Shown here: positions 1 to 64,000 of the stretch, in pieces | How the letters are laid out: every line of letters starts with the position of its first letter | Numbering within the stretch: position 1 is the first letter of the stretch | Assembly (NCBI GenBank): GCA_016935525.1 | Contig: JAFGQU010000013.1 | Location: 90,523-154,522, forward strand | Origin: Candidatus Omnitrophota bacterium | Lineage (GTDB): Bacteria > Omnitrophota > Gorgyraeia > Duberdicusellales > 4484-171 | Direction: 5' to 3' | Length of the DNA: 64,000 nt | Program-made: the position numbers and the translations under genes | Notes under the pieces: model-generated | Told to the model about the DNA's origin: nothing | The model's database searches: none | Seen by the model: the letters and a program-made list of their open reading frames with translations, nothing else

Positions 1-223
1 GGTTTCTGCGTAATATGGCCCGTAATATCGTGTCGTTCCTGGTGGAAGGAGGAGGATGCCGGATGTCTTTGGCCCGAGCCAGGGATGTGCTCGAAGGGAG
101 ATTCCCCTGGAAGAAGAAACCAGCTCCGGGGTACGGCCTGTATCTTTATAAAGTGAAATATTCCGGCTAAAGCGGAAAAAAAGCCTTTAAAATAAAGGAT
201 AATTGGCCGGAGATATTTGTGTG

Positions 224-252
224 TTGACAATTTTATAAGGCTCTGTTATGAT
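224..252 (+). promoter_or_regulatory. sigma70-type promoter of the mre operon (TTGACA-17nt-TATGAT)
   Basis: TTGACA at 224-229 and TATGAT at 247-252 with a 17-nt spacer, about 20 nt upstream of the mreB ATG at 271. Confidence 0.6.
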
Positions 253-270
253 TTTTATTAACTATTTGCT

Positions 271-1332
271 ATGGGACGCTTTACACAATATATCACAAAA
301 AGCATAAGTAGTTTCTTGGGAAGGTTTTCTAACGATGTAGGGATCGATCTGGGGACTGCAACTACGCTCGTCTATGTCCGGGGAGAAGGGATCATTCTTT
401 GTGAACCTTCGGTAGTGGCTATTTACAAAAATACCGGTGATGTGCTCGCGGTAGGCGAAGAAGCAAAGAAGATGTTAGGAAAGACTCCCGGGAGTATTGT
501 CGCGATACGTCCTTTAAAAGACGGAGTAATCGCCGATTTTAACATTACCGAAGAAATGTTGCGTTATTTTATCAAGAAAGCCCATTCCAGCCGTTTCCCT
601 ATCCGTCCCCGTATCGTAGTCGCTGTTCCTTCGGGTATTACCGAAGTAGAGAAACGGGCGGTAAAAGATTCGGCGATCCGTGCCGGAGCTCGCGAAGTGA
701 TACCGGTTGAAGAGCCGATTGCCGCCGCTATAGGAGTAGGCCTTCCTATCGCCGAACCGCAAGGAAATATGATCATCGATGTCGGCGGCGGGACGACCGA
801 GATCGCCGTGATTTCTCTTGGCGGTATCGTCTATGCCCGTTCGATCCGTGTCGGCGGCGATGAGATGGATGAAGCGGTCATGGAACATATGAAAAAGAAT
901 TATAATCTGATGATCGGAGAACGTACCGCGGAAGAAATAAAGATTAAAATAGGTTCAGCCTGGCCGTTAGATGAAGAGTTGATGATGGAAGTCCGCGGAC
1001 GGGATTTGATCACGGGGTTACCGAAGTTCACTCGTATTAATTCCGAAGAAATTAGAGAAGCGTTGCAGGCACCGTTAAGGGATATCGTTGAAGCCGCAAA
1101 GGTGACGTTAGAGAGGACTCCCCCGGAATTAGCCGCAGATCTGATCGAACGGGGAATCGTATTATGCGGCGGAGGGTCGATTTTGAAAGGTCTGGATAAA
1201 CTTATTTCGGAGGAGACCGGACTTGCCTGTTTTATTGCCGATGATCCTTTGACCGCGGTCGCCCAAGGAACCGGTAAGATTTTAGAAGAACCTAAGTTTT
1301 TAAAGAAGATCACGCTTGTTTCTACTTTCTAA
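271..1332 (+). CDS. mreB: rod shape-determining actin-like protein MreB
   Basis: 353 aa. The N-terminal GIDLGTATT phosphate-1 motif and the [11 protein letters not shown] and [11 protein letters not shown] motifs are typical of MreB/Hsp70-fold ATPases. It is the first gene of an mreBCD-mrdA-rodA operon. Confidence 0.95.
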
Positions 1333-2038
1333 GTTTCGATATAAACTTGTCGGATACGTCCTCCTTTCCCTTTTCCTTTTCCTGATTTTTAAAGAGAGTA
1401 TGGGCGTTTTGTTTATTTTCATGTCCCAGGGGCTGATCCGGCCTCAGGCCGATATGTCTTTATTGAACGACCTTAAAATAGAGAACATGATCTTGTCGCT
1501 TAAAGTCGAAGAATTAGATAGTTTAGCTCAGGAAAACGAGAAATTAAGGAAAGCGTTAGAACTTAAAGAAGAAAATAACATTGTGGTCATTTATGGCCGG
1601 ATCTGGGGGTTTTCTCCTACAGCCTGGCGGAAGATCGCGTTCTGTAGTGCCGGCAAAAGGCAGAATACCCGAAAAGAAAGCCTGGTTATTACCGAGGATA
1701 AACTTTTAATCGGTAAAGTCAGCGAAGTATTCGAAAATTATAGTACTATTCTTTTAATAAACGACCCTTATTTCTCTTTGCCGGTATTTATCGAAAAGAA
1801 GGGTATGGGATTATTACAGGGGACGTTGAGCGGCCATCCCAAAGTCTTATATATCGAAGCCGGACAAAATGTCTCACCCGGCGATGCCCTTTTTACCAGT
1901 TCCCAATATGTCCCGTTCCAGATAAAAGTAGGCAGTGTCAGTACCGTTGCCGAAGATCCCGACGACTTTTTTCTTAGAGTGGAGGCGACTCCTGATGCGC
2001 ATATCTCGTCGACCAGAGATGTTTTTATTATCCAATGA
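1316..2038 (+). CDS. mreC: rod shape-determining protein MreC
   Basis: N-terminal TM helix, a coiled-coil segment ([25 protein letters not shown]), then a beta-rich domain. It sits between mreB and mreD and overlaps the end of mreB. Confidence 0.7.
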
Positions 2039-2490
2039 GACCGGTATATCTAAAATTATCCGTTGCGCTTTTATTCCTTCTCGGTATAGACTTTTTAAAT
2101 CCTTTCTTGTTCTCGCTTAAAGCCGAACTGCTTTACCTGGGGATACTCTTTATCGCTTTTCATAGTCCTATTGAATTCGCGCTTACGAACGCTTTGGTGC
2201 TGGGTCTTGTGAAAGACCGGTTAGTCTTTGCGCCGTTTCCGTTTTATACCGTTTTTTTCCTCATCACCTGTATCGGGATAGGCTATTTCGTAAAACATTT
2301 CCATCCGCGGGTTATAGTGAAGACGTTAGGGATTGCCGGTATCCTTTTGCTCTATGGGCTGTATAATAGTATACTGGTAGGGCAATTAAGTGTTAAGTTG
2401 TTAAGCCTTTTTATACTACAATCGATCGCTCTTTATCATCTGCTTCATTACATTATGTTCCAATGGATACACGATTTCTCCACAGGATAA
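2035..2490 (+). CDS. mreD: rod shape-determining protein MreD (polytopic membrane protein)
   Basis: 151 aa and very hydrophobic with 4-5 TM helices. Its position between mreC and PBP2 and its 4-nt overlap with mreC support the call. Confidence 0.65.
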   Translation: MRPVYLKLSVALLFLLGIDFLNPFLFSLKAELLYLGILFIAFHSPIEFALTNALVLGLVKDRLVFAPFPFYTVFFLITCIGIGYFVKHFHPRVIVKTLGIAGILLLYGLYNSILVGQLSVKLLSLFILQSIALYHLLHYIMFQWIHDFSTG

Positions 2491-4157
2491 TATTAGTCGG
2501 TTTTTTCATCCTGGTAGCTACTTTTTTTTGTTACCAGATCCAGCAGGGGGATTATTACCTTGAAAAAGCGAGGAATAATTATATCAAAATCGTCCCCTTC
2601 CCTTCCATGCGGGGCCGGATTCTTGACCGGCAAGGGAAAGTGCTTGCCTATGATAGCCCTATCTTTACCATTGCTGTCGTCCCGTATCAGATACGCCAGG
2701 ACCGGGATACGTTTTTCGAAGAGGTCTCTCAAATAACCGGTCAGGAACGGACACAGATCGAAAGTACGTATCAAAAGAATTTTCTCAACGTATTCTCTCC
2801 GGTAGATATTATCGAGGATATTCCGAAAGAAAAAGCCCTCAAGATAAAAGAAAAACTTAAAGGGCAGGTCACTATAAGGGCGTTACCCAGGAGGACCTAC
2901 GCGTTTGGTTATGAATATTCCCATATCCTCGGGTACGTGAAAGATGCGAAAATCGTTTACCGGGATTTAAAAGAGTACGGATATTCTCCTTTTGAACGGA
3001 CCGGGGTGGGGGGGATAGAGCAGTATTACGATAGTTATCTGAAAGGGACCGACGGAGCTGATTTGATCGAGGTGAATTCTAAAGGAGAGATGGTCGGATT
3101 TTTAGGCAAGACCCAGAAAGCAAAAGGGAGCGACCTTTCGCTTACCATCGATTCCCGTCTGCAGGCGCTCGCGTATGAATGTCTCGAAGGTCACCGAGGC
3201 GTCCTCATCTTGATGAACGCAAAAAACGGAGAGATGCTGGCTCTTGTTTCTCATCCTTCCTATAATGTGAACGATTTTTTAGAGGGTAAACACGTGTCGG
3301 CTATTCTTCATGATCGTAACAAACCGTTGATCAACCGGGCTATTCAGGCGAGATACCCTCCCGGTTCTCTATTCAAACCGCTGTTGGCGCTTGCCGCGCT
3401 CCAGGAGAAGGAAATAACTCCCCGGACTACTTTTTTCTGTAACGGAGGGATTTCTTACGGAAACGTATTTTTCGGCTGTACGAAACATCATGGTGATGAG
3501 AATATTTATCAAGCGTTAAGCCACTCCTGTAACGTGTATTTTTATAATATCGGGTTACTGTTAAAAGTAGAGAAATTAGCTCATTGGGCAAAACTGTTCC
3601 GTTTAGACCAGGAATGTTTTATCGATCTGCCTTATGAAAAAAAGGGACTTGTGCCTGACCGAAGATGGAAACGCCGAAAAAAGGGGACATCCTGGTTCGG
3701 AGGAGATACCCTGAATTTTTCTATCGGCCAGGGGTTTTTCGAAATCACGCCCCTGCGGGCCGCGGTGATGATGAACGTGTTCGCCTCGGGCGGAGAAATA
3801 GTGTTTCCGCATATCGGCCGGTTGATCGAGAATACCGAAATTCCTCATCGTAGCAGTATTCCGCTTAACGTATCCCCGGAAAACATCGCGATCGTTCGCC
3901 AGGGATTACGCAGGACCGTCTCTGACCCCGAAGGGACCGCTCATCTGTTGAATGAATTGGGATTGAAGATATCCGGTAAAACCGGAACGGCCCAGACCGG
4001 CCGGGAAGAATCACACGGATGGTTTGCCGGATTTTTTCCCTATAAAGGCTCCGAATATACAATATGTGTCTTTTTGGAATACGGGAAATCAAGCGCCGTG
4101 GCCGTAAAAGTAGCGTACCATTTCCTGGAACAATTGAAAGAAAAAGACCTGTTATGA
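2463..4157 (+). CDS. mrdA: penicillin-binding protein 2 (elongasome transpeptidase)
   Basis: 564 aa with an N-terminal TM anchor. The transpeptidase motifs are present: SLFK (SxxK), SHSCN (SxN) and KTGTA. The gene lies directly upstream of rodA. Confidence 0.9.
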   Translation: MDTRFLHRIILVGFFILVATFFCYQIQQGDYYLEKARNNYIKIVPFPSMRGRILDRQGKVLAYDSPIFTIAVVPYQIRQDRDTFFEEVSQITGQERTQIESTYQKNFLNVFSPVDIIEDIPKEKALKIKEKLKGQVTIRALPRRTYAFGYEYSHILGYVKDAKIVYRDLKEYGYSPFERTGVGGIEQYYDSYLKGTDGADLIEVNSKGEMVGFLGKTQKAKGSDLSLTIDSRLQALAYECLEGHRGVLILMNAKNGEMLALVSHPSYNVNDFLEGKHVSAILHDRNKPLINRAIQARYPPGSLFKPLLALAALQEKEITPRTTFFCNGGISYGNVFFGCTKHHGDENIYQALSHSCNVYFYNIGLLLKVEKLAHWAKLFRLDQECFIDLPYEKKGLVPDRRWKRRKKGTSWFGGDTLNFSIGQGFFEITPLRAAVMMNVFASGGEIVFPHIGRLIENTEIPHRSSIPLNVSPENIAIVRQGLRRTVSDPEGTAHLLNELGLKISGKTGTAQTGREESHGWFAGFFPYKGSEYTICVFLEYGKSSAVAVKVAYHFLEQLKEKDLL

Positions 4158-5230
4158 AGAAAAACGCGCTTATGATCATCGGGTGTGTTCTCATCCTTAA
4201 TGTGTTGAGTATTCTTTGTCTGTATAGCTCGTTGCATCAGGCGGGAGAATTTGTCCATAAAGATATTTTTTATAAACAGATCGTCTGGATCGCCGTTTCC
4301 TGGATCGTCGTCGGTATCGTGGGGTTTATCAACTACCGGGTATATTTCGATTTTAGTTTTATTATTTACGGAATAAGTCTGGGGTTATTGATCGCGGTCA
4401 AGTTTTTCGGTAGAGAAGTGATGGGGGCTAAACGGTGGTTTTCGTTTTTAGGGGTAAATTTTCAACCTTCGGAATTTGCTAAACTGGCGATTTTGATCCT
4501 TTTGGCCCGGTTTTTCTGGCTGAAACGAGAAGAACGAAACCTGTTTCTCAAAAAAGTAATGGCGCCGTTAGGATTGGTATTCGTAAGTTTCCTGTTGATC
4601 TTTACACAACCGGATCTGGGTACGGGACTGGTCTGTGTGCTTTTATTTTTTATCATGGGTTTTTCGTCGCGTATCCCTAAAAAATATTTTTTTGTTCTTC
4701 TGATTTCCGGGATGATCCTTGCTCCGTTTGGCTGGAATGTCCTTAAAGATTATCAAAAGAAACGGTTACTGGTGTTTTTGAACCCGAATATCGAACCGTG
4801 GGGGGCGGGATATACCATTATTCAGTCTAAGATCGCTATCGGATCCGGCCGGATCACCGGAAAAGGATTTTTGGGCGGTACTCAAAACCAGTTCAATTTT
4901 CTTCCCGAACGGCATACCGATTTTATTTTCACGGTATTGGCTGAAGAATGGGGATTTCTCGGCGGATTGTTTCTTGTGATCGTCTACTACCTGATATTGA
5001 GGAATATCCTGATGATCGCGCGCGGAGCAAAAGATGAGTTCGGTTATTTTTTAGCGATAGGGGTAGGTTCGTTATATTTTTTACATATTTTTGTTAATAT
5101 GGGAATGACGATGGGGATCCTTCCGGTAGTAGGTATCCCGCTGCTTTTTTTGAGTTATGGCGGGACCCATATGATGATGACATTTGTCCTTCTGGGGATT
5201 GTGTTTAATATCACCCGGCAACAGAGCTAG
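4154..5230 (+). CDS. rodA: peptidoglycan glycosyltransferase RodA (SEDS family)
   Basis: Start chosen at ATG 4154, which overlaps the mrdA stop as ATGA. It has about 10 TM helices and FtsW/RodA/SpoVE-type motifs (GxxxNGAKRW-like region, PESHTDFIF). Confidence 0.9.
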   Translation: MKKNALMIIGCVLILNVLSILCLYSSLHQAGEFVHKDIFYKQIVWIAVSWIVVGIVGFINYRVYFDFSFIIYGISLGLLIAVKFFGREVMGAKRWFSFLGVNFQPSEFAKLAILILLARFFWLKREERNLFLKKVMAPLGLVFVSFLLIFTQPDLGTGLVCVLLFFIMGFSSRIPKKYFFVLLISGMILAPFGWNVLKDYQKKRLLVFLNPNIEPWGAGYTIIQSKIAIGSGRITGKGFLGGTQNQFNFLPERHTDFIFTVLAEEWGFLGGLFLVIVYYLILRNILMIARGAKDEFGYFLAIGVGSLYFLHIFVNMGMTMGILPVVGIPLLFLSYGGTHMMMTFVLLGIVFNITRQQS

Positions 5231-5238
5231 AACCAAAG

Positions 5239-5331
5239 TCACAAGGTCACATAGTCACATGTCACACGTTGAAACCAGATTCAGGGGGAAATATTCTTTT
5301 ACGTGTGACTATGTGTCGTGTGACGTGTGAC
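5239..5331. repeat. GTCACA-array inverted repeat (long imperfect hairpin) between rodA and the radical SAM gene
   Basis: Left arm: gtcacaaggtcacatagtcacatgtcacacgt. Right arm: acgtgtgactatgtgtcgtgtgacgtgtgac. Arms are about 30 nt with a loop of about 30 nt. Confidence 0.8.
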
Positions 5332-5342
5332 TTTCGTAAATT

Positions 5343-6983
5343 ATGGATTGGGCTCAATTTCAAAAACCTCAACGGTATATAGGTAATGAATGGAACGCAG
5401 TCTCTAAACCTCATGACGGCAGGCTGAAAATCTGTCTATGTTTTCCGGACCTGTATGAGGTGGGGATGAGTAATCTGGGGTTAAGGATCATTTACGGCCT
5501 GATCAATGAATATGAATCGGCGGTATGCGAACGGGTATTCCTGCCGGCTCCCGATCTAGCCGGATATCTTACACAGACCGGGACCAAGCTGTTTTCTTTG
5601 GAAAGTAAGGCCGCTTTGGATACGTTCGATGTAGTAGGTTTCCATTTAGGATGTGAATTGAATTTTACTAATTTTCTGGCTGTATTAGAACTTGCCGGTA
5701 TCCCTTTTGAACCTTCTCGGCGTCGTGATATCATCGTGATGGCCGGAGGATTGGTCAATCCTGAGCCAATCGCGCCTTTTGTCGATGTGTTTTTTTTAGG
5801 CGAGTTTGAAGCAAAAGCCGAGGAGTTTATGGAAGTGTTGAAACGCTATAAAGGCCGTGAGGCACGTTTAGAGGCGTTTGCTCATATCGAAGGGTTTTAT
5901 GTGCCGGCTTATTATGAGGTCGCGACGGGAGAGGGAGGGGCCCGTTTGGTACCGAAAACCCCTAGTGTGCAATTTCCGCTTAAAAAAGTGCATGTAAAAG
6001 ATCTGAATACTTCTTATTATCCTACCCGCTGGCTTACTCCTTATACTCAGATCGTGCATGATCGGGCACCGATTGAGATCGCTCGGGGATGTCCCCACCA
6101 CTGTTATTTTTGTCAGGCCCGGTGTGTATATTTCCCTTATCGTGAAAAAAAAACGGAATACGTGTTAACCCAGATGGAAGAGATATACGCATCAAGCGGT
6201 TATGAGAATCTTTCTTTATTGGCTCTTTCAGCATCGCATCACTCTCAAATAGAAGAGATCATCGACGGGGCCGGGAAATTATTTAAGGAAAAGCGGGTAG
6301 GGATCGCGCTCCCTTCATTACGGGTCGATGATATCGTCGGCCGGTTATATCCCCGCCTGGCGGCATTGAAAAAAGTTTCGCTCACTCTTGCCGTTGAAGC
6401 CGCGACCGTCGAGTTACGGGAAAAAATCAACAAACATATTGATGTCGACGCGGTCTTTGAAGCCAGAGATGTGTTACGGTCGCTGCGTCTGCGCACTATC
6501 AAGCTCTATTTTATGTTCGGGTTACCCGGGGAGACTGATGAGGATGTGGTCGCGATCGCTCAGATGATCCGTAGCTTTCAGAGGGCGTTAGGGGTAAAAG
6601 TGAACGCGAGTATCAACATCTTTATCCCTAAACCTTTTTCCCGGTTCCAGGATGTCGCTATGGATAGCCCCGAAAACTTGAGGCGTAAACGGCAGTTGAT
6701 CCAAAAAGAGTTGGGTTCGTTTCCTTTACGACGGTACCATATTTCATTTTCGACCCAGGAACGCAGTTTCCTGGAAGCGGTCCTTTCCCGGGCCGGGAGA
6801 GAGATCGCTCCGGTGATCTTCCGGGCGTTTGTCGCGGGAGCGCGGTCCGATTCCTGTGAGGAGACCTTTCGTTGGGATATCTGGGAGGAGGCGTTCCGAG
6901 ATGAAAAAATAGATTTCCGGCAGTATACCACATCGGTACATCCGCGGTTCAATCCTCACTATACCGCGGGAGGAGCCGTATGA
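5343..6983 (+). CDS. B12-binding-domain radical SAM protein (TIGR03960-like)
   Basis: 546 aa. CPHHCYFCQARC supplies a CxxxCxxC radical SAM cluster motif. The N-terminal region is consistent with a cobalamin-binding-like domain. It is followed by its usual partner, the DUF2344 protein. Confidence 0.75.
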   Translation: MDWAQFQKPQRYIGNEWNAVSKPHDGRLKICLCFPDLYEVGMSNLGLRIIYGLINEYESAVCERVFLPAPDLAGYLTQTGTKLFSLESKAALDTFDVVGFHLGCELNFTNFLAVLELAGIPFEPSRRRDIIVMAGGLVNPEPIAPFVDVFFLGEFEAKAEEFMEVLKRYKGREARLEAFAHIEGFYVPAYYEVATGEGGARLVPKTPSVQFPLKKVHVKDLNTSYYPTRWLTPYTQIVHDRAPIEIARGCPHHCYFCQARCVYFPYREKKTEYVLTQMEEIYASSGYENLSLLALSASHHSQIEEIIDGAGKLFKEKRVGIALPSLRVDDIVGRLYPRLAALKKVSLTLAVEAATVELREKINKHIDVDAVFEARDVLRSLRLRTIKLYFMFGLPGETDEDVVAIAQMIRSFQRALGVKVNASINIFIPKPFSRFQDVAMDSPENLRRKRQLIQKELGSFPLRRYHISFSTQERSFLEAVLSRAGREIAPVIFRAFVAGARSDSCEETFRWDIWEEAFRDEKIDFRQYTTSVHPRFNPHYTAGGAV

Positions 6984-7264
6984 ACACATTGAAGGTGACT
7001 ATCCAGAAAAGCGGGTTAATGCGTTATTATTCTCAACTCGACCTGGTACGCATTCTTGAACGAGCGGCCCGACGGACAGACCTTCCTTTTGCCTTCACGC
7101 AAGGATTTACTCCGCGCCTTAAAATAAGTTTCCATAACGGCCTCAAACTGGGAGTGGAAGGAGATATCCTGGCCACTTTTTATTTTCATGAAGAGACCTC
7201 TTTTGTGCGGTTAGAGGAAAACCTCTTACCGCAATTGCCGCACGGACTCATCCTTAAACCATAG
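6980..7264 (+). CDS. radical SAM-associated DUF2344 (TIGR03936-like) protein
   Basis: 94 aa. It overlaps the upstream radical SAM gene by 4 nt. This small protein is commonly encoded with, or fused to, TIGR03960 radical SAM enzymes. Confidence 0.55.
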   Translation: MNTLKVTIQKSGLMRYYSQLDLVRILERAARRTDLPFAFTQGFTPRLKISFHNGLKLGVEGDILATFYFHEETSFVRLEENLLPQLPHGLILKP

Positions 7265-7327
7265 GCTTTGAAAAAACCGGATTGTAAAGTGAAGGAATCA
7301 AAGTTGACGTATCATCCGACCTTGATC

Positions 7328-7690
7328 TCAACGGATAAGATAACGAGCGGTCATTTTTTTCGCTTTAAAGAATTTACGGGTGAATTCCTTGGCGAGTTCC
7401 TTATTGTATTTCTTGCAGGAAAAGATATTGATGTATGCCGACCGCCAGAGGTCTGAGAAATGGCCGGTGATAGATGAGGTTTCGATCAGCTGGACTAACG
7501 AATAACCTGCGGTGACCGGGTTCTTTTCGCCGAAGTAAGGTAATAGAGTCTTGCCGTACTTCTTCATTTTGATCTTTTTGCATAACAGGTCGACATATTT
7601 CTGTAATTGTTTTTTCGAGGTGATGATGCTCTTGTCGCATTCAAAAAGATTCAATACCAGTTCGTACCCAAAAGGAGCTCGTTTCTTCAT
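7328..7690 (-). CDS. speH: S-adenosylmethionine decarboxylase proenzyme, pyruvoyl-dependent (class 1, SpeH/SpeD-like)
   Basis: 120 aa. The pattern YELVLNLFECD ... LVQLIETSSITGHF ... AYINIFSCKK matches AdoMetDC: GxELxxCD, the ES/SH self-cleavage site, and the FSCG-like C-terminal region. The gene is on the minus strand. Confidence 0.65.
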   Translation of the reverse strand: MKKRAPFGYELVLNLFECDKSIITSKKQLQKYVDLLCKKIKMKKYGKTLLPYFGEKNPVTAGYSLVQLIETSSITGHFSDLWRSAYINIFSCKKYNKELAKEFTRKFFKAKKMTARYLIR

Positions 7691-8052
7691 GTTACCCCCT
7701 TTCTAGCGTACCTGTTTCCATTACGCTGAAATGTGGTTGTGCGGGTTGTGATACCGCGCTTTTAAAAATAAACTACTACTTTCTCCCGGGAAAAATACTG
7801 AAGAAAAATAACTGGTTTTTTTTGTGTGTAGGGAAATTTTTTTTATCTGGGAAGGAAAATCACGAATCAGAACGCGCCACAGTGTTTCTGTAACACGTAG
7901 GTCAGAACAATTGACGCTATTGTTAATGGAACAATTTGCGTTTTTGGTACAAAAGTTTTTTTTCATTCCCTCTGATCTGGTCTTGCATAAAATTCGTAAT
8001 TTTCTATATAATAAACCAAAATTAAAAATTTAGCAAGAGAAAAATTAAATTT

Positions 8053-8080
8053 TTGTCGATCTCCATATCTTTGATATAAT
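8053..8080 (+). promoter_or_regulatory. candidate sigma70 promoter (TTGTCG-16nt-TATAAT) for the ykgJ-like/GH5 genes
   Basis: TATAAT at 8075-8080 with a weak -35 at 8053-8058, about 40 nt upstream of the ATG at 8121. Confidence 0.35.
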
Positions 8081-8120
8081 AGCCTTTGTCTGGAAAGGAT
8101 CCTTTGGTAAGGACTCAATA

Positions 8121-8420
8121 ATGGATACTCAAGAAAAGTATACTCAATATCTCGAGAAGAAAGAACAGGAATGGGAAAACCGGTGTATTCGTTGCGGAGC
8201 CTGTTGCGGGGCGTATGAGGACCCTTGCGAGCATTTGCGTAAGGACGAACAGGGGTATTATTGTCCGATCTATAAAGACCGTTTCGGCCTGCGTAAGACC
8301 GTCAACGGCGAGGAGTTCTACTGCGTCCCGGTGAAAGAGATCCTTTCGGAATCCTGGCCGGGTTCATATCGCTGTGCCTATAAAAAGAAAGCACATTATT
8401 ATGCCAGATCACGTAAATGA
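8121..8420 (+). CDS. YkgJ-family (UPF0153) Cys-rich putative Zn/Fe-binding protein
   Basis: 99 aa with a CIRCGACCG (CxxCGxCC) signature and further Cys residues (CEH, CPIY, CVP). Confidence 0.55.
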   Translation: MDTQEKYTQYLEKKEQEWENRCIRCGACCGAYEDPCEHLRKDEQGYYCPIYKDRFGLRKTVNGEEFYCVPVKEILSESWPGSYRCAYKKKAHYYARSRK

Positions 8421-9735
8421 AGCCCCATCCGGGCTTCCCGAACATATCGGGATCCCGCTGGATAAACATGTTGGGGTGAGGGAAAAGCCCGGGGTTCCTT
8501 TGGGGCGGAATCCTCGCCACCTCCATCCACGGCCTGAAGGCCGTGGTTTTAAGCGGCGGGATAGATGGCCTTTCCGGTTACGCGGAGTCAATCTGGGAGG
8601 ATGGCTGTTAATGGAGGGATATCTTTTGGCGGGGAGGAATATTGCCGTAAAAGAGATAAAATCCCAGTTTAAAAAGCAATATGGGCCACAGGAGTTAGAG
8701 AAATTCGAGAAAGCGTTTCGTACGAATTTTATTACCGAGGACGATTTTAAGACTATCAGCCGATGGGGAGCTAATTGTATCCGGGTACCGTTTCATTACC
8801 GTCTTTTAGAAAAAGGCCCGTTCCGTCAGAATACACAGGGGATACGGTTATTGGGAAAAGTCCTGGATTGGGCTGGAAATCACGGATTAAAAGTCATTCT
8901 TGACCTTCATGCCGCGCCCGGGGCGCAGAATCACGATTGGCACGCGGATTCGACCGGTGAAGCCCTGTTTTGGCAGGACGTATCGCTGCGGGAAAGATGT
9001 CTTGAGATATGGGAGTGTATCGTTGATCAGCTGAAAGATAAACCGGCCCTTTACGGGTATGATGTATTGAACGAACCGGTCCTGGATAAAAGGGAGATAC
9101 CTCAATTGACCCGGTTTTATTCCCGGCTCATCCGGAGTATAAAAAGTATCGATAAAGATCATACTATTTTCCTGGAAGGTAATCTCTGGGCGACCCAGAT
9201 CGATTTTTTGAAAGATCTGATTGCCGAAAGAGTCGCGATCAGTATCCATTCCTATGTTCCCCTGGATTACAGTTTTCAATTCATACCGTATTTGAGGTAT
9301 CCGGGTACAATCGGTTCCGAGAAATGGGATAAAAAGAAAATATTTAAATGTCTTCAAGGGTACCATGCTTTCGCTCAAAAGAACAAAGTCGACATATTCG
9401 TGGGTGAATTCGGCGTGAATTGGCGCGGCGGTCATTACGGTGAAGGCCGGTATCTTAAAGATATCCTTGACGCGTTTGAGCAGTATAAGTTCCATTATAC
9501 GTATTGGACGTATAAAGCGATAAAGACTTATACGTTTCCCGATGGGATAGTCCAATATCTGCCTAATCCTCCAAGTGTATGCCGCCAGGGCCCGGTTTCG
9601 GGGATGGAAACGTACATTACCCTGTGGGGGAAAAAGAAAAACGATATTATTAATACTTGGAAGACGAAAAACTATACCGTCAATGAAGGGGTACTTGAGG
9701 TCTTACAGACTTATTTCCAAAGGAATAAAAAATGA
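8401..9735 (+). CDS. glycoside hydrolase family 5 (cellulase-like) protein
   Basis: GVNLGGWLLMEGY, the NEP acid/base motif (DVLNEP) and the GEFG nucleophile motif (VGEFGV) are all present. Start taken at ATG 8401; a GTG further downstream is also possible. No signal peptide was seen. Confidence 0.7.
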   Translation: MPDHVNEAPSGLPEHIGIPLDKHVGVREKPGVPLGRNPRHLHPRPEGRGFKRRDRWPFRLRGVNLGGWLLMEGYLLAGRNIAVKEIKSQFKKQYGPQELEKFEKAFRTNFITEDDFKTISRWGANCIRVPFHYRLLEKGPFRQNTQGIRLLGKVLDWAGNHGLKVILDLHAAPGAQNHDWHADSTGEALFWQDVSLRERCLEIWECIVDQLKDKPALYGYDVLNEPVLDKREIPQLTRFYSRLIRSIKSIDKDHTIFLEGNLWATQIDFLKDLIAERVAISIHSYVPLDYSFQFIPYLRYPGTIGSEKWDKKKIFKCLQGYHAFAQKNKVDIFVGEFGVNWRGGHYGEGRYLKDILDAFEQYKFHYTYWTYKAIKTYTFPDGIVQYLPNPPSVCRQGPVSGMETYITLWGKKKNDIINTWKTKNYTVNEGVLEVLQTYFQRNKK

Positions 9736-10367
9736 AAGTCGTTCCGGCACTTTTGACTGATAATAAAGATGAATTCCTGAAAATGATCGATATCTGCCGG
9801 GGATTCACCGATTACGTGCAGGTGGATATCATGGACGGAGAATTCGTGCCGTCGGCAAGTATCACACTCGATGAGTTAACCCAATGCCGGTCTTCGATAG
9901 GAAGTGAGGCCCATTTGATGGTCGAGGACCCTATCCGGTGGATTGTGCCGTTTAAACAGTTTGGTGCCGACCGTATTATCTTTCATCATGAGATGAAAAG
10001 GAAAAACCATGCTGAGGTTATCGAGAAGATCCGCGAGAATGGGTTAAGCGCGGGGCTTGCCGTCAATCCCTCGACCCCAATAGACGATTTTAAAGGCCTT
10101 ATTCCCGATCTCGATATGGTGTTATTTATGAGTGTCATCCCCGGTTTTTACGGCAGTCAGTTTATCCCCGAGGTACTCGATAAGATCCGTACATTCAAAT
10201 CCCTGTTTCCTCAAACCATAGCCGCGATCGACGGGGGCGTCAAGTTAGATAATGCCAAGGAGATCATCCGGTCAGGTGTGGATTATCTTTGTGTGGGCAG
10301 CGCGTTATTAAAAGCGGACCCGCCTCAGGACGCCTACCGCCAGTTCAGGGAATTAACTCATGGGTAA
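9732..10367 (+). CDS. rpe: ribulose-phosphate 3-epimerase family protein
   Basis: 211 aa TIM barrel. The motifs VDIMDG, HLMVEDP, FHHE, GLAVNPSTP and AIDGG match Rpe-type metal-binding and phosphate-binding residues. Confidence 0.7.
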   Translation: MKVVPALLTDNKDEFLKMIDICRGFTDYVQVDIMDGEFVPSASITLDELTQCRSSIGSEAHLMVEDPIRWIVPFKQFGADRIIFHHEMKRKNHAEVIEKIRENGLSAGLAVNPSTPIDDFKGLIPDLDMVLFMSVIPGFYGSQFIPEVLDKIRTFKSLFPQTIAAIDGGVKLDNAKEIIRSGVDYLCVGSALLKADPPQDAYRQFRELTHG

Positions 10368-11175
10368 AGTCGCTAAGATATCACTTATCATCGGGTTTAT
10401 TATCATCGCGGCGCTTGTGTTGTACACTTCTTTCCGTACGACAAAAGACGCCATCGGTAACGCGCCGACACTTGCCGTTATCCCGGATGCCGCGTCGGGA
10501 TATCCTCGGCCTTATTGCGCGTTGATCTTTGATGATCTTGGCACAAGTATCGAAGAAATAAAATCTCTGTATGATCTGGATATTCCCCTTACGATCTCGG
10601 TGTTTCCGGAAGAGCGGTTTTCTAAGAACGTAGCGTATATCGGACAACGGTGCGGGTTTAGCGTGCTTATTCATCTGCCGTTAGAACCAAAAACCGAGAT
10701 AGAAAGCTACAGAAAAGTAAAAAAAGATTTTATCGGGACTCATCACGGCCGTCAGGGAAACGAACGGTTACTGCGGAAATACCTGAATTCGATACGTATC
10801 GCGATGGGAGTAAATAATCATATGGGTTCAAAAGCGACCGAAAACCCTAAAATAATGAGGTTAGTGTTAAGCCATATGAAACGGGACAACCTGGTGTTTG
10901 TCGATAGCCTGACTTCTCTCGATTCGATAGCCTGCGAAGTCGCCGCGCAGGTCGGTGTGCGCTGCCGCCGAAACGACGGATTTCTTGACGCGGTCGATGA
11001 TACGGAAGTGATTAAAGAGAAAATAGTGAAACTCATCGCGCTTGCCCGGGAAAAGGGGAAAATAATCGTCATCGCGCATCCTCGTGCGAATACCCTGACC
11101 GTATTAGAAGAACTCATGCCGGCCTTAAAAGAACAGTTACAGTTCGTTACCCTTAAAGATTATCTGGAATTATGA
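10360..11175 (+). CDS. divergent polysaccharide deacetylase (YibQ/DUF610 family), N-terminal TM anchor
   Basis: 271 aa. ALIFDDLG, IHLPLEP and GVNNHMGS are characteristic of the YibQ-like divergent polysaccharide deacetylase family. Confidence 0.7.
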   Translation: MGKVAKISLIIGFIIIAALVLYTSFRTTKDAIGNAPTLAVIPDAASGYPRPYCALIFDDLGTSIEEIKSLYDLDIPLTISVFPEERFSKNVAYIGQRCGFSVLIHLPLEPKTEIESYRKVKKDFIGTHHGRQGNERLLRKYLNSIRIAMGVNNHMGSKATENPKIMRLVLSHMKRDNLVFVDSLTSLDSIACEVAAQVGVRCRRNDGFLDAVDDTEVIKEKIVKLIALAREKGKIIVIAHPRANTLTVLEELMPALKEQLQFVTLKDYLEL

Positions 11176-11747
11176 AAAAAGTGTTACTGCATATATGCTG
11201 TGGTGTATGTGCCGCGGGTGCGGCGCACCGTCTGCACGAAGAAGGATTCGGTGTGGCCGGATTTTATTTTAACCCGAATATCCATCCCCGGGATGAATAC
11301 GAAAAACGTAAAGAAAACCTGAAACATATCCGGGCCGCGTTTGATATTGAGGTGATCGAAGGCGAATACGCTCCGCGAAAATGGTTTGATGTGTGCCGGG
11401 GATTTGCTGATGAGCCGGAACGAGGCACACGTTGCCAGCTCTGTTATCGTCTGCGGCTTCAGGAGACGTACCGGGTGAGTAAAGAAAAAAAGTTCGACTA
11501 TTTTACGACTACCCTTACGATAAGCCCGCATAAAGAAAGCAGTGTTGTTTTTGAAATAGCAAAATCCGTCGGCGGGGAAGCATTTTTGCCTGTCGATTTT
11601 AAAAAGAAAGACGGATTCAAAATAGCAAATCAGTTCGCCAAAGAACATGATCTTTACCGGCAGGATTATTGCGGGTGCGTATATAGTCTTTTAAAACGAA
11701 GGAGTCACATAGTCATCCCGTGGAATTCGCAGAATTCCCGGGACTGA
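11172..11747 (+). CDS. queH: epoxyqueuosine reductase QueH (DUF208)
   Basis: 191 aa. LLHICCGVCAAG, the conserved Cys residues (CQLCY ... CGC) and an overall architecture match QueH. Confidence 0.8.
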   Translation: MKKVLLHICCGVCAAGAAHRLHEEGFGVAGFYFNPNIHPRDEYEKRKENLKHIRAAFDIEVIEGEYAPRKWFDVCRGFADEPERGTRCQLCYRLRLQETYRVSKEKKFDYFTTTLTISPHKESSVVFEIAKSVGGEAFLPVDFKKKDGFKIANQFAKEHDLYRQDYCGCVYSLLKRRSHIVIPWNSQNSRD

Positions 11748-11753
11748 ATCCCC

Positions 11754-11776
11754 GAAATTTATCAGTGATAAATTTC
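11754..11776. promoter_or_regulatory. perfect 23-bp palindrome GAAATTTATCAgTGATAAATTTC
   Basis: 11-bp perfect arms around a central g, immediately 3' of queH. A 7-bp-arm palindrome ggaattcGCAgaattcc also lies at 11722-11738 inside the queH 3' end. Confidence 0.7.
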
Positions 11777-11786
11777 AAGGGGTAAG

Positions 11787-11946
11787 GTCACATAGTCACA
11801 ATGTATAGGTCGCATAGACACATAGTCACAAGGTCACACGTGAAGGAAACAGGGGTTTTTCATGTGACATGTGACGTGCAACGTGTGACAAAACTGCTGT
11901 GCAGATTTTCGTGTGACGTGTGTCGTGTGACGTGTGTCGTGTGACC
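11787..11946. repeat. GTCACA / TGTGAC degenerate repeat arrays arranged as an inverted repeat
   Basis: The left part reads gtcacatagtcaca ... gtcacaaggtcacacgtg. The right part reads catgtgacatgtgacgtg ... cgtgtgacgtgtgtcgtgtgacgtgtgtcgtgtgacc. It is the same family as 5239-5331. Confidence 0.8.
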
Positions 11947-12861
11947 ATGCGTTATTATTCATACAATCGGTATTTGCGGGAGAAGTTCGGCGAAAGGGTG
12001 CATCGGATAAGCCTTGATGCCGGGTTTAGTTGCCCTAATATCGACGGTACTTTGAGCGATACCGGGTGTATTTACTGTAATAACTCCGCGTTCAGCCATT
12101 TCACAAAGGAGAAAAAGGATATCCGTACCCAGATCAAAGAATCGATCCGGTTTTATGGACAGAAGATGAACGTAAAGAGATTTATCGCCTATTTCCAGGC
12201 GTTCTCCAGTACCTATGCCGATATTGATAGATTAAAGGAAACATATGATATCATCAAAGAGTTTCCCCAGATCGTGGGGCTGTCGATATCTACCCGGCCG
12301 GATTGTGTTGATGAAGAAAAGATAGCGATGATTGCCGATTATGCCAAAGAGTATCTGGTCTGGATGGAATACGGCCTCCAGACTACGCACAACCGGATGT
12401 TGGAGATGATCAACCGTAAACACAGTTACGAAGACTTTTTAAGCGCTTTTACGATTACAAAAAAATATGATATTTCTGTGGGGGTGCATATGATCATCGG
12501 CCTTCCCGGACACACAAGAGCCGATATGCTCGGCGATGCCGAACGTATCGCGAGTGTAGGGGTAGACGGTATAAAATTCCATGTACTTCATGTCTTAAAG
12601 AATACGGCGCTGGAGAAATGGTATCAGGAAGGGGAAGTATCGTTACTTACCAGAGATGCGTATGTCGGTATGGTATGTGATTATGTAGAGAGGTTACCGA
12701 AAGAGACAGTGATTTTAAGATTGGTTTCGACCGCAGATAAAGAATGTCTTATCGCTCCCGATTGGATCAATGACCGTACATCAGTCATGAACGCTATCAA
12801 TGAAGAGCTTGACCGAAGAGGAAGCTATCAGGGAGCGAAATGCGTAACGCGTAACGCGTAA
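11947..12861 (+). CDS. TIGR01212-family radical SAM protein (YhcC-like)
   Basis: SCPNIDGTLSDTGCIYC is a Cx9-ish CxxC variant typical of the TIGR01212 family. It has an elongator/HemN-like fold. Start chosen at ATG 11947, just after the repeat. Confidence 0.7.
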   Translation: MRYYSYNRYLREKFGERVHRISLDAGFSCPNIDGTLSDTGCIYCNNSAFSHFTKEKKDIRTQIKESIRFYGQKMNVKRFIAYFQAFSSTYADIDRLKETYDIIKEFPQIVGLSISTRPDCVDEEKIAMIADYAKEYLVWMEYGLQTTHNRMLEMINRKHSYEDFLSAFTITKKYDISVGVHMIIGLPGHTRADMLGDAERIASVGVDGIKFHVLHVLKNTALEKWYQEGEVSLLTRDAYVGMVCDYVERLPKETVILRLVSTADKECLIAPDWINDRTSVMNAINEELDRRGSYQGAKCVTRNA

Positions 12862-12876
12862 CGTGTCATGCGTTTA
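12842..12876. repeat. cgtaacgcg tandem repeat, left flank of dtd
   Basis: gcgtaacgcgtaacgcgtaacgtgtcatgcgtt overlaps the last codons of the TIGR01212 gene. Confidence 0.7.
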
Positions 12877-13002
12877 AAATGATAATGATCAATGCAAATT
12901 TAGCAGTTAACAATTAGCAATGTAACACAGGGTATCCTTATTGTATTTATTCTCTTCATTGTTAAATGATAATTGCTAATTGAGAATTGATAATTTTCGT
13001 AT

Positions 13003-13443
13003 ATGAAAGTTTTAGTGATACGAGTCCATAGAGGAGAATTGAAGGCCGAAGGGAAAGTTTTTTCCACGATCGGTCCGGGGATCTCGGTATTTGTGGGATT
13101 AGAAAAAGAAGATACCCGGGAAGGCCTTATTACGATGGCGGAAAAAGTAGTTGCGTTAAGGATCTTTGAAGATGAGCGCGGTAAAATGAATTTTTCGGTA
13201 AAGGACAAAAAGTATGATATCCTGTGTATTCCCAATTTTACGTTATGCGCCGATACCGAAGGCGGCCGCCGGCCGTCTTTTGATAACGCGATGAAGCCCC
13301 AAGGAGCAAAAAACATGTATGATGAGTTTGTGGAATTACTCAAATCGTATACAATAGAGGTAAAGACCGGAATATTCGGCGCGCATATGGATATTCAGTT
13401 AGATCTGGACGGCCCGGTCAACATCATTTTGCAGGCAAAATGA
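13003..13443 (+). CDS. dtd: D-aminoacyl-tRNA deacylase
   Basis: 146 aa. MKVLVIRV ... GPGISVFVGL ... GKMNFSV ... ILCIPNFTL ... RPSF ... GIFGAHMDIQLDLDGPV matches Dtd along its full length, including the SQFTL-like and GP motifs. Confidence 0.85.
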   Translation: MKVLVIRVHRGELKAEGKVFSTIGPGISVFVGLEKEDTREGLITMAEKVVALRIFEDERGKMNFSVKDKKYDILCIPNFTLCADTEGGRRPSFDNAMKPQGAKNMYDEFVELLKSYTIEVKTGIFGAHMDIQLDLDGPVNIILQAK

Positions 13444-13445
13444 TG

Positions 13446-13516
13446 TCGTAACGCGTAATGCGTTCTGCGTAAGATAGAGAGCAAAATTCGCGTTACGCGT
13501 GTCGCGTTTCGCGGTA
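13446..13516. repeat. cgtaacgcg inverted repeat, right flank of dtd
   Basis: cgtaacgcgtaatgcgttctgcgt ... cgcgttacgcgtgtcgcgtttcgcgg. Same motif family as 12842-12876. Confidence 0.7.
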
Positions 13517-13518
13517 CG

Positions 13519-14283
13519 GTGAAAACTATGTGTCCGATATTATTTAACATAGGTTTATTTACGATATACACTTACGGGGTATTGGTGTTTATGGGGGTAA
13601 TGGCCGGATACCTTTTCGCGATGCGTGAGGCGAAAAGGTGCCGGTTAGATACCAAGCTTTTTTCCGATATCTTGTTCTGGTCGATCATCGGCGCGTTTAT
13701 CGGCGCTCGGGTTTTATATCTGATAGTCGAATGGGACATGTTTCTCGAAGAACCGGCCGCGATGCTTCTGGGCCGGGCCGGATTTGTATTTTACGGGGGA
13801 GTGATCGGGGGATTAGCGGTGTTATATCTCCTTACCCGAAAATATCGGGTAAATTTTCTGGAACATGTAGATATCATCGCGTTGACTATTCCGTTAGGCC
13901 ATTTCTTCGGCCGGTTAGGATGTTTTTTTTACGGCTGTTGTTACGGCCGGCATACCGATTCCTGGATCGGGATCGAGTTTCCGCATGGTTCGCCGGCCGG
14001 GATGATCGGCGGGAAAGTCATTCCGACTCAATTGATCTCCGCCTTTTTCCTGCTGATGATCTTTTTTCTCCTGCTTTTTATCCGCCGCCGTCAGCGGTTC
14101 CAAGGGCAGATTTTGCTTTCTTATTTCATCCTTTACGGGATATTCCGGTTTATTATCGAATTCTTCCGCGGCGACCCGCGGGGATTTTGGGGGATCTTTT
14201 CTACCTCACAGGTCATAGCTCTTCTTTTAATCATCTCCGGTATCATCGGATGGAGCCGTTTAGCGCGGCCCTCTCGGCGTTGA
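13519..14283 (+). CDS. lgt: prolipoprotein diacylglyceryl transferase
   Basis: 254 aa polytopic membrane protein. The Lgt signature region is GHFFGRLGCFFYGCCYG, and the overall Lgt-like helix pattern and conserved H/R/Y residues are present. Confidence 0.85.
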   Translation: MKTMCPILFNIGLFTIYTYGVLVFMGVMAGYLFAMREAKRCRLDTKLFSDILFWSIIGAFIGARVLYLIVEWDMFLEEPAAMLLGRAGFVFYGGVIGGLAVLYLLTRKYRVNFLEHVDIIALTIPLGHFFGRLGCFFYGCCYGRHTDSWIGIEFPHGSPAGMIGGKVIPTQLISAFFLLMIFFLLLFIRRRQRFQGQILLSYFILYGIFRFIIEFFRGDPRGFWGIFSTSQVIALLLIISGIIGWSRLARPSRR

Positions 14284-14347
14284 TATATCAGAAAAACCCT
14301 TGCAAATCAAAAAAATATTTATTAATATAAAATGAAAAATTTATATA

Positions 14348-14382
14348 GGGATTGCGGTGATTATAGCGGGATTGCGGCGATT
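14348..14382. repeat. direct repeat gggattgcgg(t/c)gatt x2 (GATT-N5-GATT motif) in the nspC promoter region
   Basis: Two 15-nt copies separated by 5 nt, ending 16 nt before the nspC start. Confidence 0.7.
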
Positions 14383-14397
14383 TTTTAAAGGTTAATT

Positions 14398-15501
14398 ATG
14401 AAGTTAAAAACACCCTATTATTTGATTGACGAGAAAAAACTGTTAAAAAACCTTAAGATCATCAAATATATCCGTGATTACTGCGGGGCAAAGTCAGTTC
14501 TGGCCCTCAAATGTTTCTCAACTTGGGGTGTTTTTAAACTGATGAAGAAATATATGGATGGGACTACAGCCAGTTCACCGTATGAGGCCCGTTTAGGATA
14601 TGAGAAATTCGGCAAGGAAGTTCATGCCTATTCAGTCGGCTACTCAAAGGAGGACATAAAGGAAGTCGGCAAGATCGCCGACACGGTTATTTTTAACTCG
14701 GTATCGCAGTTAAAAACTTTTTATTCTTCTGTCCGTACCTGTAAGGTGGGGCTACGAATAAATCCTCGAGTAAGTTATTCCCACTTTGATCTTGCTGATC
14801 CGGCCCGGAGATATTCACGATTAGGGGTGGTAGATAAAAACTCTCTTTCAAAAGTGATGCATTTGATCAGCGGGGTCATGTTTCACTTTAACTGTGAGAA
14901 CGATGATCTCAAAACATTTTCCAAACATCTGGATTACATCACTGAACAATATGAGAGTATTCTTAAACGGTTAGAATGGGTAAGCCTTGGCGGAGGGCTC
15001 TATTTTACGAAAGCAGACTATCCGGTCAAAAAGTTCTGCAGGAAATTGAAAGAATTCAGCGATCGATTTAAACTGCAAATCTATTTAGAGCCGGGGGAAA
15101 GTGCGATTACTCAGTCAGCCGAGCTGGTAACGACGGTGCTTGATATTGTTAAGAATCAGATCGATATCGCTATTGTCGACGCTTCAACTGAGGCCCATAT
15201 GCTTGATCTTTTGATCTATCGTAGCCAGGCGAAAATAAGAGAGGCAGGAGGCGGTAAATACCGATATATGATCGCCGGGAGGTCCTGTTTAGCCGGTGAT
15301 ATTTTCGGGACATATCGGTTTCCCTCGAAGTTAAAAACAGGCAGTATTATCAGGTTTTCCGATGCTGCGGGATATACGATGGTAAAGAAAAATTGGTTTA
15401 ACGGTTTAAAAATGCCGGCAATTGTGGTAAAAAGATTGAATGGAAAGATTGATGTGGTCCGTAAGTTCGAGTATAAAGATTTCATGACGAATCTATCTTA
15501 A
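14398..15501 (+). CDS. nspC: carboxynorspermidine/carboxyspermidine decarboxylase
   Basis: 367 aa. The N-terminus TPYYLIDEKKLLKNLKIIKYIRDYCGAKSVLALKCF is characteristic of CANSDC (PLP-dependent, alanine racemase fold). It is paired with a CANSDH gene downstream. Confidence 0.85.
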   Translation: MKLKTPYYLIDEKKLLKNLKIIKYIRDYCGAKSVLALKCFSTWGVFKLMKKYMDGTTASSPYEARLGYEKFGKEVHAYSVGYSKEDIKEVGKIADTVIFNSVSQLKTFYSSVRTCKVGLRINPRVSYSHFDLADPARRYSRLGVVDKNSLSKVMHLISGVMFHFNCENDDLKTFSKHLDYITEQYESILKRLEWVSLGGGLYFTKADYPVKKFCRKLKEFSDRFKLQIYLEPGESAITQSAELVTTVLDIVKNQIDIAIVDASTEAHMLDLLIYRSQAKIREAGGGKYRYMIAGRSCLAGDIFGTYRFPSKLKTGSIIRFSDAAGYTMVKKNWFNGLKMPAIVVKRLNGKIDVVRKFEYKDFMTNLS

Positions 15502-15520
15502 GAAGAAAAGGGGGGTAGCT

Positions 15521-16789
15521 ATGAGAAAAAACGTGTTGATCGTCGGAGCCGGAGGGGTTGCTCATGTGGCTGCCCATAAATGCGTGCAAAACAATGACGT
15601 GCTGGGCGATATCTGTATCGCATCGCGGACGCAAAGTAAATGTGATAAGATCATCGAAAGCGTAAAAAAGAAAAAAAGCCTGAAAGATCCCTCAAAAAAG
15701 ATATATTCCCGTCAGATCAACGCATTGGATATCCCCGCTACGGTAAAGCTTATCCGGGATACCGGTTCACAGATCGTGATCAACCTTGCTCAGGCTTATG
15801 TGAATATGTCGTTACTCGAAGCCTGTATGAAAAGCGGGGCTGCCTATATAGATACCGCGATACATGAAGAACCGCATAAAGTCTGTGAAGATCCGCCTTG
15901 GTACGGTAATTATGAATGGAAACGTAAAGATAAATGTAAAGAAACCGGTACTACCGCTATTTTAGGAGCCGGGTTCGATCCCGGGGTAGTCAACGCCTAC
16001 GCGGCGCTTGCGGTGAAACATCATTTCGATACGATCGATACGATCGATATCCTGGATGTAAACGCCGGTAATCACGGCAGATATTTTTCGACGAATTTCG
16101 ACCCGGAAATAAATTTCCGCGAATTCAAAAAAGTATGGACCTGGATCGACCGCAGATGGGTGATGGAGAAAGTCCATTCGATAAAGATGATCTATGATTT
16201 CCCGGTCGTCGGTGAACAACCGGTCTATTTGAACGGCCATGACGAACTCCATTCGTTATCGAAAAATATCGACGCCAATACTATCCGGTTCTGGATGGGG
16301 TTCAGCGATCATTATATCAATGTGTTCACGGTCCTGACTAAACTTGGGCTGACTTCAGAAAAACCGGTCCGGACCGCCGAAGGAGTCGAAGTCGTACCGT
16401 TAAAGGTATTGAAAGCGATCCTGCCCGATCCCTTATCGCTTGCGCCTGACTATACCGGAAAGACCTGTATCGGAGATTACGTGCGCGGCGAGAAGAACGG
16501 AGAAAAAAGGGAGATATTTATTTATAATACCTGCGATCACGCGGAGTGTTATAAAAAAGTAGAGTCCCAGGCAATCTGTTATACTGCCGGAGTACCGCCG
16601 GTTGCCGCCGCGATGCTTATTGCCAAAGATATCTGGGACGTAAGGACGATGGTGAATGTCGAAGAACTCGATCCCGATCCTTTTATCGAGTTGCTTGATA
16701 AAATAGGGTTACCAACTCAAATCGATGAAAGTCCGAAACCTCTACCGTCACAGGTAGCCGATCATCTGAAAGGGGTGGAATCAATATAA
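15521..16789 (+). CDS. carboxynorspermidine synthase/dehydrogenase (saccharopine dehydrogenase family)
   Basis: 422 aa with an N-terminal Rossmann motif VLIVGAGGVAHVAA. It has the length and layout of CANSDH and is a neighbour of nspC. Confidence 0.8.
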   Translation: MRKNVLIVGAGGVAHVAAHKCVQNNDVLGDICIASRTQSKCDKIIESVKKKKSLKDPSKKIYSRQINALDIPATVKLIRDTGSQIVINLAQAYVNMSLLEACMKSGAAYIDTAIHEEPHKVCEDPPWYGNYEWKRKDKCKETGTTAILGAGFDPGVVNAYAALAVKHHFDTIDTIDILDVNAGNHGRYFSTNFDPEINFREFKKVWTWIDRRWVMEKVHSIKMIYDFPVVGEQPVYLNGHDELHSLSKNIDANTIRFWMGFSDHYINVFTVLTKLGLTSEKPVRTAEGVEVVPLKVLKAILPDPLSLAPDYTGKTCIGDYVRGEKNGEKREIFIYNTCDHAECYKKVESQAICYTAGVPPVAAAMLIAKDIWDVRTMVNVEELDPDPFIELLDKIGLPTQIDESPKPLPSQVADHLKGVESI

Positions 16790-16791
16790 AA

Positions 16792-16823
16792 GTCACACGA
16801 CACAAAGTCACATAGTCACACGT
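16792..16823. repeat. GTCACA degenerate tandem repeat
   Basis: agtcacacgacacaaagtcacatagtcacacgt lies immediately 3' of the CANSDH stop. Confidence 0.75.
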
Positions 16824-16880
16824 TGTCTCGAAAGATATTAGAGATGATCACTGTGTATAATCTTCAATCAAATTCAGAAT

Positions 16881-16946
16881 AATCACCGTAATCGATGCCG
16901 CAGGCGTAATCACTGTAATCAGGGGCTATTGTACCCCGCAATAGCT
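16881..16946. repeat. AATCACCGTAATC-type repeats plus a hairpin
   Basis: aatcaccgtaatc ... gtaatcactgtaatc is the reverse orientation of the GATT-N5-GATT motif at 14348. The hairpin gctattgtaccccgcaatagc follows. Confidence 0.65.
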
Positions 16947-17095
16947 TCAAATGTGTAAAATTTTCCGAATCTGTAAAATATCCTGACACTTTTTGTGCCT
17001 GTTCTCATATCTGAAAGAATAGGTTTAAGAAATTTTTCCCTCAAAAACCTAAGTTTTAAAAAGGATATTAAATCCTACAGTTTTGGTAGTAATTT

Positions 17096-17116
17096 TTCCG
17101 GCATAAAAATTGCTTA
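17096..17116 (+). promoter_or_regulatory. candidate sigma54 (-24/-12) promoter
   Basis: The sequence cCGGCATaaaaaTTGCTt gives GG at 17100-17101 and GC at 17112-17113 with exactly 10 nt between them. GGCA and TTGCT match the TGGCAC-N5-TTGCW consensus. It lies about 150 nt upstream of the PEP-CTERM gene. The palindromes AGGATattaaATCCT (about 17063), CTTACAtttgagTGTAAG (17113-17130) and GGAAAATTTTCC (about 17130-17141) are nearby. Confidence 0.45.
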
Positions 17117-17261
17117 CATTTGAGTGTAAGGAAAATTTTCCTCATCATTTTTCCCTGCCCGGGATCGATTTCCGAAGAATAGTCTAAGAGAGATGCCTAA
17201 AGAAAAGAGCAAGGGCTTTTTCTTAACGGTGAGGGTCTATATCCATCAGGAGAGGTGGAAG

Positions 17262-18413
17262 ATGAGAAAAGTAGTATTTGGAGTTCTATTTATTTTATTG
17301 TGTTTGGGCATTAATATTGATGTTTTCGCGTTACCCTCATTTAAGATCACCCAGCTTACGGATAATGCAGGATATTTTGATCATGGCCCCTGGATATCGG
17401 GTGATGATGTGGTATGGAAGAGAAGACAAGGAGAAGAGGGGAGTTATCTCTATGAATTATTTTTTTATGACGGTAGCTCTATAATACAATTGGCAGATGT
17501 TTCTACTCATGATTTTGATGCAAGAACTCTAGAAGGTAAGGTCGTCTGGCGAGATTGGGATAGTACCATGCATGATACTGAAATATTTCTTTATGATGGG
17601 ATTATGACTACTCAGATCACCGATAATTCAAATTTTGATATAGATGTTGATATTTCTGGAGACAAAATAGTATGGGAAGGTATTGTTGCTGGGGAGTCGG
17701 AAATATTTTACTATGATGGCTTAACTATTTCACGATTAACAACTAATAGCGTTGACGATGAGTTTCCGAGAATATCCGGAGATACTATTGTATGGTCTCA
17801 TTATGACGGGAATGATTATGAAGTCATTTTTCGTGAAGGTGCCTCTCAGGTTCAACTAACGAATAACAACTACGATGATGAATACGCAGAAATATCCGGG
17901 GACAATATTGTCTGGCATGGCGATGATGGGAATGATCTTGAGATATTTTTATATGATGGGGCAATTACTACGCAACTGACTGATAACGATTATCTTGATT
18001 ATTGGCCGAAAATAGACGGCAATAATGTGGTCTGGCATGGATTTGACGGAAATGATAACGAAATCTTTTATTATGACGGTTCTATTCTTCAGCAGTTGAC
18101 TGACAACGATTATGATGATTGGTATCCTCAGGTTTTTGGAAACAATATCGTCTGGTACGGGTTTGACGGAAATGATAATGAGATCTTTTTTTACGACGGT
18201 ACCGGTATAGTCCAGGTTACCGATAATATCTATGATGACCGGAGTGCCCGCTTATCAGGTATGAATCTTGTATGGTCGGGCTATGATGGAAACGATTATG
18301 AGATATTCCTGGCCAGTCCGGTCCCGGAACCGGCATCGGTTCTGTTATTAGGAGTAGGGTTCATTGGTTTAGGTGCTCATCGCTATCTACGCCGTTTCTT
18401 CAGGATAGATTAA
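17262..18413 (+). CDS. PEP-CTERM sorting-domain protein with eight ~41-aa tandem repeats (putative beta-propeller)
   Basis: A strong RBS AGGAGAGGTGG precedes ATG 17262, followed by a signal peptide. The unit TQLTDNxYDDxxPxISGxNIVWxGxDGNDxEIFxYDG repeats eight times. The C-terminus is PVPEPASVLLLGVGFIGLGAHRYLRRF, i.e. PEP motif, TM helix and RR, the exosortase sorting signal. Confidence 0.8.
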   Translation: MRKVVFGVLFILLCLGINIDVFALPSFKITQLTDNAGYFDHGPWISGDDVVWKRRQGEEGSYLYELFFYDGSSIIQLADVSTHDFDARTLEGKVVWRDWDSTMHDTEIFLYDGIMTTQITDNSNFDIDVDISGDKIVWEGIVAGESEIFYYDGLTISRLTTNSVDDEFPRISGDTIVWSHYDGNDYEVIFREGASQVQLTNNNYDDEYAEISGDNIVWHGDDGNDLEIFLYDGAITTQLTDNDYLDYWPKIDGNNVVWHGFDGNDNEIFYYDGSILQQLTDNDYDDWYPQVFGNNIVWYGFDGNDNEIFFYDGTGIVQVTDNIYDDRSARLSGMNLVWSGYDGNDYEIFLASPVPEPASVLLLGVGFIGLGAHRYLRRFFRID

Positions 18414-18437
18414 TAGCAGTTACCCCGTTCACGCGTT

Positions 18438-18456
18438 GCTTCACCGGAGGTGAAGC
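18438..18456 (+). terminator. stem-loop GCTTCACC-gga-GGTGAAGC followed by CCCGTT/AACGGG repeat hairpins
   Basis: Perfect 8-bp stem located 25 nt after the PEP-CTERM stop. There is no adjacent U-tract, although a T5 run lies about 20 nt downstream. Further cccgttc / aacggg inverted repeats extend to about 18530. Confidence 0.4.
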
Positions 18457-18540
18457 TTCCCGTTCACCCGTTCTTTTTAACGGGCATAACGGGGGGAACG
18501 GGCTAACGGGTTAACCGGACTATTCTTACCGCTATTTTAT

Positions 18541-18566
18541 GTGTGACCTTGTGACTTTGTGACCTT
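18541..18566. repeat. TGTGAC tandem repeat (reverse orientation of the GTCACA family)
   Basis: gtgtgaccttgtgactttgtgacc. Confidence 0.75.
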
Positions 18567-18570
18567 CATA

Positions 18571-18613
18571 TCTGCGATCATCTGGGGTTTTTCCTTCTGT
18601 GATCATCTGCGTG
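18571..18613. repeat. TGTGATCATCTG-type repeat pair
   Basis: tctgcgatcatctg ... ctgtgatcatctgcgtg. The same motif recurs at 21844-21882. Confidence 0.65.
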
Positions 18614-18619
18614 AAAGTA

Positions 18620-18648
18620 TTGACAAGCCGGGGATATGTCCTATAATA
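18620..18648 (+). promoter_or_regulatory. sigma70 promoter (TTGACA-17nt-TATAAT) of the regulator/PAPS operon
   Basis: Consensus TTGACA at 18620-18625 and consensus TATAAT at 18643-18648 with a 17-nt spacer. The MarR-like gene ATG is at 18656. Confidence 0.7.
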
Positions 18649-18655
18649 TTGTTCA

Positions 18656-19069
18656 ATGTTTGAACAATCTCCGGATAAAAAGAACAATGGTGCTGCCGAA
18701 TTAGAACGGGAAGAGATACTCAATCTCCTCTCCGAACTCCATAAAACCCCGGACATCACCCAACGGGAGATGTCTTTGCGGCTGGATGTCTCCTTGGGGA
18801 AAGTCAATTATCTTCTTAACGCCCTTATTAAAAGGGGACTTTTAAGTATCAAAAATTTCTCGAAAAACGAAGGTAAAGTAAAACTCAAACGGGTCAAATA
18901 TAACCTTACGAAAAAAGGGTTTCAGGAGAAACTCAAACTTACCTACCACTTTCTCAAGAAAAAAGAAAAAGAATTCAACCGGTTATGTGAAGAATGGGAA
19001 GACCTGAAAAATCTTTCCGAAACCCTGCAGAAAGCCGGGATCGAGTTGGAAGGGGGGAGCAAACGATGA
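18656..19069 (+). CDS. small winged-helix transcriptional regulator, MarR-like (EPS-associated type)
   Basis: 137 aa. The central region [30 protein letters not shown] reads as HTH then wing. The size and layout resemble the MarR-family regulators that accompany PEP-CTERM/EPS loci. Its stop overlaps the start of sat/cysC. Confidence 0.55.
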
Positions 19070-20958
19070 ACGATGACCTTATGATCTCCGCGCACGGCGG
19101 ACGTGGGCTGATCAACCGGACGATCCCGGAGATAGAACGGGACCATTTTATCGAAAAAGTCTTAAAGCATAAAGTCTATACGATACGTAACGCGGATCTC
19201 GCGACATTTTACCGTATTGCCGACGGAACGCTTTCTCCGTTAGAAGGGCCGATGGGTAAAGATGAATTTTACCGGGTATTAGAAGATGAGATTATCGAAC
19301 GGGATGGAAAAAAATATGCCTGGACGATTCCGCTTGCTTTTCCTGTCGGTAAAAAGGAAAGTAAACAATTTGAGGTGGGTGAGACGATCGCGATAAAAAA
19401 CGAACACGGCCAGATCGTAGGAGCTTTAGAGGTCTCCGATATCTATCCGTTCGATAAGAAACTTTATAATAAATCGGTCTATGGAACCGAACGGACCGGT
19501 CATCCCGGGCCGCGTATCGTCAATGATGACGCCAGAGATCATCTTTTAGGCGGGAAGATCTGGGCGATCAAAGAGCCTCTTCATCCGGTATATGGGAAAT
19601 ATATGCTTTCGCCGGAAGAAACGCGAGCATTATTTACCGAACGTGCATGGGGCAAGGTCGTCGCGTTTCAGACCAGGAATCCCCTGCATCGCGCTCATGA
19701 ATATACTATGGTCTATGCGGCCGAGACCTTGACCAAAGAAGGATTTTTTACCGGAGTCGTCCTTAACCCGCTGGTCGGTACGACTAAAAGTGACGATGTT
19801 CCGGCAGAAATAAGGATGAGGACGTATGAATCATTACTTAAACATAGATTGATCGGCTATGGAGATAAGAACGAAAAATTCTGGGAAGAGAAAGGATATG
19901 ACCTGTGTGATCAGCTCGTATTGGTCGGATTAGACATAAAAATGTTTTATGCCGGCCCGAAAGAGGCGGTTATGCACGCGATCTACCGGCAAAACCTGGG
20001 ATTTACCCACCTCATTATCGGCCGGCGTCATGCCGACGCTCCGTTTGATGACGGTAAACAGGTATGGGGCGATTTTGACGCGCAGGAGAAATTCGAACAG
20101 TTAAACGGTGAGTTGCTTATCCGGCCTTTAAAGGTAGGGTTTGCCGCTTATTATGAGGAACTGGGCCGGGTAGGGTTGATGGATGAGTATAAAGAGAAAG
20201 GGTACCACACGATAAGTATCAGCGGAAAAGAATTAAGAAAAAAACTGAATTCCGGGGACGATATCGATGAACGGATCATGCGTAAACCGGTTGCCGATAT
20301 TTTACGTGAATTCTACGCTGACCGTCAAAAAGAAGAGACCAAAACTAAAAGTACGAATATTACCTGGCATGATGTAAAAGTCACCAAAAAAGAACGGGAA
20401 TTACGTAATAAACATCGCGGCGCGGTCATCTGGATGACCGGGCTTTCGGCGTGCGGGAAATCGACGATCGCGGTCAAACTTCAGTCGCAACTGTTTACCC
20501 GGGGTGTAAACGTCTATGTGCTTGACGGTGATAATGTCCGGCACGGGTTGAACAAAAACCTGGGTTTCTCGCCCGAGGACCGTACCGAAAATATACGCCG
20601 GATCGCGGAAGTCGCGAAACTCTTTGCCGATGCCGGGTTTTTGGTGATTACCTCCTTTATCTCTCCTTACCGGCGTGACCGGGACGCGGCAAGAGCATTA
20701 TTAGGAGATGGAGACTTTATCGAGGTGTTTGTGAACACCTCGTTAGAAGAATGTGAAAAAAGAGACCCTAAAGGCCTTTATAAAAAAGCGCGGAAGGGTG
20801 AGGTGAAAGAATTTACCGGGATATCCGCGCCGTATGAAGAACCGGAAAATCCGGAAGTGATCATTAAGACCGAGAACGAGACCAAAGAAGAAAGCGCTCA
20901 GTTTTTGGTCAATTGGTTAGAAGAAAAAGGCTATATACCACGCAGCGTAGTCGTATAA
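19066..20958 (+). CDS. sat/cysC: bifunctional sulfate adenylyltransferase (ATP sulfurylase) / adenylylsulfate kinase, PAPS synthase
   Basis: The N-terminal two-thirds carries [10 protein letters not shown] and GRRHAD-type ATP-sulfurylase motifs. The C-terminal third carries [16 protein letters not shown] (P-loop) and the [13 protein letters not shown]-kinase motif. Confidence 0.85.
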
Positions 20959-21018
20959 TCGTGAAGGAATGGCCGTAAAATAGATGGAAATACAGTCGCA
21001 ATACGATAGAAATGCATG

Positions 21019-21053
21019 GAAATACAATTGTATTTCAACGTATTTCGCGAAAT
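21019..21053. promoter_or_regulatory. two adjacent perfect palindromes upstream of the second APS kinase gene
   Basis: GAAATACAATTGTATTTC is an 18-bp perfect palindrome at 21019-21036. ATTTCGCGAAAT is a 12-bp perfect palindrome at 21042-21053. Both are embedded in a gaaatac-rich region spanning 20960-21098. Confidence 0.6.
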
Positions 21054-21098
21054 GGAATTGAGCATATTTCTATGTATTTCAAATCATAGGAGAGATAT

Positions 21099-21821
21099 GT
21101 GTTTCGGGAGACAAAACGCCGGTCAGCTTTAAAAACTATTTCCTGGCGCGTAGTCGCGACACTCACGACTACGTTGTTAGTGTTTATTTTTACCGGGAAA
21201 CTTTCTATCGCGATCACGGTAGGAAGTATTGAAGTCATCGCGAAACTGATATTTTATTTTTTCCATGAACGGATGTGGGATAAGATCAATTTCGGCCGCA
21301 GAGAATTAAATCCTTTCGTGATATGGCTTACGGGACTGCCGGCTTCCGGTAAAACTACGATCGGTGACGCGTTAGCCGGTGAATTAAAGAAAATGAACAT
21401 AAAAACCGAACGGCTCGATGCCCATCAGGTAAGAGATATTTTCCCGGAAGAAGGATTCTCCCGTGAAGAACGTAACCGGCATATCAAACGGGTAGGGCAC
21501 CTGGCGAGTGTGCTTGAGAAAAACAACGTGTGTGTGATCGCTTCGTTCATTTCGCCTTATACCGAAAGCCGTGATTTTGTGAGAGGGTTATGCAGGAACT
21601 TTGTCGAAGTGTATATATCGGTTTCGCTTGAAACCTGTCAAAAACGGGATTCCCGCGGGCTTTATGAAAAAGCAAGACGAGGCGAGATACAGAATTTTAC
21701 CGGGATTTCGGATACGTACGAAGAACCGGTGAATCCTGAGATCATAATTGATACCGACCATGAAACGATAGAGGAGAGTGTGAGAAAGATATCCTCTTTT
21801 GTAAAGAAGAAATATTTGTGA
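21099..21821 (+). CDS. cysC: adenylylsulfate kinase with N-terminal membrane (DUF2061-like) domain
   Basis: Residues 1-60 are hydrophobic with two TM helices. They are followed by VIWLTGLPASGKTTIG (P-loop) and the LDAHQVRD ... FISPY APS-kinase motifs. The C-terminal half aligns with the C-terminus of the upstream Sat/CysC (EVYISVSLETCQKRDSRGLYEKARRGEIQNFTGIS against [35 protein letters not shown]). Confidence 0.75.
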   Translation: MFRETKRRSALKTISWRVVATLTTTLLVFIFTGKLSIAITVGSIEVIAKLIFYFFHERMWDKINFGRRELNPFVIWLTGLPASGKTTIGDALAGELKKMNIKTERLDAHQVRDIFPEEGFSREERNRHIKRVGHLASVLEKNNVCVIASFISPYTESRDFVRGLCRNFVEVYISVSLETCQKRDSRGLYEKARRGEIQNFTGISDTYEEPVNPEIIIDTDHETIEESVRKISSFVKKKYL

Positions 21822-21843
21822 AAAGATTACAGTGATTTTAAAT

Positions 21844-21882
21844 CTGTGATCATCTGTGGTTATCATCAGCGATCATCAGTGC
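21844..21882. repeat. TGTGATCATCTG-type repeats (second locus)
   Basis: ctgtgatcatctgtggttatcatcagcgatcatcagtg. Confidence 0.65.
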
Positions 21883-21911
21883 ATGCCCGAAGGGCAACGT
21901 GTGACGAAGAT

Positions 21912-22769
21912 ATGAGAAATACATTAGGAAAAATATCGTTGGTAGATATTTTACGTATTGCCGAAAGGGCCGGACAAGAGATATTGACGGTCTATGGTTC
22001 CGCGTTTGAAGTAGAAAAAAAAGAAGATACATCGCCGTTGACGTTAGCCGATAAAAGATCGCATGCGTTGATCGTGAAGGAATTAGAAATGCGTTACCCG
22101 GACATTCCTATCCTTTCGGAAGAAGGCAAAGGAATCCCCTATGAGCAGAGAAAAAACTGGGAATATTTCTGGCTGGTAGATCCTCTGGACGGGACGAAAG
22201 AGTTCGTAAACCGCAACGGAGAATTTACCGTCAATATCGCTTTGATCCGTAATGCAAAATCTATATTAGGCGTAATCTATGTGCCGGTAAAAGATACGTT
22301 TTATTTTGCAAAAGAAGGCCAAGGAGCCTATAAATTGGAAGGCAGTAAGAAGTTGAAGACTGTCCATGATGAAGAGAGCCTTTTTAATATTTCCCAAAAG
22401 CTACCAACGACGAACGACGAACGACGATATACTATCATCGCCAGCCGTTCTCATCTGTCGGATGAGACAAAAAATTATATCGATAGTTTAAAAGGAACCC
22501 ATAGTGAGATTAGAATCGTATCTATCGGGAGTTCTCAGAAATTCTGTCTTATTGCCGAAGGGACCGCTGATTGTTATCCGCGGTTCGGCCCGACGATGGA
22601 ATGGGATACCGCTGCCGGACAGGTCATTGCCGAAGAAAGCGGCGCGACAATAATGATAGCCGAAGGAGGCGAACCGTTACGTTACAACAAAGAAAACCTT
22701 TTAAATCCCTGGTTCATCGTTCAACAGAAAAGCGTATTGTATTATTCAGAGGATGTGTTGAAAAAATGA
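21912..22769 (+). CDS. cysQ: 3'(2'),5'-bisphosphate nucleotidase CysQ (inositol monophosphatase family)
   Basis: WLVDPLDGTKEF is the metal-binding DPxDGT motif, and the overall IMPase fold is present. The location next to the PAPS-forming genes supports the call. Confidence 0.75.
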   Translation: MRNTLGKISLVDILRIAERAGQEILTVYGSAFEVEKKEDTSPLTLADKRSHALIVKELEMRYPDIPILSEEGKGIPYEQRKNWEYFWLVDPLDGTKEFVNRNGEFTVNIALIRNAKSILGVIYVPVKDTFYFAKEGQGAYKLEGSKKLKTVHDEESLFNISQKLPTTNDERRYTIIASRSHLSDETKNYIDSLKGTHSEIRIVSIGSSQKFCLIAEGTADCYPRFGPTMEWDTAAGQVIAEESGATIMIAEGGEPLRYNKENLLNPWFIVQQKSVLYYSEDVLKK

Positions 22770-22853
22770 ATAGGCTTCAACCACGGAGAACACAGAGGGT
22801 GCTGAGGTAAGATGAGAAGAGTTACTTTAAAAGTTTTAAATCTATTTGGTTTC

Positions 22854-22966
22854 GCGCTTTCAAGAACCATGAAAGCGCCGTCCTTCGTGAAAACCGCCGA
22901 AGCCGAAAAATCATATTTTTCGGTTCGATTCGGTTTTCATGAAGATGCCCCATCGAGTAACGATGG
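22854..22966 (+). other. structured intergenic leader with three consecutive perfect stem-loops (possible cis-regulatory RNA or small RNA)
   Basis: Hairpin 1 is GCGCTTTCA-agaacca-TGAAAGCGC at 22854-22878. Hairpin 2 is CCGAAAAAT-cat-ATTTTTCGG at 22903-22923. Hairpin 3 is CCATCG-agtaa-CGATGG at 22950-22966. The 65-aa ORF 22812-23009 that covers them has no recognisable protein features. Confidence 0.35.
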
Positions 22967-23092
22967 AGGAAACCAAATATTCTCGTATCCTCTCTGTGGA
23001 ACTCTGTGAGCTCTGTGTTTAAATTTTTTTTGGGTAAACAGATTTTTGCATTATGCAAGGATGTCAGGAATTGTAAAATAGTATAGTGAATG

Positions 23093-23154
23093 AATCGCCG
23101 TAATCATTTTTTAATCGTTGAAATCAGGCGCTGGTGTTATTATTCAACAGCGCC
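23093..23154. promoter_or_regulatory. AATCGCCGTAATC-type motif plus a 7-bp stem-loop directly upstream of gmd
   Basis: aatcgccgtaatca (same family as 14348 and 16881), then aatcgttgaaatca, then the hairpin GGCGCTG-N14-CAGCGCC at 23127-23154. The RBS AGGAGG and a GTG start at 23168 follow immediately. Confidence 0.5.
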
Positions 23155-23167
23155 ATAGGAGGGCAAC

Positions 23168-24193
23168 GTGAAAAAAGCGTTGATCACCGGTATTACCGGC
23201 CAGGACGGAAGTTATTTAGCCGAATTATTGCTTGAAAAAGGATATGAAGTGTATGGATTGGTACGCCGGGTCGCTTTTGAAGACCAGGCTCATCGCATGA
23301 CCAGGATCCTGCATATTAAAGATAACCTTGATCTTGTCGCCGGTTCAGTAGAAAGTTTTCCCAGTATTTATAAAATAGTTCAGCAAGTCAGGCCTGATGA
23401 AGTATACCATCTGGCCGCGCAGAGTTTTGTCTCTTACAGTTTCGATGATGAATTCTCTACCTTACAGACCAATATCAACGGTACTCACCATATCCTTTCG
23501 GCGTGTAAAGACCTTAATACTCCGGTACGGGTCTATTTCGCCGGTTCAAGCGAGATGTTCGGCCAGGTAAGAGAAGTCCCGCAGAAAGAGACAACCCCGT
23601 TTCATCCCCGTTCCCCTTATGGGGTTTCTAAAGTGACCGGATTCGAACTTACTAGAAATTACCGGGAAGCGTACGGTATGTTTACCTGTAACGGGATCCT
23701 GTTTAATCACGAATCGCCTCGGCGGGGTTATGAGTTTGTCACCAGGAAAATTACCTCATCAGTGATCAATATTAAATCCGGTACACAGGATACACTGCTT
23801 CTGGGGAACCTCGATGCCAAACGGGACTGGGGATTTGCCGGTGATTATGTGAAAGCGATGTGGCTTATGCTCCAGCAGGATACCCCGGATGATTATGTGG
23901 TCGCAACCGGTGAGGCCCATACCGTGAGAGAATTTGCCGGGCTCGCTTTTAAATACGCCGGGTTCGATATCACATGGGAAGGGAAAGGGACTGATGAGAA
24001 AGGTATCGATACACATACCGGTAAAGTAGTGGTCGAGGTGGATACACAGTTTTTCCGTCCGGCGGAAGTGAACCTTTTGATCGGCGATTATAGTAAAGCA
24101 AAAAAAATATTAGGATGGAAACCACAGGTGACGTTTGAAGGATTAGTAAAAATGATGGTTGAATCCGATCGGGAGGCATATGGATCATCGTAA
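23168..24193 (+). CDS. gmd: GDP-mannose 4,6-dehydratase
   Basis: 341 aa. ALITGITGQDGSYLAELLLEKGYEVYGLVRR and the downstream YxxxK / ETTPFHPRSPYGVSK region are near-canonical for Gmd. Confidence 0.95.
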   Translation: MKKALITGITGQDGSYLAELLLEKGYEVYGLVRRVAFEDQAHRMTRILHIKDNLDLVAGSVESFPSIYKIVQQVRPDEVYHLAAQSFVSYSFDDEFSTLQTNINGTHHILSACKDLNTPVRVYFAGSSEMFGQVREVPQKETTPFHPRSPYGVSKVTGFELTRNYREAYGMFTCNGILFNHESPRRGYEFVTRKITSSVINIKSGTQDTLLLGNLDAKRDWGFAGDYVKAMWLMLQQDTPDDYVVATGEAHTVREFAGLAFKYAGFDITWEGKGTDEKGIDTHTGKVVVEVDTQFFRPAEVNLLIGDYSKAKKILGWKPQVTFEGLVKMMVESDREAYGSS

Positions 24194-25016
24194 GGTTCTT
24201 ATATTAGGTAAAGGTTTTATCGGGACAAGGATCTGTCAGGAACTACAGTGCGATATCGATGAAGAGATGATATCCCGTTACGAAGATGCCGAAAAACTGG
24301 TCAAAAAACATAATCCTAAAATATTGATCAACTGTATCGGTTTTACCGGCACAAAAAACGTCGATGGGTGCGAAGAGAAAAAAAATCAGACCCTTCTTGC
24401 CAACGTATTCATACCGATCATGCTGGCTGAAGTCGCGTTACGTCACGATATCAAATTCGTCCATATCAGTTCCGGCTGTATCTATCATTATGATTTTGAG
24501 CGTGACGAACCGATTCCAGAGATTAAACCGCCCGATTTTTTCGACCTTTTTTACAGCCGCAGCAAGATGTACTGTGAAGGCTCCTTAGGTATGATAGAAG
24601 AAAAATACCGGATGCTTGCGTTACGATTACGTATTCCGCTCGATGACCGGCCGCATCCGCGGAATCTCTTGACTAAACTGATCTCGTTTGGCCGGGTCAT
24701 CGATATCCCTAATTCGATAAGTTATATTCCCGATTTTATAGAGATGTTACGGCATCTGATCGAAAAAGACGCTTTCGGTATATATAATACGGTAAATAAA
24801 GGGGCTTTGAGGTATCCCGAACTTCTTGACGTATACAAAAAATACCGGCCGGATTTTGATTATTCGGTGATCCCCATAAAAGACCTTAATTTAGTGAGGA
24901 CGAATCTGGTCCTTTCTACGGAGAAATTGGAAAAAAGCGGGTTTCACGTACGCGATATTAATGAGATATTAGAGGAATGTGTCGGTACATATTTAGAAAG
25001 TGAGGTTGCAAAATGA
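24180..25016 (+). CDS. SDR-fold NAD(P)-dependent sugar-nucleotide reductase/epimerase (RmlD/Rmd-like)
   Basis: GxGxxG-like VLILGKGFIGTRI at the N-terminus, about 278 aa. Its position right after gmd suggests a GDP-4-keto-6-deoxymannose reductase or a related enzyme. Confidence 0.55.
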   Translation: MDHRKVLILGKGFIGTRICQELQCDIDEEMISRYEDAEKLVKKHNPKILINCIGFTGTKNVDGCEEKKNQTLLANVFIPIMLAEVALRHDIKFVHISSGCIYHYDFERDEPIPEIKPPDFFDLFYSRSKMYCEGSLGMIEEKYRMLALRLRIPLDDRPHPRNLLTKLISFGRVIDIPNSISYIPDFIEMLRHLIEKDAFGIYNTVNKGALRYPELLDVYKKYRPDFDYSVIPIKDLNLVRTNLVLSTEKLEKSGFHVRDINEILEECVGTYLESEVAK

Positions 25017-26026
25017 AGTTTACCATCGGATTTGAAAAAGAAGACATGAAAGTATTACACCGTTATTGGGATGAGATCGTCGAATCACAACGATGGAGTG
25101 AATGGAAATTTACTCAAAGTTTTGAAGAAAAATGGAACGCGTTGCATAATACAACATCCGTCGCTTTTTCCAGCTGGGGCGGCGCGGCCTTGGCGGCTCT
25201 TGAGTTTTTTAAGATAAAAGGGAAAACCGTTCTTTGTCCATCGAATACGTTTATGGCGACACCGCTGAGCGCGGTAAAAGCCGGAGCGCAGGTCGAATTT
25301 GTCGATTGCCGCCGCGATGATCTATGTGTTGATATTGAAGATCTGAAGAAAAAAATAGAAAAATATAAACCGGCAGCCGTATGGGTTGTCCATATCGGCG
25401 GGCATATCTCTTTTGCGATAGAAGAGATCGCCCGATTCTGTAAAACCAAAGGGATCATTCTTTTGGAAGATTGCGCTCATGCCCATGGCGCGTCTTGGAA
25501 CGGAAAAGCCGCTGGTACCTGGGGAGATGCGGGAATATACTCGTTTTACGCGACAAAGACGATTTCTACCGGTGAAGGAGGGATGTTGGTGACCAAACAT
25601 CAGGCGTTGGCCGATTACGCGAAAGCGTACCGTAATTACGGGAAATTTGATTATAAAGTAGAAGGGTTGAATTACCGGATGAGCGAGTTTACCGCGGCTA
25701 TGGGGTGCGTACAGTCCGATAGATTGAACGATATTGTCAGTTGGAAAAACGAATATGCCGCTAAATATCTCGATCCGCAGTATCCCAACCGTATAAAATT
25801 TCCCGAAGGGATGGTGTCGGGATATTATAAATATATCGTGTTTGAGGAAATAGAGAAATCGACCGGGAAAGTATATGACCAACCCTGCCATAAGATCATG
25901 GGTAAAGATTACGAATTACCCAATACCGAATGGGTAGCTCAACATCATTGGTGTGTTCCTTTATATTATAAAGGAGCGGATTTAGAGCTTGCCGGATCAG
26001 TAGAAGAAAGGAGCGTGCAATCATGA
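25013..26026 (+). CDS. DegT/DnrJ/EryC1/StrS-family PLP-dependent sugar aminotransferase
   Basis: FYATKTISTGEGGMLVT contains the PLP-lysine motif (K in ATKTIS). The downstream Y(R)NYG region is also present. Confidence 0.8.
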   Translation: MKFTIGFEKEDMKVLHRYWDEIVESQRWSEWKFTQSFEEKWNALHNTTSVAFSSWGGAALAALEFFKIKGKTVLCPSNTFMATPLSAVKAGAQVEFVDCRRDDLCVDIEDLKKKIEKYKPAAVWVVHIGGHISFAIEEIARFCKTKGIILLEDCAHAHGASWNGKAAGTWGDAGIYSFYATKTISTGEGGMLVTKHQALADYAKAYRNYGKFDYKVEGLNYRMSEFTAAMGCVQSDRLNDIVSWKNEYAAKYLDPQYPNRIKFPEGMVSGYYKYIVFEEIEKSTGKVYDQPCHKIMGKDYELPNTEWVAQHHWCVPLYYKGADLELAGSVEERSVQS

Positions 26027-26979
26027 AAGTATTAGTCACCGGAGGGTCAGGATTTATCGGGTCACATGTAGTTGATAAACTCCGTGATAAAGGGGTCGAA
26101 GTGAGAATATTCGATATGGTATTCCCCGCGTTTCGCAGTGATATCGAATATTATCAGGGCAGTTTGTTGGATTTTGAGACGGTACGGATGTCGATGAACG
26201 GTATTGACGCGGTATTACATCTGGGCGCGGTGGCTGACGTGAACTTTGTGTTTGCCGAACCGCATTATTCCGAATCGATCAATGTGCGCGGGACGATCAA
26301 TGTGTTAGAAGCCGCGCGCCGGGCGAAAGTGAAAAGAATCGTCTACGGCAGTACTACCTGGGTATACAGTGAAGCCGAAGGGACTCATGTGAACGAGAAT
26401 ACTCCGTTACATGCTCCCTCGCATCTTTATACCGCGACCAAGATGGCCGGAGAATTTTACTGTAAGACGTATAGTAAATTGTACGATCTTGAAGTAACGA
26501 TCCTTCGTTACGGTATCCCTTACGGCCCGCGGGCGCGCGATGCGGCGGTGATCCCTATTTTTGTCCGGAAAGCGTTAAGCGGTGAGGCGCTCACGATTGC
26601 CGGAGACGGTTCACAGTTCCGTAAATTCGTATATGTTGAAGATTTAGCTGAAGGGAATGCCCTTGGGCTTAAATCTATCGCGAAAAATAAAACCTATAAT
26701 CTCGACGGCCAGGAAAAAGTCACGATCAAACAGATCGCCGAAACGATTAAGAAGATCATCGGTAACGTGAAGATCGAATATGTCCCGGCCCGGCCGGGTG
26801 ATTTTTCCGGAAAAGAAGTCTCAAGTATTATGGCGAAAGAAGAATTGAACTGGGAACCGAAAGTGCCTTTTGAAGAAGGAGTACGCCGCTATATCGATTG
26901 GTATAAACAACGGGAAGAATACCGTAAACGTGCCTGGGATAATCTGGATGATACTTTAAAAGAAGGCGCGTTACGATGA
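26023..26979 (+). CDS. NAD-dependent epimerase/dehydratase (extended SDR; UDP-sugar 4-epimerase-like)
   Basis: VLVTGGSGFIGSHVVDKL Rossmann motif and YxxxK (YTATKMAGE). Confidence 0.8.
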   Translation: MKVLVTGGSGFIGSHVVDKLRDKGVEVRIFDMVFPAFRSDIEYYQGSLLDFETVRMSMNGIDAVLHLGAVADVNFVFAEPHYSESINVRGTINVLEAARRAKVKRIVYGSTTWVYSEAEGTHVNENTPLHAPSHLYTATKMAGEFYCKTYSKLYDLEVTILRYGIPYGPRARDAAVIPIFVRKALSGEALTIAGDGSQFRKFVYVEDLAEGNALGLKSIAKNKTYNLDGQEKVTIKQIAETIKKIIGNVKIEYVPARPGDFSGKEVSSIMAKEELNWEPKVPFEEGVRRYIDWYKQREEYRKRAWDNLDDTLKEGALR

Positions 26980-27644
26980 AAAAGGTATTGGTAGTTGCTC
27001 CCCATATGGATGACGAAGTCTTAGGTATGGGGGCGACTATCGCCAAACATGTCGCTGCCGGAGATGAAGTGCATGTGTGTATTATTGCGCACCGGGTATA
27101 TGACCATAAGTATGATGAGGAGACCAACCGTGAAGAACTGGAATCGACGAAAAAAGCAAAAGATATTTTAGGTTATCAACATTTGGAATTTTTGAATCTT
27201 CCTGATGAACGTCTGGACGGATGTGTGCAGGATATCCTCATTCCGCTTGAGAAGTATTACAATGAATTGAATCCGGATATTTTGTACGTTAATTTTTATG
27301 GCGATAACAATCAGGACCATCGGGCGGTGTTTTCCGCGGTACGGATACTTATCCGTTCGGCAAACACCTATAAAGTCCCGCGGGTGCTTATGTATGAAGT
27401 CCCTTCTTCGACTGACCAATCACCGCCGATACCGGATGCGATCTTTGTCCCGAACTTTTATGTCGATGTATCGGGGGTATGGCAGAAAAAGATCGAAGCG
27501 TTCCATTGTTACCAGAGGGAAAGGCGCGTGTCGCCTCATCCGCGCAGTGATAAGGCTCTCGATGCGCTTGTCATACGCCGCGGCGTCGAAGGCGGTTTTG
27601 AACGGGCCGAAGGGTTTATGTTATTAAGGGATGAATGGAAATGA
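26976..27644 (+). CDS. PIG-L/LmbE-family N-acetyl sugar deacetylase
   Basis: VVAPHMDDEVLGMG (HxDDE metal site) and the later HRAV / H-x-D motifs. Confidence 0.8.
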   Translation: MKKVLVVAPHMDDEVLGMGATIAKHVAAGDEVHVCIIAHRVYDHKYDEETNREELESTKKAKDILGYQHLEFLNLPDERLDGCVQDILIPLEKYYNELNPDILYVNFYGDNNQDHRAVFSAVRILIRSANTYKVPRVLMYEVPSSTDQSPPIPDAIFVPNFYVDVSGVWQKKIEAFHCYQRERRVSPHPRSDKALDALVIRRGVEGGFERAEGFMLLRDEWK

Positions 27645-28345
27645 TCAAAGTGCTTGGCTGTATTCAGGCAAGGATGGGGTCGCGGCGGCTACCGGGGAAA
27701 GTATTAAAAAAGATATCCGGAAAATCGTTGATTGTCCATATCATCGAACGATTGCGGGCCTGTAAGACGATAGACCGTATAGTGCTTGCGACATCGAAAA
27801 AAGAAGAGGATGACCTGTTAGAAAAGGTGGCTTGTAAAAATGGCATCGAATGTGTTCGCGGGTCCGAACAGAATGTACTCAAACGTTTTTATGATGTCGT
27901 TTGTCTGTACTGGCCGCATCATATCGTACGGATATGTGCCGATAGTCCCTTGATCGATCCCCTAGAGATCGACCGCATTGTACGCCACCATATACGTAGA
28001 GATGCCGATTATTCGTTTAATCATATTCCCGAGATGAATAACAGTTATCCGGACGGAGTAGGGGCCGAGATCTTTAAAAGTAATGTGATCGCGAATATTA
28101 TCAGACAAAAGACAACAAAAGCCGAACAGGAGCATATCAATGAGTATATCTGGAACCATTTGGACCGGTTCCGTATCGAGACGATAGCTGCTCCCAAAAG
28201 TATCGCTTATCCCGAATATCGTTTTGAAGTCAATACCGAGGATGATTTAAAATTTATACGTAAGATCTATAACCACCTTTATGAAGGGAAAGCCTTTAAT
28301 ACCCGATCGGTAATAGAATATTTAAAGTCACAATCGGTCCAATAA
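27635..28345 (+). CDS. acylneuraminate cytidylyltransferase-family protein (CMP-nonulosonate synthetase / SpsF-like)
   Basis: N-terminal IQARMGSRRLPGKVLKKISGKSLI is the nucleotide-binding motif of CMP-KDO/CMP-NeuAc synthetase-like cytidylyltransferases. Confidence 0.7.
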   Translation: MEMIKVLGCIQARMGSRRLPGKVLKKISGKSLIVHIIERLRACKTIDRIVLATSKKEEDDLLEKVACKNGIECVRGSEQNVLKRFYDVVCLYWPHHIVRICADSPLIDPLEIDRIVRHHIRRDADYSFNHIPEMNNSYPDGVGAEIFKSNVIANIIRQKTTKAEQEHINEYIWNHLDRFRIETIAAPKSIAYPEYRFEVNTEDDLKFIRKIYNHLYEGKAFNTRSVIEYLKSQSVQ

Positions 28346-28350
28346 AACGT

Positions 28351-29046
28351 ATGGAAAAGAAGGTCGTCGCTATCCAGCAACCCGAACATCTTCCCTGGCT
28401 GGGATTCTTTGACAAGATGAAACGTTGTCATGAATATATTTACTTGGATAACGTCCAGTTTAAAAAACGGTATTTTGAGAACCGTAACCGTATTTTGACC
28501 GAACAGGATATCCAATGGGTCACGGTTCCGGTAAAGACAAAAGGAAAATATCACCAGTATATTAACGAAGTGCTTATTGATGATGAAAAGCCCTGGCGCA
28601 GAAAATATCTGGGTATTATTCAACGGGCATATGCGAAAAGTCCGGAATTTGAGCGGTATTACGGTGAGCTTACCGATATCATTTCCCGTCCGGTCACGCG
28701 CCTGGTCGATTTGAATATTATGCTTATCGACTGGATAAGGACACATTTAGAGATTACGACACCGGTACGATGCGCTTCCGATATACGGGGATATCACGAT
28801 AAAGGGAGCGATTTGATCCTGGCGATTTGTAAAGATACAAAAGCCGATGTGTATATATCCGGTCCCGACGGCAGGAATTATCTCGATTTCGATGCATTTG
28901 CCGAGGAAAGAATCGAAGTCGTTTTCCATGAGTATCACCATCCGGTCTATCGACAAATGTCTGAACCGTTTCAAAGCCATATGTCAATCATTGATATATT
29001 GTTTTGCGGACAAAAAGATCAAATAGCCCAGAAAGTTTTTATTTAA
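28351..29046 (+). CDS. WbqC-like family protein
   Basis: The N-terminus VVAIQQPEHLPWLGFFDKM matches the WbqC family opening (MQP-Y/H-LPW-GYF). Confidence 0.7.
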   Translation: MEKKVVAIQQPEHLPWLGFFDKMKRCHEYIYLDNVQFKKRYFENRNRILTEQDIQWVTVPVKTKGKYHQYINEVLIDDEKPWRRKYLGIIQRAYAKSPEFERYYGELTDIISRPVTRLVDLNIMLIDWIRTHLEITTPVRCASDIRGYHDKGSDLILAICKDTKADVYISGPDGRNYLDFDAFAEERIEVVFHEYHHPVYRQMSEPFQSHMSIIDILFCGQKDQIAQKVFI

Positions 29047-29055
29047 AAAAGAAAA

Positions 29056-29850
29056 ATGATTTCTCAAAAGACGATTGAATATGGATTGCGCAAGGCAGGG
29101 TTGAAAAAAGGGGATACTGTTTTGGTCCACAGTTCATTGCGTAGCCTCGGGCCATTAGAAGGTGTCGATCCCGATGACCGTAATGGGTTTGTAAGCACGG
29201 TGTTTGCCGCGTTCTCCCGGATTTTAGGGTTACCTCGGCAGGGGACTTTAGTTGTGCCGACATTTACTCACGAGTACGCCCGTAATAATATCCCGTTTAT
29301 GTATGAAAAGAGCCCTTCGGAAGTGGGTTTATTCACCGAATACGTTCGTAAACAGAAAGGGGCGTACCGGTCGATGCATCCAATAAATTCGTTTTGTGCG
29401 ATCGGAAAGAAAAAACACGATATCTGTAAAGACGTGAGCATTTCCTGTTACGGATATAATTCTGTTTTTGATCGTCTTTATCAATTAGATGCAAAAATGA
29501 TGTTTTTCGGTTGCGGTATGTATCATATGACGTTGAAACATCATCTGGAGCAGATGGTGGCTTTACCTTATGTCTACACGAAAGCATATTTCACTCCGGT
29601 ATATAAGAATAACAAACCGGTAAAACTACCTTTTCTTGCGGTAGTACGGTATTTGAACGGGAGAGTCAACAACAACGATTGCCGGCAGTTTGAGCGTCAT
29701 CTAAAAAAGAAGAGAATGCTTACGAGTGTAGAAATCAGTAAAACGAAAATACTTCTTATGCGTATCCGTGACGCGTATGATCAAGGATATGAACTATTGC
29801 AGAAGAATCCCTGTTATTTTTTAAAAAAACCTTACTACACGACAAAATGA
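29056..29850 (+). CDS. AAC(3)-fold N-acetyltransferase-like protein
   Basis: LKKGDTVLVHSSLRSLGPLEG resembles the N-terminal motif of aminoglycoside 3-N-acetyltransferase-family proteins. In this locus it is a candidate amino-sugar N-acyltransferase. Confidence 0.55.
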   Translation: MISQKTIEYGLRKAGLKKGDTVLVHSSLRSLGPLEGVDPDDRNGFVSTVFAAFSRILGLPRQGTLVVPTFTHEYARNNIPFMYEKSPSEVGLFTEYVRKQKGAYRSMHPINSFCAIGKKKHDICKDVSISCYGYNSVFDRLYQLDAKMMFFGCGMYHMTLKHHLEQMVALPYVYTKAYFTPVYKNNKPVKLPFLAVVRYLNGRVNNNDCRQFERHLKKKRMLTSVEISKTKILLMRIRDAYDQGYELLQKNPCYFLKKPYYTTK

Positions 29851-30932
29851 AAAGCATTTTCATAACTGGGATGTTTCGTTCCGGGACGACACTATTAGCC
29901 AGAATGTTGGACGTGCATCCGGATGTCTCTGCCGTGTATCAGGTGATCACACCTTTTTTTCGGATGTGGCGGAATATTTTCCTTGGTGAATATGATTGTG
30001 AGAGGCTACTCCAGCTGCCGATGGGGAGTAATGTGTTATTCGATTTGGGATTATATGAAAAGTTCATCCAAGAAGCCTGGCGCGTTCGATTCGACGAAAA
30101 ACACATCTTACAGTTAAAAGAAGATCTATCGTGTGAATTGTATCGTGATGCTCATGAGAAACCGCTTTTAAAAAAAGGATTATTCGCTACGCTCACTCCC
30201 GGTGGTACGGTAGAAGATGTATTGATACAGCTTATCCGCTGTGTATATCCCGATATCGATGCACAAAAATATGTTGGGTTTAAAGAGATATGGTGTGAAG
30301 AGTTTATCCCGGTTTTACTTAAACTGTCTGAAGTCAAGTTTAATGCCATACAGATAATCCGTGATCCGAGAGGTGTATTTGCGTCACGCAATACCGGTAA
30401 TTATCTTAAAGAATGCGGCGGTAAACGGTATCCCTTATTGTTTATCGCCGAGACGTGGAATAGAAGTGCCGATATATTATTTCGTTGTAAGGATTTGGAC
30501 GGTTTCTTTCCAGTCCGTTACGAAGATATTGTTTCTTTTCCCAAAGAAACAATACAAAAGATCTGTGCATTTCTCGACATAGATTTTTATGATGATATGG
30601 CCAACCCGGAGAATTTTACCGATAGTAAGGGTAAACAGTGGAGGCCCAATACTACAGGAGACGATACTCGGCCCCGGTTTTTAAACAGTCAGACGAACTA
30701 TTGGAAAACCGCTTTAAATGATGAGGAAATCGGCAGTATCGAGTTTTTATGCGGCGAATCTATGGATACCCTGGGATACCAAAGAAAATTTACCCGTGAA
30801 CAGGCCCATCAATTATTCCTTCGATATCAAGAAGAAACTGATGAGATACATCCCTGGCTTGTCCCTTTGGGGTATGTATGTACAGCGGCCCGTAAAGAAA
30901 AAGAACTGGCAAAATTGGAACGTATTTCATGA
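29847..30932 (+). CDS. sulfotransferase-family protein
   Basis: The N-terminal 5'-PSB loop is IFITGMFRSGTTLLARML. A central RDPRG region gives a 3'-PB-like motif. Confidence 0.8.
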   Translation: MKSIFITGMFRSGTTLLARMLDVHPDVSAVYQVITPFFRMWRNIFLGEYDCERLLQLPMGSNVLFDLGLYEKFIQEAWRVRFDEKHILQLKEDLSCELYRDAHEKPLLKKGLFATLTPGGTVEDVLIQLIRCVYPDIDAQKYVGFKEIWCEEFIPVLLKLSEVKFNAIQIIRDPRGVFASRNTGNYLKECGGKRYPLLFIAETWNRSADILFRCKDLDGFFPVRYEDIVSFPKETIQKICAFLDIDFYDDMANPENFTDSKGKQWRPNTTGDDTRPRFLNSQTNYWKTALNDEEIGSIEFLCGESMDTLGYQRKFTREQAHQLFLRYQEETDEIHPWLVPLGYVCTAARKEKELAKLERIS

Positions 30933-31918
30933 AAGTAAATGTCGATCAATTCGCGTTAGATACCCGGATGAGAGGATTTTGGTGGCAATGGAAAAGAAGG
31001 TATCCGTTTTCGTTTATGCGTAATCGTATCGAATGGTACGCGTATCCTCAGTTTAAAGTCGTTCCGCGGTTCCCTTTACATGTGGATTTTGAGATCTCAT
31101 CTCTTTGTAATCTTCAGTGCCCGATGTGTTATCGTCCGCATCGTACCGATAGTAATGACGGGTTCATGGATTTAAATGCCTATAAACAGGGGGTCGACGA
31201 GTGCGCTAAATTCGATTTGTATTCGATCCGGTTAAGCTGGCGGGGAGAACCGACCATGCATTCGGATCTGGTCGAGATGGTCCGGTACGCCAAAGAAAAA
31301 GGGATAAAAGAAGTCTCGTTTATCACGAACGGTTTTAAACTGGATGAAAAACTCTCCCATGATCTCGTAACTGCCGGGATCGACTATTTTTCCGTATCGA
31401 TCGATGGAGTAGGCGAAAAATATAACGAGATCAGGTATCCGTCCCGGTTCGATGAGATGGTTAAACGTCTAAAGAATATGCGTGAGTTACGGGATACGAT
31501 CGGGGGGGGATATCCGCGGATACGGATCAACTCTATATGGAGCGCGATCAAAGACACTAAACAGGATTATTATAATACGTTTTCTCCGATCGTCGATTTT
31601 ATCACTGTTAATCCCGATTATGACCATTCGTTAAAAGATACCGGGATCGATCCCGACCATGTTTGTCAATATCTTTACCAGCGGTTGACCGTTATGTGGG
31701 ACGGTACGGTGCCGTTATGTATCTGTGATAAATCAAAAGAGGTAGTGTTAGGAAAGCTGGGTATCGATTCGTTATACGATATTTGGCATAGCTCGTTACT
31801 TAATAAGATGAGAGATCTGCAGAAACAGGGGCGGATAAGAGAGATAGTTCCCTGCACTAAATGTCAACGGTCGCTTACCGCGCAGATCGGAAACCAGAGG
31901 GACGTGAAGAAAAAATGA
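30929..31918 (+). CDS. radical SAM protein with C-terminal partial SPASM/twitch domain (paralog 1)
   Basis: CNLQCPMC is a CxxxCxxC motif. The C-terminus TVMWDGTVPLCICD ... CTKCQ gives a C-X12-G-X4-C first SPASM motif plus CxxC. Confidence 0.8.
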   Translation: MKVNVDQFALDTRMRGFWWQWKRRYPFSFMRNRIEWYAYPQFKVVPRFPLHVDFEISSLCNLQCPMCYRPHRTDSNDGFMDLNAYKQGVDECAKFDLYSIRLSWRGEPTMHSDLVEMVRYAKEKGIKEVSFITNGFKLDEKLSHDLVTAGIDYFSVSIDGVGEKYNEIRYPSRFDEMVKRLKNMRELRDTIGGGYPRIRINSIWSAIKDTKQDYYNTFSPIVDFITVNPDYDHSLKDTGIDPDHVCQYLYQRLTVMWDGTVPLCICDKSKEVVLGKLGIDSLYDIWHSSLLNKMRDLQKQGRIREIVPCTKCQRSLTAQIGNQRDVKKK

Positions 31919-32787
31919 AAACGATAATTATTGCTGAAATCGGTGAATGTTTTAACGGTGATATGGACCAGGCGAGAAAACTGATCGTGACCGCGAAAGC
32001 CGCCGGATGTGATTATGCCAAGTTTCAAACTTTGGATCGAGAAGGGATAGCCGAAGACGATCCGGAACGGGAATGGTTTTTGAAGGTAGCCCTTCAAAAA
32101 GAACAGTTAACACAACTGCAGAGTTGGTGCAGGGACGCGGGTATCGGGTTTCTCTGTACTCCGGAAAATAAGAAAAAAGCCGAAGAATTAAAAGAGCTGG
32201 GATGCCGGGAAGTAAAAATCGCCAGTACCTGTGCGTGGGATGATGAGTTGGTCTCTTATATATCGGAACATTTTTCCATCATTTTTGTATCGACCGGTTT
32301 ATCGACATTAGAAGAAGTCGATAAAGTCGTATCCCGTCTTAAAAAGCAGGAAAAAATATACCTTATGCATTGCGTATCGGAATATCCGACCGGCCCGTTA
32401 CTTACCCAACGGGGACTGCAGGCGTTATCTCATGAAAACGTGAATTTGCGGATGATGGATATCCTGAAAGAACGGTATCCCCATTGTGTAGTAGGGTATT
32501 CCGATCATACGGTGGATATAATAGTGCCGGTTGTCGCGGTTGCCCGGGGAGCGGGAGTGATCGAGAAACATATCACCCTGGATCGGAAAGGCCCGGTGAA
32601 TCTCTTCCTTTCCAAGCGCGGCTATAGCGGTACCGACCATGTGTTATCACTCGAGCCGGATGAGTTGAAAGAGATGGTCCGTCAGATAAGAGAAACCGAA
32701 AAAATATTAGGCGAAGCGGTCTGGCAGCGCAGTCCGGGAGAGAAGATCTTGATGGATTTTTTAAAAGGGCGGTTTTCTAATCCATGA
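31915..32787 (+). CDS. N-acetylneuraminate/pseudaminate synthase family (NeuB/PseI/SpsE-like) TIM-barrel protein, no SAF domain
   Basis: MKTIIIAEIGECFNGDMDQARKLIVTAKAAGCDYAKFQT matches the NeuB N-terminus (IAEIG-NHNG, AKFQ). At 290 aa it ends before the usual C-terminal SAF domain. Confidence 0.75.
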   Translation: MKTIIIAEIGECFNGDMDQARKLIVTAKAAGCDYAKFQTLDREGIAEDDPEREWFLKVALQKEQLTQLQSWCRDAGIGFLCTPENKKKAEELKELGCREVKIASTCAWDDELVSYISEHFSIIFVSTGLSTLEEVDKVVSRLKKQEKIYLMHCVSEYPTGPLLTQRGLQALSHENVNLRMMDILKERYPHCVVGYSDHTVDIIVPVVAVARGAGVIEKHITLDRKGPVNLFLSKRGYSGTDHVLSLEPDELKEMVRQIRETEKILGEAVWQRSPGEKILMDFLKGRFSNP

Positions 32788-33782
32788 AATATGTTTTTTT
32801 AACTCAAGGATCGCAGGCAGTCGGATACGGCCATGTATATGAGGCCCTCGCGATTGCCGAGACGTTATCTTCACCGGCTGATTTTATCTTGTTTGACTCT
32901 TCGGATATCGCCGAAACGATTGTGCGTCAAAAAGGGTATAACCGGATAAAAAGGCTAACTATGGATACGCTGGATACATGTGATATTTCCCGGGAGACGT
33001 GCGTGGTCTTAGACACCCGGTTGAACGATATCGTTCTCCAGAAGAAGATCCGCACACATGCCGGGAGACTCATCATGATCGATGAGTTAGGCGATAAAAA
33101 AGTCGATTGTGATGTCCTTATTAATTTCAGTATCTGTAAAGAATGGGTTTCTTCTTATCGTTACGAAAAAGAACCTCACTGTTTTTTCGGAGCACAATAC
33201 TATCCGTTACGCGAAGAATTTCTCTCTTTACCTAAAAAGGATAAGGGGCATCCGGTAAAAAGAGTGCTGATCAGCATGGGGGGAGCGGACCGGACACGGG
33301 CCACGTTAAAGATCGCCGAAAGTTGCGCATCGATAGAAGGCTGCGAATTTACTTATATCGTCGGCGGGGGATTTGAGTTTGGGTTAGACGAAATAAAAAC
33401 ATGTACCGGAAATAGAAAAAAACATCACATCATTAAAGATTCGTCCGATTTTGCCGGAATCTTAAATAGTCACGATATGATCATCACTGCCGGCGGAAAT
33501 ACGCTGTTCGAAGCCGCGTTTTGCGGGGTGCCGTCGCTGGTGGTATGGGAAGATGAACATGAACGGGTTCAGGGAGAAGCCTTTGAGCAATATGGAGTTG
33601 CTCGAGTGATAGGAAACGCCGGGGGATTTTCCGCTGAACAATTGCGAAATACGATAGAAAAAGTCCTGTCCAATCCTGCAGTACTGAAAAAAATGTCCGA
33701 TACCGGAAAGAAGCTGGTTGATGGAAACGGGTGTGAACGTATCACTCATATTTTAAGGGGAGTAAAAAATGTCAGTGTTTAA
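32784..33782 (+). CDS. PseG-like UDP-sugar hydrolase / GT28 C-terminal-domain family protein
   Basis: The N-terminus FLTQGSQAVGYGHVYEALAIAETL and the C-terminal GT-B half ITAGGNTLFEAAFCGVPSLVV resemble PseG (pseudaminic acid pathway UDP-sugar hydrolase). Confidence 0.6.
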   Translation: MKYVFLTQGSQAVGYGHVYEALAIAETLSSPADFILFDSSDIAETIVRQKGYNRIKRLTMDTLDTCDISRETCVVLDTRLNDIVLQKKIRTHAGRLIMIDELGDKKVDCDVLINFSICKEWVSSYRYEKEPHCFFGAQYYPLREEFLSLPKKDKGHPVKRVLISMGGADRTRATLKIAESCASIEGCEFTYIVGGGFEFGLDEIKTCTGNRKKHHIIKDSSDFAGILNSHDMIITAGGNTLFEAAFCGVPSLVVWEDEHERVQGEAFEQYGVARVIGNAGGFSAEQLRNTIEKVLSNPAVLKKMSDTGKKLVDGNGCERITHILRGVKNVSV

Positions 33783-34731
33783 TAAATATATGCAGACTTC
33801 TCAAGGGAAGCTGTTTGCCGATAAATATTGTAATGTTACCCCGGGAGAAAATGTCAGTTGCATACTCTGTGGTAGTCCTCAGGCGAAAGAGTGGTATCGT
33901 ATGGGTGATTTTATCAGTAAGATATGCCGGCGATGCGGATGCCGTTATGTTTCACCCCGGTTCAATGACGCTCAATTGGATGCTCATTACTCCGAAGATC
34001 TGTTTACCAAAAGTAAGGATTATGAAGGTGTTCGGCACAATATGCTTGATGAAAACGAACGTGCCCGTAAACGAAGCGATATGAAAGAAGAAATCCGGAC
34101 GACGATAGAACGCTGTCCTGACGGAGGGAAGGTCCTTGATATCGGTTGTCAGACCGGAATATACCTTCAAGCTCTTCCCGCATCTATAGAGAAATACGGG
34201 ATTGAACGAAGCCGCTGGGCCGCCGAACATACCCGCAAGATAACCGGTGCCGGGATACGGACCGGTAAGGTAGAAGACGGATATTTCGAACAGGGTTTTT
34301 TTGATGTGATCAATATGTCTTATGTCGTCGAGCATCTGCAGCATCCGCCGGTAATTATCAAGAAGATCGTCAGTTGGTTAAAACCGCAAGGAACGTTGAT
34401 CATATCGGTCCCTAATTTTGACAGTTTTTGCGCGAAGGTTTTCCGGGAGTTTTACCGGTTGGTCGAACCGCGTCAACATCTGTTTCTTACGACACCCGCT
34501 TCTCTACGGTATTTATTGGATCAAATGGGAGTGAAAATAGAGAAGATATATTATCCCTATTTCGGCACTTCCTATTGCCGTTTTTCAGAACAGTTCAGAC
34601 TTTTAACGAATATGATACGACGGATATGTCTGCCGGTTTTACTGAAAATAAACAAAGTTCCCGAAATACCGCGATTGATATCTCCGGCATTTTACGGGAA
34701 CATTATGACGGTAATCGCCAGGAAACGATGA
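33769..34731 (+). CDS. class I SAM-dependent methyltransferase with N-terminal Cys4 zinc ribbon
   Basis: CILCGS ... CRRCGC is an N-terminal zinc ribbon. VLDIGCQTGIYLQ is motif I. VVEHLQHP and LKPQGTLIISVPN are post-I motifs. Confidence 0.75.
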   Translation: MSVFNKYMQTSQGKLFADKYCNVTPGENVSCILCGSPQAKEWYRMGDFISKICRRCGCRYVSPRFNDAQLDAHYSEDLFTKSKDYEGVRHNMLDENERARKRSDMKEEIRTTIERCPDGGKVLDIGCQTGIYLQALPASIEKYGIERSRWAAEHTRKITGAGIRTGKVEDGYFEQGFFDVINMSYVVEHLQHPPVIIKKIVSWLKPQGTLIISVPNFDSFCAKVFREFYRLVEPRQHLFLTTPASLRYLLDQMGVKIEKIYYPYFGTSYCRFSEQFRLLTNMIRRICLPVLLKINKVPEIPRLISPAFYGNIMTVIARKR

Positions 34732-35579
34732 TGCAACTGGCTGCGACACAAGAAGATATGATCTATCAAGCCTATGTGCGTAAAAATGCGCCTATAGCCG
34801 GTACCGGGTATTTTATTTCTAAAGAAGCTCTCTTAAAACATGACACGTATGTCGTGCTTTATCATGCCGGAGAGCCGGTGCTCTTTTTCAGCAAATCTAC
34901 TATGCGCGATAAAGAAAAAACAATGCTTTCGAATTTCCTTATCTTAGCCGATGTATCTATTATAAAAACCCGTTCTTTATTAGAAGAATATATCAAGTCT
35001 CAGTCCGGACACTCATTTATCTGTGTGGTTGAAGAGTATCTTAAAGACGAATATGCGATGATAAATGACGGCCAATATGAAGTCGATCATATCGCGATCC
35101 GGATGTGGAATAAAGATGTGAGCCGATTCGCCTGTCCTGATCCTGAAAATATAACCATAGAACCGTTTCGGGTAGGGCATGATGAACAGCGGTTTGTGGA
35201 TATTTTTAATGAAACGTTTGTCGGATTATGTACACCGACGAATAAAGAAGAGGTGATCCGCTGGACTAAAGCTCCCGGCTTCTACCCGGACCTGTATCTC
35301 TTCGCGGTTAAAAACAAAAAAACTATCGGATTTATTGCCGTGGAAATCGATATCGATTCAGGGATAAGTTATCTGCAGGAGATCGGAGTCGGGAGAGAAG
35401 AACGTAACACTTCAGCCGCTGGGTTTTTAATCTGTACTGCTTACCGGTCAGTACGGGATAAAGGGGTTAAGTGTATGGGGGTCGGAGTACTCAAGCGTAA
35501 TGTGGGCGCGTATAAGTTTTTTTCTAAATGGGGATTTGAAGAGTTATATCGACGAATATTTTTGAGGAGGATCGTATGA
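34728..35579 (+). CDS. GNAT-like acyltransferase domain protein
   Basis: Start at ATG 34728, where its ATGA overlaps the methyltransferase stop. The 5' part of the six-frame ORF overlaps the methyltransferase in another frame and is rejected. The C-terminal FIAVEIDIDSGISYLQEIGVGREERN ... GVGVLKRNVGAYKFFSKWGF resembles GNAT motifs A and B. Confidence 0.45.
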   Translation: MMQLAATQEDMIYQAYVRKNAPIAGTGYFISKEALLKHDTYVVLYHAGEPVLFFSKSTMRDKEKTMLSNFLILADVSIIKTRSLLEEYIKSQSGHSFICVVEEYLKDEYAMINDGQYEVDHIAIRMWNKDVSRFACPDPENITIEPFRVGHDEQRFVDIFNETFVGLCTPTNKEEVIRWTKAPGFYPDLYLFAVKNKKTIGFIAVEIDIDSGISYLQEIGVGREERNTSAAGFLICTAYRSVRDKGVKCMGVGVLKRNVGAYKFFSKWGFEELYRRIFLRRIV

Positions 35580-36580
35580 TCTACTATAAAACGTCTAAAC
35601 AGGATGATCCGTATTTTGAATTGTGGAGCAGAAAAGAATGGTTATACCCGCTTGAGAATGCCGATGCGATGCAATTCCCTTTGATCGTCACGGTCGAACC
35701 GACCAATCGTTGCCAGAATAAGTGCCTGTATTGTTCCCGGCAGCTTATGACGCGTACATTCGGCAATCTTGATTTAGCAACTATGGAAAAAATCGCCGAA
35801 GAGTCAGGGCATCACCGGGCCGCGATTCGTCACGGCGGGTTCGGAGAGCCGCTTTTGCATCCGGATATCGAAAAGATCGTTGCGATCAGCAACAAATATA
35901 ATGTGCTTACGACGATCTTTACTAACGGTATGAATTTAAGCGAAAAGATGATGGAATCGTTCGTACGGAACGATTTATCTGAAATCCGGTTTTCTTCATC
36001 AGGTATCACACCGGATGTCCATAATAAGATACGCAGAAACAGCGACTATTCCCGTGATTTCGATGAGAAAATAAAGATGGCTCACCGGGTGAGAGCGCGC
36101 ATGGGAAGTAAAAAACCATTTTTTACGTTATATACAAACGTGATCGATTATAATGATTCTAATTTCCAGGAGAATCTCGAAATATACAGAGACCGATACC
36201 TGGAGTATGTCGACAAAGTCGATATCGATCTTACGATGTTTTCGCGGGTAAAACATCTTGATCATGTAAAGGACCTTTACTCTAAACAGACAGTCAACGA
36301 AGAATATAAAAAATGTGTCGGACTGTTTCTTAAGGTTATTGTCCATTGGAACGGAGATCTGTTTGCCTGCGACAAATTATATGATTTCCATGAAGATTAC
36401 TATTTAGGTAATTTAAAAGATGTCTCTATCGCGCAAGGATACGGATCGGAAAAGATGAAATATCTGCGTGATAACGTGAGCTTTGCCATGAACCATCAGG
36501 ATTTCGAGTATTGCCGGAATTGTTATACCAATACGAGTAAGTGGGATAAACCCGAAGAGTTTATCGGTAAAACAAAATGA
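35576..36580 (+). CDS. radical SAM protein with partial SPASM domain (paralog 2)
   Basis: CQNKCLYC is a CxxxCxxC motif. The C-terminus reads VIVHWNGDLFACDK ... CRNC. Confidence 0.8.
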   Translation: MIYYKTSKQDDPYFELWSRKEWLYPLENADAMQFPLIVTVEPTNRCQNKCLYCSRQLMTRTFGNLDLATMEKIAEESGHHRAAIRHGGFGEPLLHPDIEKIVAISNKYNVLTTIFTNGMNLSEKMMESFVRNDLSEIRFSSSGITPDVHNKIRRNSDYSRDFDEKIKMAHRVRARMGSKKPFFTLYTNVIDYNDSNFQENLEIYRDRYLEYVDKVDIDLTMFSRVKHLDHVKDLYSKQTVNEEYKKCVGLFLKVIVHWNGDLFACDKLYDFHEDYYLGNLKDVSIAQGYGSEKMKYLRDNVSFAMNHQDFEYCRNCYTNTSKWDKPEEFIGKTK

Positions 36581-37605
36581 ATATTTTTTGGGAAATAGGC
36601 ATATTATTTTTAGGTCTTCTTATCTTGGGTGAATTATATCTGCAGTTGAAATATACCCAGCGTATCCTTCAGAAAAAGAGAAGGATTCGAAAAAAAATCG
36701 ATCTTAATACGCAGGAAAAGAAATATTCCGAAGATCTGGTTAAGACTCATAGTAATGTTTTTCATAGAATAGGCTACGCATTAATTCCATGCTCGAACGC
36801 TGAATTTAATCATCCCGGCCTTTTCTCTGCGCCTTACCGGGTGCATGTTAATGCGCAGGGGATACGTGAAGAAGATGATGTGGTTCCTGAAAAGATTACT
36901 CCGAATACATTCGTCGGTATCTTCCTGGGCGATTCGGTTACTTTTGGATCGGGAGTACCTTTAGAAGAAACATTTACGAAGCAAACTCAGATGTTTTTAA
37001 AAGAACGAGGAGTGAATGCTCTCTGTCTTAATTTCGGTGTCGGCGGATATTCGGTAATAGAGAGTTTGCTTTCGGTTTTTTATCGCCGGGCTGAGGATTA
37101 TAGACTAAAATATATTATTTTCAATCTTACGATAAAATCTTTGTTTGATGCATCTAGATGTAACGATCCTTTAACGGGATATCATATGGAAGCGCGTCAA
37201 AAGTCATTTATTCTGCATGCGTTAAGAGTTCGATTGTCAGGAGGGAAATTGGTTTATTTGCATAAAAAAATGAGAAAATTCGATGATTGGTGTCGAACTC
37301 AAGACGTCCGGTTTATTGTTAATCTTTTACCGGCACTCTATCAAAACAAGATCCTTTCGCTTCAGACTAAAAACGAGTTTTCTTCTTTAAAATACACACA
37401 GACATTGGACTTTATGGAAATTTTAAAAAAAGATCAGAAATTAACCGTATGGGATTTTACGGAAGAATTTCTTAAATATGAGAAATTCGGACATTTTTAT
37501 CGTACCGGGGTAGATGGTAATTCGTCTGAGTTAGAAGTACATTATAGCAAAGAAGGAAATCAATTTTTGGGGCAACTAATAGCTCAGAAAATTTACGCAG
37601 AATAA
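36577..37605 (+). CDS. SGNH/GDSL-family hydrolase, membrane-anchored
   Basis: N-terminal TM helix. GIFLGDSVTFGSG is the block I GDS(x) motif. It is a candidate glycan O-acyl transferase or esterase. Confidence 0.6.
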   Translation: MNIFWEIGILFLGLLILGELYLQLKYTQRILQKKRRIRKKIDLNTQEKKYSEDLVKTHSNVFHRIGYALIPCSNAEFNHPGLFSAPYRVHVNAQGIREEDDVVPEKITPNTFVGIFLGDSVTFGSGVPLEETFTKQTQMFLKERGVNALCLNFGVGGYSVIESLLSVFYRRAEDYRLKYIIFNLTIKSLFDASRCNDPLTGYHMEARQKSFILHALRVRLSGGKLVYLHKKMRKFDDWCRTQDVRFIVNLLPALYQNKILSLQTKNEFSSLKYTQTLDFMEILKKDQKLTVWDFTEEFLKYEKFGHFYRTGVDGNSSELEVHYSKEGNQFLGQLIAQKIYAE

Positions 37606-37613
37606 AAAATAAT

Positions 37614-38483
37614 ATGAAAGATAACCTTTTGAATTGTTTGTTAGATTTAAAATATCGATATGTTTCTATCTTGCGTACAATTTATAATTGGTATAAAAAT
37701 AGGCATTTATCTTATACGGCACTTTCTCTAGATGATGTGAAAAGTAAATACAAGAAATCAGATACTATTTTTATTTTGGGTAGTGCCGAATCGATAAATG
37801 ATATTACGGATGAACAGTGGAGAACCGTTGCTCAGCATGATTCGTTTGGCATCAATAAATGGCCTATGCATGATTTTGCACCTACTTTTTATTATACAAA
37901 TTATCCCCGTAATAAGATCCATTTATATTGTTATTTAAATTCTATAAAAGAGAAAATTGCCCGTTATCATAATACTATATTTTTTGTGAGCTTTAATCGC
38001 GCGGTAAGAAGAGGTATGCATCCCCGCGTTTTTCCTGATTTTTTTTCTAAAAACCCTTTATGTTGTTTTTATGAAGCGGCGCCTCCGATAAAATTGACGG
38101 GTAATAAGATATTTGGTTGTGATTCATTTGAATTGACATTGCATTATCGAGGAGCTCTTTCGTTAATTCTAGATTTGGTTGATAAATTGGGGTACAGAAA
38201 TATTGTATTATTAGGGGTTGACTTGATAAACGCAGTCCATTTTTATGATAGCTATCCCGAAATGCAATGGCAGGTCGAGACCAAATATGCTCAGTCGATT
38301 CAGATAAATAGGAACCGAAAACATGGGACGATGTCGGATAAAAACGGGACCAAGGTGACAATGGATCAATATATATATGCGGTGGACAGATATTATTTTA
38401 AGCCAAAAAATGTGCGTCTCTATGTCGGGTCATCTGCATCTATTCTTGCAGAAAAAATTCCGGTGTATGATTTTAAAAATTGA
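37614..38483 (+). CDS. hypothetical protein, weakly DUF115/Maf-like (possible nonulosonate transferase)
   Basis: IFILGSAESINDI followed later by IVLLGVDL resembles the two glycine-rich Rossmann-like blocks of DUF115 proteins. This is uncertain. Confidence 0.3.
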   Translation: MKDNLLNCLLDLKYRYVSILRTIYNWYKNRHLSYTALSLDDVKSKYKKSDTIFILGSAESINDITDEQWRTVAQHDSFGINKWPMHDFAPTFYYTNYPRNKIHLYCYLNSIKEKIARYHNTIFFVSFNRAVRRGMHPRVFPDFFSKNPLCCFYEAAPPIKLTGNKIFGCDSFELTLHYRGALSLILDLVDKLGYRNIVLLGVDLINAVHFYDSYPEMQWQVETKYAQSIQINRNRKHGTMSDKNGTKVTMDQYIYAVDRYYFKPKNVRLYVGSSASILAEKIPVYDFKN

Positions 38484-38486
38484 AAA

Positions 38487-40241
38487 ATGAAACTCTTTAA
38501 AGGTAAAATTGGGTTTATATTAAAATTATTTGGTGTATATAAGCGGCAAGCTTTATGGCTTTTATTTCTTATTTTGTTCTCTGCGTTTCTTGAAAGTTTC
38601 GGGGTATCACTTATAATGCCTATTTTGCAAACGGGATTACAGGATAAAATAGATGCAAAATTTGAGATTTTTTTAAGACCCATACTCGCATTATCCGGTA
38701 ACAGTTCTCCTCTGGCAGCATTGACTATGTTTTTTCTGTTGGTTATGGCGCTAAAGTTTATTTTAGTATGTATGAGCATCTTTTTTTCTAAAAGATTTGT
38801 CTGGAGGATGCGTTTGGAATGGATTAATAAAATTTTTGAGAAATATATGCATTGTAATTATTCTTTTATTTTGAATGCTAAACAAGGTGAACTTATTAAT
38901 ACATTGATTTCTGAAACCCATCGCGGAGTGATCTGTTGCTCTCAGATGATCGAATTTACTGCTAAGGCGGTATTGGCTATTTTCTTAACCGCTGCGTTAC
39001 TATACGTCGACTGGAAAATAACTTTTCTCTCATTAGGGGCGATAGTTATTTTAATATTTTCAACCCATACTTTATCAAGAAAGTTCGCTCAGAATATCGG
39101 TAGAAAAAGATTGTTATTAGCACAACAATTAGCTGCCTGGGTGGCTGAATCTATTGTCGCGCTTCGTCAGATAAAAACTTTTGGCTTAGAGAATTTTATC
39201 ATTAAGAATCAAAAGAAGGTATCGACTTCTTTAAGTGATGTCAACGTGAGATTTGAGGTAGTAAAGTCTTTGCATGTTCCTTTTGGCGAATTTTTTATGG
39301 CCTTATTGATTGTCGGGATTATTGTTTTTTCTGATTTGCTTTTTCATGTGCCTTTCAAACTTTTAATCCCTGTCTTAGGGGTTTTTGTGGTTGTCGGCGT
39401 GCAATTAACAACATGTATGTCACAATTGGCAGGATTGCGTCTTCAAATAATAGCTCTTATGCCTGCTTTAAGATTATCCTATCATGTCGCTAATGATTTG
39501 GTAAAGGGAGAGGATTTTAAGAGTGGTAATGTTTTTAAAAAAATACAAAACGATATTGCATTTAATGATGTGAGTTTTTCCTATGGCGAAAATGATTCGG
39601 TACGAGTCTTTCGACATTTAAATTTAAATATACCCCAGGGAAAAATGACGGCGATTATCGGGCCTTCGGGAATCGGAAAGTCGACGATCGCCGATCTATT
39701 GCTCAGGCTTTATGATCCCCAGGAAGGCCGAATATCAGTAAATGGTGATGATCTGCGTCACTGGAATCTTCGCGATTGGCGAAGCCGTATCGGTTTTGTC
39801 AGTCAGGATACGTTTATCTTTAATACCAGTATCCGGGAAAATATTGCTTTTGGGAATTTAGGTGTGAATGAGCAAACGATTATTGAGGCTGCCAAGAAAG
39901 CCTATGCGCACGATTTTATTATGCAGTTACCTCAAGGGTACGATACGATCGTCGGGGAACGCGGTTTAAAATTGTCCGGAGGTCAAAGGCAGAGGATAGC
40001 CATTGCGCGAGCAATCGTCCGCGACCCTGATCTGTTTATTTTCGATGAAGCAACCAGTTCCCTTGATCATGAATCGGAACAGATGGTGCAAAAGGCCATA
40101 GAAAATTTAGGACAGGAAAAAACAATGTTAATTATTGCTCATCGTCTGACTACTATAGAAAAAGCGGATGTTGTCTATGATTTAGGAAAAATGACGGATT
40201 CCTGTGCCTTAGCTAGTAATGCTATGAAAAACCGCGTGTAA
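38487..40241 (+). CDS. ABC exporter, fused permease/ATPase (MsbA/PglK-like)
   Basis: Six N-terminal TM helices. Walker A is GPSGIGKST, the signature is LSGGQRQR, Walker B is LFIFDEATSSLD, and the H-loop is IAHRL. Confidence 0.9.
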   Translation: MKLFKGKIGFILKLFGVYKRQALWLLFLILFSAFLESFGVSLIMPILQTGLQDKIDAKFEIFLRPILALSGNSSPLAALTMFFLLVMALKFILVCMSIFFSKRFVWRMRLEWINKIFEKYMHCNYSFILNAKQGELINTLISETHRGVICCSQMIEFTAKAVLAIFLTAALLYVDWKITFLSLGAIVILIFSTHTLSRKFAQNIGRKRLLLAQQLAAWVAESIVALRQIKTFGLENFIIKNQKKVSTSLSDVNVRFEVVKSLHVPFGEFFMALLIVGIIVFSDLLFHVPFKLLIPVLGVFVVVGVQLTTCMSQLAGLRLQIIALMPALRLSYHVANDLVKGEDFKSGNVFKKIQNDIAFNDVSFSYGENDSVRVFRHLNLNIPQGKMTAIIGPSGIGKSTIADLLLRLYDPQEGRISVNGDDLRHWNLRDWRSRIGFVSQDTFIFNTSIRENIAFGNLGVNEQTIIEAAKKAYAHDFIMQLPQGYDTIVGERGLKLSGGQRQRIAIARAIVRDPDLFIFDEATSSLDHESEQMVQKAIENLGQEKTMLIIAHRLTTIEKADVVYDLGKMTDSCALASNAMKNRV

Positions 40242-40247
40242 TCAATT

Positions 40248-41162
40248 ATGATCAAAAAGACTCTTAAAAAAATAATAAAAAAAATTAAATTCAGCAAGAA
40301 CCGTCCTGATCTTCTTTTCCTGGAACCGACCAATCTGTGTAATTTAAACTGTCCTTTTTGTCTGGTCAATGTGGATAAGACCTACAAAACAACTGCTCAT
40401 GATCAGATGCGGCGGCCTTTCGGCTATATGGACCTTGTATTATTCGACAAAATACTGGATGACGCCAGAGATTTTGGTATAAAAACTATCTACTTGGAAT
40501 TTTGGGGAGAATCTTTTCTCCATCCACAGATAGGAAAGATGTTAGAAAAGACCAGCCGGATGAAATTTAAAACTTCTATTTTTACCAACGGATTACTTCT
40601 CGATTCCCGCCGTATGGGGTCTATTCCCGATAACGTCGATAGAATCATTATTTCAATCGATGGTGCTAGTGCCGAAACATACGAGCAAAACCGTATCGGG
40701 GGTAATTTCGATCGGGTATGGCATAATATGGTGACTTTAAACCAAATGTGTGTCGGGACTAAAACGAACGTTATATGGCAGTTTGTCGTAATGAGGAATA
40801 ATGAATATGAGATAGAACGTGCCCGGCAGCTGGCGAAAGAACATAATCTGCAACTGAGACTAAAAACCTTTAACCCCAGTGTTGCCGAACGGGTCACTTC
40901 GTTAAAGCAGTATGCCCGAAAAAAGCCCTTAAAACCGTGTACTTCGATTTACCGTCAGTTTGCCGTGTTGTGGAATGGAGATATCGTGCCATGTTGTCAG
41001 GATCCTGACGGGAGAAATGTGTTGGGAAATATAAAAGAATCTTCTTTTGGAGAAATTTGGAATAGTGAGAAATATCGTATTTTTCGCCAAAAAGTAAAAC
41101 GAGCCGTCATCTGTCCGGAAGAAGAACCTTTGATCTGTAAAACGTGTTCGGCGTATCAATGA
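40248..41162 (+). CDS. radical SAM protein with partial SPASM domain (paralog 3)
   Basis: CNLNCPFC, and at the C-terminus VLWNGDIVPCCQDPDG ... CKTCSAY. It is clearly paralogous to 45613-46554 (RPFGYMDL against RPFGKMDL, and NRIGGNFD against NRVGGDFP). Confidence 0.8.
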   Translation: MIKKTLKKIIKKIKFSKNRPDLLFLEPTNLCNLNCPFCLVNVDKTYKTTAHDQMRRPFGYMDLVLFDKILDDARDFGIKTIYLEFWGESFLHPQIGKMLEKTSRMKFKTSIFTNGLLLDSRRMGSIPDNVDRIIISIDGASAETYEQNRIGGNFDRVWHNMVTLNQMCVGTKTNVIWQFVVMRNNEYEIERARQLAKEHNLQLRLKTFNPSVAERVTSLKQYARKKPLKPCTSIYRQFAVLWNGDIVPCCQDPDGRNVLGNIKESSFGEIWNSEKYRIFRQKVKRAVICPEEEPLICKTCSAYQ

Positions 41163-41941
41163 GCAATCAAAAAATAATTCCTACAATCAATAGCCAGCAA
41201 TCTATGGAAAATTTCATCCGTGATGATTCTCCTTTACGGGAGATCGTTAAAAGTATCACTACGGAACAGTTACAGGATTTGGGCGCAAGTTTGAAGATAT
41301 TGGAGGTAGGATGTGGAAACCGTACTTTTATTAAACAACTTGTCGAACAGCGACAAAGCCAATGGTTTGGATTAGATCTTAAGAAAAATTCGGCCGCTAC
41401 TCATAAGGGATCTGTCAGTAAGATCCCTTTTCCCGACGGTTTTTTTGACAGGGTAATCGCAAGTCAATCTATAGAGCATTGGTATGAATATGCTACTACA
41501 TTTAATGAGGGGCTACATGAGATCTACCGGGTTTTAAAACGTGATGGGGAGTTTATTCTGAATTATCCTCTGTATCTTCACGGTCATCCGTTTTTTATGT
41601 TGGGAAAAACGGATAGGATCCATGCGTTATTTTCACCCGAAGTTTGGAAAATAGAAGATATCCGGATACATCATCCAGCACAGCCTTTCTATTGTTGGCA
41701 GGGTAGACGTTTGAGATTGTATGACCAATGGTTCATGACCCGACTTGTTAAAAGACAGCATAAGAGTGCGTATATTGAGCAGATTGTCCTCTGTAAGAAT
41801 AAGCAAGATATTCCCCGTCGTAGCAGTATGAGTCATATTTTACGTGGTATCGAAAAATTGGGATACACTGTTTTATATCTCATGAGAGGAGTTACAGAAA
41901 AGGTTGCTCTTTACATAATCAGAACGAAAGGGAACATATGA
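41159..41941 (+). CDS. class I SAM-dependent methyltransferase
   Basis: ILEVGCGNRTF is motif I. ASQSIEHW and LKRDGEFIL are the later motifs. The start overlaps the radical SAM stop as ATGA. Confidence 0.7.
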   Translation: MSNQKIIPTINSQQSMENFIRDDSPLREIVKSITTEQLQDLGASLKILEVGCGNRTFIKQLVEQRQSQWFGLDLKKNSAATHKGSVSKIPFPDGFFDRVIASQSIEHWYEYATTFNEGLHEIYRVLKRDGEFILNYPLYLHGHPFFMLGKTDRIHALFSPEVWKIEDIRIHHPAQPFYCWQGRRLRLYDQWFMTRLVKRQHKSAYIEQIVLCKNKQDIPRRSSMSHILRGIEKLGYTVLYLMRGVTEKVALYIIRTKGNI

Positions 41942-42780
41942 AACGATTTTTTCTCATAGGATTTCAGCGAAGCGGGACTACGCTTCTGGATTATCTTTTA
42001 AACGCTCATCCCGAGGTGGTTTCGATATGTGAGTGGGAGCTGATTCCTATGATTTATTCGGGAAGCTTGCATCGTTTGCATGATACGGATTTTGATTCTT
42101 TCGTGAAAGTAAAGAAAAATCATAATGTCGATGTCGAGGACTATTTACGATTGTTAGATACTTACCGGGCTAAAAAGATATCTACCCATCAGTTTATAGA
42201 GCAGGCTTGTGATTTGTGTGTCCATGACGATAAGATAAAAGTGGTGGGAGCAAAAGAAGCAATCCCTTTGTCCCGAAGGAAATTCCGATTCATGAAAAAA
42301 CTGTATAGAGATTTTGGGAAATGTACTGATATTGTTTTTATTGAAAGAGATATCAAGGGAATAGTGAATTCTTACATGAAACTTGGTTTTTTACCGGTAG
42401 GGAACAGGAAAATAAGTGAGAAAAATATCAAATCTTTTGTAAAACATTATGTCAAATATATGAATCATATCGATAAAATCCTTTCTCTGTTTCCGCGGAC
42501 GATATATGTGCGGTACCGGGATTTGATGGATGTTCCTCAGAACACTTTGAAGATGATTTTTGAATTTTTAGGAGTTGCTTCAGATGACAGCACTCTCGAT
42601 GCAATCATTAAGACTCCGTGTCGTACCAGCCGGGTCAATTTCGAAGGGATTGTCTCTGAACGTAAAGAAGGTTGGCGTGTGCGCCTGTCTTCGGATATGG
42701 CCGGGTTTATAGATGTTTACTACAAAAAAAATCGCAAGTTTTTTTGTGAAAAAACACAGGATGTATATGCCGCTACCTGA
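41938..42780 (+). CDS. sulfotransferase-family protein
   Basis: FFLIGFQRSGTTLLDYLLNAHP is the 5'-PSB P-loop-like motif. Confidence 0.8.
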   Translation: MKRFFLIGFQRSGTTLLDYLLNAHPEVVSICEWELIPMIYSGSLHRLHDTDFDSFVKVKKNHNVDVEDYLRLLDTYRAKKISTHQFIEQACDLCVHDDKIKVVGAKEAIPLSRRKFRFMKKLYRDFGKCTDIVFIERDIKGIVNSYMKLGFLPVGNRKISEKNIKSFVKHYVKYMNHIDKILSLFPRTIYVRYRDLMDVPQNTLKMIFEFLGVASDDSTLDAIIKTPCRTSRVNFEGIVSERKEGWRVRLSSDMAGFIDVYYKKNRKFFCEKTQDVYAAT

Positions 42781-43702
42781 AGCAGGACAGATAGTATTAG
42801 AGTCAGTCAATTGTGATCTGTGTACAGGGAATAATACTAAATTATTGTATCGTCGTCCCGATCTACGGATGCGTCTCTATCAGCCGGAATATTCTGTTAT
42901 TGAATGTATTAACTGTGGACACCGTTTTGTATCTCCCCGTCCGACAAAAGAAAGCACCCGGTTTCTATATCCTGAGACCTATTATACTAATCGGGGATCA
43001 AGTGATCCTCGTCAGCACCGACGATATATAAAACAAATGTCTTATCTGCCACAAATTAAAAACGGCAAGATCCTTGATATCGGTTGCGCCGGGGGTGCTT
43101 GGTTGCAGATTGTAAAACAGAACGGATGGGAATGTTATGGAGTTGATTTTGTCGAATCCGGTCAAAATCAGGAGAATATCGAGATCCGGTACGGATATCT
43201 GCCTGAACTGTCCTATCCCGAAGAATATTTTGATGTGATCACCGCGTGGGGAGTGCTTGAACATGTCCACGAACCTTCCAGATATTTTGAGACTGTTTTT
43301 CGGCTCTTAAAGAAAAAAGGGGCATTTATTTTTATGGTTCCTAACGGAGACAGCTTATGGTCACGTTGGGCATATAAAGAAGATACTCCGAGACATCTGC
43401 ACTCCTTTCGGCCGTCTACTCTGAAAAAATATGCTCAAAAGTATGGATATTATTTTAAAAAAATCGATTTTACCAACGACGTGTACTCTCATCCTTCAAG
43501 TGGAAGGGGGATGATAAAGAGGCAGTTGTTACGGAAGTTCGGTATCCCTTGGAGTGAGATCATAGAACCGTCTCACCGGTTCACAATTAAAGCCCTTGGG
43601 AAAGCCGCCGGATTGTTAGACCATTGCTTGATCCATCCTAAAATAGAAAAGTTATTTCATGTTTCGGGTACTATAGTGGTTATTTTAACCAAAGAGATAT
43701 AA
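42761..43702 (+). CDS. class I SAM-dependent methyltransferase with N-terminal Cys4 zinc ribbon
   Basis: CDLCTG ... CINCGH is an N-terminal zinc ribbon. ILDIGCAGGAWLQ is motif I. It is a paralog of 33769-34731. Confidence 0.7.
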   Translation: MYMPLPEAGQIVLESVNCDLCTGNNTKLLYRRPDLRMRLYQPEYSVIECINCGHRFVSPRPTKESTRFLYPETYYTNRGSSDPRQHRRYIKQMSYLPQIKNGKILDIGCAGGAWLQIVKQNGWECYGVDFVESGQNQENIEIRYGYLPELSYPEEYFDVITAWGVLEHVHEPSRYFETVFRLLKKKGAFIFMVPNGDSLWSRWAYKEDTPRHLHSFRPSTLKKYAQKYGYYFKKIDFTNDVYSHPSSGRGMIKRQLLRKFGIPWSEIIEPSHRFTIKALGKAAGLLDHCLIHPKIEKLFHVSGTIVVILTKEI

Positions 43703-43718
43703 AAACAGGAGGAAAGTC

Positions 43719-44756
43719 ATGAAAAAATTGTTAAACATTATCAGGGTTTTTAAAGCACGAGGTATTTCAAAAAGTGTCACGGCCGCGGTTAATTGGCTTT
43801 TTATGCTTTTTCATAGAAATGTGTTAGGGCGGAAACACCTGGTAAGAAGGATTTATACCTATAAGATGAAACTTCCTATCGATCAAGAGGGGATACAGGG
43901 GATATCAAAAGCACTCGTTATGTATGGGACCCGGGAAGAAGACCAATTGCGTATTGTGAAAGAAGAGCTTAAAGAAGGGATGCGAGTGCTAGATATAGGA
44001 GCTAATATCGGTTACTATTCTTTATTGTTGGCTTCAATTGTCGGGCCTACAGGAAAAGTATACTCTATAGAACCTTCCAGCCAGAATTTTCGGTTATTAA
44101 AAGAAAATATCGCGCTTAATCACGCGGAAAATATCGTTGACGTTTTTCATATGGGTGTTTCTGATAAAGTTTCTTCGGAAAACCTGTATCTTTCAATACA
44201 TTCAAACAGCCATAGTTTTTTTAGAGGCACATTGCATTCAAAAAAGACCGAAAAAGGAGAAGGTGAAACCGAACCGGTCGAGATGACCGATGTGGATAGT
44301 TTTGTCAAAGGTAAAGAACCTATACATTTTATCCGGATGGATGTCGAAGGCTTTGAGGTGAAAGTATTTCAGGGGATGAAGAGTTTTATTGAAAATAGTA
44401 GTAATGAGATCAAGATTCTTTTTGAGGTACATCGATCTCGTTATGATGAAAAAGATTTCAATATGCGTGAACAGCTCACCCGTCTTTTTAAATTGGGATT
44501 CGTACCGAAAACTCTTATTGCAAAACCACTTCTAAAAAGCAAACCATATGGGATATATCCTTTTTCAGAAAGGGGGTATTCTCCTGATTTTTTAATACCT
44601 ACCGATGGATTCCAGCGCGGGTATTATACGAATATCTCTCAGAATGATGTGCTTGATTATGTTTGTTCTCTTGGTTGCGTGCGCGCATTGTTGCTTGTTC
44701 GGATGCCGCAGGCGGCTACACAAAGAGAAACTTCGTATTCCCGTTTATCTGAATGA
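43719..44756 (+). CDS. FkbM-family methyltransferase
   Basis: VLDIGANIGYYSLLLA and the downstream IRMDVEGFE match the FkbM family. Confidence 0.75.
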   Translation: MKKLLNIIRVFKARGISKSVTAAVNWLFMLFHRNVLGRKHLVRRIYTYKMKLPIDQEGIQGISKALVMYGTREEDQLRIVKEELKEGMRVLDIGANIGYYSLLLASIVGPTGKVYSIEPSSQNFRLLKENIALNHAENIVDVFHMGVSDKVSSENLYLSIHSNSHSFFRGTLHSKKTEKGEGETEPVEMTDVDSFVKGKEPIHFIRMDVEGFEVKVFQGMKSFIENSSNEIKILFEVHRSRYDEKDFNMREQLTRLFKLGFVPKTLIAKPLLKSKPYGIYPFSERGYSPDFLIPTDGFQRGYYTNISQNDVLDYVCSLGCVRALLLVRMPQAATQRETSYSRLSE

Positions 44757-44772
44757 TTTGTCTGGAGATAGT

Positions 44773-45549
44773 ATGACTACAAAAAATATAAATATTGTGA
44801 AACAGAATGATTCGCCCAAAATCTTTAACCGATACCAGTATGAAGGTGCGTATCATTGGGGGGAGGCTTCTCGAAACATACGCAAAATGAACGCGTACTT
44901 ACATGCCCGTTATCAAATCGTACTGCAGTATATCAAACGATATCCCTATAAAAGAAAACTGAAAATTCTTGATGTCGGATGCGGGGATGGGGCTTTGACC
45001 GGGTTAATCAACCGGCAAGGGCATCCGGTGTGGGGGATTGATGTTGATAAAGAAGGAATACGGCTTGCTAAAGAACAATTCGGTATCCATGGGCTTGAAG
45101 GGGTGTTTTCCGCAATCGAAGGATCAGAATATCCTTTCGGTGACGGCGAGTTTGATATCGTTATATGTGCCGATGTGATCGAACATGTGAAAGAGCCCGG
45201 GGCTGTCCTTACAGAGATAAGACGGGTTCTTAGTCCCGGCGGATGGGCGATCATTACGACTCCCATAGCCGTAAGTGATATGCCGCTTGGAGCATATCAT
45301 GTCCAGGAGTGGACGCCGCAAACTTTTGAGAAGTTTTGTTTAGGAGTTTTTGACAAGATCATCGATAAGAAAAAAACGCACCCGTTGTTGCTCTATTATC
45401 TCTATACTGCAAAAAATAGATATATACATAAATCAGCAAGATTGATTATTAATTGTTTAGTCCGTTTAGGGTTTAATCTTTTTCTTTTGCGAGCTCCTAA
45501 AGGATTGTTGAAAGCACATATGCAGACGGTCGTGTTAGGTAAATCGTAG
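44773..45549 (+). CDS. class I SAM-dependent methyltransferase
   Basis: ILDVGCGDGALTGLI is motif I. DIVICADVIEHV and LSPGGWAIITTP follow. Start chosen at ATG 44773, after the FkbM stop. Confidence 0.7.
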   Translation: MTTKNINIVKQNDSPKIFNRYQYEGAYHWGEASRNIRKMNAYLHARYQIVLQYIKRYPYKRKLKILDVGCGDGALTGLINRQGHPVWGIDVDKEGIRLAKEQFGIHGLEGVFSAIEGSEYPFGDGEFDIVICADVIEHVKEPGAVLTEIRRVLSPGGWAIITTPIAVSDMPLGAYHVQEWTPQTFEKFCLGVFDKIIDKKKTHPLLLYYLYTAKNRYIHKSARLIINCLVRLGFNLFLLRAPKGLLKAHMQTVVLGKS

Positions 45550-45612
45550 GATCGGATGTTTTAATGAACGAGTTTGTCTTAATCCCGTTTAGGCAAAAGG
45601 AGTGTATATCCC

Positions 45613-46554
45613 ATGCGTAGTTTTTTTTCAAAACTGTATGGATATTTTAAAAGGATTTGTAAAAAAGCACGAATGCGGCCTGACCGGGTAGTGATCGAAC
45701 TTACCAATTATTGCAATTTAAACTGCCCCTATTGTCTCGCGGGAATGCAGGAAGACCAGCAATCAGTGGCGCATTCGGATCTGGACCGTCCGTTTGGGAA
45801 GATGGATCTATCTCTTGCGGAAAAAATAATAACAGATGCGAATCGGTTCGGCATTAAAGAAGTCATGTTGACTTTCCAGGGCGAACCGTTGCTTCATGAA
45901 AACTTTGTCGATATTATCCGGTTTGTGAAAAAAACAGGGATGAAAGCGGTAGTCTTTACAAACGGGATGCTGCTTACTCCTGTTCTTGCGAAAGATATTA
46001 TTGAAGCGGGATTGGATTCGATCCGTTTTTCTATTGACGGTGCATCATCTCAGACCTATGAATCCAACCGTGTCGGAGGAGATTTCCCTACGGTATTTAA
46101 TAACCTTACACAGATGGCTTGGATCGCGCGAGAATTGAGGAGCCCGATTGATATCACCTGGCAGTTTATCGCTCTTAAGAACAATGAACATGAGATCTCT
46201 CAGGCAAGAAAAATAGCCAAAGATATCGGCGTTACGTTTATTGTGAAAACCTTTGCCGAAAGTGTCCCGGAATTGACTCCCCGTGATCCAAAATATCGGC
46301 GTATGCTTCAAAAAAAACCGTGTATTGATATTTATCGGATGATCTGCGTCTATTGGAACGGAGATGTTGTCCCGTGTTGTTATGATATGGCAGGTAAAGA
46401 AGTGATGGGGAATATAAGGGGTCAATCGTTTTATGATATGTGGATAAGCCCCCGTTATAAAGATTTCCGGAAACGTGTCCATAATGCGCCGAGATTCCCT
46501 TCGGATGAACCAGACTTGTGTAAGACTTGTTTGAAATGGGCTCCGGTAGAATAA
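45613..46554 (+). CDS. radical SAM protein with partial SPASM domain (paralog 4)
   Basis: CNLNCPYC, and at the C-terminus VYWNGDVVPCCYDMAG ... CKTC. Confidence 0.8.
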   Translation: MRSFFSKLYGYFKRICKKARMRPDRVVIELTNYCNLNCPYCLAGMQEDQQSVAHSDLDRPFGKMDLSLAEKIITDANRFGIKEVMLTFQGEPLLHENFVDIIRFVKKTGMKAVVFTNGMLLTPVLAKDIIEAGLDSIRFSIDGASSQTYESNRVGGDFPTVFNNLTQMAWIARELRSPIDITWQFIALKNNEHEISQARKIAKDIGVTFIVKTFAESVPELTPRDPKYRRMLQKKPCIDIYRMICVYWNGDVVPCCYDMAGKEVMGNIRGQSFYDMWISPRYKDFRKRVHNAPRFPSDEPDLCKTCLKWAPVE

Positions 46555-46558
46555 GCAT

Positions 46559-47458
46559 ATGAAAAGTTTTATGCCAAAAAAAGGTATTTATATCTCGATC
46601 CGTCCTCATTCTCATGCCCACGGCGGCGGCGCAAACACCTTTGCCTGGAATTTCGTAAATTATCTCATTAAAAAAGATATTCCTATTAATTGGAATCTGC
46701 TTACCGCAGAAAAAGCATTGATCATCGCCGATAAAGTAAATACCTTTTTATTGCGGATAGCAAAAAAAACCGGATGTCATATCGTCCATCGTCTTGATGA
46801 ACATATTACTCCCGATGAGTCTATCCAGCGCAAGAGAAAACACGCTCGGATATTCAGGGTCAATCGGCTAACCGATATTACTGTGTTTCAGAGTGAATTT
46901 GTTAAGAATAATGTCCTTCCGTATTTAAATCCTTCTCGACATGAAGTTATCATTAATGGTGGCGATCCGGATATCTTTTATGACCGAAAAAGCGACGACC
47001 GCCGGTTTGTAGGGCATGTTACCAACTCTGTCGGTGACAAAAAACGGCTTGATCTGCTTGAAAAAGCGATTATCACTTACCCCAAAGAGCAGTTTTTGTT
47101 AGTTGGCAATCATGCAAAATCCGTAATCCCGTTTAGTAAATATGAAAATGTCACGATTGCAGGGCCGTTCCCCCGGCAGCAACTTGCGCTTTATTATCAA
47201 CAGATGAAGTGCCTTTATTTTCCTTCTGAAAACGACCCTTGTCCGAATACAGTTGTGGAGGCTATCCTTTCCGGTGTTCCGGTCTGTTATAATCTTTTAG
47301 GAGGCACGGTAGAGGTTGTACGCGATTGCGGGCTTTCTCTTGAGCAATTTGATGTTCTTTTAGGTCAGACTGCCGAATTCAGGCAACGATGCCGGTTGCG
47401 AAAAGATCTTTATTTCGATGCCGTGGCTGAACGGTATGTATCCTTATTGTCAGGATAA
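46559..47458 (+). CDS. small GT-B (GT1/GT4-like) glycosyltransferase
   Basis: C-terminal EX7E-like region FPSENDPCPNTVVEAILSGVPV. Confidence 0.55.
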   Translation: MKSFMPKKGIYISIRPHSHAHGGGANTFAWNFVNYLIKKDIPINWNLLTAEKALIIADKVNTFLLRIAKKTGCHIVHRLDEHITPDESIQRKRKHARIFRVNRLTDITVFQSEFVKNNVLPYLNPSRHEVIINGGDPDIFYDRKSDDRRFVGHVTNSVGDKKRLDLLEKAIITYPKEQFLLVGNHAKSVIPFSKYENVTIAGPFPRQQLALYYQQMKCLYFPSENDPCPNTVVEAILSGVPVCYNLLGGTVEVVRDCGLSLEQFDVLLGQTAEFRQRCRLRKDLYFDAVAERYVSLLSG

Positions 47459-47475
47459 CAAGAAGGAGTATTTTT

Positions 47476-48285
47476 ATGACCCAGAAAGCGATTATCGAAA
47501 AACATTTTTCTAAGCTGGCTGATGTGTGGAAAGATAATATATATAAGCCGATACATCATCAAGGGGTTTTCGATTATTTTGATAAACAGTATCGATTTGA
47601 TCATGTCGTCAGGATGATCGGACATATCCCGGAAAAAAAGGGGAAAGCTCTTGATGTCGGTTGCGGAGCCGGACAATTATTACCGGTTTTATATAATTAT
47701 AATTACGATGTTTTCGCTATTGATGTGTCAGAAGCCATGCTGTCTCGCGCCCGAGAAGTATGCCAAAAGCATAATATTCACGCGAATATCGAATGGGGCG
47801 ATTGCGAAAAGCTGAAATATCCCGATTCTTTTTTTGATTTATATGTCGCGATGGGGGTCATTGAATATATGGATACCGATACGCCGATGATTCACGAAAT
47901 ATACAGGCTTTTGACACCGGATGGTACAGCTATTGTTACCACGCGGAATATCCGCTGTCTCCATATCCGTTGGAGAAACTTTTTTCAAAAAAACATAGAA
48001 ACACCTTTGAAGAATTTAGTACGCTTTATATCTAAACGTCCCCTCAAAGAATATGGGGGTATTTCCCGGGAACACGACCCATCCCGGCTTTGTCAATTAA
48101 TCAAAGAGCAGGGGTTTGATGTAGTAGAGCAACGGTATGTCCATTTTCATTTTTTACCCGCGCCTCTCGATCGCTGGTTAAAACCGGTAGAGGCGATAGT
48201 GGGGAAATGGATGGAACGGCATTTCGGTGGAGCAAAATTCTCTTTTCTCGCTTCGGCATATATAGTGAAATTTCAGAAAAAATAA
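47476..48285 (+). CDS. class I SAM-dependent methyltransferase
   Basis: ALDVGCGAGQLL is motif I. MGVIEYM and LTPDGTAIVTT follow. Confidence 0.75.
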   Translation: MTQKAIIEKHFSKLADVWKDNIYKPIHHQGVFDYFDKQYRFDHVVRMIGHIPEKKGKALDVGCGAGQLLPVLYNYNYDVFAIDVSEAMLSRAREVCQKHNIHANIEWGDCEKLKYPDSFFDLYVAMGVIEYMDTDTPMIHEIYRLLTPDGTAIVTTRNIRCLHIRWRNFFQKNIETPLKNLVRFISKRPLKEYGGISREHDPSRLCQLIKEQGFDVVEQRYVHFHFLPAPLDRWLKPVEAIVGKWMERHFGGAKFSFLASAYIVKFQKK

Positions 48286-48287
48286 TT

Positions 48288-49304
48288 ATGTTATCATTGC
48301 ATTCGATCACTGCTCAGATTAAAAAAAAAGGCAAGAATATTTATTATTCCTTTGCCTCTTTTTCTCCCTTATCCCCGTGCGCGATAATATTTTTATTCCA
48401 TACCGTAGAATCGCAAAGCTCTCCCTGGACGGCCGGGCATCGCTACATCACTCCCTACAGGATATTCCAGAAACAGATACGCTTTATTAAAGATAACTTT
48501 TCTGTGGTGCCGACGAGCGTTTTAGTCGGGGCATTAAGTAAGAGTGAACTTAAGTGTCCCCTGGCGTCTATCCATTTTGATGACGGGTTTCGTTCTTATC
48601 AGGATATCGCGTTGCCTTATCTGAAACGGGAGTCAGTCCCTTCGACTGTTTTTCTTGTCGATGCGGTCCTTAAAGGATATATCCCTTTACGGAACAGGCT
48701 TGCCTTTTGTCTTAATACCGGTAATAAAAAAAGATTGTTTCGCGCAATCGAAGAATATACACACACAAAGTCAGCCCAAAAAAGTAAGATTGGTAAAATG
48801 AATGTTTATGATTTTTTAGCATGGATAAAGAATCGTATGGATCCGCAGATAGAGAATATAATTAATAGGGAATTTTTACTGTGTCAAAATGATCTCTCTG
48901 TGCGGTCACCGTTTATCGGTAGTAAGGATGCGATTGAGTTAAGCAGAGATCCTGATGTTGAGATCGGTTCACATACGTTAACTCATCCCATGCTGACCGA
49001 TCTGAATGCGGAAGAACAGAAAAAGGAGATCATCACCGGACATGAGAATCTTGAAAACATATTAGGCAAAAAAATACATTTTTTTGCTTATCCCCATGGA
49101 GGGAAAACCCATTTTAATGAAACAAGCCGGGCCATTATTCTCGAGCAGGGTCATATGGTCGCATTCAGCAGTTACGGCGGAGTGAATCCCGATTATCAAC
49201 GGGATGATATCCGCCGTATTACTCTGACCGATCATTCGACTCTTGATATAAAGAGTACGGTGTTGAGTAATTACCGTAAATCTTCATCTTCAATTAATGT
49301 ATAG
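48288..49304 (+). CDS. polysaccharide deacetylase (carbohydrate esterase family 4, NodB domain)
   Basis: IHFDDGFRSY is CE4 motif 1 with its Asp-Asp. The later HTLTHP region gives the His-His metal site. Start at ATG 48288. Confidence 0.7.
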   Translation: MLSLHSITAQIKKKGKNIYYSFASFSPLSPCAIIFLFHTVESQSSPWTAGHRYITPYRIFQKQIRFIKDNFSVVPTSVLVGALSKSELKCPLASIHFDDGFRSYQDIALPYLKRESVPSTVFLVDAVLKGYIPLRNRLAFCLNTGNKKRLFRAIEEYTHTKSAQKSKIGKMNVYDFLAWIKNRMDPQIENIINREFLLCQNDLSVRSPFIGSKDAIELSRDPDVEIGSHTLTHPMLTDLNAEEQKKEIITGHENLENILGKKIHFFAYPHGGKTHFNETSRAIILEQGHMVAFSSYGGVNPDYQRDDIRRITLTDHSTLDIKSTVLSNYRKSSSSINV

Positions 49305-49313
49305 GGTCAAAGC

Positions 49314-50291
49314 ATGTCTTCTAAGGTGAGTAAGTCTATTCCCATTGGCTGGGTAGTGCCGAAACTGTTGCCATATCCGATGGTTATGGCCTCAACACGG
49401 TTACGGGTATATGATGTCATTCGTTATTTACGGGAGAATGGTCTTGCCACTGAGTCGTACCGACCGTGGGGGGGATATAAGGTCGTTATATTCCAGAAAT
49501 GTTTTCATAAAAAAGCCATCCGGCTTGCGCAAAAGCTGCGTAAGAAAAATATCAAGGTGGTGCTTGATATCAATGTGAATTATATTGATGGTGATCCTGC
49601 ATTTGTTACCGATGAACATAGGAAAAATATTCTGGATATGCTTTCGGTATGTGATGCGGTAATCACCCCGTCCCAATATCTGCGGGACCTTTACGCGAGA
49701 CATCATCACTTTTGTTTTCTTATCGAAGAGATCATTGAAGATAGGTTCCTTTCGGTACGCAAGATGCATAACGATATACAAAAGGTTATGGTCATTTTTT
49801 GCGGGTATGCGATAAAGGCCAGAGAGGTCTATATGATCGGTGATCTGATAAGGTCGCTGTATCAACGTAGAAAAATAGAATTTACCTGTATATGTGAAAA
49901 AGATCCGCGGCTCCAAGATGTTCCCTATCAGTTTGTTCGGTATAATCATAAACGGTTGCCTCAGTTGTTGCTCAAAGGAGATATCAAGATCAGTCCGCGC
50001 GATATGGAAAGAAAATATAATCTCGGGCATACGTTTACCCGTATCGGCTATCCCATGGCAGTAGGATTACCCGTTGTGGCCAGTCCGTTGGCGGCTTATA
50101 AAGGGTCGCCGGCATTGCTTTGTAATACCCAGGATGATTGGACAAAGGGCCTGGAACGTTTGATCTCGGATTGGCGGTATCGCCGGGAATTAGGAGAAAA
50201 AGGACAGGCGTTTGTCCGTGATCATTTTACAAAAGGGCCGATTATCCGGAAATATTTAGATTTTTTTAGCCAGGTCATGCAAGAATCATGA
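49314..50291 (+). CDS. GT-B fold glycosyltransferase-like protein
   Basis: The C-terminal block GYPMAVGLPVVASP is typical of GT1/GT4 donor-binding halves. It is divergent. Confidence 0.45.
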   Translation: MSSKVSKSIPIGWVVPKLLPYPMVMASTRLRVYDVIRYLRENGLATESYRPWGGYKVVIFQKCFHKKAIRLAQKLRKKNIKVVLDINVNYIDGDPAFVTDEHRKNILDMLSVCDAVITPSQYLRDLYARHHHFCFLIEEIIEDRFLSVRKMHNDIQKVMVIFCGYAIKAREVYMIGDLIRSLYQRRKIEFTCICEKDPRLQDVPYQFVRYNHKRLPQLLLKGDIKISPRDMERKYNLGHTFTRIGYPMAVGLPVVASPLAAYKGSPALLCNTQDDWTKGLERLISDWRYRRELGEKGQAFVRDHFTKGPIIRKYLDFFSQVMQES

Positions 50292-51268
50292 GAATTTGCC
50301 TTTACTACCGCACAATCGATAAACCATGGGGAGGAGCTAACTCTTTTATCGTCAACCTCCGTAATTTCTTTATGAAGAATGATGTCGAAATAACGACGGA
50401 TATAAATTCCCAATATGATGTCCTTTTCCTTAACGGAGCTTATAAGGCGCCGGGAAAGATGTTTGATCTTTCATCCATACGGGCGATAAAACGTTATGGA
50501 TACGCTTCTTTCATAAAACGGATATTTGGTCAAAAAAGAAAAGTGAAAATAGTATATCGGTTGGATGGTTTACGGAAAATATATGCCGGTGTGAACAGTA
50601 AAATGGATACGATCCAGCTTCAGTGTCTGCCGTATGCCGATCATATCATTTTCCAGAGTAAATTCGCTCATCAGATTTTTTCTGATGCAGGATATAACGG
50701 GAATAATTTTTCTGTTATTCATAATGGGGTTAATACGAATATGTTCAATATAGCCGGGCGTGACTTTTGGGATGGAAAATATCCTTTAAAGATCGTTGCC
50801 TGTTCCTGGTCGGCAAATCCGGCAAAAGGCCATGCGATAATAGCCCGCTATGCGGATGTGGAGGGAGTAGAAGTCCATTATGTAGGCAAATGGCCGCAAA
50901 ATATCTCATCAGGCAAGGTTATTTGCCACGGCCCATTACCACAGAGAGAAATAGCGGAAATATTTAAACAATCTCATGTATTTCTTTTTCCGGCACTTCA
51001 AGAGGCTTGTTCGAACACTCTGTTGGAGGCATTAGCGTGCGGGTTACCGGTGCTTTATATCGATAGCGGCAGTAACCGGGAAATTGCCGGAGAGTACGGG
51101 ATAGAACTAAGAGAAGAATCTTTTGAAAGATCTATTACCTATATGCGGGAGCAATACGGTCTGTTGCGAGCTAGAATAGAGAATGAAAATAAAAAGTTTT
51201 CTATAGGATGTGTGGGGGAAAAATATCTTGAAATATGCCAAAAGTTATGCCATGGATCTGATAGCTGA
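50288..51268 (+). CDS. glycosyltransferase family 4 (GT-B)
   Basis: FPALQEACSNTLLEALACGLPVLY (EX7E motif). Confidence 0.7.
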   Translation: MRICLYYRTIDKPWGGANSFIVNLRNFFMKNDVEITTDINSQYDVLFLNGAYKAPGKMFDLSSIRAIKRYGYASFIKRIFGQKRKVKIVYRLDGLRKIYAGVNSKMDTIQLQCLPYADHIIFQSKFAHQIFSDAGYNGNNFSVIHNGVNTNMFNIAGRDFWDGKYPLKIVACSWSANPAKGHAIIARYADVEGVEVHYVGKWPQNISSGKVICHGPLPQREIAEIFKQSHVFLFPALQEACSNTLLEALACGLPVLYIDSGSNREIAGEYGIELREESFERSITYMREQYGLLRARIENENKKFSIGCVGEKYLEICQKLCHGSDS

Positions 51269-52346
51269 AACCAAACAAAGTTCGCTTTTGTTTCTTGATA
51301 AGGTTTATCAGGGAGATGGTTTCTTTGCTTATTCTTTAGAGTACGACCGTTATTCAAAGGATTCTAACTGGTGGGGATTGGCTAATACGGTTTTTGCCGT
51401 CAAGACTTATCATATTCTGCGTTCTTTAACCAGTTTGGATGAACAGCGAAAAAAGGATATTGTTGATTTCATGCAATCTTTCCATCGAGGGGGAGGAGTA
51501 TATAGCGACAAATTGGTGTGTAGAGAGACAAGGCTCTACAATAAACTTGCTGCAATAAAACATTTTAATTTTTCTAATTTTTTCGGCCAAAAAACGGTTA
51601 TAGCTGAAACCAGACAGGCCGTAGCAGCCTTGTTTATTAGTGGTTCGCGGCCTGTAGAAATGTTCGATGACATACCCTATACCGTAAGAGATGTCGATAA
51701 GTATTTTAATAGTCTTAATTGGCGCAATATATGGGGGGCGGCTAGTCATGTCGGGCATCTGGTCTTTTTTTATAAAATGAATGCTGATTTATTTGGACAT
51801 AATAAAGGACTTAATCAGGAATTGATTGCTTATTGTTTGCATAAATTGACGATATTACAGAATCCTAAAGATGGGCTGTGGTATAAGCAGGAGGTTTCAG
51901 CTAAACAGAAAATTAACGCTGCGATGAAAATAATATCTGCTTTCAATATCGCTGACAAAAAAGATATCCCTTACGCTGAAAAGATTATAGATTTTATGCT
52001 TTCTCTGAAAGATGATTACTACCGCAATGGAGATGGGTGTGATAATTTAAATTCTATGTTCGTAATGAAATATGCTCTCGATAGCGCCGGGCCTAATTAT
52101 AAAGAGAATAATGTGCATGATTTCTGTTGGAACGCTCTCGATCGGTATAAAACCTATGCTTATCCGGAAGAAGGAGGTTTTACTTTTTTGCGCAATGCCG
52201 GGCCTCGTAAATGGTATGGTATGGAAATTACAAAAAAATTTAGTGGTCCGGATATCCAGGGGACTTTTATGTTTACGTGGGCAATATCTCTTGCTGCCTT
52301 TTTATTGAAAATTAACTGGGAAGAATTTCAGGAAATAATAAATTAA
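51252..52346 (+). CDS. hypothetical alpha/alpha-toroid-like protein (prenyltransferase/terpene-cyclase-type repeats)
   Basis: Recurrent motifs GGGVYSD, QNPKDGLWY and EEGGFTF resemble the QxxDGGW/GGF repeats of PFTB/SQHop-cyclase-like toroids. No catalytic assignment is possible. Confidence 0.3.
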   Translation: MDLIAETKQSSLLFLDKVYQGDGFFAYSLEYDRYSKDSNWWGLANTVFAVKTYHILRSLTSLDEQRKKDIVDFMQSFHRGGGVYSDKLVCRETRLYNKLAAIKHFNFSNFFGQKTVIAETRQAVAALFISGSRPVEMFDDIPYTVRDVDKYFNSLNWRNIWGAASHVGHLVFFYKMNADLFGHNKGLNQELIAYCLHKLTILQNPKDGLWYKQEVSAKQKINAAMKIISAFNIADKKDIPYAEKIIDFMLSLKDDYYRNGDGCDNLNSMFVMKYALDSAGPNYKENNVHDFCWNALDRYKTYAYPEEGGFTFLRNAGPRKWYGMEITKKFSGPDIQGTFMFTWAISLAAFLLKINWEEFQEIIN

Positions 52347-52349
52347 AAT

Positions 52350-53480
52350 ATGAAAATAGCCCTTGTTTTCACTTTTAATGTCTCCGTCCGGATATGGCAT
52401 GCTCGGGGGTTCTTGAGCCGGGAAAGAGCTATTTACGAAAAACTGATGTCAGCAGGGGGGGTAGATGAGATCTATTGGTTTACGTATGGTATAGATGATG
52501 CCGGGTATCAACACTATTTGCCGTCAACTATCAAGATAATCCCTGCCCCGCGATTTTGCCGTAATCCTCTAGGAAAAATAATATATTCGTTTCTTATGCC
52601 TGTTATTCAACGTCACTGGTTCAGGCAATGTGATCTTATCAAGACAAACCAGGTTAAAGGAGCGTGGACTGCGCTTATAGTTAAGTTGTTTTTGCGGAAA
52701 AAGATTATTGTGAGAGCAGGATATTTGTGGAGTCGGGTCGCAGTTCAATCTAAATATGCCGGGTCTCTGGACCGTTTTTCTCATCTTGTCGAAAAAGTAT
52801 GTTTTCAGAAAGCTGATTGTGTGATGGTAACTGCCCTGTCACATAAACAATATATCATGAAACATTATCTGGTATCTGAAGAAAAAATAAAAGTAATACC
52901 TAATTGTATCGATACGGAAATTTTTAAGCCGATACCGGGAATCGAAAAGTTTCGTGACCGGATAATCTATGTAGGCAGGATCTCTTCCGAGAAAAATATC
53001 CCGATGGTCATCGAGACGCTTTCCGGTACAGATTATGAGTTGGATATATATGGCGAAGGAGATAAGAATCAGCAAGATTCCCTCGCTGATTTAGCTGATA
53101 AGCTCAAGGTCAAAGTGCGTTTTCAGGGGACGGTTGATAATGCTTTTTTGCCGGAAACATTGAACAAGTACAGAGTTTTTGTCCTTTATTCGGAATATGA
53201 AGGCATGCCTAAAGCGTTATTGGAAGCGATGGCTTGCGGATTGGTGTGTGTAGGAACCCGAGTCGAAGGGATCCTCGATATCATCCGGGATAATGAGACC
53301 GGAATATTGGTGGAAAAAGGGAATATAACACAGCTTACCGCTACGTTACATAAAATATTTACCGATAATAACTTCACGGAATCGTTAAGCCGTAATGCGG
53401 TTGAATATATAAAGCAAAACTTTACTACCGAAAAAATAGCTCAAGAGGAAGATACAGTTATCCGATCGTTTTTGTATTAA
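52350..53480 (+). CDS. glycosyltransferase family 4 (GT-B)
   Basis: YSEYEGMPKALLEAMACGLVCVGT (EX7E) and the upstream GRISSEKN donor-binding block. Confidence 0.8.
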   Translation: MKIALVFTFNVSVRIWHARGFLSRERAIYEKLMSAGGVDEIYWFTYGIDDAGYQHYLPSTIKIIPAPRFCRNPLGKIIYSFLMPVIQRHWFRQCDLIKTNQVKGAWTALIVKLFLRKKIIVRAGYLWSRVAVQSKYAGSLDRFSHLVEKVCFQKADCVMVTALSHKQYIMKHYLVSEEKIKVIPNCIDTEIFKPIPGIEKFRDRIIYVGRISSEKNIPMVIETLSGTDYELDIYGEGDKNQQDSLADLADKLKVKVRFQGTVDNAFLPETLNKYRVFVLYSEYEGMPKALLEAMACGLVCVGTRVEGILDIIRDNETGILVEKGNITQLTATLHKIFTDNNFTESLSRNAVEYIKQNFTTEKIAQEEDTVIRSFLY

Positions 53481-53509
53481 ATAGAGTTCTCGACGTTTAT
53501 GCGGTATTT

Positions 53510-55753
53510 ATGAAGAGGGTATTACGCGCCATACTTATTATATTCATAATCGGGATAGCCGCTTTTTTTATCTCTTTTCCGATATTTAGTAAGGTCTCAC
53601 CGTTAAAACATCCTAAATCAGCTTTAAAAGATTATATGCGTAATATCCAGAGAGAATGGGATTACATGATGTTTTTGTGTTTTCCAAAGCCGCAGTCGAC
53701 ACTATCTGTTTCTCCTGCAATGTTGCCGATAAAAATTCCATTAGATATCTTAGGTGAATATCCTTCATCAAACGCCGTATCGGGATTTTTCCTTTTTTCA
53801 CCGGGCCGGGTTTTTGATTATAATATTTTCTCTCTGTATTCAGAACCTTTGGGTATTCCGGTGGATGTGCAGCATAAGATAATGTCTCGGTGGCCGGATG
53901 GGTCCGCGAAATGTGTCCATGTGGTCGCTGTCGCTGACGCGGATCTTTTAAAGAGTGGGGATTTATATTTGATCGTGGATAAACAAAGAAAAGATTCTAC
54001 GATTACACGGTCTCAGGAGGTTCCATCTGTTTTCCACCGGCAGACTTTCATCAAAAATATCCGGGTAAATATGGGGGTAGAAGGTAAACGTTTTACTCAA
54101 ACAACATCGAATATCGATCGTAATAAGTGGGAGAAAGGACCTGTTCGGTGGCAGACTTATGATCATAGGCGGAGTAAGTATATTGAAGCACTCTTTTTAC
54201 AGAAATATTTTGCGGATTTACCCCAAAAGACGATTCAGTTAACGGCAAAATATACATATCCGCAAGAAAAAGATGTGGTGGATTTTGATTTTCTGGAATG
54301 GCAGATCAGTTTCGATAAGACGTTAAATAACTGGCGTGTCGTTGATCCCGATCGGGGAATTTTTTCTGTTTTTTTTGATGGGGAAGAAGTCTATGTGTAT
54401 CTACCCTGGTTTTCGGAGATCTTCCGTTGGATCCATATAGGTGTCCAGGGGAATGTATTGTCTATAAGATTTTCTCCGAATAAAGATGGACCCATGTATA
54501 TTCATTTAGGATCCGGTAATACGATAAATGTCCATTTATTTGCGGTAGATAAAAATAAGGGAGAGAATGTCTTAAGCAAATTGATTTCCCCTGACGAATA
54601 TGTCTCTCTTGTGCCCAAAGATGTAGAAGCTGAAGGCTTATGGTATTACTATTCTCCGGAAAATATCCCGGAATCATCTTTGCGAAAATTAGAAGAGATA
54701 ATCGGTTTTTATAGAAACCATTTCCGTATTGCTCCAACTGATTATAATCATCCCCGGTTAGATTCAGAACCGCCTCCGGCCGTACATAGTCTATTTTTCC
54801 GCCGGGGAGCTTTGGCGAATCGGGGAGGAGAGTCGCTATATACACGGGGAGGAGATAAGCTTTCAAGAGATTATCGTCAGGGAGATCTCTCATATTATCT
54901 GCTTCTTTATTATTACCATTGTAAGGATATCCTTGCCAAAGAGGTTGCTCTGGATTACGCTCGTTATGTATGTGATAACGGAATAATGTCCCATAATAAA
55001 GGGTATTGGAATGGCAGTATGCGGTATTATACTGCGCACGATTACAGTGAATCGGTATATAATCGTTTTTCGGGTATTCTTGCTGCCTATTATACGACCA
55101 ATAGTTATTATTTTTATCTTATGAGTAAAAGAGTCGCCGATGCCGGATATTTCCGTTTAACTGCCAATGGCGAGCTCCTTTCGGTTGACCAGAGCGGTGC
55201 CGTGAGTGATATCACGTTAAGCCGGACTCCGTATCTTGCCTATGATTATATCCTCGCGTTTCAGACTTTCGGAGACGCTCGCTACCTTTATACAGCAGAA
55301 AAACTTATGGATTTTCTCCGTTATTCGCAGAATCCCGGTATTCCCTATTGGTATATGTCATGGAATTGGCGGCAAAAACAATGGGCTCCGGTTTCTTCTC
55401 GAAATAACCCGGGTGATAGTTTTCGTAATTTCTATGCGTATGCGTTTAGCGGTATTTATCTGGCTTTAATGGAATATGACGGGGGGTTGCCTGAGAAAAA
55501 TATCCCTTATTTAGAACAAATGCTCCGTGTCGAACATCGGTATTTCCCGGAACACATCATGTATGATCCCCGTTGGGGATTGATGTATTTACTTTATTCT
55601 CATGGGATGGGAGATGAGGAATATTTTCAGGCAACTAAAGATGCTCTGGAGGAATTTGAGAAAGATGTCTGGCCGGTCCTTTCCAACCAGCGTATGAAAG
55701 AAAACCTGCTTTTTATTCCTTTGACCTACCGATCGATGTCAGATTTCAATTGA
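53510..55753 (+). CDS. large membrane-anchored hypothetical protein (747 aa), possible polysaccharide-processing enzyme
   Basis: A single N-terminal TM helix, then about 700 aa rich in Tyr/Trp with no motif I recognise. It is the largest ORF of the island. Confidence 0.3.
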   Translation: MKRVLRAILIIFIIGIAAFFISFPIFSKVSPLKHPKSALKDYMRNIQREWDYMMFLCFPKPQSTLSVSPAMLPIKIPLDILGEYPSSNAVSGFFLFSPGRVFDYNIFSLYSEPLGIPVDVQHKIMSRWPDGSAKCVHVVAVADADLLKSGDLYLIVDKQRKDSTITRSQEVPSVFHRQTFIKNIRVNMGVEGKRFTQTTSNIDRNKWEKGPVRWQTYDHRRSKYIEALFLQKYFADLPQKTIQLTAKYTYPQEKDVVDFDFLEWQISFDKTLNNWRVVDPDRGIFSVFFDGEEVYVYLPWFSEIFRWIHIGVQGNVLSIRFSPNKDGPMYIHLGSGNTINVHLFAVDKNKGENVLSKLISPDEYVSLVPKDVEAEGLWYYYSPENIPESSLRKLEEIIGFYRNHFRIAPTDYNHPRLDSEPPPAVHSLFFRRGALANRGGESLYTRGGDKLSRDYRQGDLSYYLLLYYYHCKDILAKEVALDYARYVCDNGIMSHNKGYWNGSMRYYTAHDYSESVYNRFSGILAAYYTTNSYYFYLMSKRVADAGYFRLTANGELLSVDQSGAVSDITLSRTPYLAYDYILAFQTFGDARYLYTAEKLMDFLRYSQNPGIPYWYMSWNWRQKQWAPVSSRNNPGDSFRNFYAYAFSGIYLALMEYDGGLPEKNIPYLEQMLRVEHRYFPEHIMYDPRWGLMYLLYSHGMGDEEYFQATKDALEEFEKDVWPVLSNQRMKENLLFIPLTYRSMSDFN

Positions 55754-56685
55754 TCCGGCTGTTTATAAAATACTACGTTAAGAAAGGGAGCCGTACGAGT
55801 GAGCGGAATGCGAAATAGACGCGAGCAGACGGTAGCTATTAAAAGTGTACAGTATTTGAGACTTGTTTTTCTTATATCATATTGTCCGGGAAATATAGCG
55901 TCTCTATCATGGTAACCCGTTTCTTTGGATATATCTATTACTGGAGAAGATAGATTTGTGGGGAATAGCTCGGAATATGTAGCTCCTTGCCAGCCGGAGC
56001 CTGGTTCAGTAAATTGTTTTTTTCCGCCTTTTGCCTTACCGAAAAGTTTCGCGTAATAATAAGCCGTATTCGGTTCTAAAAATTGTATAAACGGTAAATG
56101 CGTGGAATGGACTTCGATCGGAAATAATCTATTCGGGGTATCAAAAAATCCTATCAAGCCTCCCGGTTTCAGTTTACGGTAATATGCAGTTATATGTTTT
56201 TGCCGGTTGGGATAATCGATATGTTCAACTACGGCTAAAGCGATGACCAGATCAAAAAAATTGTCGGGATACGGTAATTGAATAGAATTAGGATCGGCAA
56301 TATGGTCTATGCTTCTCACTTTTTCCAATTTTAATTCTTCTTTTTTTATTTTGGTTATTTCGACCATCTTTTTGTCGATATCGAACGTGTAAATCTCTTC
56401 CACACATAGTTGTTCATTAAGATATTCGGTAATATGTCCGGTCGAACATCCAATCTCTAAGACTTTCATATTTTTATATCCGTGAGCATGGAGATAATCA
56501 AAAAGAGGCTGCAGGAATTTTGATCTTTTTTCTTTTAAAGAAAGATAAATAAGAGCGCGTTCCAGGCCTTTGCGTTCAATGATCGTGTCAATTACCTTTT
56601 TGCTGTAATAAGTTTTCGTTTCCTGCAAATTCGTTTTCAAGATACGATATTCTCCGGTATCAATAATCGAGTAAGTTTCGGCCAT
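55726..56685 (-). CDS. class I SAM-dependent methyltransferase (minus strand)
   Basis: VLEIGCSTGHITEYL is motif I. LVIALAVVEHI and LKPGGLIGFFDTP follow. Its 3' end converges on, and overlaps, the 747-aa ORF by 28 nt. Confidence 0.75.
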   Translation of the reverse strand: MAETYSIIDTGEYRILKTNLQETKTYYSKKVIDTIIERKGLERALIYLSLKEKRSKFLQPLFDYLHAHGYKNMKVLEIGCSTGHITEYLNEQLCVEEIYTFDIDKKMVEITKIKKEELKLEKVRSIDHIADPNSIQLPYPDNFFDLVIALAVVEHIDYPNRQKHITAYYRKLKPGGLIGFFDTPNRLFPIEVHSTHLPFIQFLEPNTAYYYAKLFGKAKGGKKQFTEPGSGWQGATYSELFPTNLSSPVIDISKETGYHDRDAIFPGQYDIRKTSLKYCTLLIATVCSRLFRIPLTRTAPFLNVVFYKQPDQLKSDIDR

Positions 56686-56808
56686 GATTGTGTGTATTGG
56701 GTTTAATTATATGCCTTGCAAGTTTTGTAGGGTTCGGATAAACTTATACATAATAATAAAAATAATAAGGGATTATACAACATTTTCAGCTTATTGTCAG
56801 GGAAATAA

Positions 56809-57621
56809 ATGCCGAAAGCTCAAACTTTTTATGATCTAAGTCGTGATGCTCTTGTGATGGTGAGTAATAACGCTACGGCCAGGTATTGGGACCAACTCTG
56901 GCGTGATTCACAAAAAGATATCAAAAAAGCGGTTACTCAAAGATATAATTACATGCTCCGTAAATTTGTCCCCCGGTATCTATCTCAAGGCGCAAAAATA
57001 CTGGATGCTGGCTGCGGTGTGGGAGATAAAGTCTATATGTTGAAAAAGATGGGATACGATGCATATGGTGTTGATTTTGCCGAAGAAACAGTGAAAAGAG
57101 TTACTGCTTATTTTCCGGATATAAATATCAAGTGCGCGGATGTCCGGGGCCTATCTTTTCCCGATAAAATGTTTGATGCCTATCTCTCTTTCGGGGTTAT
57201 TGAACATTTTTTTGAAGGATATGGAGAAGTTATCGATGAGGCCCGCCGGGTCCTTTGTGATAAGGGGTATCTCTTTTTAGCTTTTCCCCATATTTCGCCA
57301 TTACGGCGTTGGAAAATACGATTCAATAGGTATTCTCACATAACCATGCCGGAACAGACTAAGGAAAAGTTCTATCAATTTTTTCTCAATGTGCCGGAAG
57401 TTATTCGAGAAGTTGAGTCAAAAGGATTTTCCGTTGTTTCGGTTTATCCGTTTGATGCCGTAAAGGGGTGGAAAGATGAGGTGTCTTTATTGAATCCGGC
57501 ATTTTCGTATATTTACAATTCTCAACATATTTTTTTAAAAGGTGTAAAGTTTTTTATCGACCGTTTGACTTCCTTCCTGGCCGGACATACCGTTTTAATC
57601 ATCTTCCAAAAAAATGTGTAA
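56809..57621 (+). CDS. class I SAM-dependent methyltransferase
   Basis: ILDAGCGVGDKVYML is motif I. SFGVIEHF and LCDKGYLFLAFP follow. Confidence 0.75.
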   Translation: MPKAQTFYDLSRDALVMVSNNATARYWDQLWRDSQKDIKKAVTQRYNYMLRKFVPRYLSQGAKILDAGCGVGDKVYMLKKMGYDAYGVDFAEETVKRVTAYFPDINIKCADVRGLSFPDKMFDAYLSFGVIEHFFEGYGEVIDEARRVLCDKGYLFLAFPHISPLRRWKIRFNRYSHITMPEQTKEKFYQFFLNVPEVIREVESKGFSVVSVYPFDAVKGWKDEVSLLNPAFSYIYNSQHIFLKGVKFFIDRLTSFLAGHTVLIIFQKNV

Positions 57622-58870
57622 TATCAAAGAGTGTACAGGTTTGCTGTTAAAGCGTGTTTTTAATTTCTTTTATATAAGTTTTTTAGTAAGTCAGCTTTGT
57701 CTGGCCAGCATATATATATATGATATCCCGTTGCGGGCGTATTTTATCGCTGCCGGTTTTATTGTGTGTGTGATCATGTTGATATTTTTTGAATCGGAAA
57801 GTATATGGAATAATGCCTATATCAGAAATATTTCTTTTTTGTTCATCGGTTTTGCTTTTTCCTCGTTTATGGCATTTCTCATATCAAGAGTGCTCTACGA
57901 TAATACGCTTAGTTTAAAAAGTTTTCTGTTTCTTCTCACCAGGTTTCTTATCCAATTGTGGATAGCATTTTTTATTTCAAGTTATTTTTTGAAACAAAAC
58001 GGGATTGTGCCTTTGCTTTGGTCGGTAATGCTTTACGCGGCTTTATCCGGCCTGGTCGCTTTTTTTCAATTTCTGGGTATTGAAACGTTCTGGAAGATGA
58101 AATTTTTGTTTACCACGGATCTAAATAAATATATTGTCACATTTATCACCAGCCATACTGATTCACAGCGAGCAGCCGGGTTGTCCCTTTATTTTATATC
58201 TTTGTCGTATGAGATGCTTTTATCATTACCGCTGGGTATATATCTTATAACCCGATCCGCAGGAAAGTGGCGGTGGTTAGCTGTTTTTTGTTCGATTATG
58301 ATATTATTAGGCCTGGTCGCTTCAAAAACGATGTCGGCATATCTTGCCCTTACAATAATGCTCCTTTTGTGGTTTTACGGTAAAGGGAAACGTAAAATTA
58401 CCATTTCCCTGATATTTTTAATTCTAATCGGCAGTTATATTTTTCGGGATCATTTTACTTTTTTGTTGGCCAGCCTCAAGGCGCGAATGGGATTCTGGCA
58501 GGTAGCGATAAAGACCTTTTTGAAATATCCGTTCGGGATCCCTTTTTTGCGTGAGTATGGCCGATATTCATCCCAGTTTTATTCGCCGGATCTACCTGAT
58601 ATTGTCGGTTCAGTTCCCCATAACCAGTTTTTAAATACCGTTATTTCTTATGGCCTGGGCGGGATCATTTGCCTGTTTTTGTTCTTTTTCCTGCTCTATA
58701 AAAGGGCTATGAAAATTCATGATAACCATTTGGCATTATTAATGGTTTGTGCTTTTTCCGGTTATTTTGTCCATTCTTTTTTTCATAATTTAGGGATGTT
58801 TTACAATGATGTATTCTTCTGGGTGTTCGCTGCCGTGTTTTTTGTCCAACCCGATCACAAAAATGGATAG
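57614..58870 (+). CDS. O-antigen polymerase/ligase-like (Wzy/O-antigen ligase family) polytopic membrane protein
   Basis: 418 aa with about 10-12 TM helices and a larger loop near residue 330. The call rests on its position among glycosyltransferases. Confidence 0.5.
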   Translation: MCNIKECTGLLLKRVFNFFYISFLVSQLCLASIYIYDIPLRAYFIAAGFIVCVIMLIFFESESIWNNAYIRNISFLFIGFAFSSFMAFLISRVLYDNTLSLKSFLFLLTRFLIQLWIAFFISSYFLKQNGIVPLLWSVMLYAALSGLVAFFQFLGIETFWKMKFLFTTDLNKYIVTFITSHTDSQRAAGLSLYFISLSYEMLLSLPLGIYLITRSAGKWRWLAVFCSIMILLGLVASKTMSAYLALTIMLLLWFYGKGKRKITISLIFLILIGSYIFRDHFTFLLASLKARMGFWQVAIKTFLKYPFGIPFLREYGRYSSQFYSPDLPDIVGSVPHNQFLNTVISYGLGGIICLFLFFFLLYKRAMKIHDNHLALLMVCAFSGYFVHSFFHNLGMFYNDVFFWVFAAVFFVQPDHKNG

Positions 58871-58972
58871 AGATCGTAACGATTGATAAAAAGCCCAGGC
58901 TCTTGAGTTGCCTTCGAGGGTGTTATATAATATGGAAGTTTTAATGATAAGAGGAGTTTTCAGGAAGAGTAT

Positions 58973-60061
58973 ATGAAAAATAAAAAAATACTTTTCTCTT
59001 TGGTCGCGATCATCGGGGGGCTACTTTTAACCCTATTGGTCATAGAGATAATCCTTCGAATATTGGGATTTGGTAACCTGGTCATATATCAATATGATAA
59101 AGATGTGTACTGGAAACCTAGACCGAATCAGCATTGTTTTACCAAAGAAGGGCATCAGCCGGTACAGATAAATCGTTTAGGCCTGCGCGGACAGGAAGTA
59201 TCTCTCGATAAACCGCAGGGTACTTTCAGGATCCTCTCATTAGGCGATTCCCGTACGTTCGGCTGGGGCGTAGCTGATAACCAGACTTATAGTTATATAC
59301 TACAGGAAGAACTGTCTAAACGTACCGGTAAAAATATCGAAGTATTGAATGCCGGTGTAAACGGATATTCATATCCGCAAATGTATGTTGTATTGCGCGA
59401 TATGGTAGATAAATTTGATATCGATGCGGTGATCGTCGGGAGCAGTAATTGGTGGTCATATTTCATCCCGGATGCCATGCTTGAATATAAACGAGCCTGG
59501 CAGAAAAAAATATTTCTTAAAAATATTGTCCGTAGATTCGCGATATACCATACTCTGGTAGAATTAAAATTAAGACAATATTATGTGCGCTGGAGGAAGA
59601 GATTTATCCCGGTTTCTCCGGAAGATGTTCCGAGTGTCTTAGACGAAACCGCTCCTTCCGTTTCGCCCAATGGTTCCAACAGAGAAAAATCATTAGATGG
59701 GATCCTTAATATCTATCAAGAAAAATCTCCGGCGTTTGCGACCTCATATGCGGTTGGTGAATACTATTTAAAAGAGATGGCAAAGCTAGCTACGGAAAAA
59801 AAGGTCCCTTGTGTTTTTCTATATATCCCGCATGAAAAGTCTAATGATAACTCGTTGCATCTGGTGATGAAGAGAAGAGTCGAGCAGGAATTTAAAGGAA
59901 ATGTCTTTGTTCTTGATTCTTCAAAAATACTGAACTCTCCTCAAATTTCCTATGGGAGTGTATTCCTCGAAGGCGATCGAGTCCATATGAATGCATATGG
60001 ACATGAAAAGTTGGCGGAATTTCTTGCCGGGCAGATAATAAACAGGAAGATTGTGTTCTGA
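58973..60061 (+). CDS. SGNH/GDSL-family hydrolase, membrane-anchored (second copy)
   Basis: N-terminal TM helix. ILSLGDSRTFGWGV is the GDS block, and DRVHMNAYGHEKLA at the C-terminus gives the DxxH block. Confidence 0.65.
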   Translation: MKNKKILFSLVAIIGGLLLTLLVIEIILRILGFGNLVIYQYDKDVYWKPRPNQHCFTKEGHQPVQINRLGLRGQEVSLDKPQGTFRILSLGDSRTFGWGVADNQTYSYILQEELSKRTGKNIEVLNAGVNGYSYPQMYVVLRDMVDKFDIDAVIVGSSNWWSYFIPDAMLEYKRAWQKKIFLKNIVRRFAIYHTLVELKLRQYYVRWRKRFIPVSPEDVPSVLDETAPSVSPNGSNREKSLDGILNIYQEKSPAFATSYAVGEYYLKEMAKLATEKKVPCVFLYIPHEKSNDNSLHLVMKRRVEQEFKGNVFVLDSSKILNSPQISYGSVFLEGDRVHMNAYGHEKLAEFLAGQIINRKIVF

Positions 60062-60063
60062 TT

Positions 60064-60864
60064 ATGAGTGATCTGAAGAAGGAAGCGACTTTTCTTTGTT
60101 CATTCCATAAAACCGATTCGCTGTTTTATGAAATGATAGATAGTCTTTTAAAACAATCTTACGAAAATTTCAAAGTGATCTTAGTAAATGATATCGGGCA
60201 ACCAGTAACTTTTGATTCCCGGTATCAAACCGATAACCGGGTTGCCCTATTGCATAATCCTTCTAATCAGGGATTGATACATTCTCTTAATAGAGGGGTC
60301 GTCGATATTGATTCCGAATATATCGCTCGGGTTGATCGCGGGGATATATGTCTTCCGGAAAGGTTAAAAGAACAGGTCGAGTATCTTGAAAAAAACGACC
60401 TTGATATAGTAGGCAGTTATGTCGAAGAAATAGATGAAGCTGGTAAAATTTTACGGATTGTCAAGCCTCCATTAGAGCACAGTAAAATCGTTACCGCATT
60501 GGAAAGATATAATTGTCTTGTCCATTCTTCGATTTTAATGAAGACAGAAGTCATAAAAAAACTTGGAGGCTACAACGAACGCTTCCAATATGCCCAGGAT
60601 TATGATCTGTATCTGCGGGCGATACGGGCTGGGTGTCGATTCGGTGTAGTCGATAAAATCCTTACCCGGCGCCGGGTCTATCGGGATTCGACTACACGTA
60701 AGAAACGGAAGCAACAGATACTTTATGCGTCAGCAGCTTTAATGATGTATTATGCCGCAGAGGAGAGGCTAACCGGTACCCATATTCTTCGAGTGTGTGC
60801 CCATCTTAGCAAGATCCTTATCCCGCAGTGGATGCGTTCTATGCGGAACCGGCCGATATCATGA
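60064..60864 (+). CDS. glycosyltransferase family 2-like
   Basis: FKVILVNDIG is a GT2 DxD-region-like motif. The ED/QxxRW-like region is YAQDYDLYLRA. Confidence 0.6.
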   Translation: MSDLKKEATFLCSFHKTDSLFYEMIDSLLKQSYENFKVILVNDIGQPVTFDSRYQTDNRVALLHNPSNQGLIHSLNRGVVDIDSEYIARVDRGDICLPERLKEQVEYLEKNDLDIVGSYVEEIDEAGKILRIVKPPLEHSKIVTALERYNCLVHSSILMKTEVIKKLGGYNERFQYAQDYDLYLRAIRAGCRFGVVDKILTRRRVYRDSTTRKKRKQQILYASAALMMYYAAEERLTGTHILRVCAHLSKILIPQWMRSMRNRPIS

Positions 60865-61982
60865 ATATCTATGTGATCGGTACCCGAGGTGTCCCCGGAT
60901 TGCAGGGAGGAGTCGAGAAGCATTGTGAACAGCTTTATCCGCTTCTTGTCGAAAAGGGATGTGCTGTTACCGTATTCGCCCGTACCCCTTATTTCTGCAA
61001 AGAGAAACGGTTGACACAATGGCGGGGGATTGAACTTCGTTATCTGTGGACTATACGGCAAAAGCATCTTGAGGCTATAATCCATTCGTTCCTAGCGGTA
61101 TTTGTCAGTATCATCCGGAAGCCGGATATCGTGTGTATCCATAATATCGGGCCGGCGATCTGGAGTCCATTACTGAAACTGTTCGGTATAAAAACAGTTC
61201 TTACCTATCACAGTGCTAATTATGAACATCAAAAGTGGGGGGCCGTTGCAAAAAAGGTGTTACGGTTTGCTGAATGGGTAAGCGTGCGTTGTACCGACGG
61301 CATTATATGTGTTTCTCAGGATACACAAAGAAGGATATCAGATAAATATCCGGATAAAAAGATCGACGCTATCCCTAATGGTGTTGCTGTCTGTGAGATG
61401 ATTCAGCCTCCGGAAAGTATATTAGAAAGGTATGGGTTGAACAGGAAACAATTCGTATTAGTAGTGGGTCGATTCACTCCGGAAAAAGGTATATATGATA
61501 TCCTTTGTGCGTTTGAGGGGTTAAAAGAAAACAGCTATAAACTGGTCATTGTCGGTGAGAGCGATTATGATTGTAAATATAGTCGGAAGATCAAAGATAA
61601 AGCACGAAATATTTCCCATGTCATTTTGACCGGAATGTTAAGTCATGAGGATCTTATTCCGTTATATGCGACGGCCGCTCTTTTTGTTATCCCTTCCTAT
61701 AATGAAGGGTTCCCGCTGGTCCTTTTGGAAGCATTAGTGAATGGGTGTCCGGTATTGGCCAGTGAGGTACTTAAAGATAAAGGGATCCCGCTTAGGGATT
61801 ACCGGTATTTTCACACCGGTGATATTGCTCATTTGACGGAAAAAATGGCTGAATTGCTGCGCCAGGATATTGATTCGTCTGAATCGGTCCGGTATAAGGA
61901 TTTTGTACGATCTCACTTTGACTGGAATGATATTGCCGAAAAAACAGTCCGGTTCTATCATGAAGTCGCATCCGGACAATAG
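60861..61982 (+). CDS. glycosyltransferase family 4 with DUF1972-type N-terminus
   Basis: The N-terminus MNIYVIGTRGVPGLQGGVEKH and the C-terminal EX7E block EGFPLVLLEALVNGCPVLAS support the call. The start overlaps the GT2 stop as ATGA. Confidence 0.8.
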   Translation: MNIYVIGTRGVPGLQGGVEKHCEQLYPLLVEKGCAVTVFARTPYFCKEKRLTQWRGIELRYLWTIRQKHLEAIIHSFLAVFVSIIRKPDIVCIHNIGPAIWSPLLKLFGIKTVLTYHSANYEHQKWGAVAKKVLRFAEWVSVRCTDGIICVSQDTQRRISDKYPDKKIDAIPNGVAVCEMIQPPESILERYGLNRKQFVLVVGRFTPEKGIYDILCAFEGLKENSYKLVIVGESDYDCKYSRKIKDKARNISHVILTGMLSHEDLIPLYATAALFVIPSYNEGFPLVLLEALVNGCPVLASEVLKDKGIPLRDYRYFHTGDIAHLTEKMAELLRQDIDSSESVRYKDFVRSHFDWNDIAEKTVRFYHEVASGQ

Positions 61983-62052
61983 AGGGAAAATGTTGATATA
62001 TTGCTCAAATAAATATACACTATATTAAAAGAACAGAGAGATAAAACCGGTT

Positions 62053-63465
62053 ATGATCCGTCCCACACGTAAAATATATCCGATTTATTTTTTTATTGAT
62101 GTATTCTTTATTACGCTCAGTTTTTTCTTATCTTATTTTTTTAAATATAATACCGTTGAAAGTCTTTTTACCACTATGCGGTTCCCTTACCTGCAACGGT
62201 ATCTTTTTATCTTTTTTTTGTGGACATTATTCATCGTTGTTTCGTTTCGCAGAAGGAACCTCTATTCGACCGACCGCGGTTTGAGTATTCCGAAAGAAAC
62301 TGTCCGGGTCATAGTAAGTATTTTCTATACGAGTGTGTTAATATCGTCGATAATATTTTTTGCTCAATATAAATTCTTTTCCCGCCAGATCTTTAGCCAT
62401 AGTTTTCTTTTTTTATGTATTTCGTTAAGTGTATGGCGGATCATAAAACGGTTGATCATCCGCGATCTGGTCGCCCGCGGATATCATAATATCAACGTGC
62501 TGATTGTTGGCGCCGGGAAGGTAGGGAAGATTGTCCTTGATGAGATACAAAAAGTCCCCTGGTGGGGGTTCCGCGTGGTGGGGGTGCTTGACGATAAAAA
62601 AGATGAGGATTTTAACGGGGTGTCGGTTCTGGGAAAAATAAGTGACTTTGAAATGGTGGTAAAACAGTATTTCGTCGATGAAGTGATCATCACTATCCCT
62701 TCGGAGAAACAGATCGTATCTCAACTTATCGAGAAAGTGAAAGCCATGCATCTGGGATTGGGGATAGTGCCTGAAAATTTTGAAGGGCCGTTAATGATCC
62801 TTAATGTCAATTATCTGGGGATTATGCCGTTATTGACTTACAAAGAACGTAAATATCATCCTACCGCTCTTGCGCTTAAACGGTTGTTTGATTTTACCGT
62901 TTCGTTCATATCGCTTCTTATCGGCCTTCCGTTGTATATTATCATCGCCTGTGTGATCAAATTCGATTCTCCCGGGCCGGTATTCTACCGGCAGAAACGG
63001 GCGGGACTTAAAGGGAAACCGTTTAAAGTGTATAAGTTCCGTTCGATGGTCAAAGATGCCGATAAGATGAAAGAAGAATTACTTGAAAAGAACGAAGTGT
63101 GCGATGGGGTCATTTTTAAGATCAAAGAAGATCCCCGGATAACCAAGGTGGGCCGTTTCCTGCGGCGGTATAGCCTTGATGAGTTTCCTCAGTTATTTAA
63201 TGTGTTAAAAGGGGATATGAGCCTTATCGGGCCGCGGCCGCCTACATTTGATGAAGTCGAAAAGTATAATTATATTCAGATGCAGCGGCTTTCGATACGG
63301 CCCGGGATTACCGGGCTTTCTCAGGTAAAAGGGCGCAGTACTCTTACTTTCCGCCGTTGGGTAAAGTGGGATCTCTGGTATGTGAATAACTGGTCATTCG
63401 GGCTGGATCTACGTATTTTATGGTGGACCATACCGGCAGTGATCAAAGGACAGGGCGCTTATTGA
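62053..63465 (+). CDS. polyprenyl-phosphate sugar phosphotransferase (WbaP/EpsB-type bacterial sugar transferase, initiating enzyme)
   Basis: Four to five N-terminal TM helices and a central Rossmann-like VLIVGAGKVG. The C-terminal bacterial sugar transferase domain carries KFRSM, DELPQLFNVLKGDMSLIGPRP and PGITGLSQV. Confidence 0.85.
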   Translation: MIRPTRKIYPIYFFIDVFFITLSFFLSYFFKYNTVESLFTTMRFPYLQRYLFIFFLWTLFIVVSFRRRNLYSTDRGLSIPKETVRVIVSIFYTSVLISSIIFFAQYKFFSRQIFSHSFLFLCISLSVWRIIKRLIIRDLVARGYHNINVLIVGAGKVGKIVLDEIQKVPWWGFRVVGVLDDKKDEDFNGVSVLGKISDFEMVVKQYFVDEVIITIPSEKQIVSQLIEKVKAMHLGLGIVPENFEGPLMILNVNYLGIMPLLTYKERKYHPTALALKRLFDFTVSFISLLIGLPLYIIIACVIKFDSPGPVFYRQKRAGLKGKPFKVYKFRSMVKDADKMKEELLEKNEVCDGVIFKIKEDPRITKVGRFLRRYSLDEFPQLFNVLKGDMSLIGPRPPTFDEVEKYNYIQMQRLSIRPGITGLSQVKGRSTLTFRRWVKWDLWYVNNWSFGLDLRILWWTIPAVIKGQGAY

Positions 63466-63587
63466 AGATTCCCTCTTTTTTTAGCCAGCTTTTTAAAACG
63501 ATTGATAATCGTTCTCTTATCCTTCCTGTTTCTCTTTCCCGGTTCACATTATCTATTGCTGTTTTTATCATCGTCTCGGCAAGTTTT

Positions 63588-64000
63588 ATGCGCCAGATAG
63601 TCGATTGGGTGAGGAATAACCTTCTTGATGAAAAAGGAGTGGGCGTTGTCATTATATGTCTGGCCATGGCGATTGTATTGGCATTGCTTATTTCCCTGTC
63701 TAAAAAAAAGTTGTCTTTTTTGCGTCTGGCTTCTATCTTGATTGTAATTGCCGCCGGTTTTCTGGTAATGGCCCGATTGGAATTGGCCGTAGAAAAAGTG
63801 CATATCTTAGAGTATGCATTTCTCGGTTGGTTGACTTTGAGTGATACTACTCGTACCCATTCGAAATCGGAAGGGACATGTATCGCGGTTATTTTCTGTG
63901 CGGTTGTCGGTATTATTGATGAATTGTTCCAGGCTGTCTTACCGTATCGGTTTTATGATGCCCGGGATATCGTCTTTAATCTGATCGGTGCTATCGAAGG
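63588..64000 (+). CDS. VanZ-family membrane protein (3'-truncated by the window edge)
   Basis: The C-terminal visible part is GIIDELFQAVLPYRFYDARDIVFNLIGAIEG, the VanZ signature (DExxQxxxPGRxxxxxDxxxNxxG). The start is uncertain: ATG 63588, or the in-frame ATG at 63420, which would overlap the 3' end of the sugar phosphotransferase gene. The ORF runs off the end of the window. Confidence 0.45.
   Translation, partial: MRQIVDWVRNNLLDEKGVGVVIICLAMAIVLALLISLSKKKLSFLRLASILIVIAAGFLVMARLELAVEKVHILEYAFLGWLTLSDTTRTHSKSEGTCIAVIFCAVVGIIDELFQAVLPYRFYDARDIVFNLIGAIE

Follow-up and report, generated by a model that had tools for sequence, protein, structure and literature searches.

A SAF-less NeuB cassette and a predicted GDP-6-deoxy-L-hexose module probably share one long glycan operon in an Omnitrophota bacterium

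Our analysis suggests that positions 23168-38483 of the window, a 64,000-nucleotide stretch of DNA from an Omnitrophota bacterium, form the front portion of a single long operon, whose product would be a surface glycan that is sulfated and heavily methylated. They appear to hold two independent precursor modules rather than the single mosaic pathway that an earlier note on this DNA had described, a reading that we regard as moderately probable. The second module is a conserved gene cassette, and its product is most likely a modified sialic-acid-like sugar made using radical SAM enzymes.

The genes that the earlier note had named are all present where it placed them on the plus strand, which also carries the other genes given with coordinates below. 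Their family matches are strong except for that of a 289-aa protein, whose Pfam match (MptE-like/DUF115) is at noise level (E=0.11). Two genes in the range had been overlooked, encoding a radical SAM/SPASM protein (radical SAM 2) and an SGNH/GDSL-like protein. From Gmd to the gene for the 289-aa protein, 15 of the 16 junctions either overlap by 4-14 nt or leave no more than 9 nt between genes when probable starts are used, which fits one operon; the exception is the NeuB gene, whose start was placed at 31915 to give an overlap with the stop before it.

The functional unit extends beyond the interval on both sides. Upstream lies a PAPS supply module (18994-22769) consisting of an ATP sulfurylase/APS kinase fusion (18994-20958), a second APS kinase with DUF2061 (21099-21821) and a CysQ-like inositol monophosphatase family protein (21846-22769), with Pfam scores of 241 bits for APS_kinase, 208 bits for ATP-sulfurylase and 176 bits for Inositol_P. 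A perfect match to TTGACA-16-TATAAT stands ahead of this module at 18620-18647. Downstream, to at least 46554, follow an ABC exporter, radical SAM genes 3 and 4, sulfotransferase 2 (41938-42780) and several methyltransferases, one of which (41144-41941) lies between radical SAM 3 and sulfotransferase 2. Sulfotransferase 1 (29847-30932) matches Sulfotransfer_3 with 67.8 bits and Sulfotransfer_1 with 44.7 bits, carries RSGTT and RDPR motifs and has orthologues with 43-44% identity in two related loci, L001 and L005. Because PAPS-supply genes lie just upstream and the PAPS-binding motifs are intact in both sulfotransferases, the sulfation proposed in the earlier note is plausible, and the nonulosonate itself may be the sulfated or C-modified substrate.

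The first module (23168-25016) comprises two genes. Gmd, a GDP-mannose 4,6-dehydratase (23168-24193), scores 442.8 bits against TIGR01472 (cut-off 415) and 447 bits against PF16363. Its partner is an RmlD-like SDR of 278-285 aa (24180-25016; the ORF opens at TTG 24159, and ATG 24180 is the likelier start) of the NRS/ER-like 3,5-epimerase/4-reductase type. The best PDB matches of this reductase are 4qqr, a 3,5-epimerase/4-reductase (99.8 bits), and 7jid, a UDP-L-rhamnose synthase (77 bits), and the GCI Cys and PRN..TK Lys of such bifunctional enzymes are invariant across the alignment. Gmd and the reductase would thus form a self-contained GDP-6-deoxy-L-hexose module and not a perosamine route: Gmd would yield GDP-4-keto-6-deoxy-D-mannose, and the NRS/ER-like enzyme would epimerise it at C3 and C5 and reduce C4, giving a GDP-6-deoxy-L-hexose of the L-fucose type without requiring an aminotransferase. 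Alternatively, the substrate of the reductase could be a dTDP- or UDP-4-keto sugar whose synthesis is encoded elsewhere in the genome, since its relatives are mostly paired with RmlB-like dehydratases and not with Gmd. Among about 43 metagenome loci with reductase relatives (48-65% identity), an SDR lies downstream in 29, mostly immediately so, and the S-[ST]DE motif of 4,6-dehydratases is present in all 13 of those downstream SDRs that were aligned.

The earlier note had combined Gmd, the reductase and the following DegT-family aminotransferase into a GDP branch making a GDP-4-amino-4,6-dideoxyhexose of the perosamine type. On this reading the sugar would be a separate residue or would feed the nonulosonate branch. 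The three genes directly follow one another, stop codon overlapping start codon, and DegT scores about 80 bits against the perosamine synthetases 3bn1 and 3dr4. However, perosamine needs just Gmd and an aminotransferase, whereas the intervening gene is of the epimerase/reductase type, as its Cys and Lys residues and the RmlB-type dehydratases adjoining its relatives indicate. DegT itself is closer to KdnA, inosose aminotransferases and PglE-type enzymes than to Per, and its orthologues (61-76% identity) are the leading gene of the cassette at relatives' loci with no Gmd within 10 kb. Since these orthologues accompany the NeuB cassette where Gmd is missing, DegT belongs to the downstream cassette and not to the Gmd module, and we consider the perosamine-type pathway very unlikely.

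The second module (25013-38483) is a conserved cassette around a distinct clade of SAF-less NeuB-family synthases. We found members of this clade in 24 species-level genomes, which span at least eight phylum-level groups. Around this NeuB recur DegT, SDR, PIG-L, cytidylyltransferase, WbqC, twitch-type radical SAM and PseG-like proteins. The 24 species-level loci hold a PseG-like homologue in 23 cases (directly after NeuB in most), DegT in 22, radical SAM/SPASM in 21, WbqC in 16, PIG-L in 15, the cytidylyltransferase in 13 as detected by BLAST, and SDR in 11; Gmd is found in one locus and the reductase in none. PIG-L is present in 15 of the 16 loci holding WbqC. In L001, a locus without Gmd, the cassette recurs gene for gene, the individual proteins being 39-78% identical, and the cassette always lies within glycosyltransferase-rich glycan loci. 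Every cassette enzyme falls short of the NCBIfam equivalog cut-offs (Pse, Leg, Neu, KdsB), so the assignments in this module are all at family level only. By sequence comparison, the cassette appears to match no characterised pathway, widely conserved though it is.

The anchor of the cassette, the NeuB-family synthase (31915-32787; PF03102, 201 bits), is 290 aa long from the ATG overlapping the previous stop and has no SAF domain. Among NCBIfam models it scores 199.7 bits for NeuB (cut-off 399.65) and 151.9 bits for PseI (cut-off 340.25). It had been described as truncated and atypical, but SAF is absent from about 30% of UniProt NulO synthases (PMC8208679), PDB 6ncs is a 290-aa example, and the C-termini of all 24 clade members lie no more than 8 residues from that of the window's protein; lack of SAF is a feature of the clade rather than a truncation. 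The metal site is intact, its His residues being retained, and the equivalents of NmNeuB E25, K53, Q55, K129, S132, Y186, H215, E234 and H236 are all kept, including metal- and PEP-binding residues. The position of E134, one of three proposed catalytic Glu residues in NmNeuB, is Cys in this clade. Identity is at least 49% inside the clade and at most 36% outside it. In a neighbour-joining tree without bootstrap support and anchored on partial PDB sequences, the clade is monophyletic, with every member lacking SAF, and NeuB lies outside the PseI, NeuB and SpsE branches. The window's NeuB is 100% identical to P0001, a protein from a Candidatus Omnitrophica MAG.

Three further proteins have counterparts in CMP-nonulosonate use. 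The PseG-like GT-B protein (32784-33782), a putative nucleotide-sugar hydrolase, scores 126.1 bits against TIGR03590 (cut-off 153.55); its match to PDB 3hbm reaches 24 bits, and its N-terminal GYGH aligns with the GFGH of PseG, so that the GxGH catalytic-His motif is kept. The cytidylyltransferase (27635-28345; CTP_transf_3, PF02348, 106.9 bits) is of the SpsF/6oew type: its best PDB match, 6oew, covers the full length with 87 bits, and it keeps the R..S.RLPGK nucleotide loop. It is not a CMP-KDO synthetase, as KdsB matches cover only the N-terminal ~115 residues with at most 46 bits, and the KdsB and PseF NCBIfam scores are far under their cut-offs. In the spiro-SPASM model TIGR04321, the N-terminal half is matched by this protein and the C-terminal half (222-505 of 510) by radical SAM/SPASM 3 (40248-41162), the latter with 80 bits. 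The two proteins correspond to the two halves of this fused family, and their genes are adjacent in locus L019.

The third is the 289-aa protein (37614-38483), which the earlier note had named as a weak DUF115/Maf-like candidate transferase; structure prediction now backs a Maf/sialyltransferase-like candidate. PF01973 is found in 6 of 49 homologues. Its AF2 model (pLDDT 95.4, pTM 0.93) matches, in Foldseek, Cst-I (2p2v; E=2.3e-4, TM 0.49/0.51) and Maf (5mu5; E=6.4e-4), followed by CstII and ST8SiaIII, and the protein is therefore a candidate GT42/Maf-like (MptE-like superfamily) CMP-ulosonate transferase. The fused TMD-NBD ABC exporter that follows (38487-40241) resembles HepA (390 bits), MsbA (327 bits) and PglK (256 bits), all under cut-off, and its position behind the cassette is conserved in L001 and L005.

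Several tailoring genes are interspersed. The N-acyltransferases of the earlier note are both found: an AAC(3)-like N-acetyltransferase (Antibiotic_NAT; 29056-29850; PF02522, 147.5 bits) occupies a variable slot, filled in L001 by a 585-aa carbamoyltransferase, and a GNAT acetyltransferase (34728-35579) matches Acetyltransf_1 with 26.4 bits in its C-terminal part. The listed GNAT ORF opens at TTG 34428; the probable start, ATG 34728, gives 283 aa, and the L001 orthologue has 282 aa. A class I SAM methyltransferase (33769-34731; Methyltransf_23, 81 bits) has a 60% identical orthologue in both L001 and L005. Radical SAM/SPASM 2 (35576-36580; Radical_SAM 60 bits, SPASM 38 bits, four C-terminal Cys) has orthologues with 66-74% identity in L001, L003 and L005. 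The SGNH/GDSL-like protein (36577-37605) is weakly assigned (Lipase_GDSL_2, E=0.017; NCBIfam LA_2486/LA_2490 GDSL families, E~6-9e-4), and its L001 orthologue (47% identity) likewise matches Lipase_GDSL_2 weakly.

DegT (25013-26026; PF01041, 210 bits), encoded by the first gene of the cassette, conserves the PLP lysine (YATKT) and has KdnA 5k8b and the inosose aminotransferases 7b0d and 2c7t as best PDB matches; the NCBIfam scores are 150 bits for PseC (cut-off 423) and 131 bits for LegC (cut-off 420). The extended SDR (26023-26979) is epimerase/oxidoreductase-like, with GalE 4zrm and UXS 4lk3 as best PDB matches. It keeps YxxxK, and a comparison of 11 orthologues, its own sequence included, found a conserved GST[TVI]WVY motif and no D-E or S-E acid/base pair of 4,6-dehydratases, which indicates that it is not a canonical 4,6-dehydratase. 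The PIG-L family de-N-acetylase (26976-27644) scores 75.8 bits against PF02585. The WbqC-family protein (28351-29046; PF08889, 228.8 bits) had no match in a PDB sequence search, and its model (pLDDT 94.3) gave no fold match at E<=1e-3, just weak matches to HUP-class nucleotide-binding domains. Radical SAM 1 (30929-31918; Radical_SAM 68 bits, SPASM 41.6 bits), a core cassette member, has CNLQCPMC and a shortened, twitch-like SPASM domain with just five C-terminal Cys. BtrN is the best PDB match of both radical SAM 1 and 2, for radical SAM 1 with the C-terminal region of BtrN; the similarity of these enzymes to BtrN is weak (38 bits) and confined to the C-terminal region.

We then propose a model for the cassette, in which we infer the order of steps, the roles of the radical SAM and WbqC proteins, which hexose serves as precursor and what is sulfated. 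The PseG-like hydrolase would free a nucleotide-linked amino sugar, NeuB would condense it with phosphoenolpyruvate to a nonulosonic-type acid, and the SpsF/6oew-type cytidylyltransferase would activate this acid with CMP. DegT would install an amino group on a keto group. This keto group would come either from the SDR or from the twitch-type radical SAM enzyme, in the latter case in the manner of BtrN and BtrS, rather than from a classical 4,6-dehydratase. PIG-L would take off an N-acetyl group, and WbqC would act on the freed amine. Lineage-specific tailoring would follow, by the AAC(3)-like acetyltransferase, GNAT, methyltransferase, sulfotransferase, radical SAM 2 and SGNH-like protein. 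The GT42/Maf-like protein would transfer the CMP-sugar to its acceptor, and moving the glycoconjugate would fall to the ABC exporter encoded downstream.

One possible alternative is that the product is not a nine-carbon nonulosonate. The NeuB-like enzyme might join PEP to a different aldehyde, giving either an ulosonic acid of 8 or more carbons or a keto acid that is not a sugar, or DegT, radical SAM, PIG-L and AAC(3) might make an aminoglycoside-like amino sugar. The clade-specific insertions, SAF loss and E134-to-Cys change in NeuB imply an altered substrate pocket. Inosose aminotransferases partnered with BtrN are among the top PDB matches of DegT. In 2-deoxystreptamine pathways, DegT, radical SAM and PIG-L have the analogues BtrS, BtrN and BtrD. 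It has been suggested that microbes contain ulosonic acids of more than nine carbons (PMC8157484). However, cyclitol genes, including one for inosose synthase, are absent, the cassette always lies inside glycan loci, and PseG-like, NeuB, cytidylyltransferase and GT42/Maf-like proteins together are the signature of CMP-nonulosonate use, which makes this alternative improbable.

About equally doubtful is a divergent but chemically ordinary Pse/Leg pathway to a 5,7-diacylamido-3,5,7,9-tetradeoxy-nonulosonate, with the SDR as 4,6-dehydratase and radical SAM, WbqC and PIG-L as mere decoration. There are family-level candidates for all six generic Pse roles (SDR, DegT, GNAT or AAC(3), PseG-like, NeuB and CTP_transf_3), and the best NCBIfam matches are PseC for DegT and PseG for the GT-B protein. 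In addition, the characterised system nearest to this one, the B. subtilis sps pathway, produces Leg by means of SpsC, D, G, E and F (PMC7439481). However, the SDR and its 10 orthologues have GST[TVI]WVY in place of the TDE, TSE or TDK of 4,6-dehydratases, and no PseB, PglF or CapD-type protein was found within the window. Lachnospiraceae versions lack SDR, PIG-L and WbqC altogether, yet keep DegT and two radical SAM genes. Equivalog cut-offs are missed about 2 to 7-fold, with the exception of PseG, and NeuB falls outside the branches of the characterised synthases. Overall, an ordinary two-gene 6-deoxy-sugar module stands beside a widely conserved, uncharacterised cassette, and two precursor modules within one large glycan operon are the normal layout for such loci.

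We classify the region at 23168-38483 on the forward strand as an ordinary 6-deoxyhexose module beside a locus of the nonulosonate type, whose subtype is widespread yet uncharacterised. None of the results shows a categorically new system, and we infer the chemistry of the region past the family level. The earlier note had read the same genes as one mosaic pathway, with a GDP-perosamine-type branch and a nonulosonate branch. All the genes that it named within this interval are real according to the ORF listing and Pfam/NCBIfam scans, and two more were found inside it, one for a further radical SAM/SPASM protein (35576-36580) and one with weak SGNH/GDSL similarity (36577-37605).

From the Gmd gene to the second sulfotransferase gene (23168-42780), neighbouring genes overlap by 4-19 nt or are separated by at most 9 nt when probable starts are used, with two exceptions; the NeuB start at 31915, chosen to overlap the preceding stop, is treated as an exception in this tally. 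The region therefore reads as one operon. The housekeeping genes mreBC, PBP2 and rodA occupy the first 12 kb of the window, and the glycan locus begins at about 17-19 kb with a PEP-CTERM protein, followed by a full set of genes for PAPS supply, which encode an ATP sulfurylase fused to an APS kinase, another APS kinase and a CysQ-like phosphatase. On the 3' side of the interval, an ABC exporter of the PglK/MsbA/HepA kind is encoded together with a third and a fourth radical SAM/SPASM protein and sulfotransferase 2; farther downstream come at least 8 methyltransferases, glycosyltransferases of families GT4 and GT2, a polysaccharide deacetylase and a protein of the Wzy_C type. Thus, the block at 23168-38483 is the precursor-synthesis part of a much larger sulfated, methylated glycan locus.

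Several features of this larger locus are recorded here in their own right. The PEP-CTERM protein (17193-18413), directly upstream of the PAPS genes, is Asp-rich and has about seven repeats like TDN..D....ISGD.IVW, with a propeller-like look. The stretch 33769-57621 contains at least 10 methyltransferase genes. The one glycan operon has four radical SAM/SPASM paralogues (30929-31918, 35576-36580, 40248-41162 and 45613-46554), and two radical SAM genes of other types are found upstream (5343-6983 and 11920-12861). Two ORFs of the glycan locus, 51210-52346 (378 aa) and 53510-55753 (747 aa), are without a Pfam match at E≤1, with noise-level hits for the 747-aa product only. The listed ORFs 42713-43702 and 44605-45549 share 68 nt and 152 nt, respectively, with the genes before them, and their translation probably begins 3' of the first in-frame start codon.

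A perfect sigma-70 consensus (TTGACA, 16 nt, TATAAT; 12/12) is present on the forward strand at 18620-18647, about 350 nt 5' of the ATP sulfurylase/APS kinase gene, and may be the operon promoter. Promoter-like sites as a class were not enriched in the promoter/terminator scan (42 vs 42.8 in shuffled sequence). The sole long gap in 18994-46554 is the 398-nt intergenic region 22770-23167, the next largest being 140 nt. It contains nested inverted repeats at 22770-23030, with a folding energy of -101.3 vs -61.6 kcal/mol for shuffled sequence (z = -8.0). This element is single-copy in the window and across the 84 loci compared, and the upstream and intergenic region that includes it has no Rfam match. 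Possible explanations are a regulatory RNA or attenuator preceding Gmd and the remnant of an inserted element.

The first two genes of the interval read as a unit of their own. Gmd (23168-24193) is a true equivalog, scoring 442.8 bits against TIGR01472 (cut-off 415). The reductase gene (24180-25016; 278 aa from ATG, or 285 aa from TTG at 24159) overlaps the 3' end of Gmd, and the best PDB matches of the 285-aa product are Arabidopsis NRS/ER (4qqr, 99.8 bits) and the Mimivirus UDP-L-rhamnose synthase (7jid, 77.3 bits). It shows near full-length similarity to these bifunctional 3,5-epimerase/4-reductases and thereby has the features of the NRS/ER type. C100 (in GCI) and K166 (in PRN..TK) are invariant in the three-way alignment; we take them to be the acid/base residues of epimerisation, as proposed in the 4qqr and 7jid structure papers. 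The reductase lies outside the canonical Fcl/GMER family: it has no match to NF047922, a model with a cut-off of 500 bits, against which Gmd reaches 26.9 and the 318-aa SDR of the downstream cassette 74.3 bits.

A metagenome scan with the single reductase sequence as query returned zero relatives, and a second scan with a three-sequence reductase alignment returned about 43 loci (L085-L127) with relatives 48-65% identical. An SDR lies downstream of the reductase relative in 29 of these ~43 loci, immediately so in most, and the S-[ST]DE motif of RmlB-type 4,6-dehydratases is present in all 13 of the downstream SDRs that were aligned. We conclude that enzymes of the reductase family act together with a 4,6-dehydratase. 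As a side observation, this bacterial NRS/ER-like subfamily with its RmlB-like SDR looks like a two-gene NDP-L-rhamnose-type pathway that replaces RmlB, C and D. The adjoining dehydratase in the window is Gmd, a GDP-mannose enzyme, and the expected product is therefore a GDP-6-deoxy-L-hexose, not UDP-L-rhamnose; we infer both the stereochemistry and the nucleotide specificity. The economical reading is that Gmd and the reductase would constitute a two-gene GDP-6-deoxy-L-hexose module of the fucose type, in which no aminotransferase is needed.

The perosamine route that had been suggested for the GDP branch is unlikely after these comparisons, since the reductase best matches bifunctional 3,5-epimerase/4-reductases and DegT orthologues occur without Gmd. 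DegT scores about 80 bits against Per, below its PDB matches KdnA or BtrR, and is a generic member of its family. By the gene context of its orthologues, DegT belongs with the downstream cassette (25013-38483) and not with the GDP branch. The GDP-sugar part of the finding is ordinary.

That cassette is conserved far beyond this genome. The window NeuB is 100% identical to a protein of a Candidatus Omnitrophica MAG, and a scan of one genome per GTDB species found 24 loci with a NeuB 49-71% identical to it; the next-best matches outside these loci are at most 36% identical. Exact-sequence look-ups with the 308-aa and 290-aa forms of the window NeuB and with the identical MAG protein (P0001) gave no entry. 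A Leptospira origin of the window, which the PDB and NCBIfam matches had brought to mind, was rejected on account of the identical Omnitrophica protein. The carriers belong to Omnitrophota, Planctomycetota (including an anammox MAG), Nitrospirota, Desulfobacterota (including the isolate Desulfovibrio sp. 7SRBS1), Acidobacteriota and SAR202, together with gut Lachnospiraceae, Selenomonadaceae and one Hydrothermarchaeota archaeon. Cultured carriers include the Desulfovibrio isolate (NZ_JBJKFD010000001.1, 495956-516819) and the Lachnospiraceae isolate B79_4_CH_BP. Co-occurrence was counted by BLAST against the window proteins within 10 kb of NeuB. The PseG-like protein was present in 23 of the 24 loci, DegT in 22, any radical SAM/SPASM protein in 21, WbqC in 16, PIG-L in 15, the cytidylyltransferase in 13 and the SDR in 11. 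Gmd was present in 1/24 loci, on the opposite strand, the reductase in 0/24 and a sulfotransferase in 1/24.

The locus of one NeuB relative (P0005, 69% identity) has the gene order of the window: DegT, SDR, PIG-L, cytidylyltransferase, WbqC, a variable slot, sulfotransferase, radical SAM, NeuB, PseG-like, methyltransferase, GNAT, radical SAM, GDSL-like, radical SAM and ABC exporter. Its DegT and SDR are 76% and 78% identical to those of the window; its variable slot is occupied by a carbamoyltransferase, where the window has the AAC(3)-like gene. Genes for APS kinase, a protein of the PK family and an HTH protein lie 5' of that cassette, with no Gmd. Lachnospiraceae carry a minimal version, consisting of DegT, a radical SAM protein, the cytidylyltransferase, a 589-aa radical SAM protein, NeuB and the PseG-like protein, followed by WcbI and a GT4 glycosyltransferase. 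Two further observations come from a complete Omnitrophota genome (CP070780.1): a 560-aa PF27859 'LIC12162' protein is encoded between two cassette radical SAM genes (related loci L004/L008, 12926-14608), and a canonical LegB/LegC/PtmE-like trio lies downstream of the cassette, so this genome appears to carry both cassette types.

The synthase that defines the cassette is a NeuB-family enzyme. The 290-aa product from the ATG at 31915 (31915-32787) scores 201.3 bits against PF03102 (cut-off 22.1) over profile positions 1-239 of 241, and it matches NeuB-family models only (Pfam/NCBIfam), which separates it from the KdsA/KDO8P synthase type and agrees with the earlier assignment. Its GYSDHT and IEKHIT motifs align to H215, E234 and H236 of N. 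meningitidis NeuB (NmNeuB), and the metal-binding His pair is kept. The equivalents of NmNeuB E25, K53, Q55, K129, S132, Y186, H215, E234 and H236 are E8, K36, Q38, K101, S104, Y157, H198, E217 and H219, and these nine metal, PEP and substrate positions are invariant in the 24 clade members. The check on metal-binding residues that the earlier note proposed thus came out in favour of a synthase, with most PEP and substrate residues also kept across the clade and one replacement: Cys stands at the position of E134, the third proposed catalytic Glu (window C106, in KIASTC; consensus KIASSC), with an invariant Asp 3 residues downstream. Two insertions, after YPT and before GTDH, are specific to the clade.

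The protein falls short of the equivalog cut-offs for NeuB (TIGR03569, 199.7 vs 399.65 bits) and PseI (TIGR03586, 151.9 vs 340.25 bits), reaching about half of each; a canonical NeuB or PseI also has a C-terminal SAF domain that contributes R314, and this domain is absent here. A neighbour-joining tree places the window NeuB and its 24 relatives in one clade, apart from N. meningitidis NeuB, C. jejuni PseI, B. subtilis SpsE and Leptospira 6ncs. All 24 clade members end 0-8 residues past the end of the query, and most other homologues are 70-100 residues longer; the lack of SAF is therefore a trait of the clade. The description of a truncated, atypical NeuB must be given up on this ground, and also because SAF is absent in about 30% of 13,941 UniProt NulO synthases (PMC8208679).

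Besides NeuB, none of the remaining cassette enzymes reaches a Pse or Leg equivalog cut-off (NCBIfam). The scores are 48.5 vs 407.75 bits for PseB on the SDR, 150.2 vs 423.5 for PseC, 126.1 vs 153.55 for PseG, 27.9 vs 205.7 for PseF, 147.9 vs 475 for LegB and 130.7 vs 420 for LegC. No NeuC-like LegG was found, the sole Epimerase_2 hit being a 26.9-bit C-terminal fragment of the PseG-like protein (cut-off 30.6), which keeps the GxGH motif of PseG. The SDR has GSTTWVY in the window and GST[TVI]WVY across its orthologues, at the place where 4,6-dehydratases show TDE, TSE or TDK, and Pfam/NCBIfam scans found no PseB (Polysacc_synt_2, TDK), PglF or CapD-type dehydratase anywhere in the window. KdnA and inosose aminotransferases are among the PDB entries that DegT matches best. 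A ColD-type dehydratase reading of DegT was rejected, as the PLP lysine is present in place of the His. The cytidylyltransferase (27635-28345) is not a CMP-KDO synthetase, the alternative that the earlier note had raised: KdsB models give 38-64 bits vs cut-offs of 155-281, over the N-terminal ~120 residues only. Its best and only full-length PDB match is Leptospira 6oew (87 bits).

Radical SAM 1 (30929-31918) has a CNLQCPMC motif (CxxxCxxC) and five C-terminal Cys, with a range of 4-5 for radical SAM 1 and 2 (35576-36580); BtrN is the best PDB match of both, at 38 bits and in the C-terminal region only. The spiro-SPASM model TIGR04321 is matched in its N-terminal half by the cytidylyltransferase (45 bits) and in its C-terminal half by radical SAM 3 (40248-41162, 80 bits), and a cytidylyltransferase and a radical SAM gene are adjacent in a Lachnospiraceae locus (L019, 7606-9982). 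The fused halves and this adjacency suggest that the cytidylyltransferase and radical SAM 3 are a functional pair; as a Rosetta-stone hint, the radical chemistry may act on the CMP-linked sugar. Separately, we rejected the idea that the radical SAM genes and the ABC transporter serve RiPP synthesis or peptide maturation: no precursor peptide was seen, the transporter is without a peptidase domain, and the genes are conserved inside sugar cassettes.

Of the 16 WbqC-containing loci, 15 also have PIG-L. Because of this co-occurrence, a deacetylation followed by modification of the freed amine is suggested. WbqC has no PDB sequence match, and its predicted model (pLDDT 94) has no fold match at E≤1e-3. 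The family counts 16,532 representative clusters at E≤1e-3, and the literature describes it as uncharacterised and assigns it no function. Three of its members (P0332, P0390 and P0409) have a fused ~170-aa C-terminal domain that gave no Pfam hit; by eye, it has FGGDG and DPPA motifs and is N-methyltransferase-like.

The 289-aa protein at the end of the interval (37614-38483) is a candidate nonulosonate transferase of the GT42/Maf-like kind. Its own PF01973 (MptE-like) hit is at noise level (12.7 bits vs a cut-off of 34.6, E=0.11), and 6 of 49 homologues carry PF01973. The predicted structure (pLDDT 95.4) matches Cst-I (2p2v, E=2.3e-4, TM 0.49/0.51), Maf (5mu5, E=6.4e-4), CstII (1ro7, TMt 0.51) and ST8SiaIII; for 2p2v, 5mu5 and 1ro7, TM is about 0.5, probability 1.00 and identity 14-16%. 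The weak Maf-like candidate of the earlier note thus gains a fold match in the predicted model. Both sulfotransferases match the Pfam sulfotransferase family and have the binding motifs, FRSGTT (5'-phosphosulfate loop) and RDPRGVFAS (3'-phosphate) in sulfotransferase 1, QRSGTT and ERDIKGIVNS in sulfotransferase 2. From these motifs and the PAPS supply genes, it is well supported that some product of the operon would be sulfated.

We then propose a model for the cassette. The PseG-like protein would hydrolyse a nucleotide sugar, NeuB would condense the product with PEP, the cytidylyltransferase would add CMP, and the GT42/Maf-like protein would transfer the activated sugar. The amino group would probably be introduced by DegT on a keto group produced by a radical SAM enzyme, because DegT matches KdnA and inosose aminotransferases, radical SAM 1 and 2 match BtrN, and both co-occur even in loci without the SDR. 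PIG-L would remove an N-acetyl group, and the freed amine would then be modified. It is tempting to go one step further, to a reading that we hold possible if rather doubtful: that the cassette (DegT, 1-2 twitch-type radical SAM proteins, an SpsF-type cytidylyltransferase and the PseG-like protein, plus PIG-L and WbqC in most phyla) directs the synthesis of a new class of amino-ulosonic acid by an undescribed pathway that depends on radical SAM enzymes, with the amino group introduced by radical-SAM oxidation and transamination instead of the 4,6-dehydratase route, and that here the sugar itself is O-sulfated and methylated.

Nonulosonic acids shape the recognition of microbial surfaces. To our knowledge, the 4,6-dehydratase route is universal for such amino groups, the characterised bacterial routes (Neu, Pse, Leg, Aci) all draw on one small set of enzyme types, and a sulfated nonulosonate would be the first in a prokaryote. 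Our literature search found no paper linking radical SAM enzymes to nonulosonate synthesis, and nothing on gene clusters with nonulosonic acid and sulfotransferase genes that describes the window cassette. The cassette of the SAF-less NeuB clade, with its radical SAM, PIG-L and WbqC genes, occurs in many uncultivated phyla as well as in gut Firmicutes; it is a candidate source of new sugar chemistry and gives functional context to the WbqC family and to the spirochaete spiro-SPASM family. The locus also ties PAPS supply and sulfotransferases to nonulosonate genes, which bears on reports of sialylation and sulfation occurring together in environmental extracellular polymers (PMC10483923).

Compared with known systems, the GDP module resembles NRS/ER (4qqr) and Mimivirus L780 (7jid), to which the reductase aligns almost end to end with GCI and PRN..TK kept and, like them, beside a 4,6-dehydratase; the partner in the window is Gmd, whereas it is RmlB-like in the metagenome relatives. 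The 289-aa protein shares its predicted fold with GT42 (Cst-I, CstII) and Maf (MptE-like/DUF115) enzymes, and some homologues carry PF01973, but identity is 14-16% and its own PF01973 hit is noise. The CMP-pseudaminic acid pathway of Campylobacter and Helicobacter (PseB, C, H, G, I, F) follows the same logic of aminotransferase, N-acetyltransferase, UDP-sugar hydrolase, PEP condensation and CMP activation, down to the GxGH of PseG; in contrast, the window has no PseB-type dehydratase, and its PseC, G, I and F scores are under cut-off.

The closest solved proteins to the cassette enzymes are uncharacterised Leptospira entries. The best PDB match in single-sequence comparison (92 bits) is 6ncs, a SAF-less NeuB of 290 aa, and 6oew matches the window cytidylyltransferase over its full length; TIGR04321 fuses a cytidylyltransferase with a radical SAM/SPASM domain, which are two separate genes in the window. 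However, 6ncs falls outside the window clade in the tree and lacks both clade-specific insertions; the Leptospira structures come from structural genomics, and neither they nor the family model has an assigned product.

The closest characterised system is the legionaminic acid pathway of B. subtilis, sps (SpsM, C, D, G, E, F; PMC7439481). It begins with a CapD-type 4,6-dehydratase, SpsM, and is without radical SAM, PIG-L, WbqC and sulfotransferase genes. SpsE (1vli) is the best profile match to the window NeuB clade (137 bits), but it belongs to another clade and has a C-terminal extension (385 aa in 1vli), whereas the window NeuB is SAF-less. What the two systems share is a surface-glycan locus that encodes a DegT aminotransferase, an N-acetyltransferase, a PseG-like GT-B protein, a NeuB-family synthase and a CTP_transf_3 cytidylyltransferase together.

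Follow-up and report, generated by a model that had tools for sequence, protein, structure and literature searches.

Radical SAM enzymes that resemble BtrN are probably sugar-tailoring proteins of a surface-glycan locus in Candidatus Omnitrophica

In a MAG of Candidatus Omnitrophica, we found a tightly packed glycan locus that includes four radical SAM genes, which we will term g03, g08, g12, and g18. We propose, with a probability of roughly 60%, that this locus makes a lipid-linked surface glycan that contains a divergent nonulosonic acid, and that the four BtrN-like enzymes act on sugar intermediates and not on peptides. Coordinates are positions in the window (the whole stretch of DNA that was analyzed, 64,000 nucleotides), and features are on the + strand except for g27.

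The four proteins (g03, 30929-31918, 329 amino acids; g08, 35576-36580, 334 amino acids; g12, 40248-41162, 304 amino acids; and g18, 45613-46554, 313 amino acids, or 293 from the annotated start at 45673) all match Pfam's Radical_SAM and SPASM models above the gathering score and all contain the CxxxCxxC motif, as the original prediction stated. Beyond this motif, the alignment of the four has only four invariant cysteines, all C-terminal, which leaves room for one auxiliary cluster in each protein. In the alignment, each of these cysteines pairs with a different auxiliary-cluster ligand of BtrN (C169, C187, C232, and C235), so these are twitch enzymes and not full SPASM enzymes (the twitch domain and the mechanism with a cysteine as hydrogen donor are defined in PMC9477430 and PMC13012085). 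This agrees with the truncated C-terminus that had been predicted. g08 has exactly seven conserved cysteines, g03 has seven ligand cysteines and a conserved C92, and g12 has a CC pair; g18 has the invariant C256 next to C255, which is the cluster ligand. The four had also been described as clear paralogs, which is true of g12 and g18 (42% identity) but not of the remaining pairs: these are 24-27% identical, and g03, g08, and g12/g18 belong to separate orthologous clades. None of the curated NCBIfam families matched any of the four proteins at its cut-off.

The best relative in PDB of all four proteins, by sequence, is BtrN (18-25% identity), a dehydrogenase of a sugar-like aminocyclitol. BtrN was the top hit in PDB for profiles of the g18 clade (2e-23) and the g03 clade (2e-15), and it came first among solved structures when g03 and g08 were used as single queries. 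BtrN also resembles the structure models for g03 and g18 (pLDDT 89 and 90), with TMt of 0.70-0.72, and BlsE and BtrN head the Foldseek list for g18. The RiPP maturases SuiB, SkfB, and CteB rank about level with the sugar enzymes in the fold searches, so the fold has no power to tell substrates apart. By sequence similarity and the positions of the cysteines, the four proteins are BtrN-like twitch enzymes.

g03 and g08 lie within a module of PIG-L, WbqC, NeuB, PseG-like, and CMP-transferase genes that recurs across phyla. In particular, NeuB, PIG-L, and WbqC were present in all six of the g03-clade contexts that we examined. In the window, this region holds a DegT/PseC/LegC-like sugar aminotransferase (25013-26026; Pfam; 150 bits for NCBIfam's PseC model vs. 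a cut-off of 423), an NAD-dependent LegB/RmlB-like sugar-nucleotide 4,6-dehydratase/epimerase (26023-26979; Pfam, NCBIfam), and a PIG-L family de-N-acetylase (26976-27644; Pfam; kept in the related loci L084, L085, and L087-L089). These are followed by a CMP-sugar-acid cytidylyltransferase (27635-28345; Pfam CTP_transf_3), which aligns with the N-terminal region of the spiro-SPASM model (NCBIfam TIGR04321, positions 18-220, 44.9 bits), and by a WbqC-like protein (28351-29046; Pfam, 229 bits). Next come the AAC(3)-like N-acetyltransferase g01 (29056-29850; Pfam Antibiotic_NAT), in whose place the relatives' loci have a carbamoyltransferase; the NeuB-family nonulosonic acid synthase g04 (31915-32787, with the maximal ORF starting at 31861; Pfam NeuB, 201 bits); the PseG-like nucleotide-sugar hydrolase g05 (32784-33782; Pfam; NCBIfam PseG, 126 bits vs. 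a cut-off of 153.6); and the GNAT N-acyltransferase g07 (34728-35579; Pfam; the maximal ORF starts at 34428 and the L084 homolog has 282 amino acids), which may have a PseH-like role. All of the nonulosonic-acid genes score below the NCBIfam equivalog cut-offs. Finally, g10 (37614-38483), which is conserved in synteny and has weak similarity to MptE-like/DUF115 proteins (the best match, 8e-6, is in a Scalindua homolog), is a candidate for the nonulosonic-acid transferase. The original prediction had overlooked g01, g04, and g05 and the link to nonulosonic-acid biosynthesis.

g18 has a different setting, as it is paired with the GT1-type glycosyltransferase g19 (46559-47458; Pfam). Of 20 distinct g18-clade loci, 17 have a g19-type glycosyltransferase no more than 10 kb away, and in 16 the two genes are immediate neighbors. 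Other parts of this cassette are the GT-B-like protein g22 (49314-50291; a homolog has a weak Glycos_transf_1 match), found in 14 of the 20 loci, and the GT1-type glycosyltransferase g23 (50288-51268; Pfam), found in 15. The 124 ORFs that neighbor g18-clade enzymes include 29 GT1, 24 class I methyltransferases, and 5 GT2.

Radical SAM proteins of this kind had been described as uncommon in O-antigen/EPS-type loci, which was overstated. A search with the radical SAM profile gave 3,492 clusters (50% identity, E ≤ 1e-30), and the same modules are carried by Planctomycetota, Omnitrophota, Elusimicrobia, Nitrospirae, Desulfobacterota, Methylomirabilota, SAR324, and one gammaproteobacterial symbiont. 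Orthologs also occur in a Pseudodesulfovibrio sp. (NZ_CP182342.1) that can be cultured. The arrangement is found again in many phyla, for the most part anaerobic, and this conserved synteny excludes a chance grouping of the genes. In relatives, the fusion partners of the radical SAM enzymes are GT2 plus cupin, hexapeptide acyltransferase, and cytidylyltransferase domains. For distant family members (22-34% identity; Bacteroidales and Melainabacteria), we did not find a glycan context, so the function cannot be transferred over the whole family.

An alternative is that these enzymes modify a peptide, as the RiPP maturases with a similar fold do. However, as the original prediction stated, no ORF in the island fits a precursor peptide and Pfam finds no peptidase domain in the fused ABC exporter g11 (38487-40241; Pfam; the best half-transporter in PDB is MsbA, 5e-67). 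The island also lacks an RRE domain. A carbohydrate substrate is well supported and is the best reading, given the kinship to BtrN, the glycosyltransferase and methyltransferase genes around g18, the NeuB modules that accompany g03-clade enzymes in all six contexts examined, and the domain fusions. A second possibility, also raised in the original prediction, is radical C-methylation. We found no indication of this: the four proteins are not radical SAM methylases of the class A-C types, and genes for B12-binding radical SAM proteins are absent from the window, though present in related loci. Nor did we find any indication that a lipid-linked glycan is the substrate of the radical SAM enzymes themselves. 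Finally, the island contains no sulfatase.

The original prediction placed the island at 29056-63465 (~35 kb), which is too narrow: the glycan genes begin at about 18.7 kb and extend at least 6.7 kb past the end of the window. An HTH_24 regulator (18656-19069; Pfam, tblastn) lies before the island, and its homolog precedes the matching module in L084 and L087. The upstream part comprises a PAPS-supply module, GDP-sugar genes, and the divergent nonulosonic-acid pathway. The GDP-sugar genes encode a GDP-mannose 4,6-dehydratase (23168-24193; Pfam GDP_Man_Dehyd, 447 bits) and an RmlD-like 4-keto reductase that is probably a GDP-6-deoxyhexose synthase (24159-25016; Pfam, weak NCBIfam match). The genes are tightly packed (the widest intergenic gap is 123 nt), but they are not a pure + strand block with mostly ATGA overlaps: g27 is on the - strand, and of 32 junctions, 4-nt overlaps account for just 7 with maximal ORFs or at most 11 with alternative starts.

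The PAPS-supply module, which had also been overlooked, includes a bifunctional ATP sulfurylase/APS kinase (18994-20958; Pfam ATP-sulfurylase, APS_kinase, and PUA_2), a further APS kinase that also carries a DUF2061 domain (21099-21821; Pfam), and a CysQ-like phosphatase of the Inositol_P family (21846-22769; Pfam) that presumably clears 3'-phosphoadenosine-5'-phosphate, the by-product of sulfotransferases. As predicted, there are two sulfotransferases, g02 (29847-30932; Pfam Sulfotransfer_3 and Sulfotransfer_1) and g14 (41938-42780; Pfam). We found Pfam support for eight methyltransferases, not the nine or more that had been claimed. These are g06 (33769-34731) and g15 (42713-43702), which are class I and have the predicted Cys4 ribbons (by motif; N-terminal in g06); the FkbM methyltransferase g16 (43719-44756); and the class I enzymes g13 (41159-41941), g17 (44605-45549, with the true start probably downstream, near 44773), g20 (47476-48285), g27 (55726-56685), and g28 (56809-57621). 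The CE4 polysaccharide deacetylase g21 (48207-49304, probable start 48288; Pfam) and a single GNAT, g07, are as predicted. The two supposed SGNH acyl-esterases, g09 (36577-37605) and g30 (58973-60061), are SGNH/GDSL-like proteins with a GDS block and an N-terminal anchor (in g09, a membrane anchor), but their model matches are weak (to NCBIfam for g09). The tailoring enzymes are all predicted to be soluble.

The predicted assembly genes are present as well: the glycosyltransferases g19, g23, g25 (GT4, 52350-53480), g31 (GT2, 60064-60864), and g32 (GT4, 60861-61982), the last three by Pfam, to which g22 (GT-B-like) and g05 (PseG-like) can be added; the polytopic Wzy_C protein g29 of the O-antigen ligase/polymerase family (57614-58870; 31.6 bits in Pfam vs. 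a cut-off of 31.7, a precomputed match, and at least nine TM-like segments); and the WbaP/PglC-type polyprenyl-phosphate sugar phosphotransferase g33 (62053-63465; Pfam Bac_transf, 235 bits). Two conserved or anchored proteins have no assigned function: g24 (51210-52346), which has no Pfam or NCBIfam match of its own but might be an alpha/alpha toroid, as its homologs match Prenyltrans weakly, and the membrane-anchored g26 (53510-55753; annotated as 705 amino acids from 53636).

We propose that the island makes its glycan, heavily O-methylated and sulfated, on a lipid in the cytoplasm. The 4,6-dehydratase, aminotransferase, PIG-L, N-acyltransferase, PseG-like, NeuB, and CMP-transferase proteins encoded beside g03 and g08 would make the nonulosonic acid, and g03, g08, and probably g12 would tailor it or its nucleotide-sugar precursors; g18 would partner the adjoining g19 within their widely conserved glycosyltransferase/methyltransferase cassette. 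Each radical SAM enzyme would hold two [4Fe-4S] clusters, one that cleaves SAM and an auxiliary one with four cysteine ligands, and the 5'-deoxyadenosyl radical would take hydrogen from a carbinol carbon of the sugar. By analogy, the chemistry may be hydroxyl oxidation or epimerisation. In enzymes like g08, with seven cysteines, the auxiliary cluster would oxidise the substrate radical to give a keto sugar, as in BtrN, which could then undergo transamination, reduction, or elimination. Alternatively, an extra conserved cysteine would quench the radical from the opposite face to give an epimer, as modelled on NeoN (Cys249; PMC10991966) and EpeE. From their positions in the alignment, C256 in g18 and g12 and C92 in g03 are candidates for this hydrogen donor.

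g33 would prime the glycan on polyprenyl phosphate, and the glycosyltransferases would then elongate it. The eight methyltransferases and two sulfotransferases would decorate it, with PAPS supplied by the genes upstream. The MsbA/PglK-class exporter g11 would flip it across the membrane, and g29 would then transfer or polymerise it. The glycan may end up in LPS, on protein, or as EPS. We found no literature on such radical SAM sugar chemistry in this type of pathway. Radical remodelling of sugars would be a step so far undescribed for this kind of pathway.

The gene island at 29056-63465 contains 33 ORFs of at least 260 aa, with intergenic gaps of at most 123 nt. The original prediction of a single plus-strand block holds for 32 of these ORFs; the exception is the methyltransferase g27, which is on the minus strand. 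The genes were also expected to be joined mostly by ATGA overlaps, but seven junctions are 4-nt overlaps, or at most 11 of 32 if alternative starts are used. Pfam and NCBIfam scans agree with the original prediction on two sulfotransferases (g02 and g14), a CE4 deacetylase (g21), a GNAT (g07), a fused ABC exporter of the ABC_membrane type without a peptidase domain (g11), and a Bac_transf priming transferase (g33, 235 bits). The two SGNH esterases (g09 and g30) and the Wzy-like protein (g29) are present as well, although the SGNH-like proteins, which have the GDS block, match their models weakly, and g29 is a borderline Wzy_C protein (31.6 bits vs. a cut-off of 31.7, with a precomputed match also). 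We counted eight methyltransferases rather than the expected nine or more. Also, the original gene list missed an AAC(3)-like acetyltransferase (g01), NeuB (g04), and a PseG-like protein (g05), all of which were found in the scans. The glycosyltransferases are g19 and g23 (GT1), g25 and g32 (GT4), and g31 (GT2).

The original boundaries were too narrow: genes of the same block start further 5′ and run past the window end. Upstream of 29056, one operon-like block encodes an HTH regulator, a PAPS-supply module (18994-22769: an ATP sulfurylase/APS kinase fusion, a second APS kinase with DUF2061, and a CysQ-like phosphatase), GDP-mannose 4,6-dehydratase, a reductase, a PseC/LegC-like aminotransferase, a 4,6-dehydratase/epimerase, a PIG-L deacetylase, a CMP-sugar-acid cytidylyltransferase, and a WbqC-like protein. 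At the other end, 52053-64000 is matched at 100% identity by a second contig of this genome, on which the island runs on with genes for VanZ, an MBL-fold protein, a second Wzy_C protein, a GT2, another SGNH-like protein, and a carbamoyltransferase (11368-18225 of the fetched locus, L086). Given the 5′ block and this continuation, the island spans at least 52 kb. Because a complete PAPS-supply module lies directly upstream, the two sulfotransferases are probably functional. No tRNA genes were found at the island borders. Housekeeping genes such as mreBC, PBP2, rodA, and lgt occupy the stretch before ~17 kb. (Among these, and outside of the island, are two radical SAM genes that are unrelated to the four, one of the Radical_SAM_N2 type at 5343-6983 and one of the Radical_SAM_C type at 11920-12861.) A 406-aa protein just before the HTH regulator (17193-18413) has a PEP-CTERM sorting signal and could either be glycosylated or be associated with EPS. 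The G+C content is 35.5-37% at 36001-40000 (g09-g11) vs. 43-47% in the housekeeping part, which is compatible with horizontal exchange of that segment.

By prediction, all of the tailoring enzymes are soluble, while g09, g26, and g30 have one predicted N-terminal anchor and g11, g29, and g33 are predicted to be polytopic. The membrane-anchored protein g26 (53510-55753; its maximal ORF has 747 aa and its annotated form 705 aa) did not match any Pfam or NCBIfam model and had no homolog in the fetched loci outside of its own genome. Another protein, g24 (51210-52346, 378 aa), is conserved and has no family match; two of its homologs weakly match a prenyltransferase alpha/alpha-toroid model, and a homolog accompanies g18 in 8 of the 20 loci discussed below. 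We considered from a motif that g24 might be LanC-like, but the candidate histidine is not kept in the window copy. A 51-aa ORF with five cysteines (56684-56839) lies in the sole divergent intergenic region, between g27 and g28. We rejected it as a precursor peptide: it is not conserved outside of the same genome and is probably spurious.

All four of the radical SAM proteins (g03, 30929-31918; g08, 35576-36580; g12, 40248-41162; and g18, 45613-46554, whose publicly annotated start is 20 codons downstream of the maximal-ORF start) match both the Radical_SAM and the SPASM models of Pfam. As originally predicted, they contain CxxxCxxC (at residues 60, 46, 31, and 34), which is 93-99% conserved within clades, and their scores for PF04055 (52-68 bits vs. 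a cut-off of 29.5) place them in the radical SAM superfamily. Scores for curated NCBIfam families all stay well short of the cut-offs; the highest are for TIGR04317 (88-121 bits vs. 380). The four had been described as clearly paralogous, which fits g12 and g18 (42% identity), but every other pair is at 24-27% identity. All four are old paralogs and fall into at least three subfamilies.

Besides CxxxCxxC, only four cysteines are invariant across all four proteins, and all of these are in the C-terminal domain. The g08 clade conserves exactly these seven cysteines. The g18/g12 clade has an additional invariant cysteine, C256, which is beside the ligand C255, and the g03 clade has an additional C92 (in 97% of members). 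A full SPASM domain has 7-8 C-terminal cysteines and two auxiliary clusters, while we find four conserved C-terminal cysteines, or five in the g18 clade. (The SPASM model of Pfam still matches because it spans the part that is shared with twitch.) A twitch domain has one C-terminal auxiliary [4Fe-4S] site with 3-4 cysteine ligands (PMC9477430, PMC13012085). By these published definitions, the four proteins are predicted to be twitch enzymes of the BtrN type and not full SPASM enzymes, in agreement with the truncated C-terminus that was originally noted. Fold searches confirm the SPASM/twitch fold but cannot tell enzymes that act on sugars from those that act on peptides. A profile for the whole family matches 3,492 clusters (at 50% identity) with E ≤ 1e-30. 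Among the library proteins, P0315, P0316, and P0318 are giant proteins (1431-1927 aa) in which six g18-related stretches were matched, and P0346 and P0320 have three radical SAM stretches each by Pfam scan.

The best solved sequence relative of g03, g08, g12, and g18 is BtrN, the 2-deoxy-scyllo-inosamine dehydrogenase of butirosin synthesis (PDB 4M7T). In profile searches of the PDB, BtrN was first for both the g18 clade (E = 2e-23; next match, 3e-12) and the g03 clade (E = 2e-15; next match, 4e-10), and it was on top in single-sequence searches with g03 and g08. BtrN has the same radical SAM plus twitch build, and in the printed profile alignments the four C-terminal cysteines fall, position for position, on its auxiliary-cluster ligands (C169, C187, C232, and C235). 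Furthermore, BtrN is a small soluble enzyme, its substrate is sugar-like, and aminotransferase and PIG-L-type genes lie alongside, as in the island. However, identity to BtrN is only 18-25%, the island proteins are 50-80 residues longer, and BtrN lacks the extra conserved cysteines of the g18/g12 and g03 clades (C256 aligns with Phe188 of BtrN). Also, BtrN belongs to the 2-deoxystreptamine pathway, while the setting of the island proteins is nonulosonic acid and lipid-linked glycan synthesis. Given the low identity and that neither 2-deoxy-scyllo-inosose synthase nor 2-deoxystreptamine pathway genes were found in the window, the four proteins do not qualify as BtrN orthologs.

Other radical SAM enzymes that tailor sugars or aminosugars (BlsE, DesII, NeoN, HygY, and SpeY) all belong to antibiotic biosynthesis in actinomycetes or Bacillus. 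The fold of g18 is matched best by BlsE, and the members of this group that were compared are less similar in sequence to the island proteins than BtrN is. In NeoN, the non-ligand Cys249 donates hydrogen for epimerization (PMC10991966), and both this residue and Cys223 of EpeE are precedents for a hydrogen-donor cysteine (PMC10991966, PMC13012085). By analogy with NeoN, the invariant C256 could be such a donor.

Cytidylyltransferase/radical SAM fusions were seen in related loci. In Pseudodesulfovibrio, a 576-aa protein (1308-3038 of locus L085) combines cytidylyltransferase-like and radical SAM/SPASM domains, and the spiro-SPASM model of NCBIfam (TIGR04321) has the same build. From end to end, g12 and g18 align with the C-terminal half of this model (80.1 and 72.4 bits), and its N-terminal half aligns with a separate cytidylyltransferase gene in the window (27635-28345). 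As the two halves are two genes in the window and neither score reaches the cut-off of 250 bits, g12 and g18 are not spiro-SPASM proteins themselves. Fused forms related to spiro-SPASM were defined from spirochaetes, and the family is uncharacterized; we found no mention of it in the literature that we searched. Other fusions in the family are to a hexapeptide acyltransferase, to a histidine phosphatase, and to a GT2 plus a cupin. Except for the histidine phosphatase, the fusion partners are sugar-nucleotide or glycan enzymes.

The original prediction suggested looking for the same gene order in other genomes, and we found g18-clade enzymes in 20 loci, most of them with a g19-type gene, and the module around g03 in all six contexts examined. 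The 20 distinct g18-clade loci (41-62% identity) were obtained by a scan of species-representative genomes and by homolog look-ups, and they are from Scalindua, Omnitrophota, Elusimicrobia, Nitrospirae, Desulfobacterales, Pseudodesulfovibrio, Methylomirabilota, Vicinamibacterales, Victivallales, and SAR324. A GT1 of the g19 type is within 10 kb in 17 of the 20 loci and is directly adjacent on the same strand in 16. Homologs of the glycosyltransferases g23 (15 loci), g25 (12 loci), and g31 (11 loci), the GT-B-like protein g22 (14 loci), and the methyltransferase g28 (9 loci) also recur. The 124 ORFs that neighbor g18-clade enzymes in 13 of these loci include 29 GT1, 24 class I methyltransferases, 5 GT2, 5 further radical SAM proteins, 3 ABC exporters, and 3 cytidylyltransferases, and four of the ORFs carry a B12-binding domain. 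In contrast, homologs at 22-34% identity (from Bacteroidales, Melainabacteria, and Bacilli; loci L024-L083) have only housekeeping neighbors, such as HPPK, DXP synthase, or OmpA; we found no glycan genes beside them and no neighbors in common with the window, and we set them aside as evidence. Thus, the association with glycan genes is a property of these clades and not of the whole family, which is functionally mixed.

Homologs of g03 and g08 are found together on the same contigs. We examined six contexts for the g03 clade: the window, a 205-kb ENA contig, Pseudodesulfovibrio, Scalindua japonica, a delta-proteobacterial symbiont of Olavius, and a gammaproteobacterial symbiont. In all six, PIG-L, WbqC, NeuB, and a PseG-like gene surround the g03-clade enzyme. 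As a rule, a carbamoyltransferase, a cytidylyltransferase, and another one or two twitch radical SAM genes are also there, and a B12-binding radical SAM gene is frequent. The 205-kb contig keeps the gene order of the window from APS kinase through the sulfotransferase g14. The B12-binding radical SAM proteins are candidate C-methylases (L003, 3975-5363; L085, 15880-17082; L087, 9375-10715; and L089, 10009-11535); no such gene was found in the window.

The enzyme types for a nonulosonic acid are contiguous in the island: a 4,6-dehydratase, an aminotransferase, an N-acyltransferase, a PseG-like hydrolase, a NeuB-type synthase, and a CMP-transferase. All of the enzyme types of PseBCHGIF/LegBCHGIF are represented, but every gene scores below its equivalog cut-off in NCBIfam (NeuB, 199.7 bits vs. 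399.7; PseI, 151.9 vs. 340; PseG, 126 vs. 153.6; PseC, 150 vs. 423.5; PseF, 27.9 vs. 205.7), so by homology the island appears to hold a complete but divergent pathway. Beyond the Pse/Leg set, the module contains PIG-L, WbqC, two or three twitch radical SAM enzymes, and either an AAC(3)-like enzyme or a carbamoyltransferase. To our knowledge, no described nonulosonic-acid pathway uses twitch radical SAM enzymes. Nothing in the literature that we searched combined nonulosonic acids with radical SAM, or radical SAM/SPASM with polysaccharides; other queries gave RiPP or unrelated papers.

For assembly and export, the island resembles the pathways of Campylobacter PglK and Helicobacter Wzk/WaaL, in which lipid-linked glycans depend on an ABC flippase. 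The shared elements are a priming phosphotransferase, cytoplasmic glycosyltransferases, a half-transporter of the MsbA/PglK class, and a Wzy_C protein. In the window, these would be g33, the glycosyltransferases, g11 (5e-67 to MsbA in a PDB sequence search), and the borderline g29, and none of the window ORFs that we scanned matched the Pfam models for Polysacc_synt/Wzx. We also consider g10 to be a candidate sugar-acid transferase, as its family gives repeated weak matches to MptE-like/DUF115 proteins. (Neither g10 nor g29 has a sequence relative in the PDB.)

The most far-reaching reading, with a probability of roughly 0.3, is that the PIG-L/WbqC/NeuB/PseG-like module and its two or three twitch radical SAM enzymes (plus a B12-dependent radical SAM enzyme in relatives) make an undescribed class of nine-carbon sugar acid, whose stereochemistry or carbon skeleton is reshaped by radical chemistry, and that the g18-g19 couple adds an unusual residue to a methylated core glycan that at least eight phyla, mostly anaerobic, have in common. 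If so, no earlier case of a radical SAM step would be known from the biosynthesis of nonulosonic acids or surface glycans. More generally, we consider it more likely than not that the four enzymes remodel sugars for a surface glycan. Given the predicted solubility of all of the tailoring enzymes, the cytoplasm is our proposed site for the radical, methyl, and sulfo steps, whose substrates would be nucleotide-activated sugars or the polyprenyl-linked glycan as it grows. There, g03, g08, and probably g12 would modify the nonulosonic acid or its precursors, while g18 would act immediately before or after the glycosyltransferase g19. If these enzymes work like BtrN, then the 5′-deoxyadenosyl radical would take the carbinol hydrogen and an electron would pass to the auxiliary cluster, to give a keto sugar. 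Alternatively, the extra conserved cysteine (C256 or C92) may return hydrogen from the opposite face, to give an epimer. The finished lipid-linked glycan would be flipped by g11, and the Wzy_C protein would then transfer or polymerize it.

A second possibility is that the substrate is a sugar but the chemistry is different: decarboxylation (as in BlsE), deamination or dehydration (as in DesII or AprD4), or nucleotide dehydration (as in viperin, with CTP or a CMP-sugar). This seems unlikely because BtrN is ahead of the next profile match by about 5 orders of magnitude for the g03 clade and about 11 for the g18 clade, and its lead over BlsE, DesII, and viperin is larger still. Also, viperin and DesII do not have the four-cysteine auxiliary cluster that is conserved here.

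Third, the island could make a secreted aminoglycoside-like compound or another oligosaccharide natural product, with the radical SAM enzymes in roles like those of BtrN or NeoN. This is conceivable because several enzyme types are common to the island and to aminoglycoside pathways (BtrN-like, DegT aminotransferase, BtrD-like PIG-L, AAC(3)-like, and ABC exporter); the carbamoyltransferases of related loci are TobZ-like, which is also a type found in aminoglycoside clusters. However, it is improbable: 2-deoxy-scyllo-inosose synthase is absent from the window, and the cassette is kept in many phyla as a core envelope-type locus. We favor a cell-surface glycan over a secreted product, given this wide conservation and the presence of a polyprenyl-phosphate priming transferase, Wzy_C proteins, NeuB, and a CMP-transferase.

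Fourth, the radical SAM proteins could be RiPP maturases that introduce thioether, C-C, or epimer modifications into a ribosomal peptide, which g11 would export. Indeed, the Pfam SPASM domain is found in all four proteins, their folds match SuiB, SkfB, CteB, and EpeE about as well as sugar enzymes, and the ABC_membrane type of exporter is common in many RiPP clusters. Nevertheless, this explanation is very unlikely and already largely refuted. As originally predicted, there is no precursor peptide in the island: the gaps leave no room for one, and the few small ORFs are not conserved. No RRE or PqqD-like domain was matched in the four proteins and their N-terminal extensions are only 30-59 aa, g11 lacks a peptidase domain, the conserved cysteines suffice for only one auxiliary cluster, and the neighbors in other phyla are glycosyltransferases, methyltransferases, and NeuB. 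Finally, it is no more plausible that these are sulfatase-maturating enzymes of the anaerobic type, or that they mature some other protein or a cofactor (e.g., as TIGR04317-like proteins) for an island enzyme, as all of the scores are far below the cut-offs, TIGR03942 (anSME) is absent from the 25 best NCBIfam matches of each protein, anSMEs have a full SPASM domain with two auxiliary clusters, no sulfatase domain was found in the window ORFs that we scanned (nor a tungsten or molybdenum enzyme gene in the window), and the sulfur genes of the island supply PAPS for the sulfotransferases; the single predicted auxiliary cluster and the missing sulfatase gene together exclude the sulfatase-maturase role.

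We return to radical tailoring of a surface glycan. We know of no gene cluster that has been linked to the S-layer glycan of Kuenenia or to the EPS of anaerobic sludge. The O-glycan of the S-layer of Kuenenia stuttgartiensis, an anammox bacterium, is short, with several O-methyl groups and a deoxyhexose (PMC5088730). The EPS of anaerobic granular sludge is sialylated (with nonulosonic acids) and sulfated (PMC10483923). Scalindua, which is also an anammox genus, has both the g18 cassette and the g03 module. These glycans are chemical precedents from similar organisms, and their tie to the island is only a lead.

The island is an ordinary kind of locus; what is new is the conserved use of several BtrN-like radical enzymes within it. 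Nonulosonic acids and methylated or sulfated glycans shape the dealings of bacteria with hosts, phages, and biofilm matrices, and all of the biosynthetic steps that we know of for these sugars use ordinary two-electron chemistry. As the modules are present in organisms that can be cultured or enriched (Pseudodesulfovibrio, with orthologs at 195-216 kb of NZ_CP182342.1, and Scalindua) and fused relatives are found in spirochaetes, the idea is open to experiment. If it is true, then a radical step in such pathways would offer new reactions to carbohydrate enzymology, and the genes would be markers for the sialic-acid-like and sulfated polymers that are now turning up in anaerobic sludge and anammox communities. 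Conserved oxygen-sensitive radical enzymes in these pathways would also help to explain the diversity of surface sugars in anaerobes.
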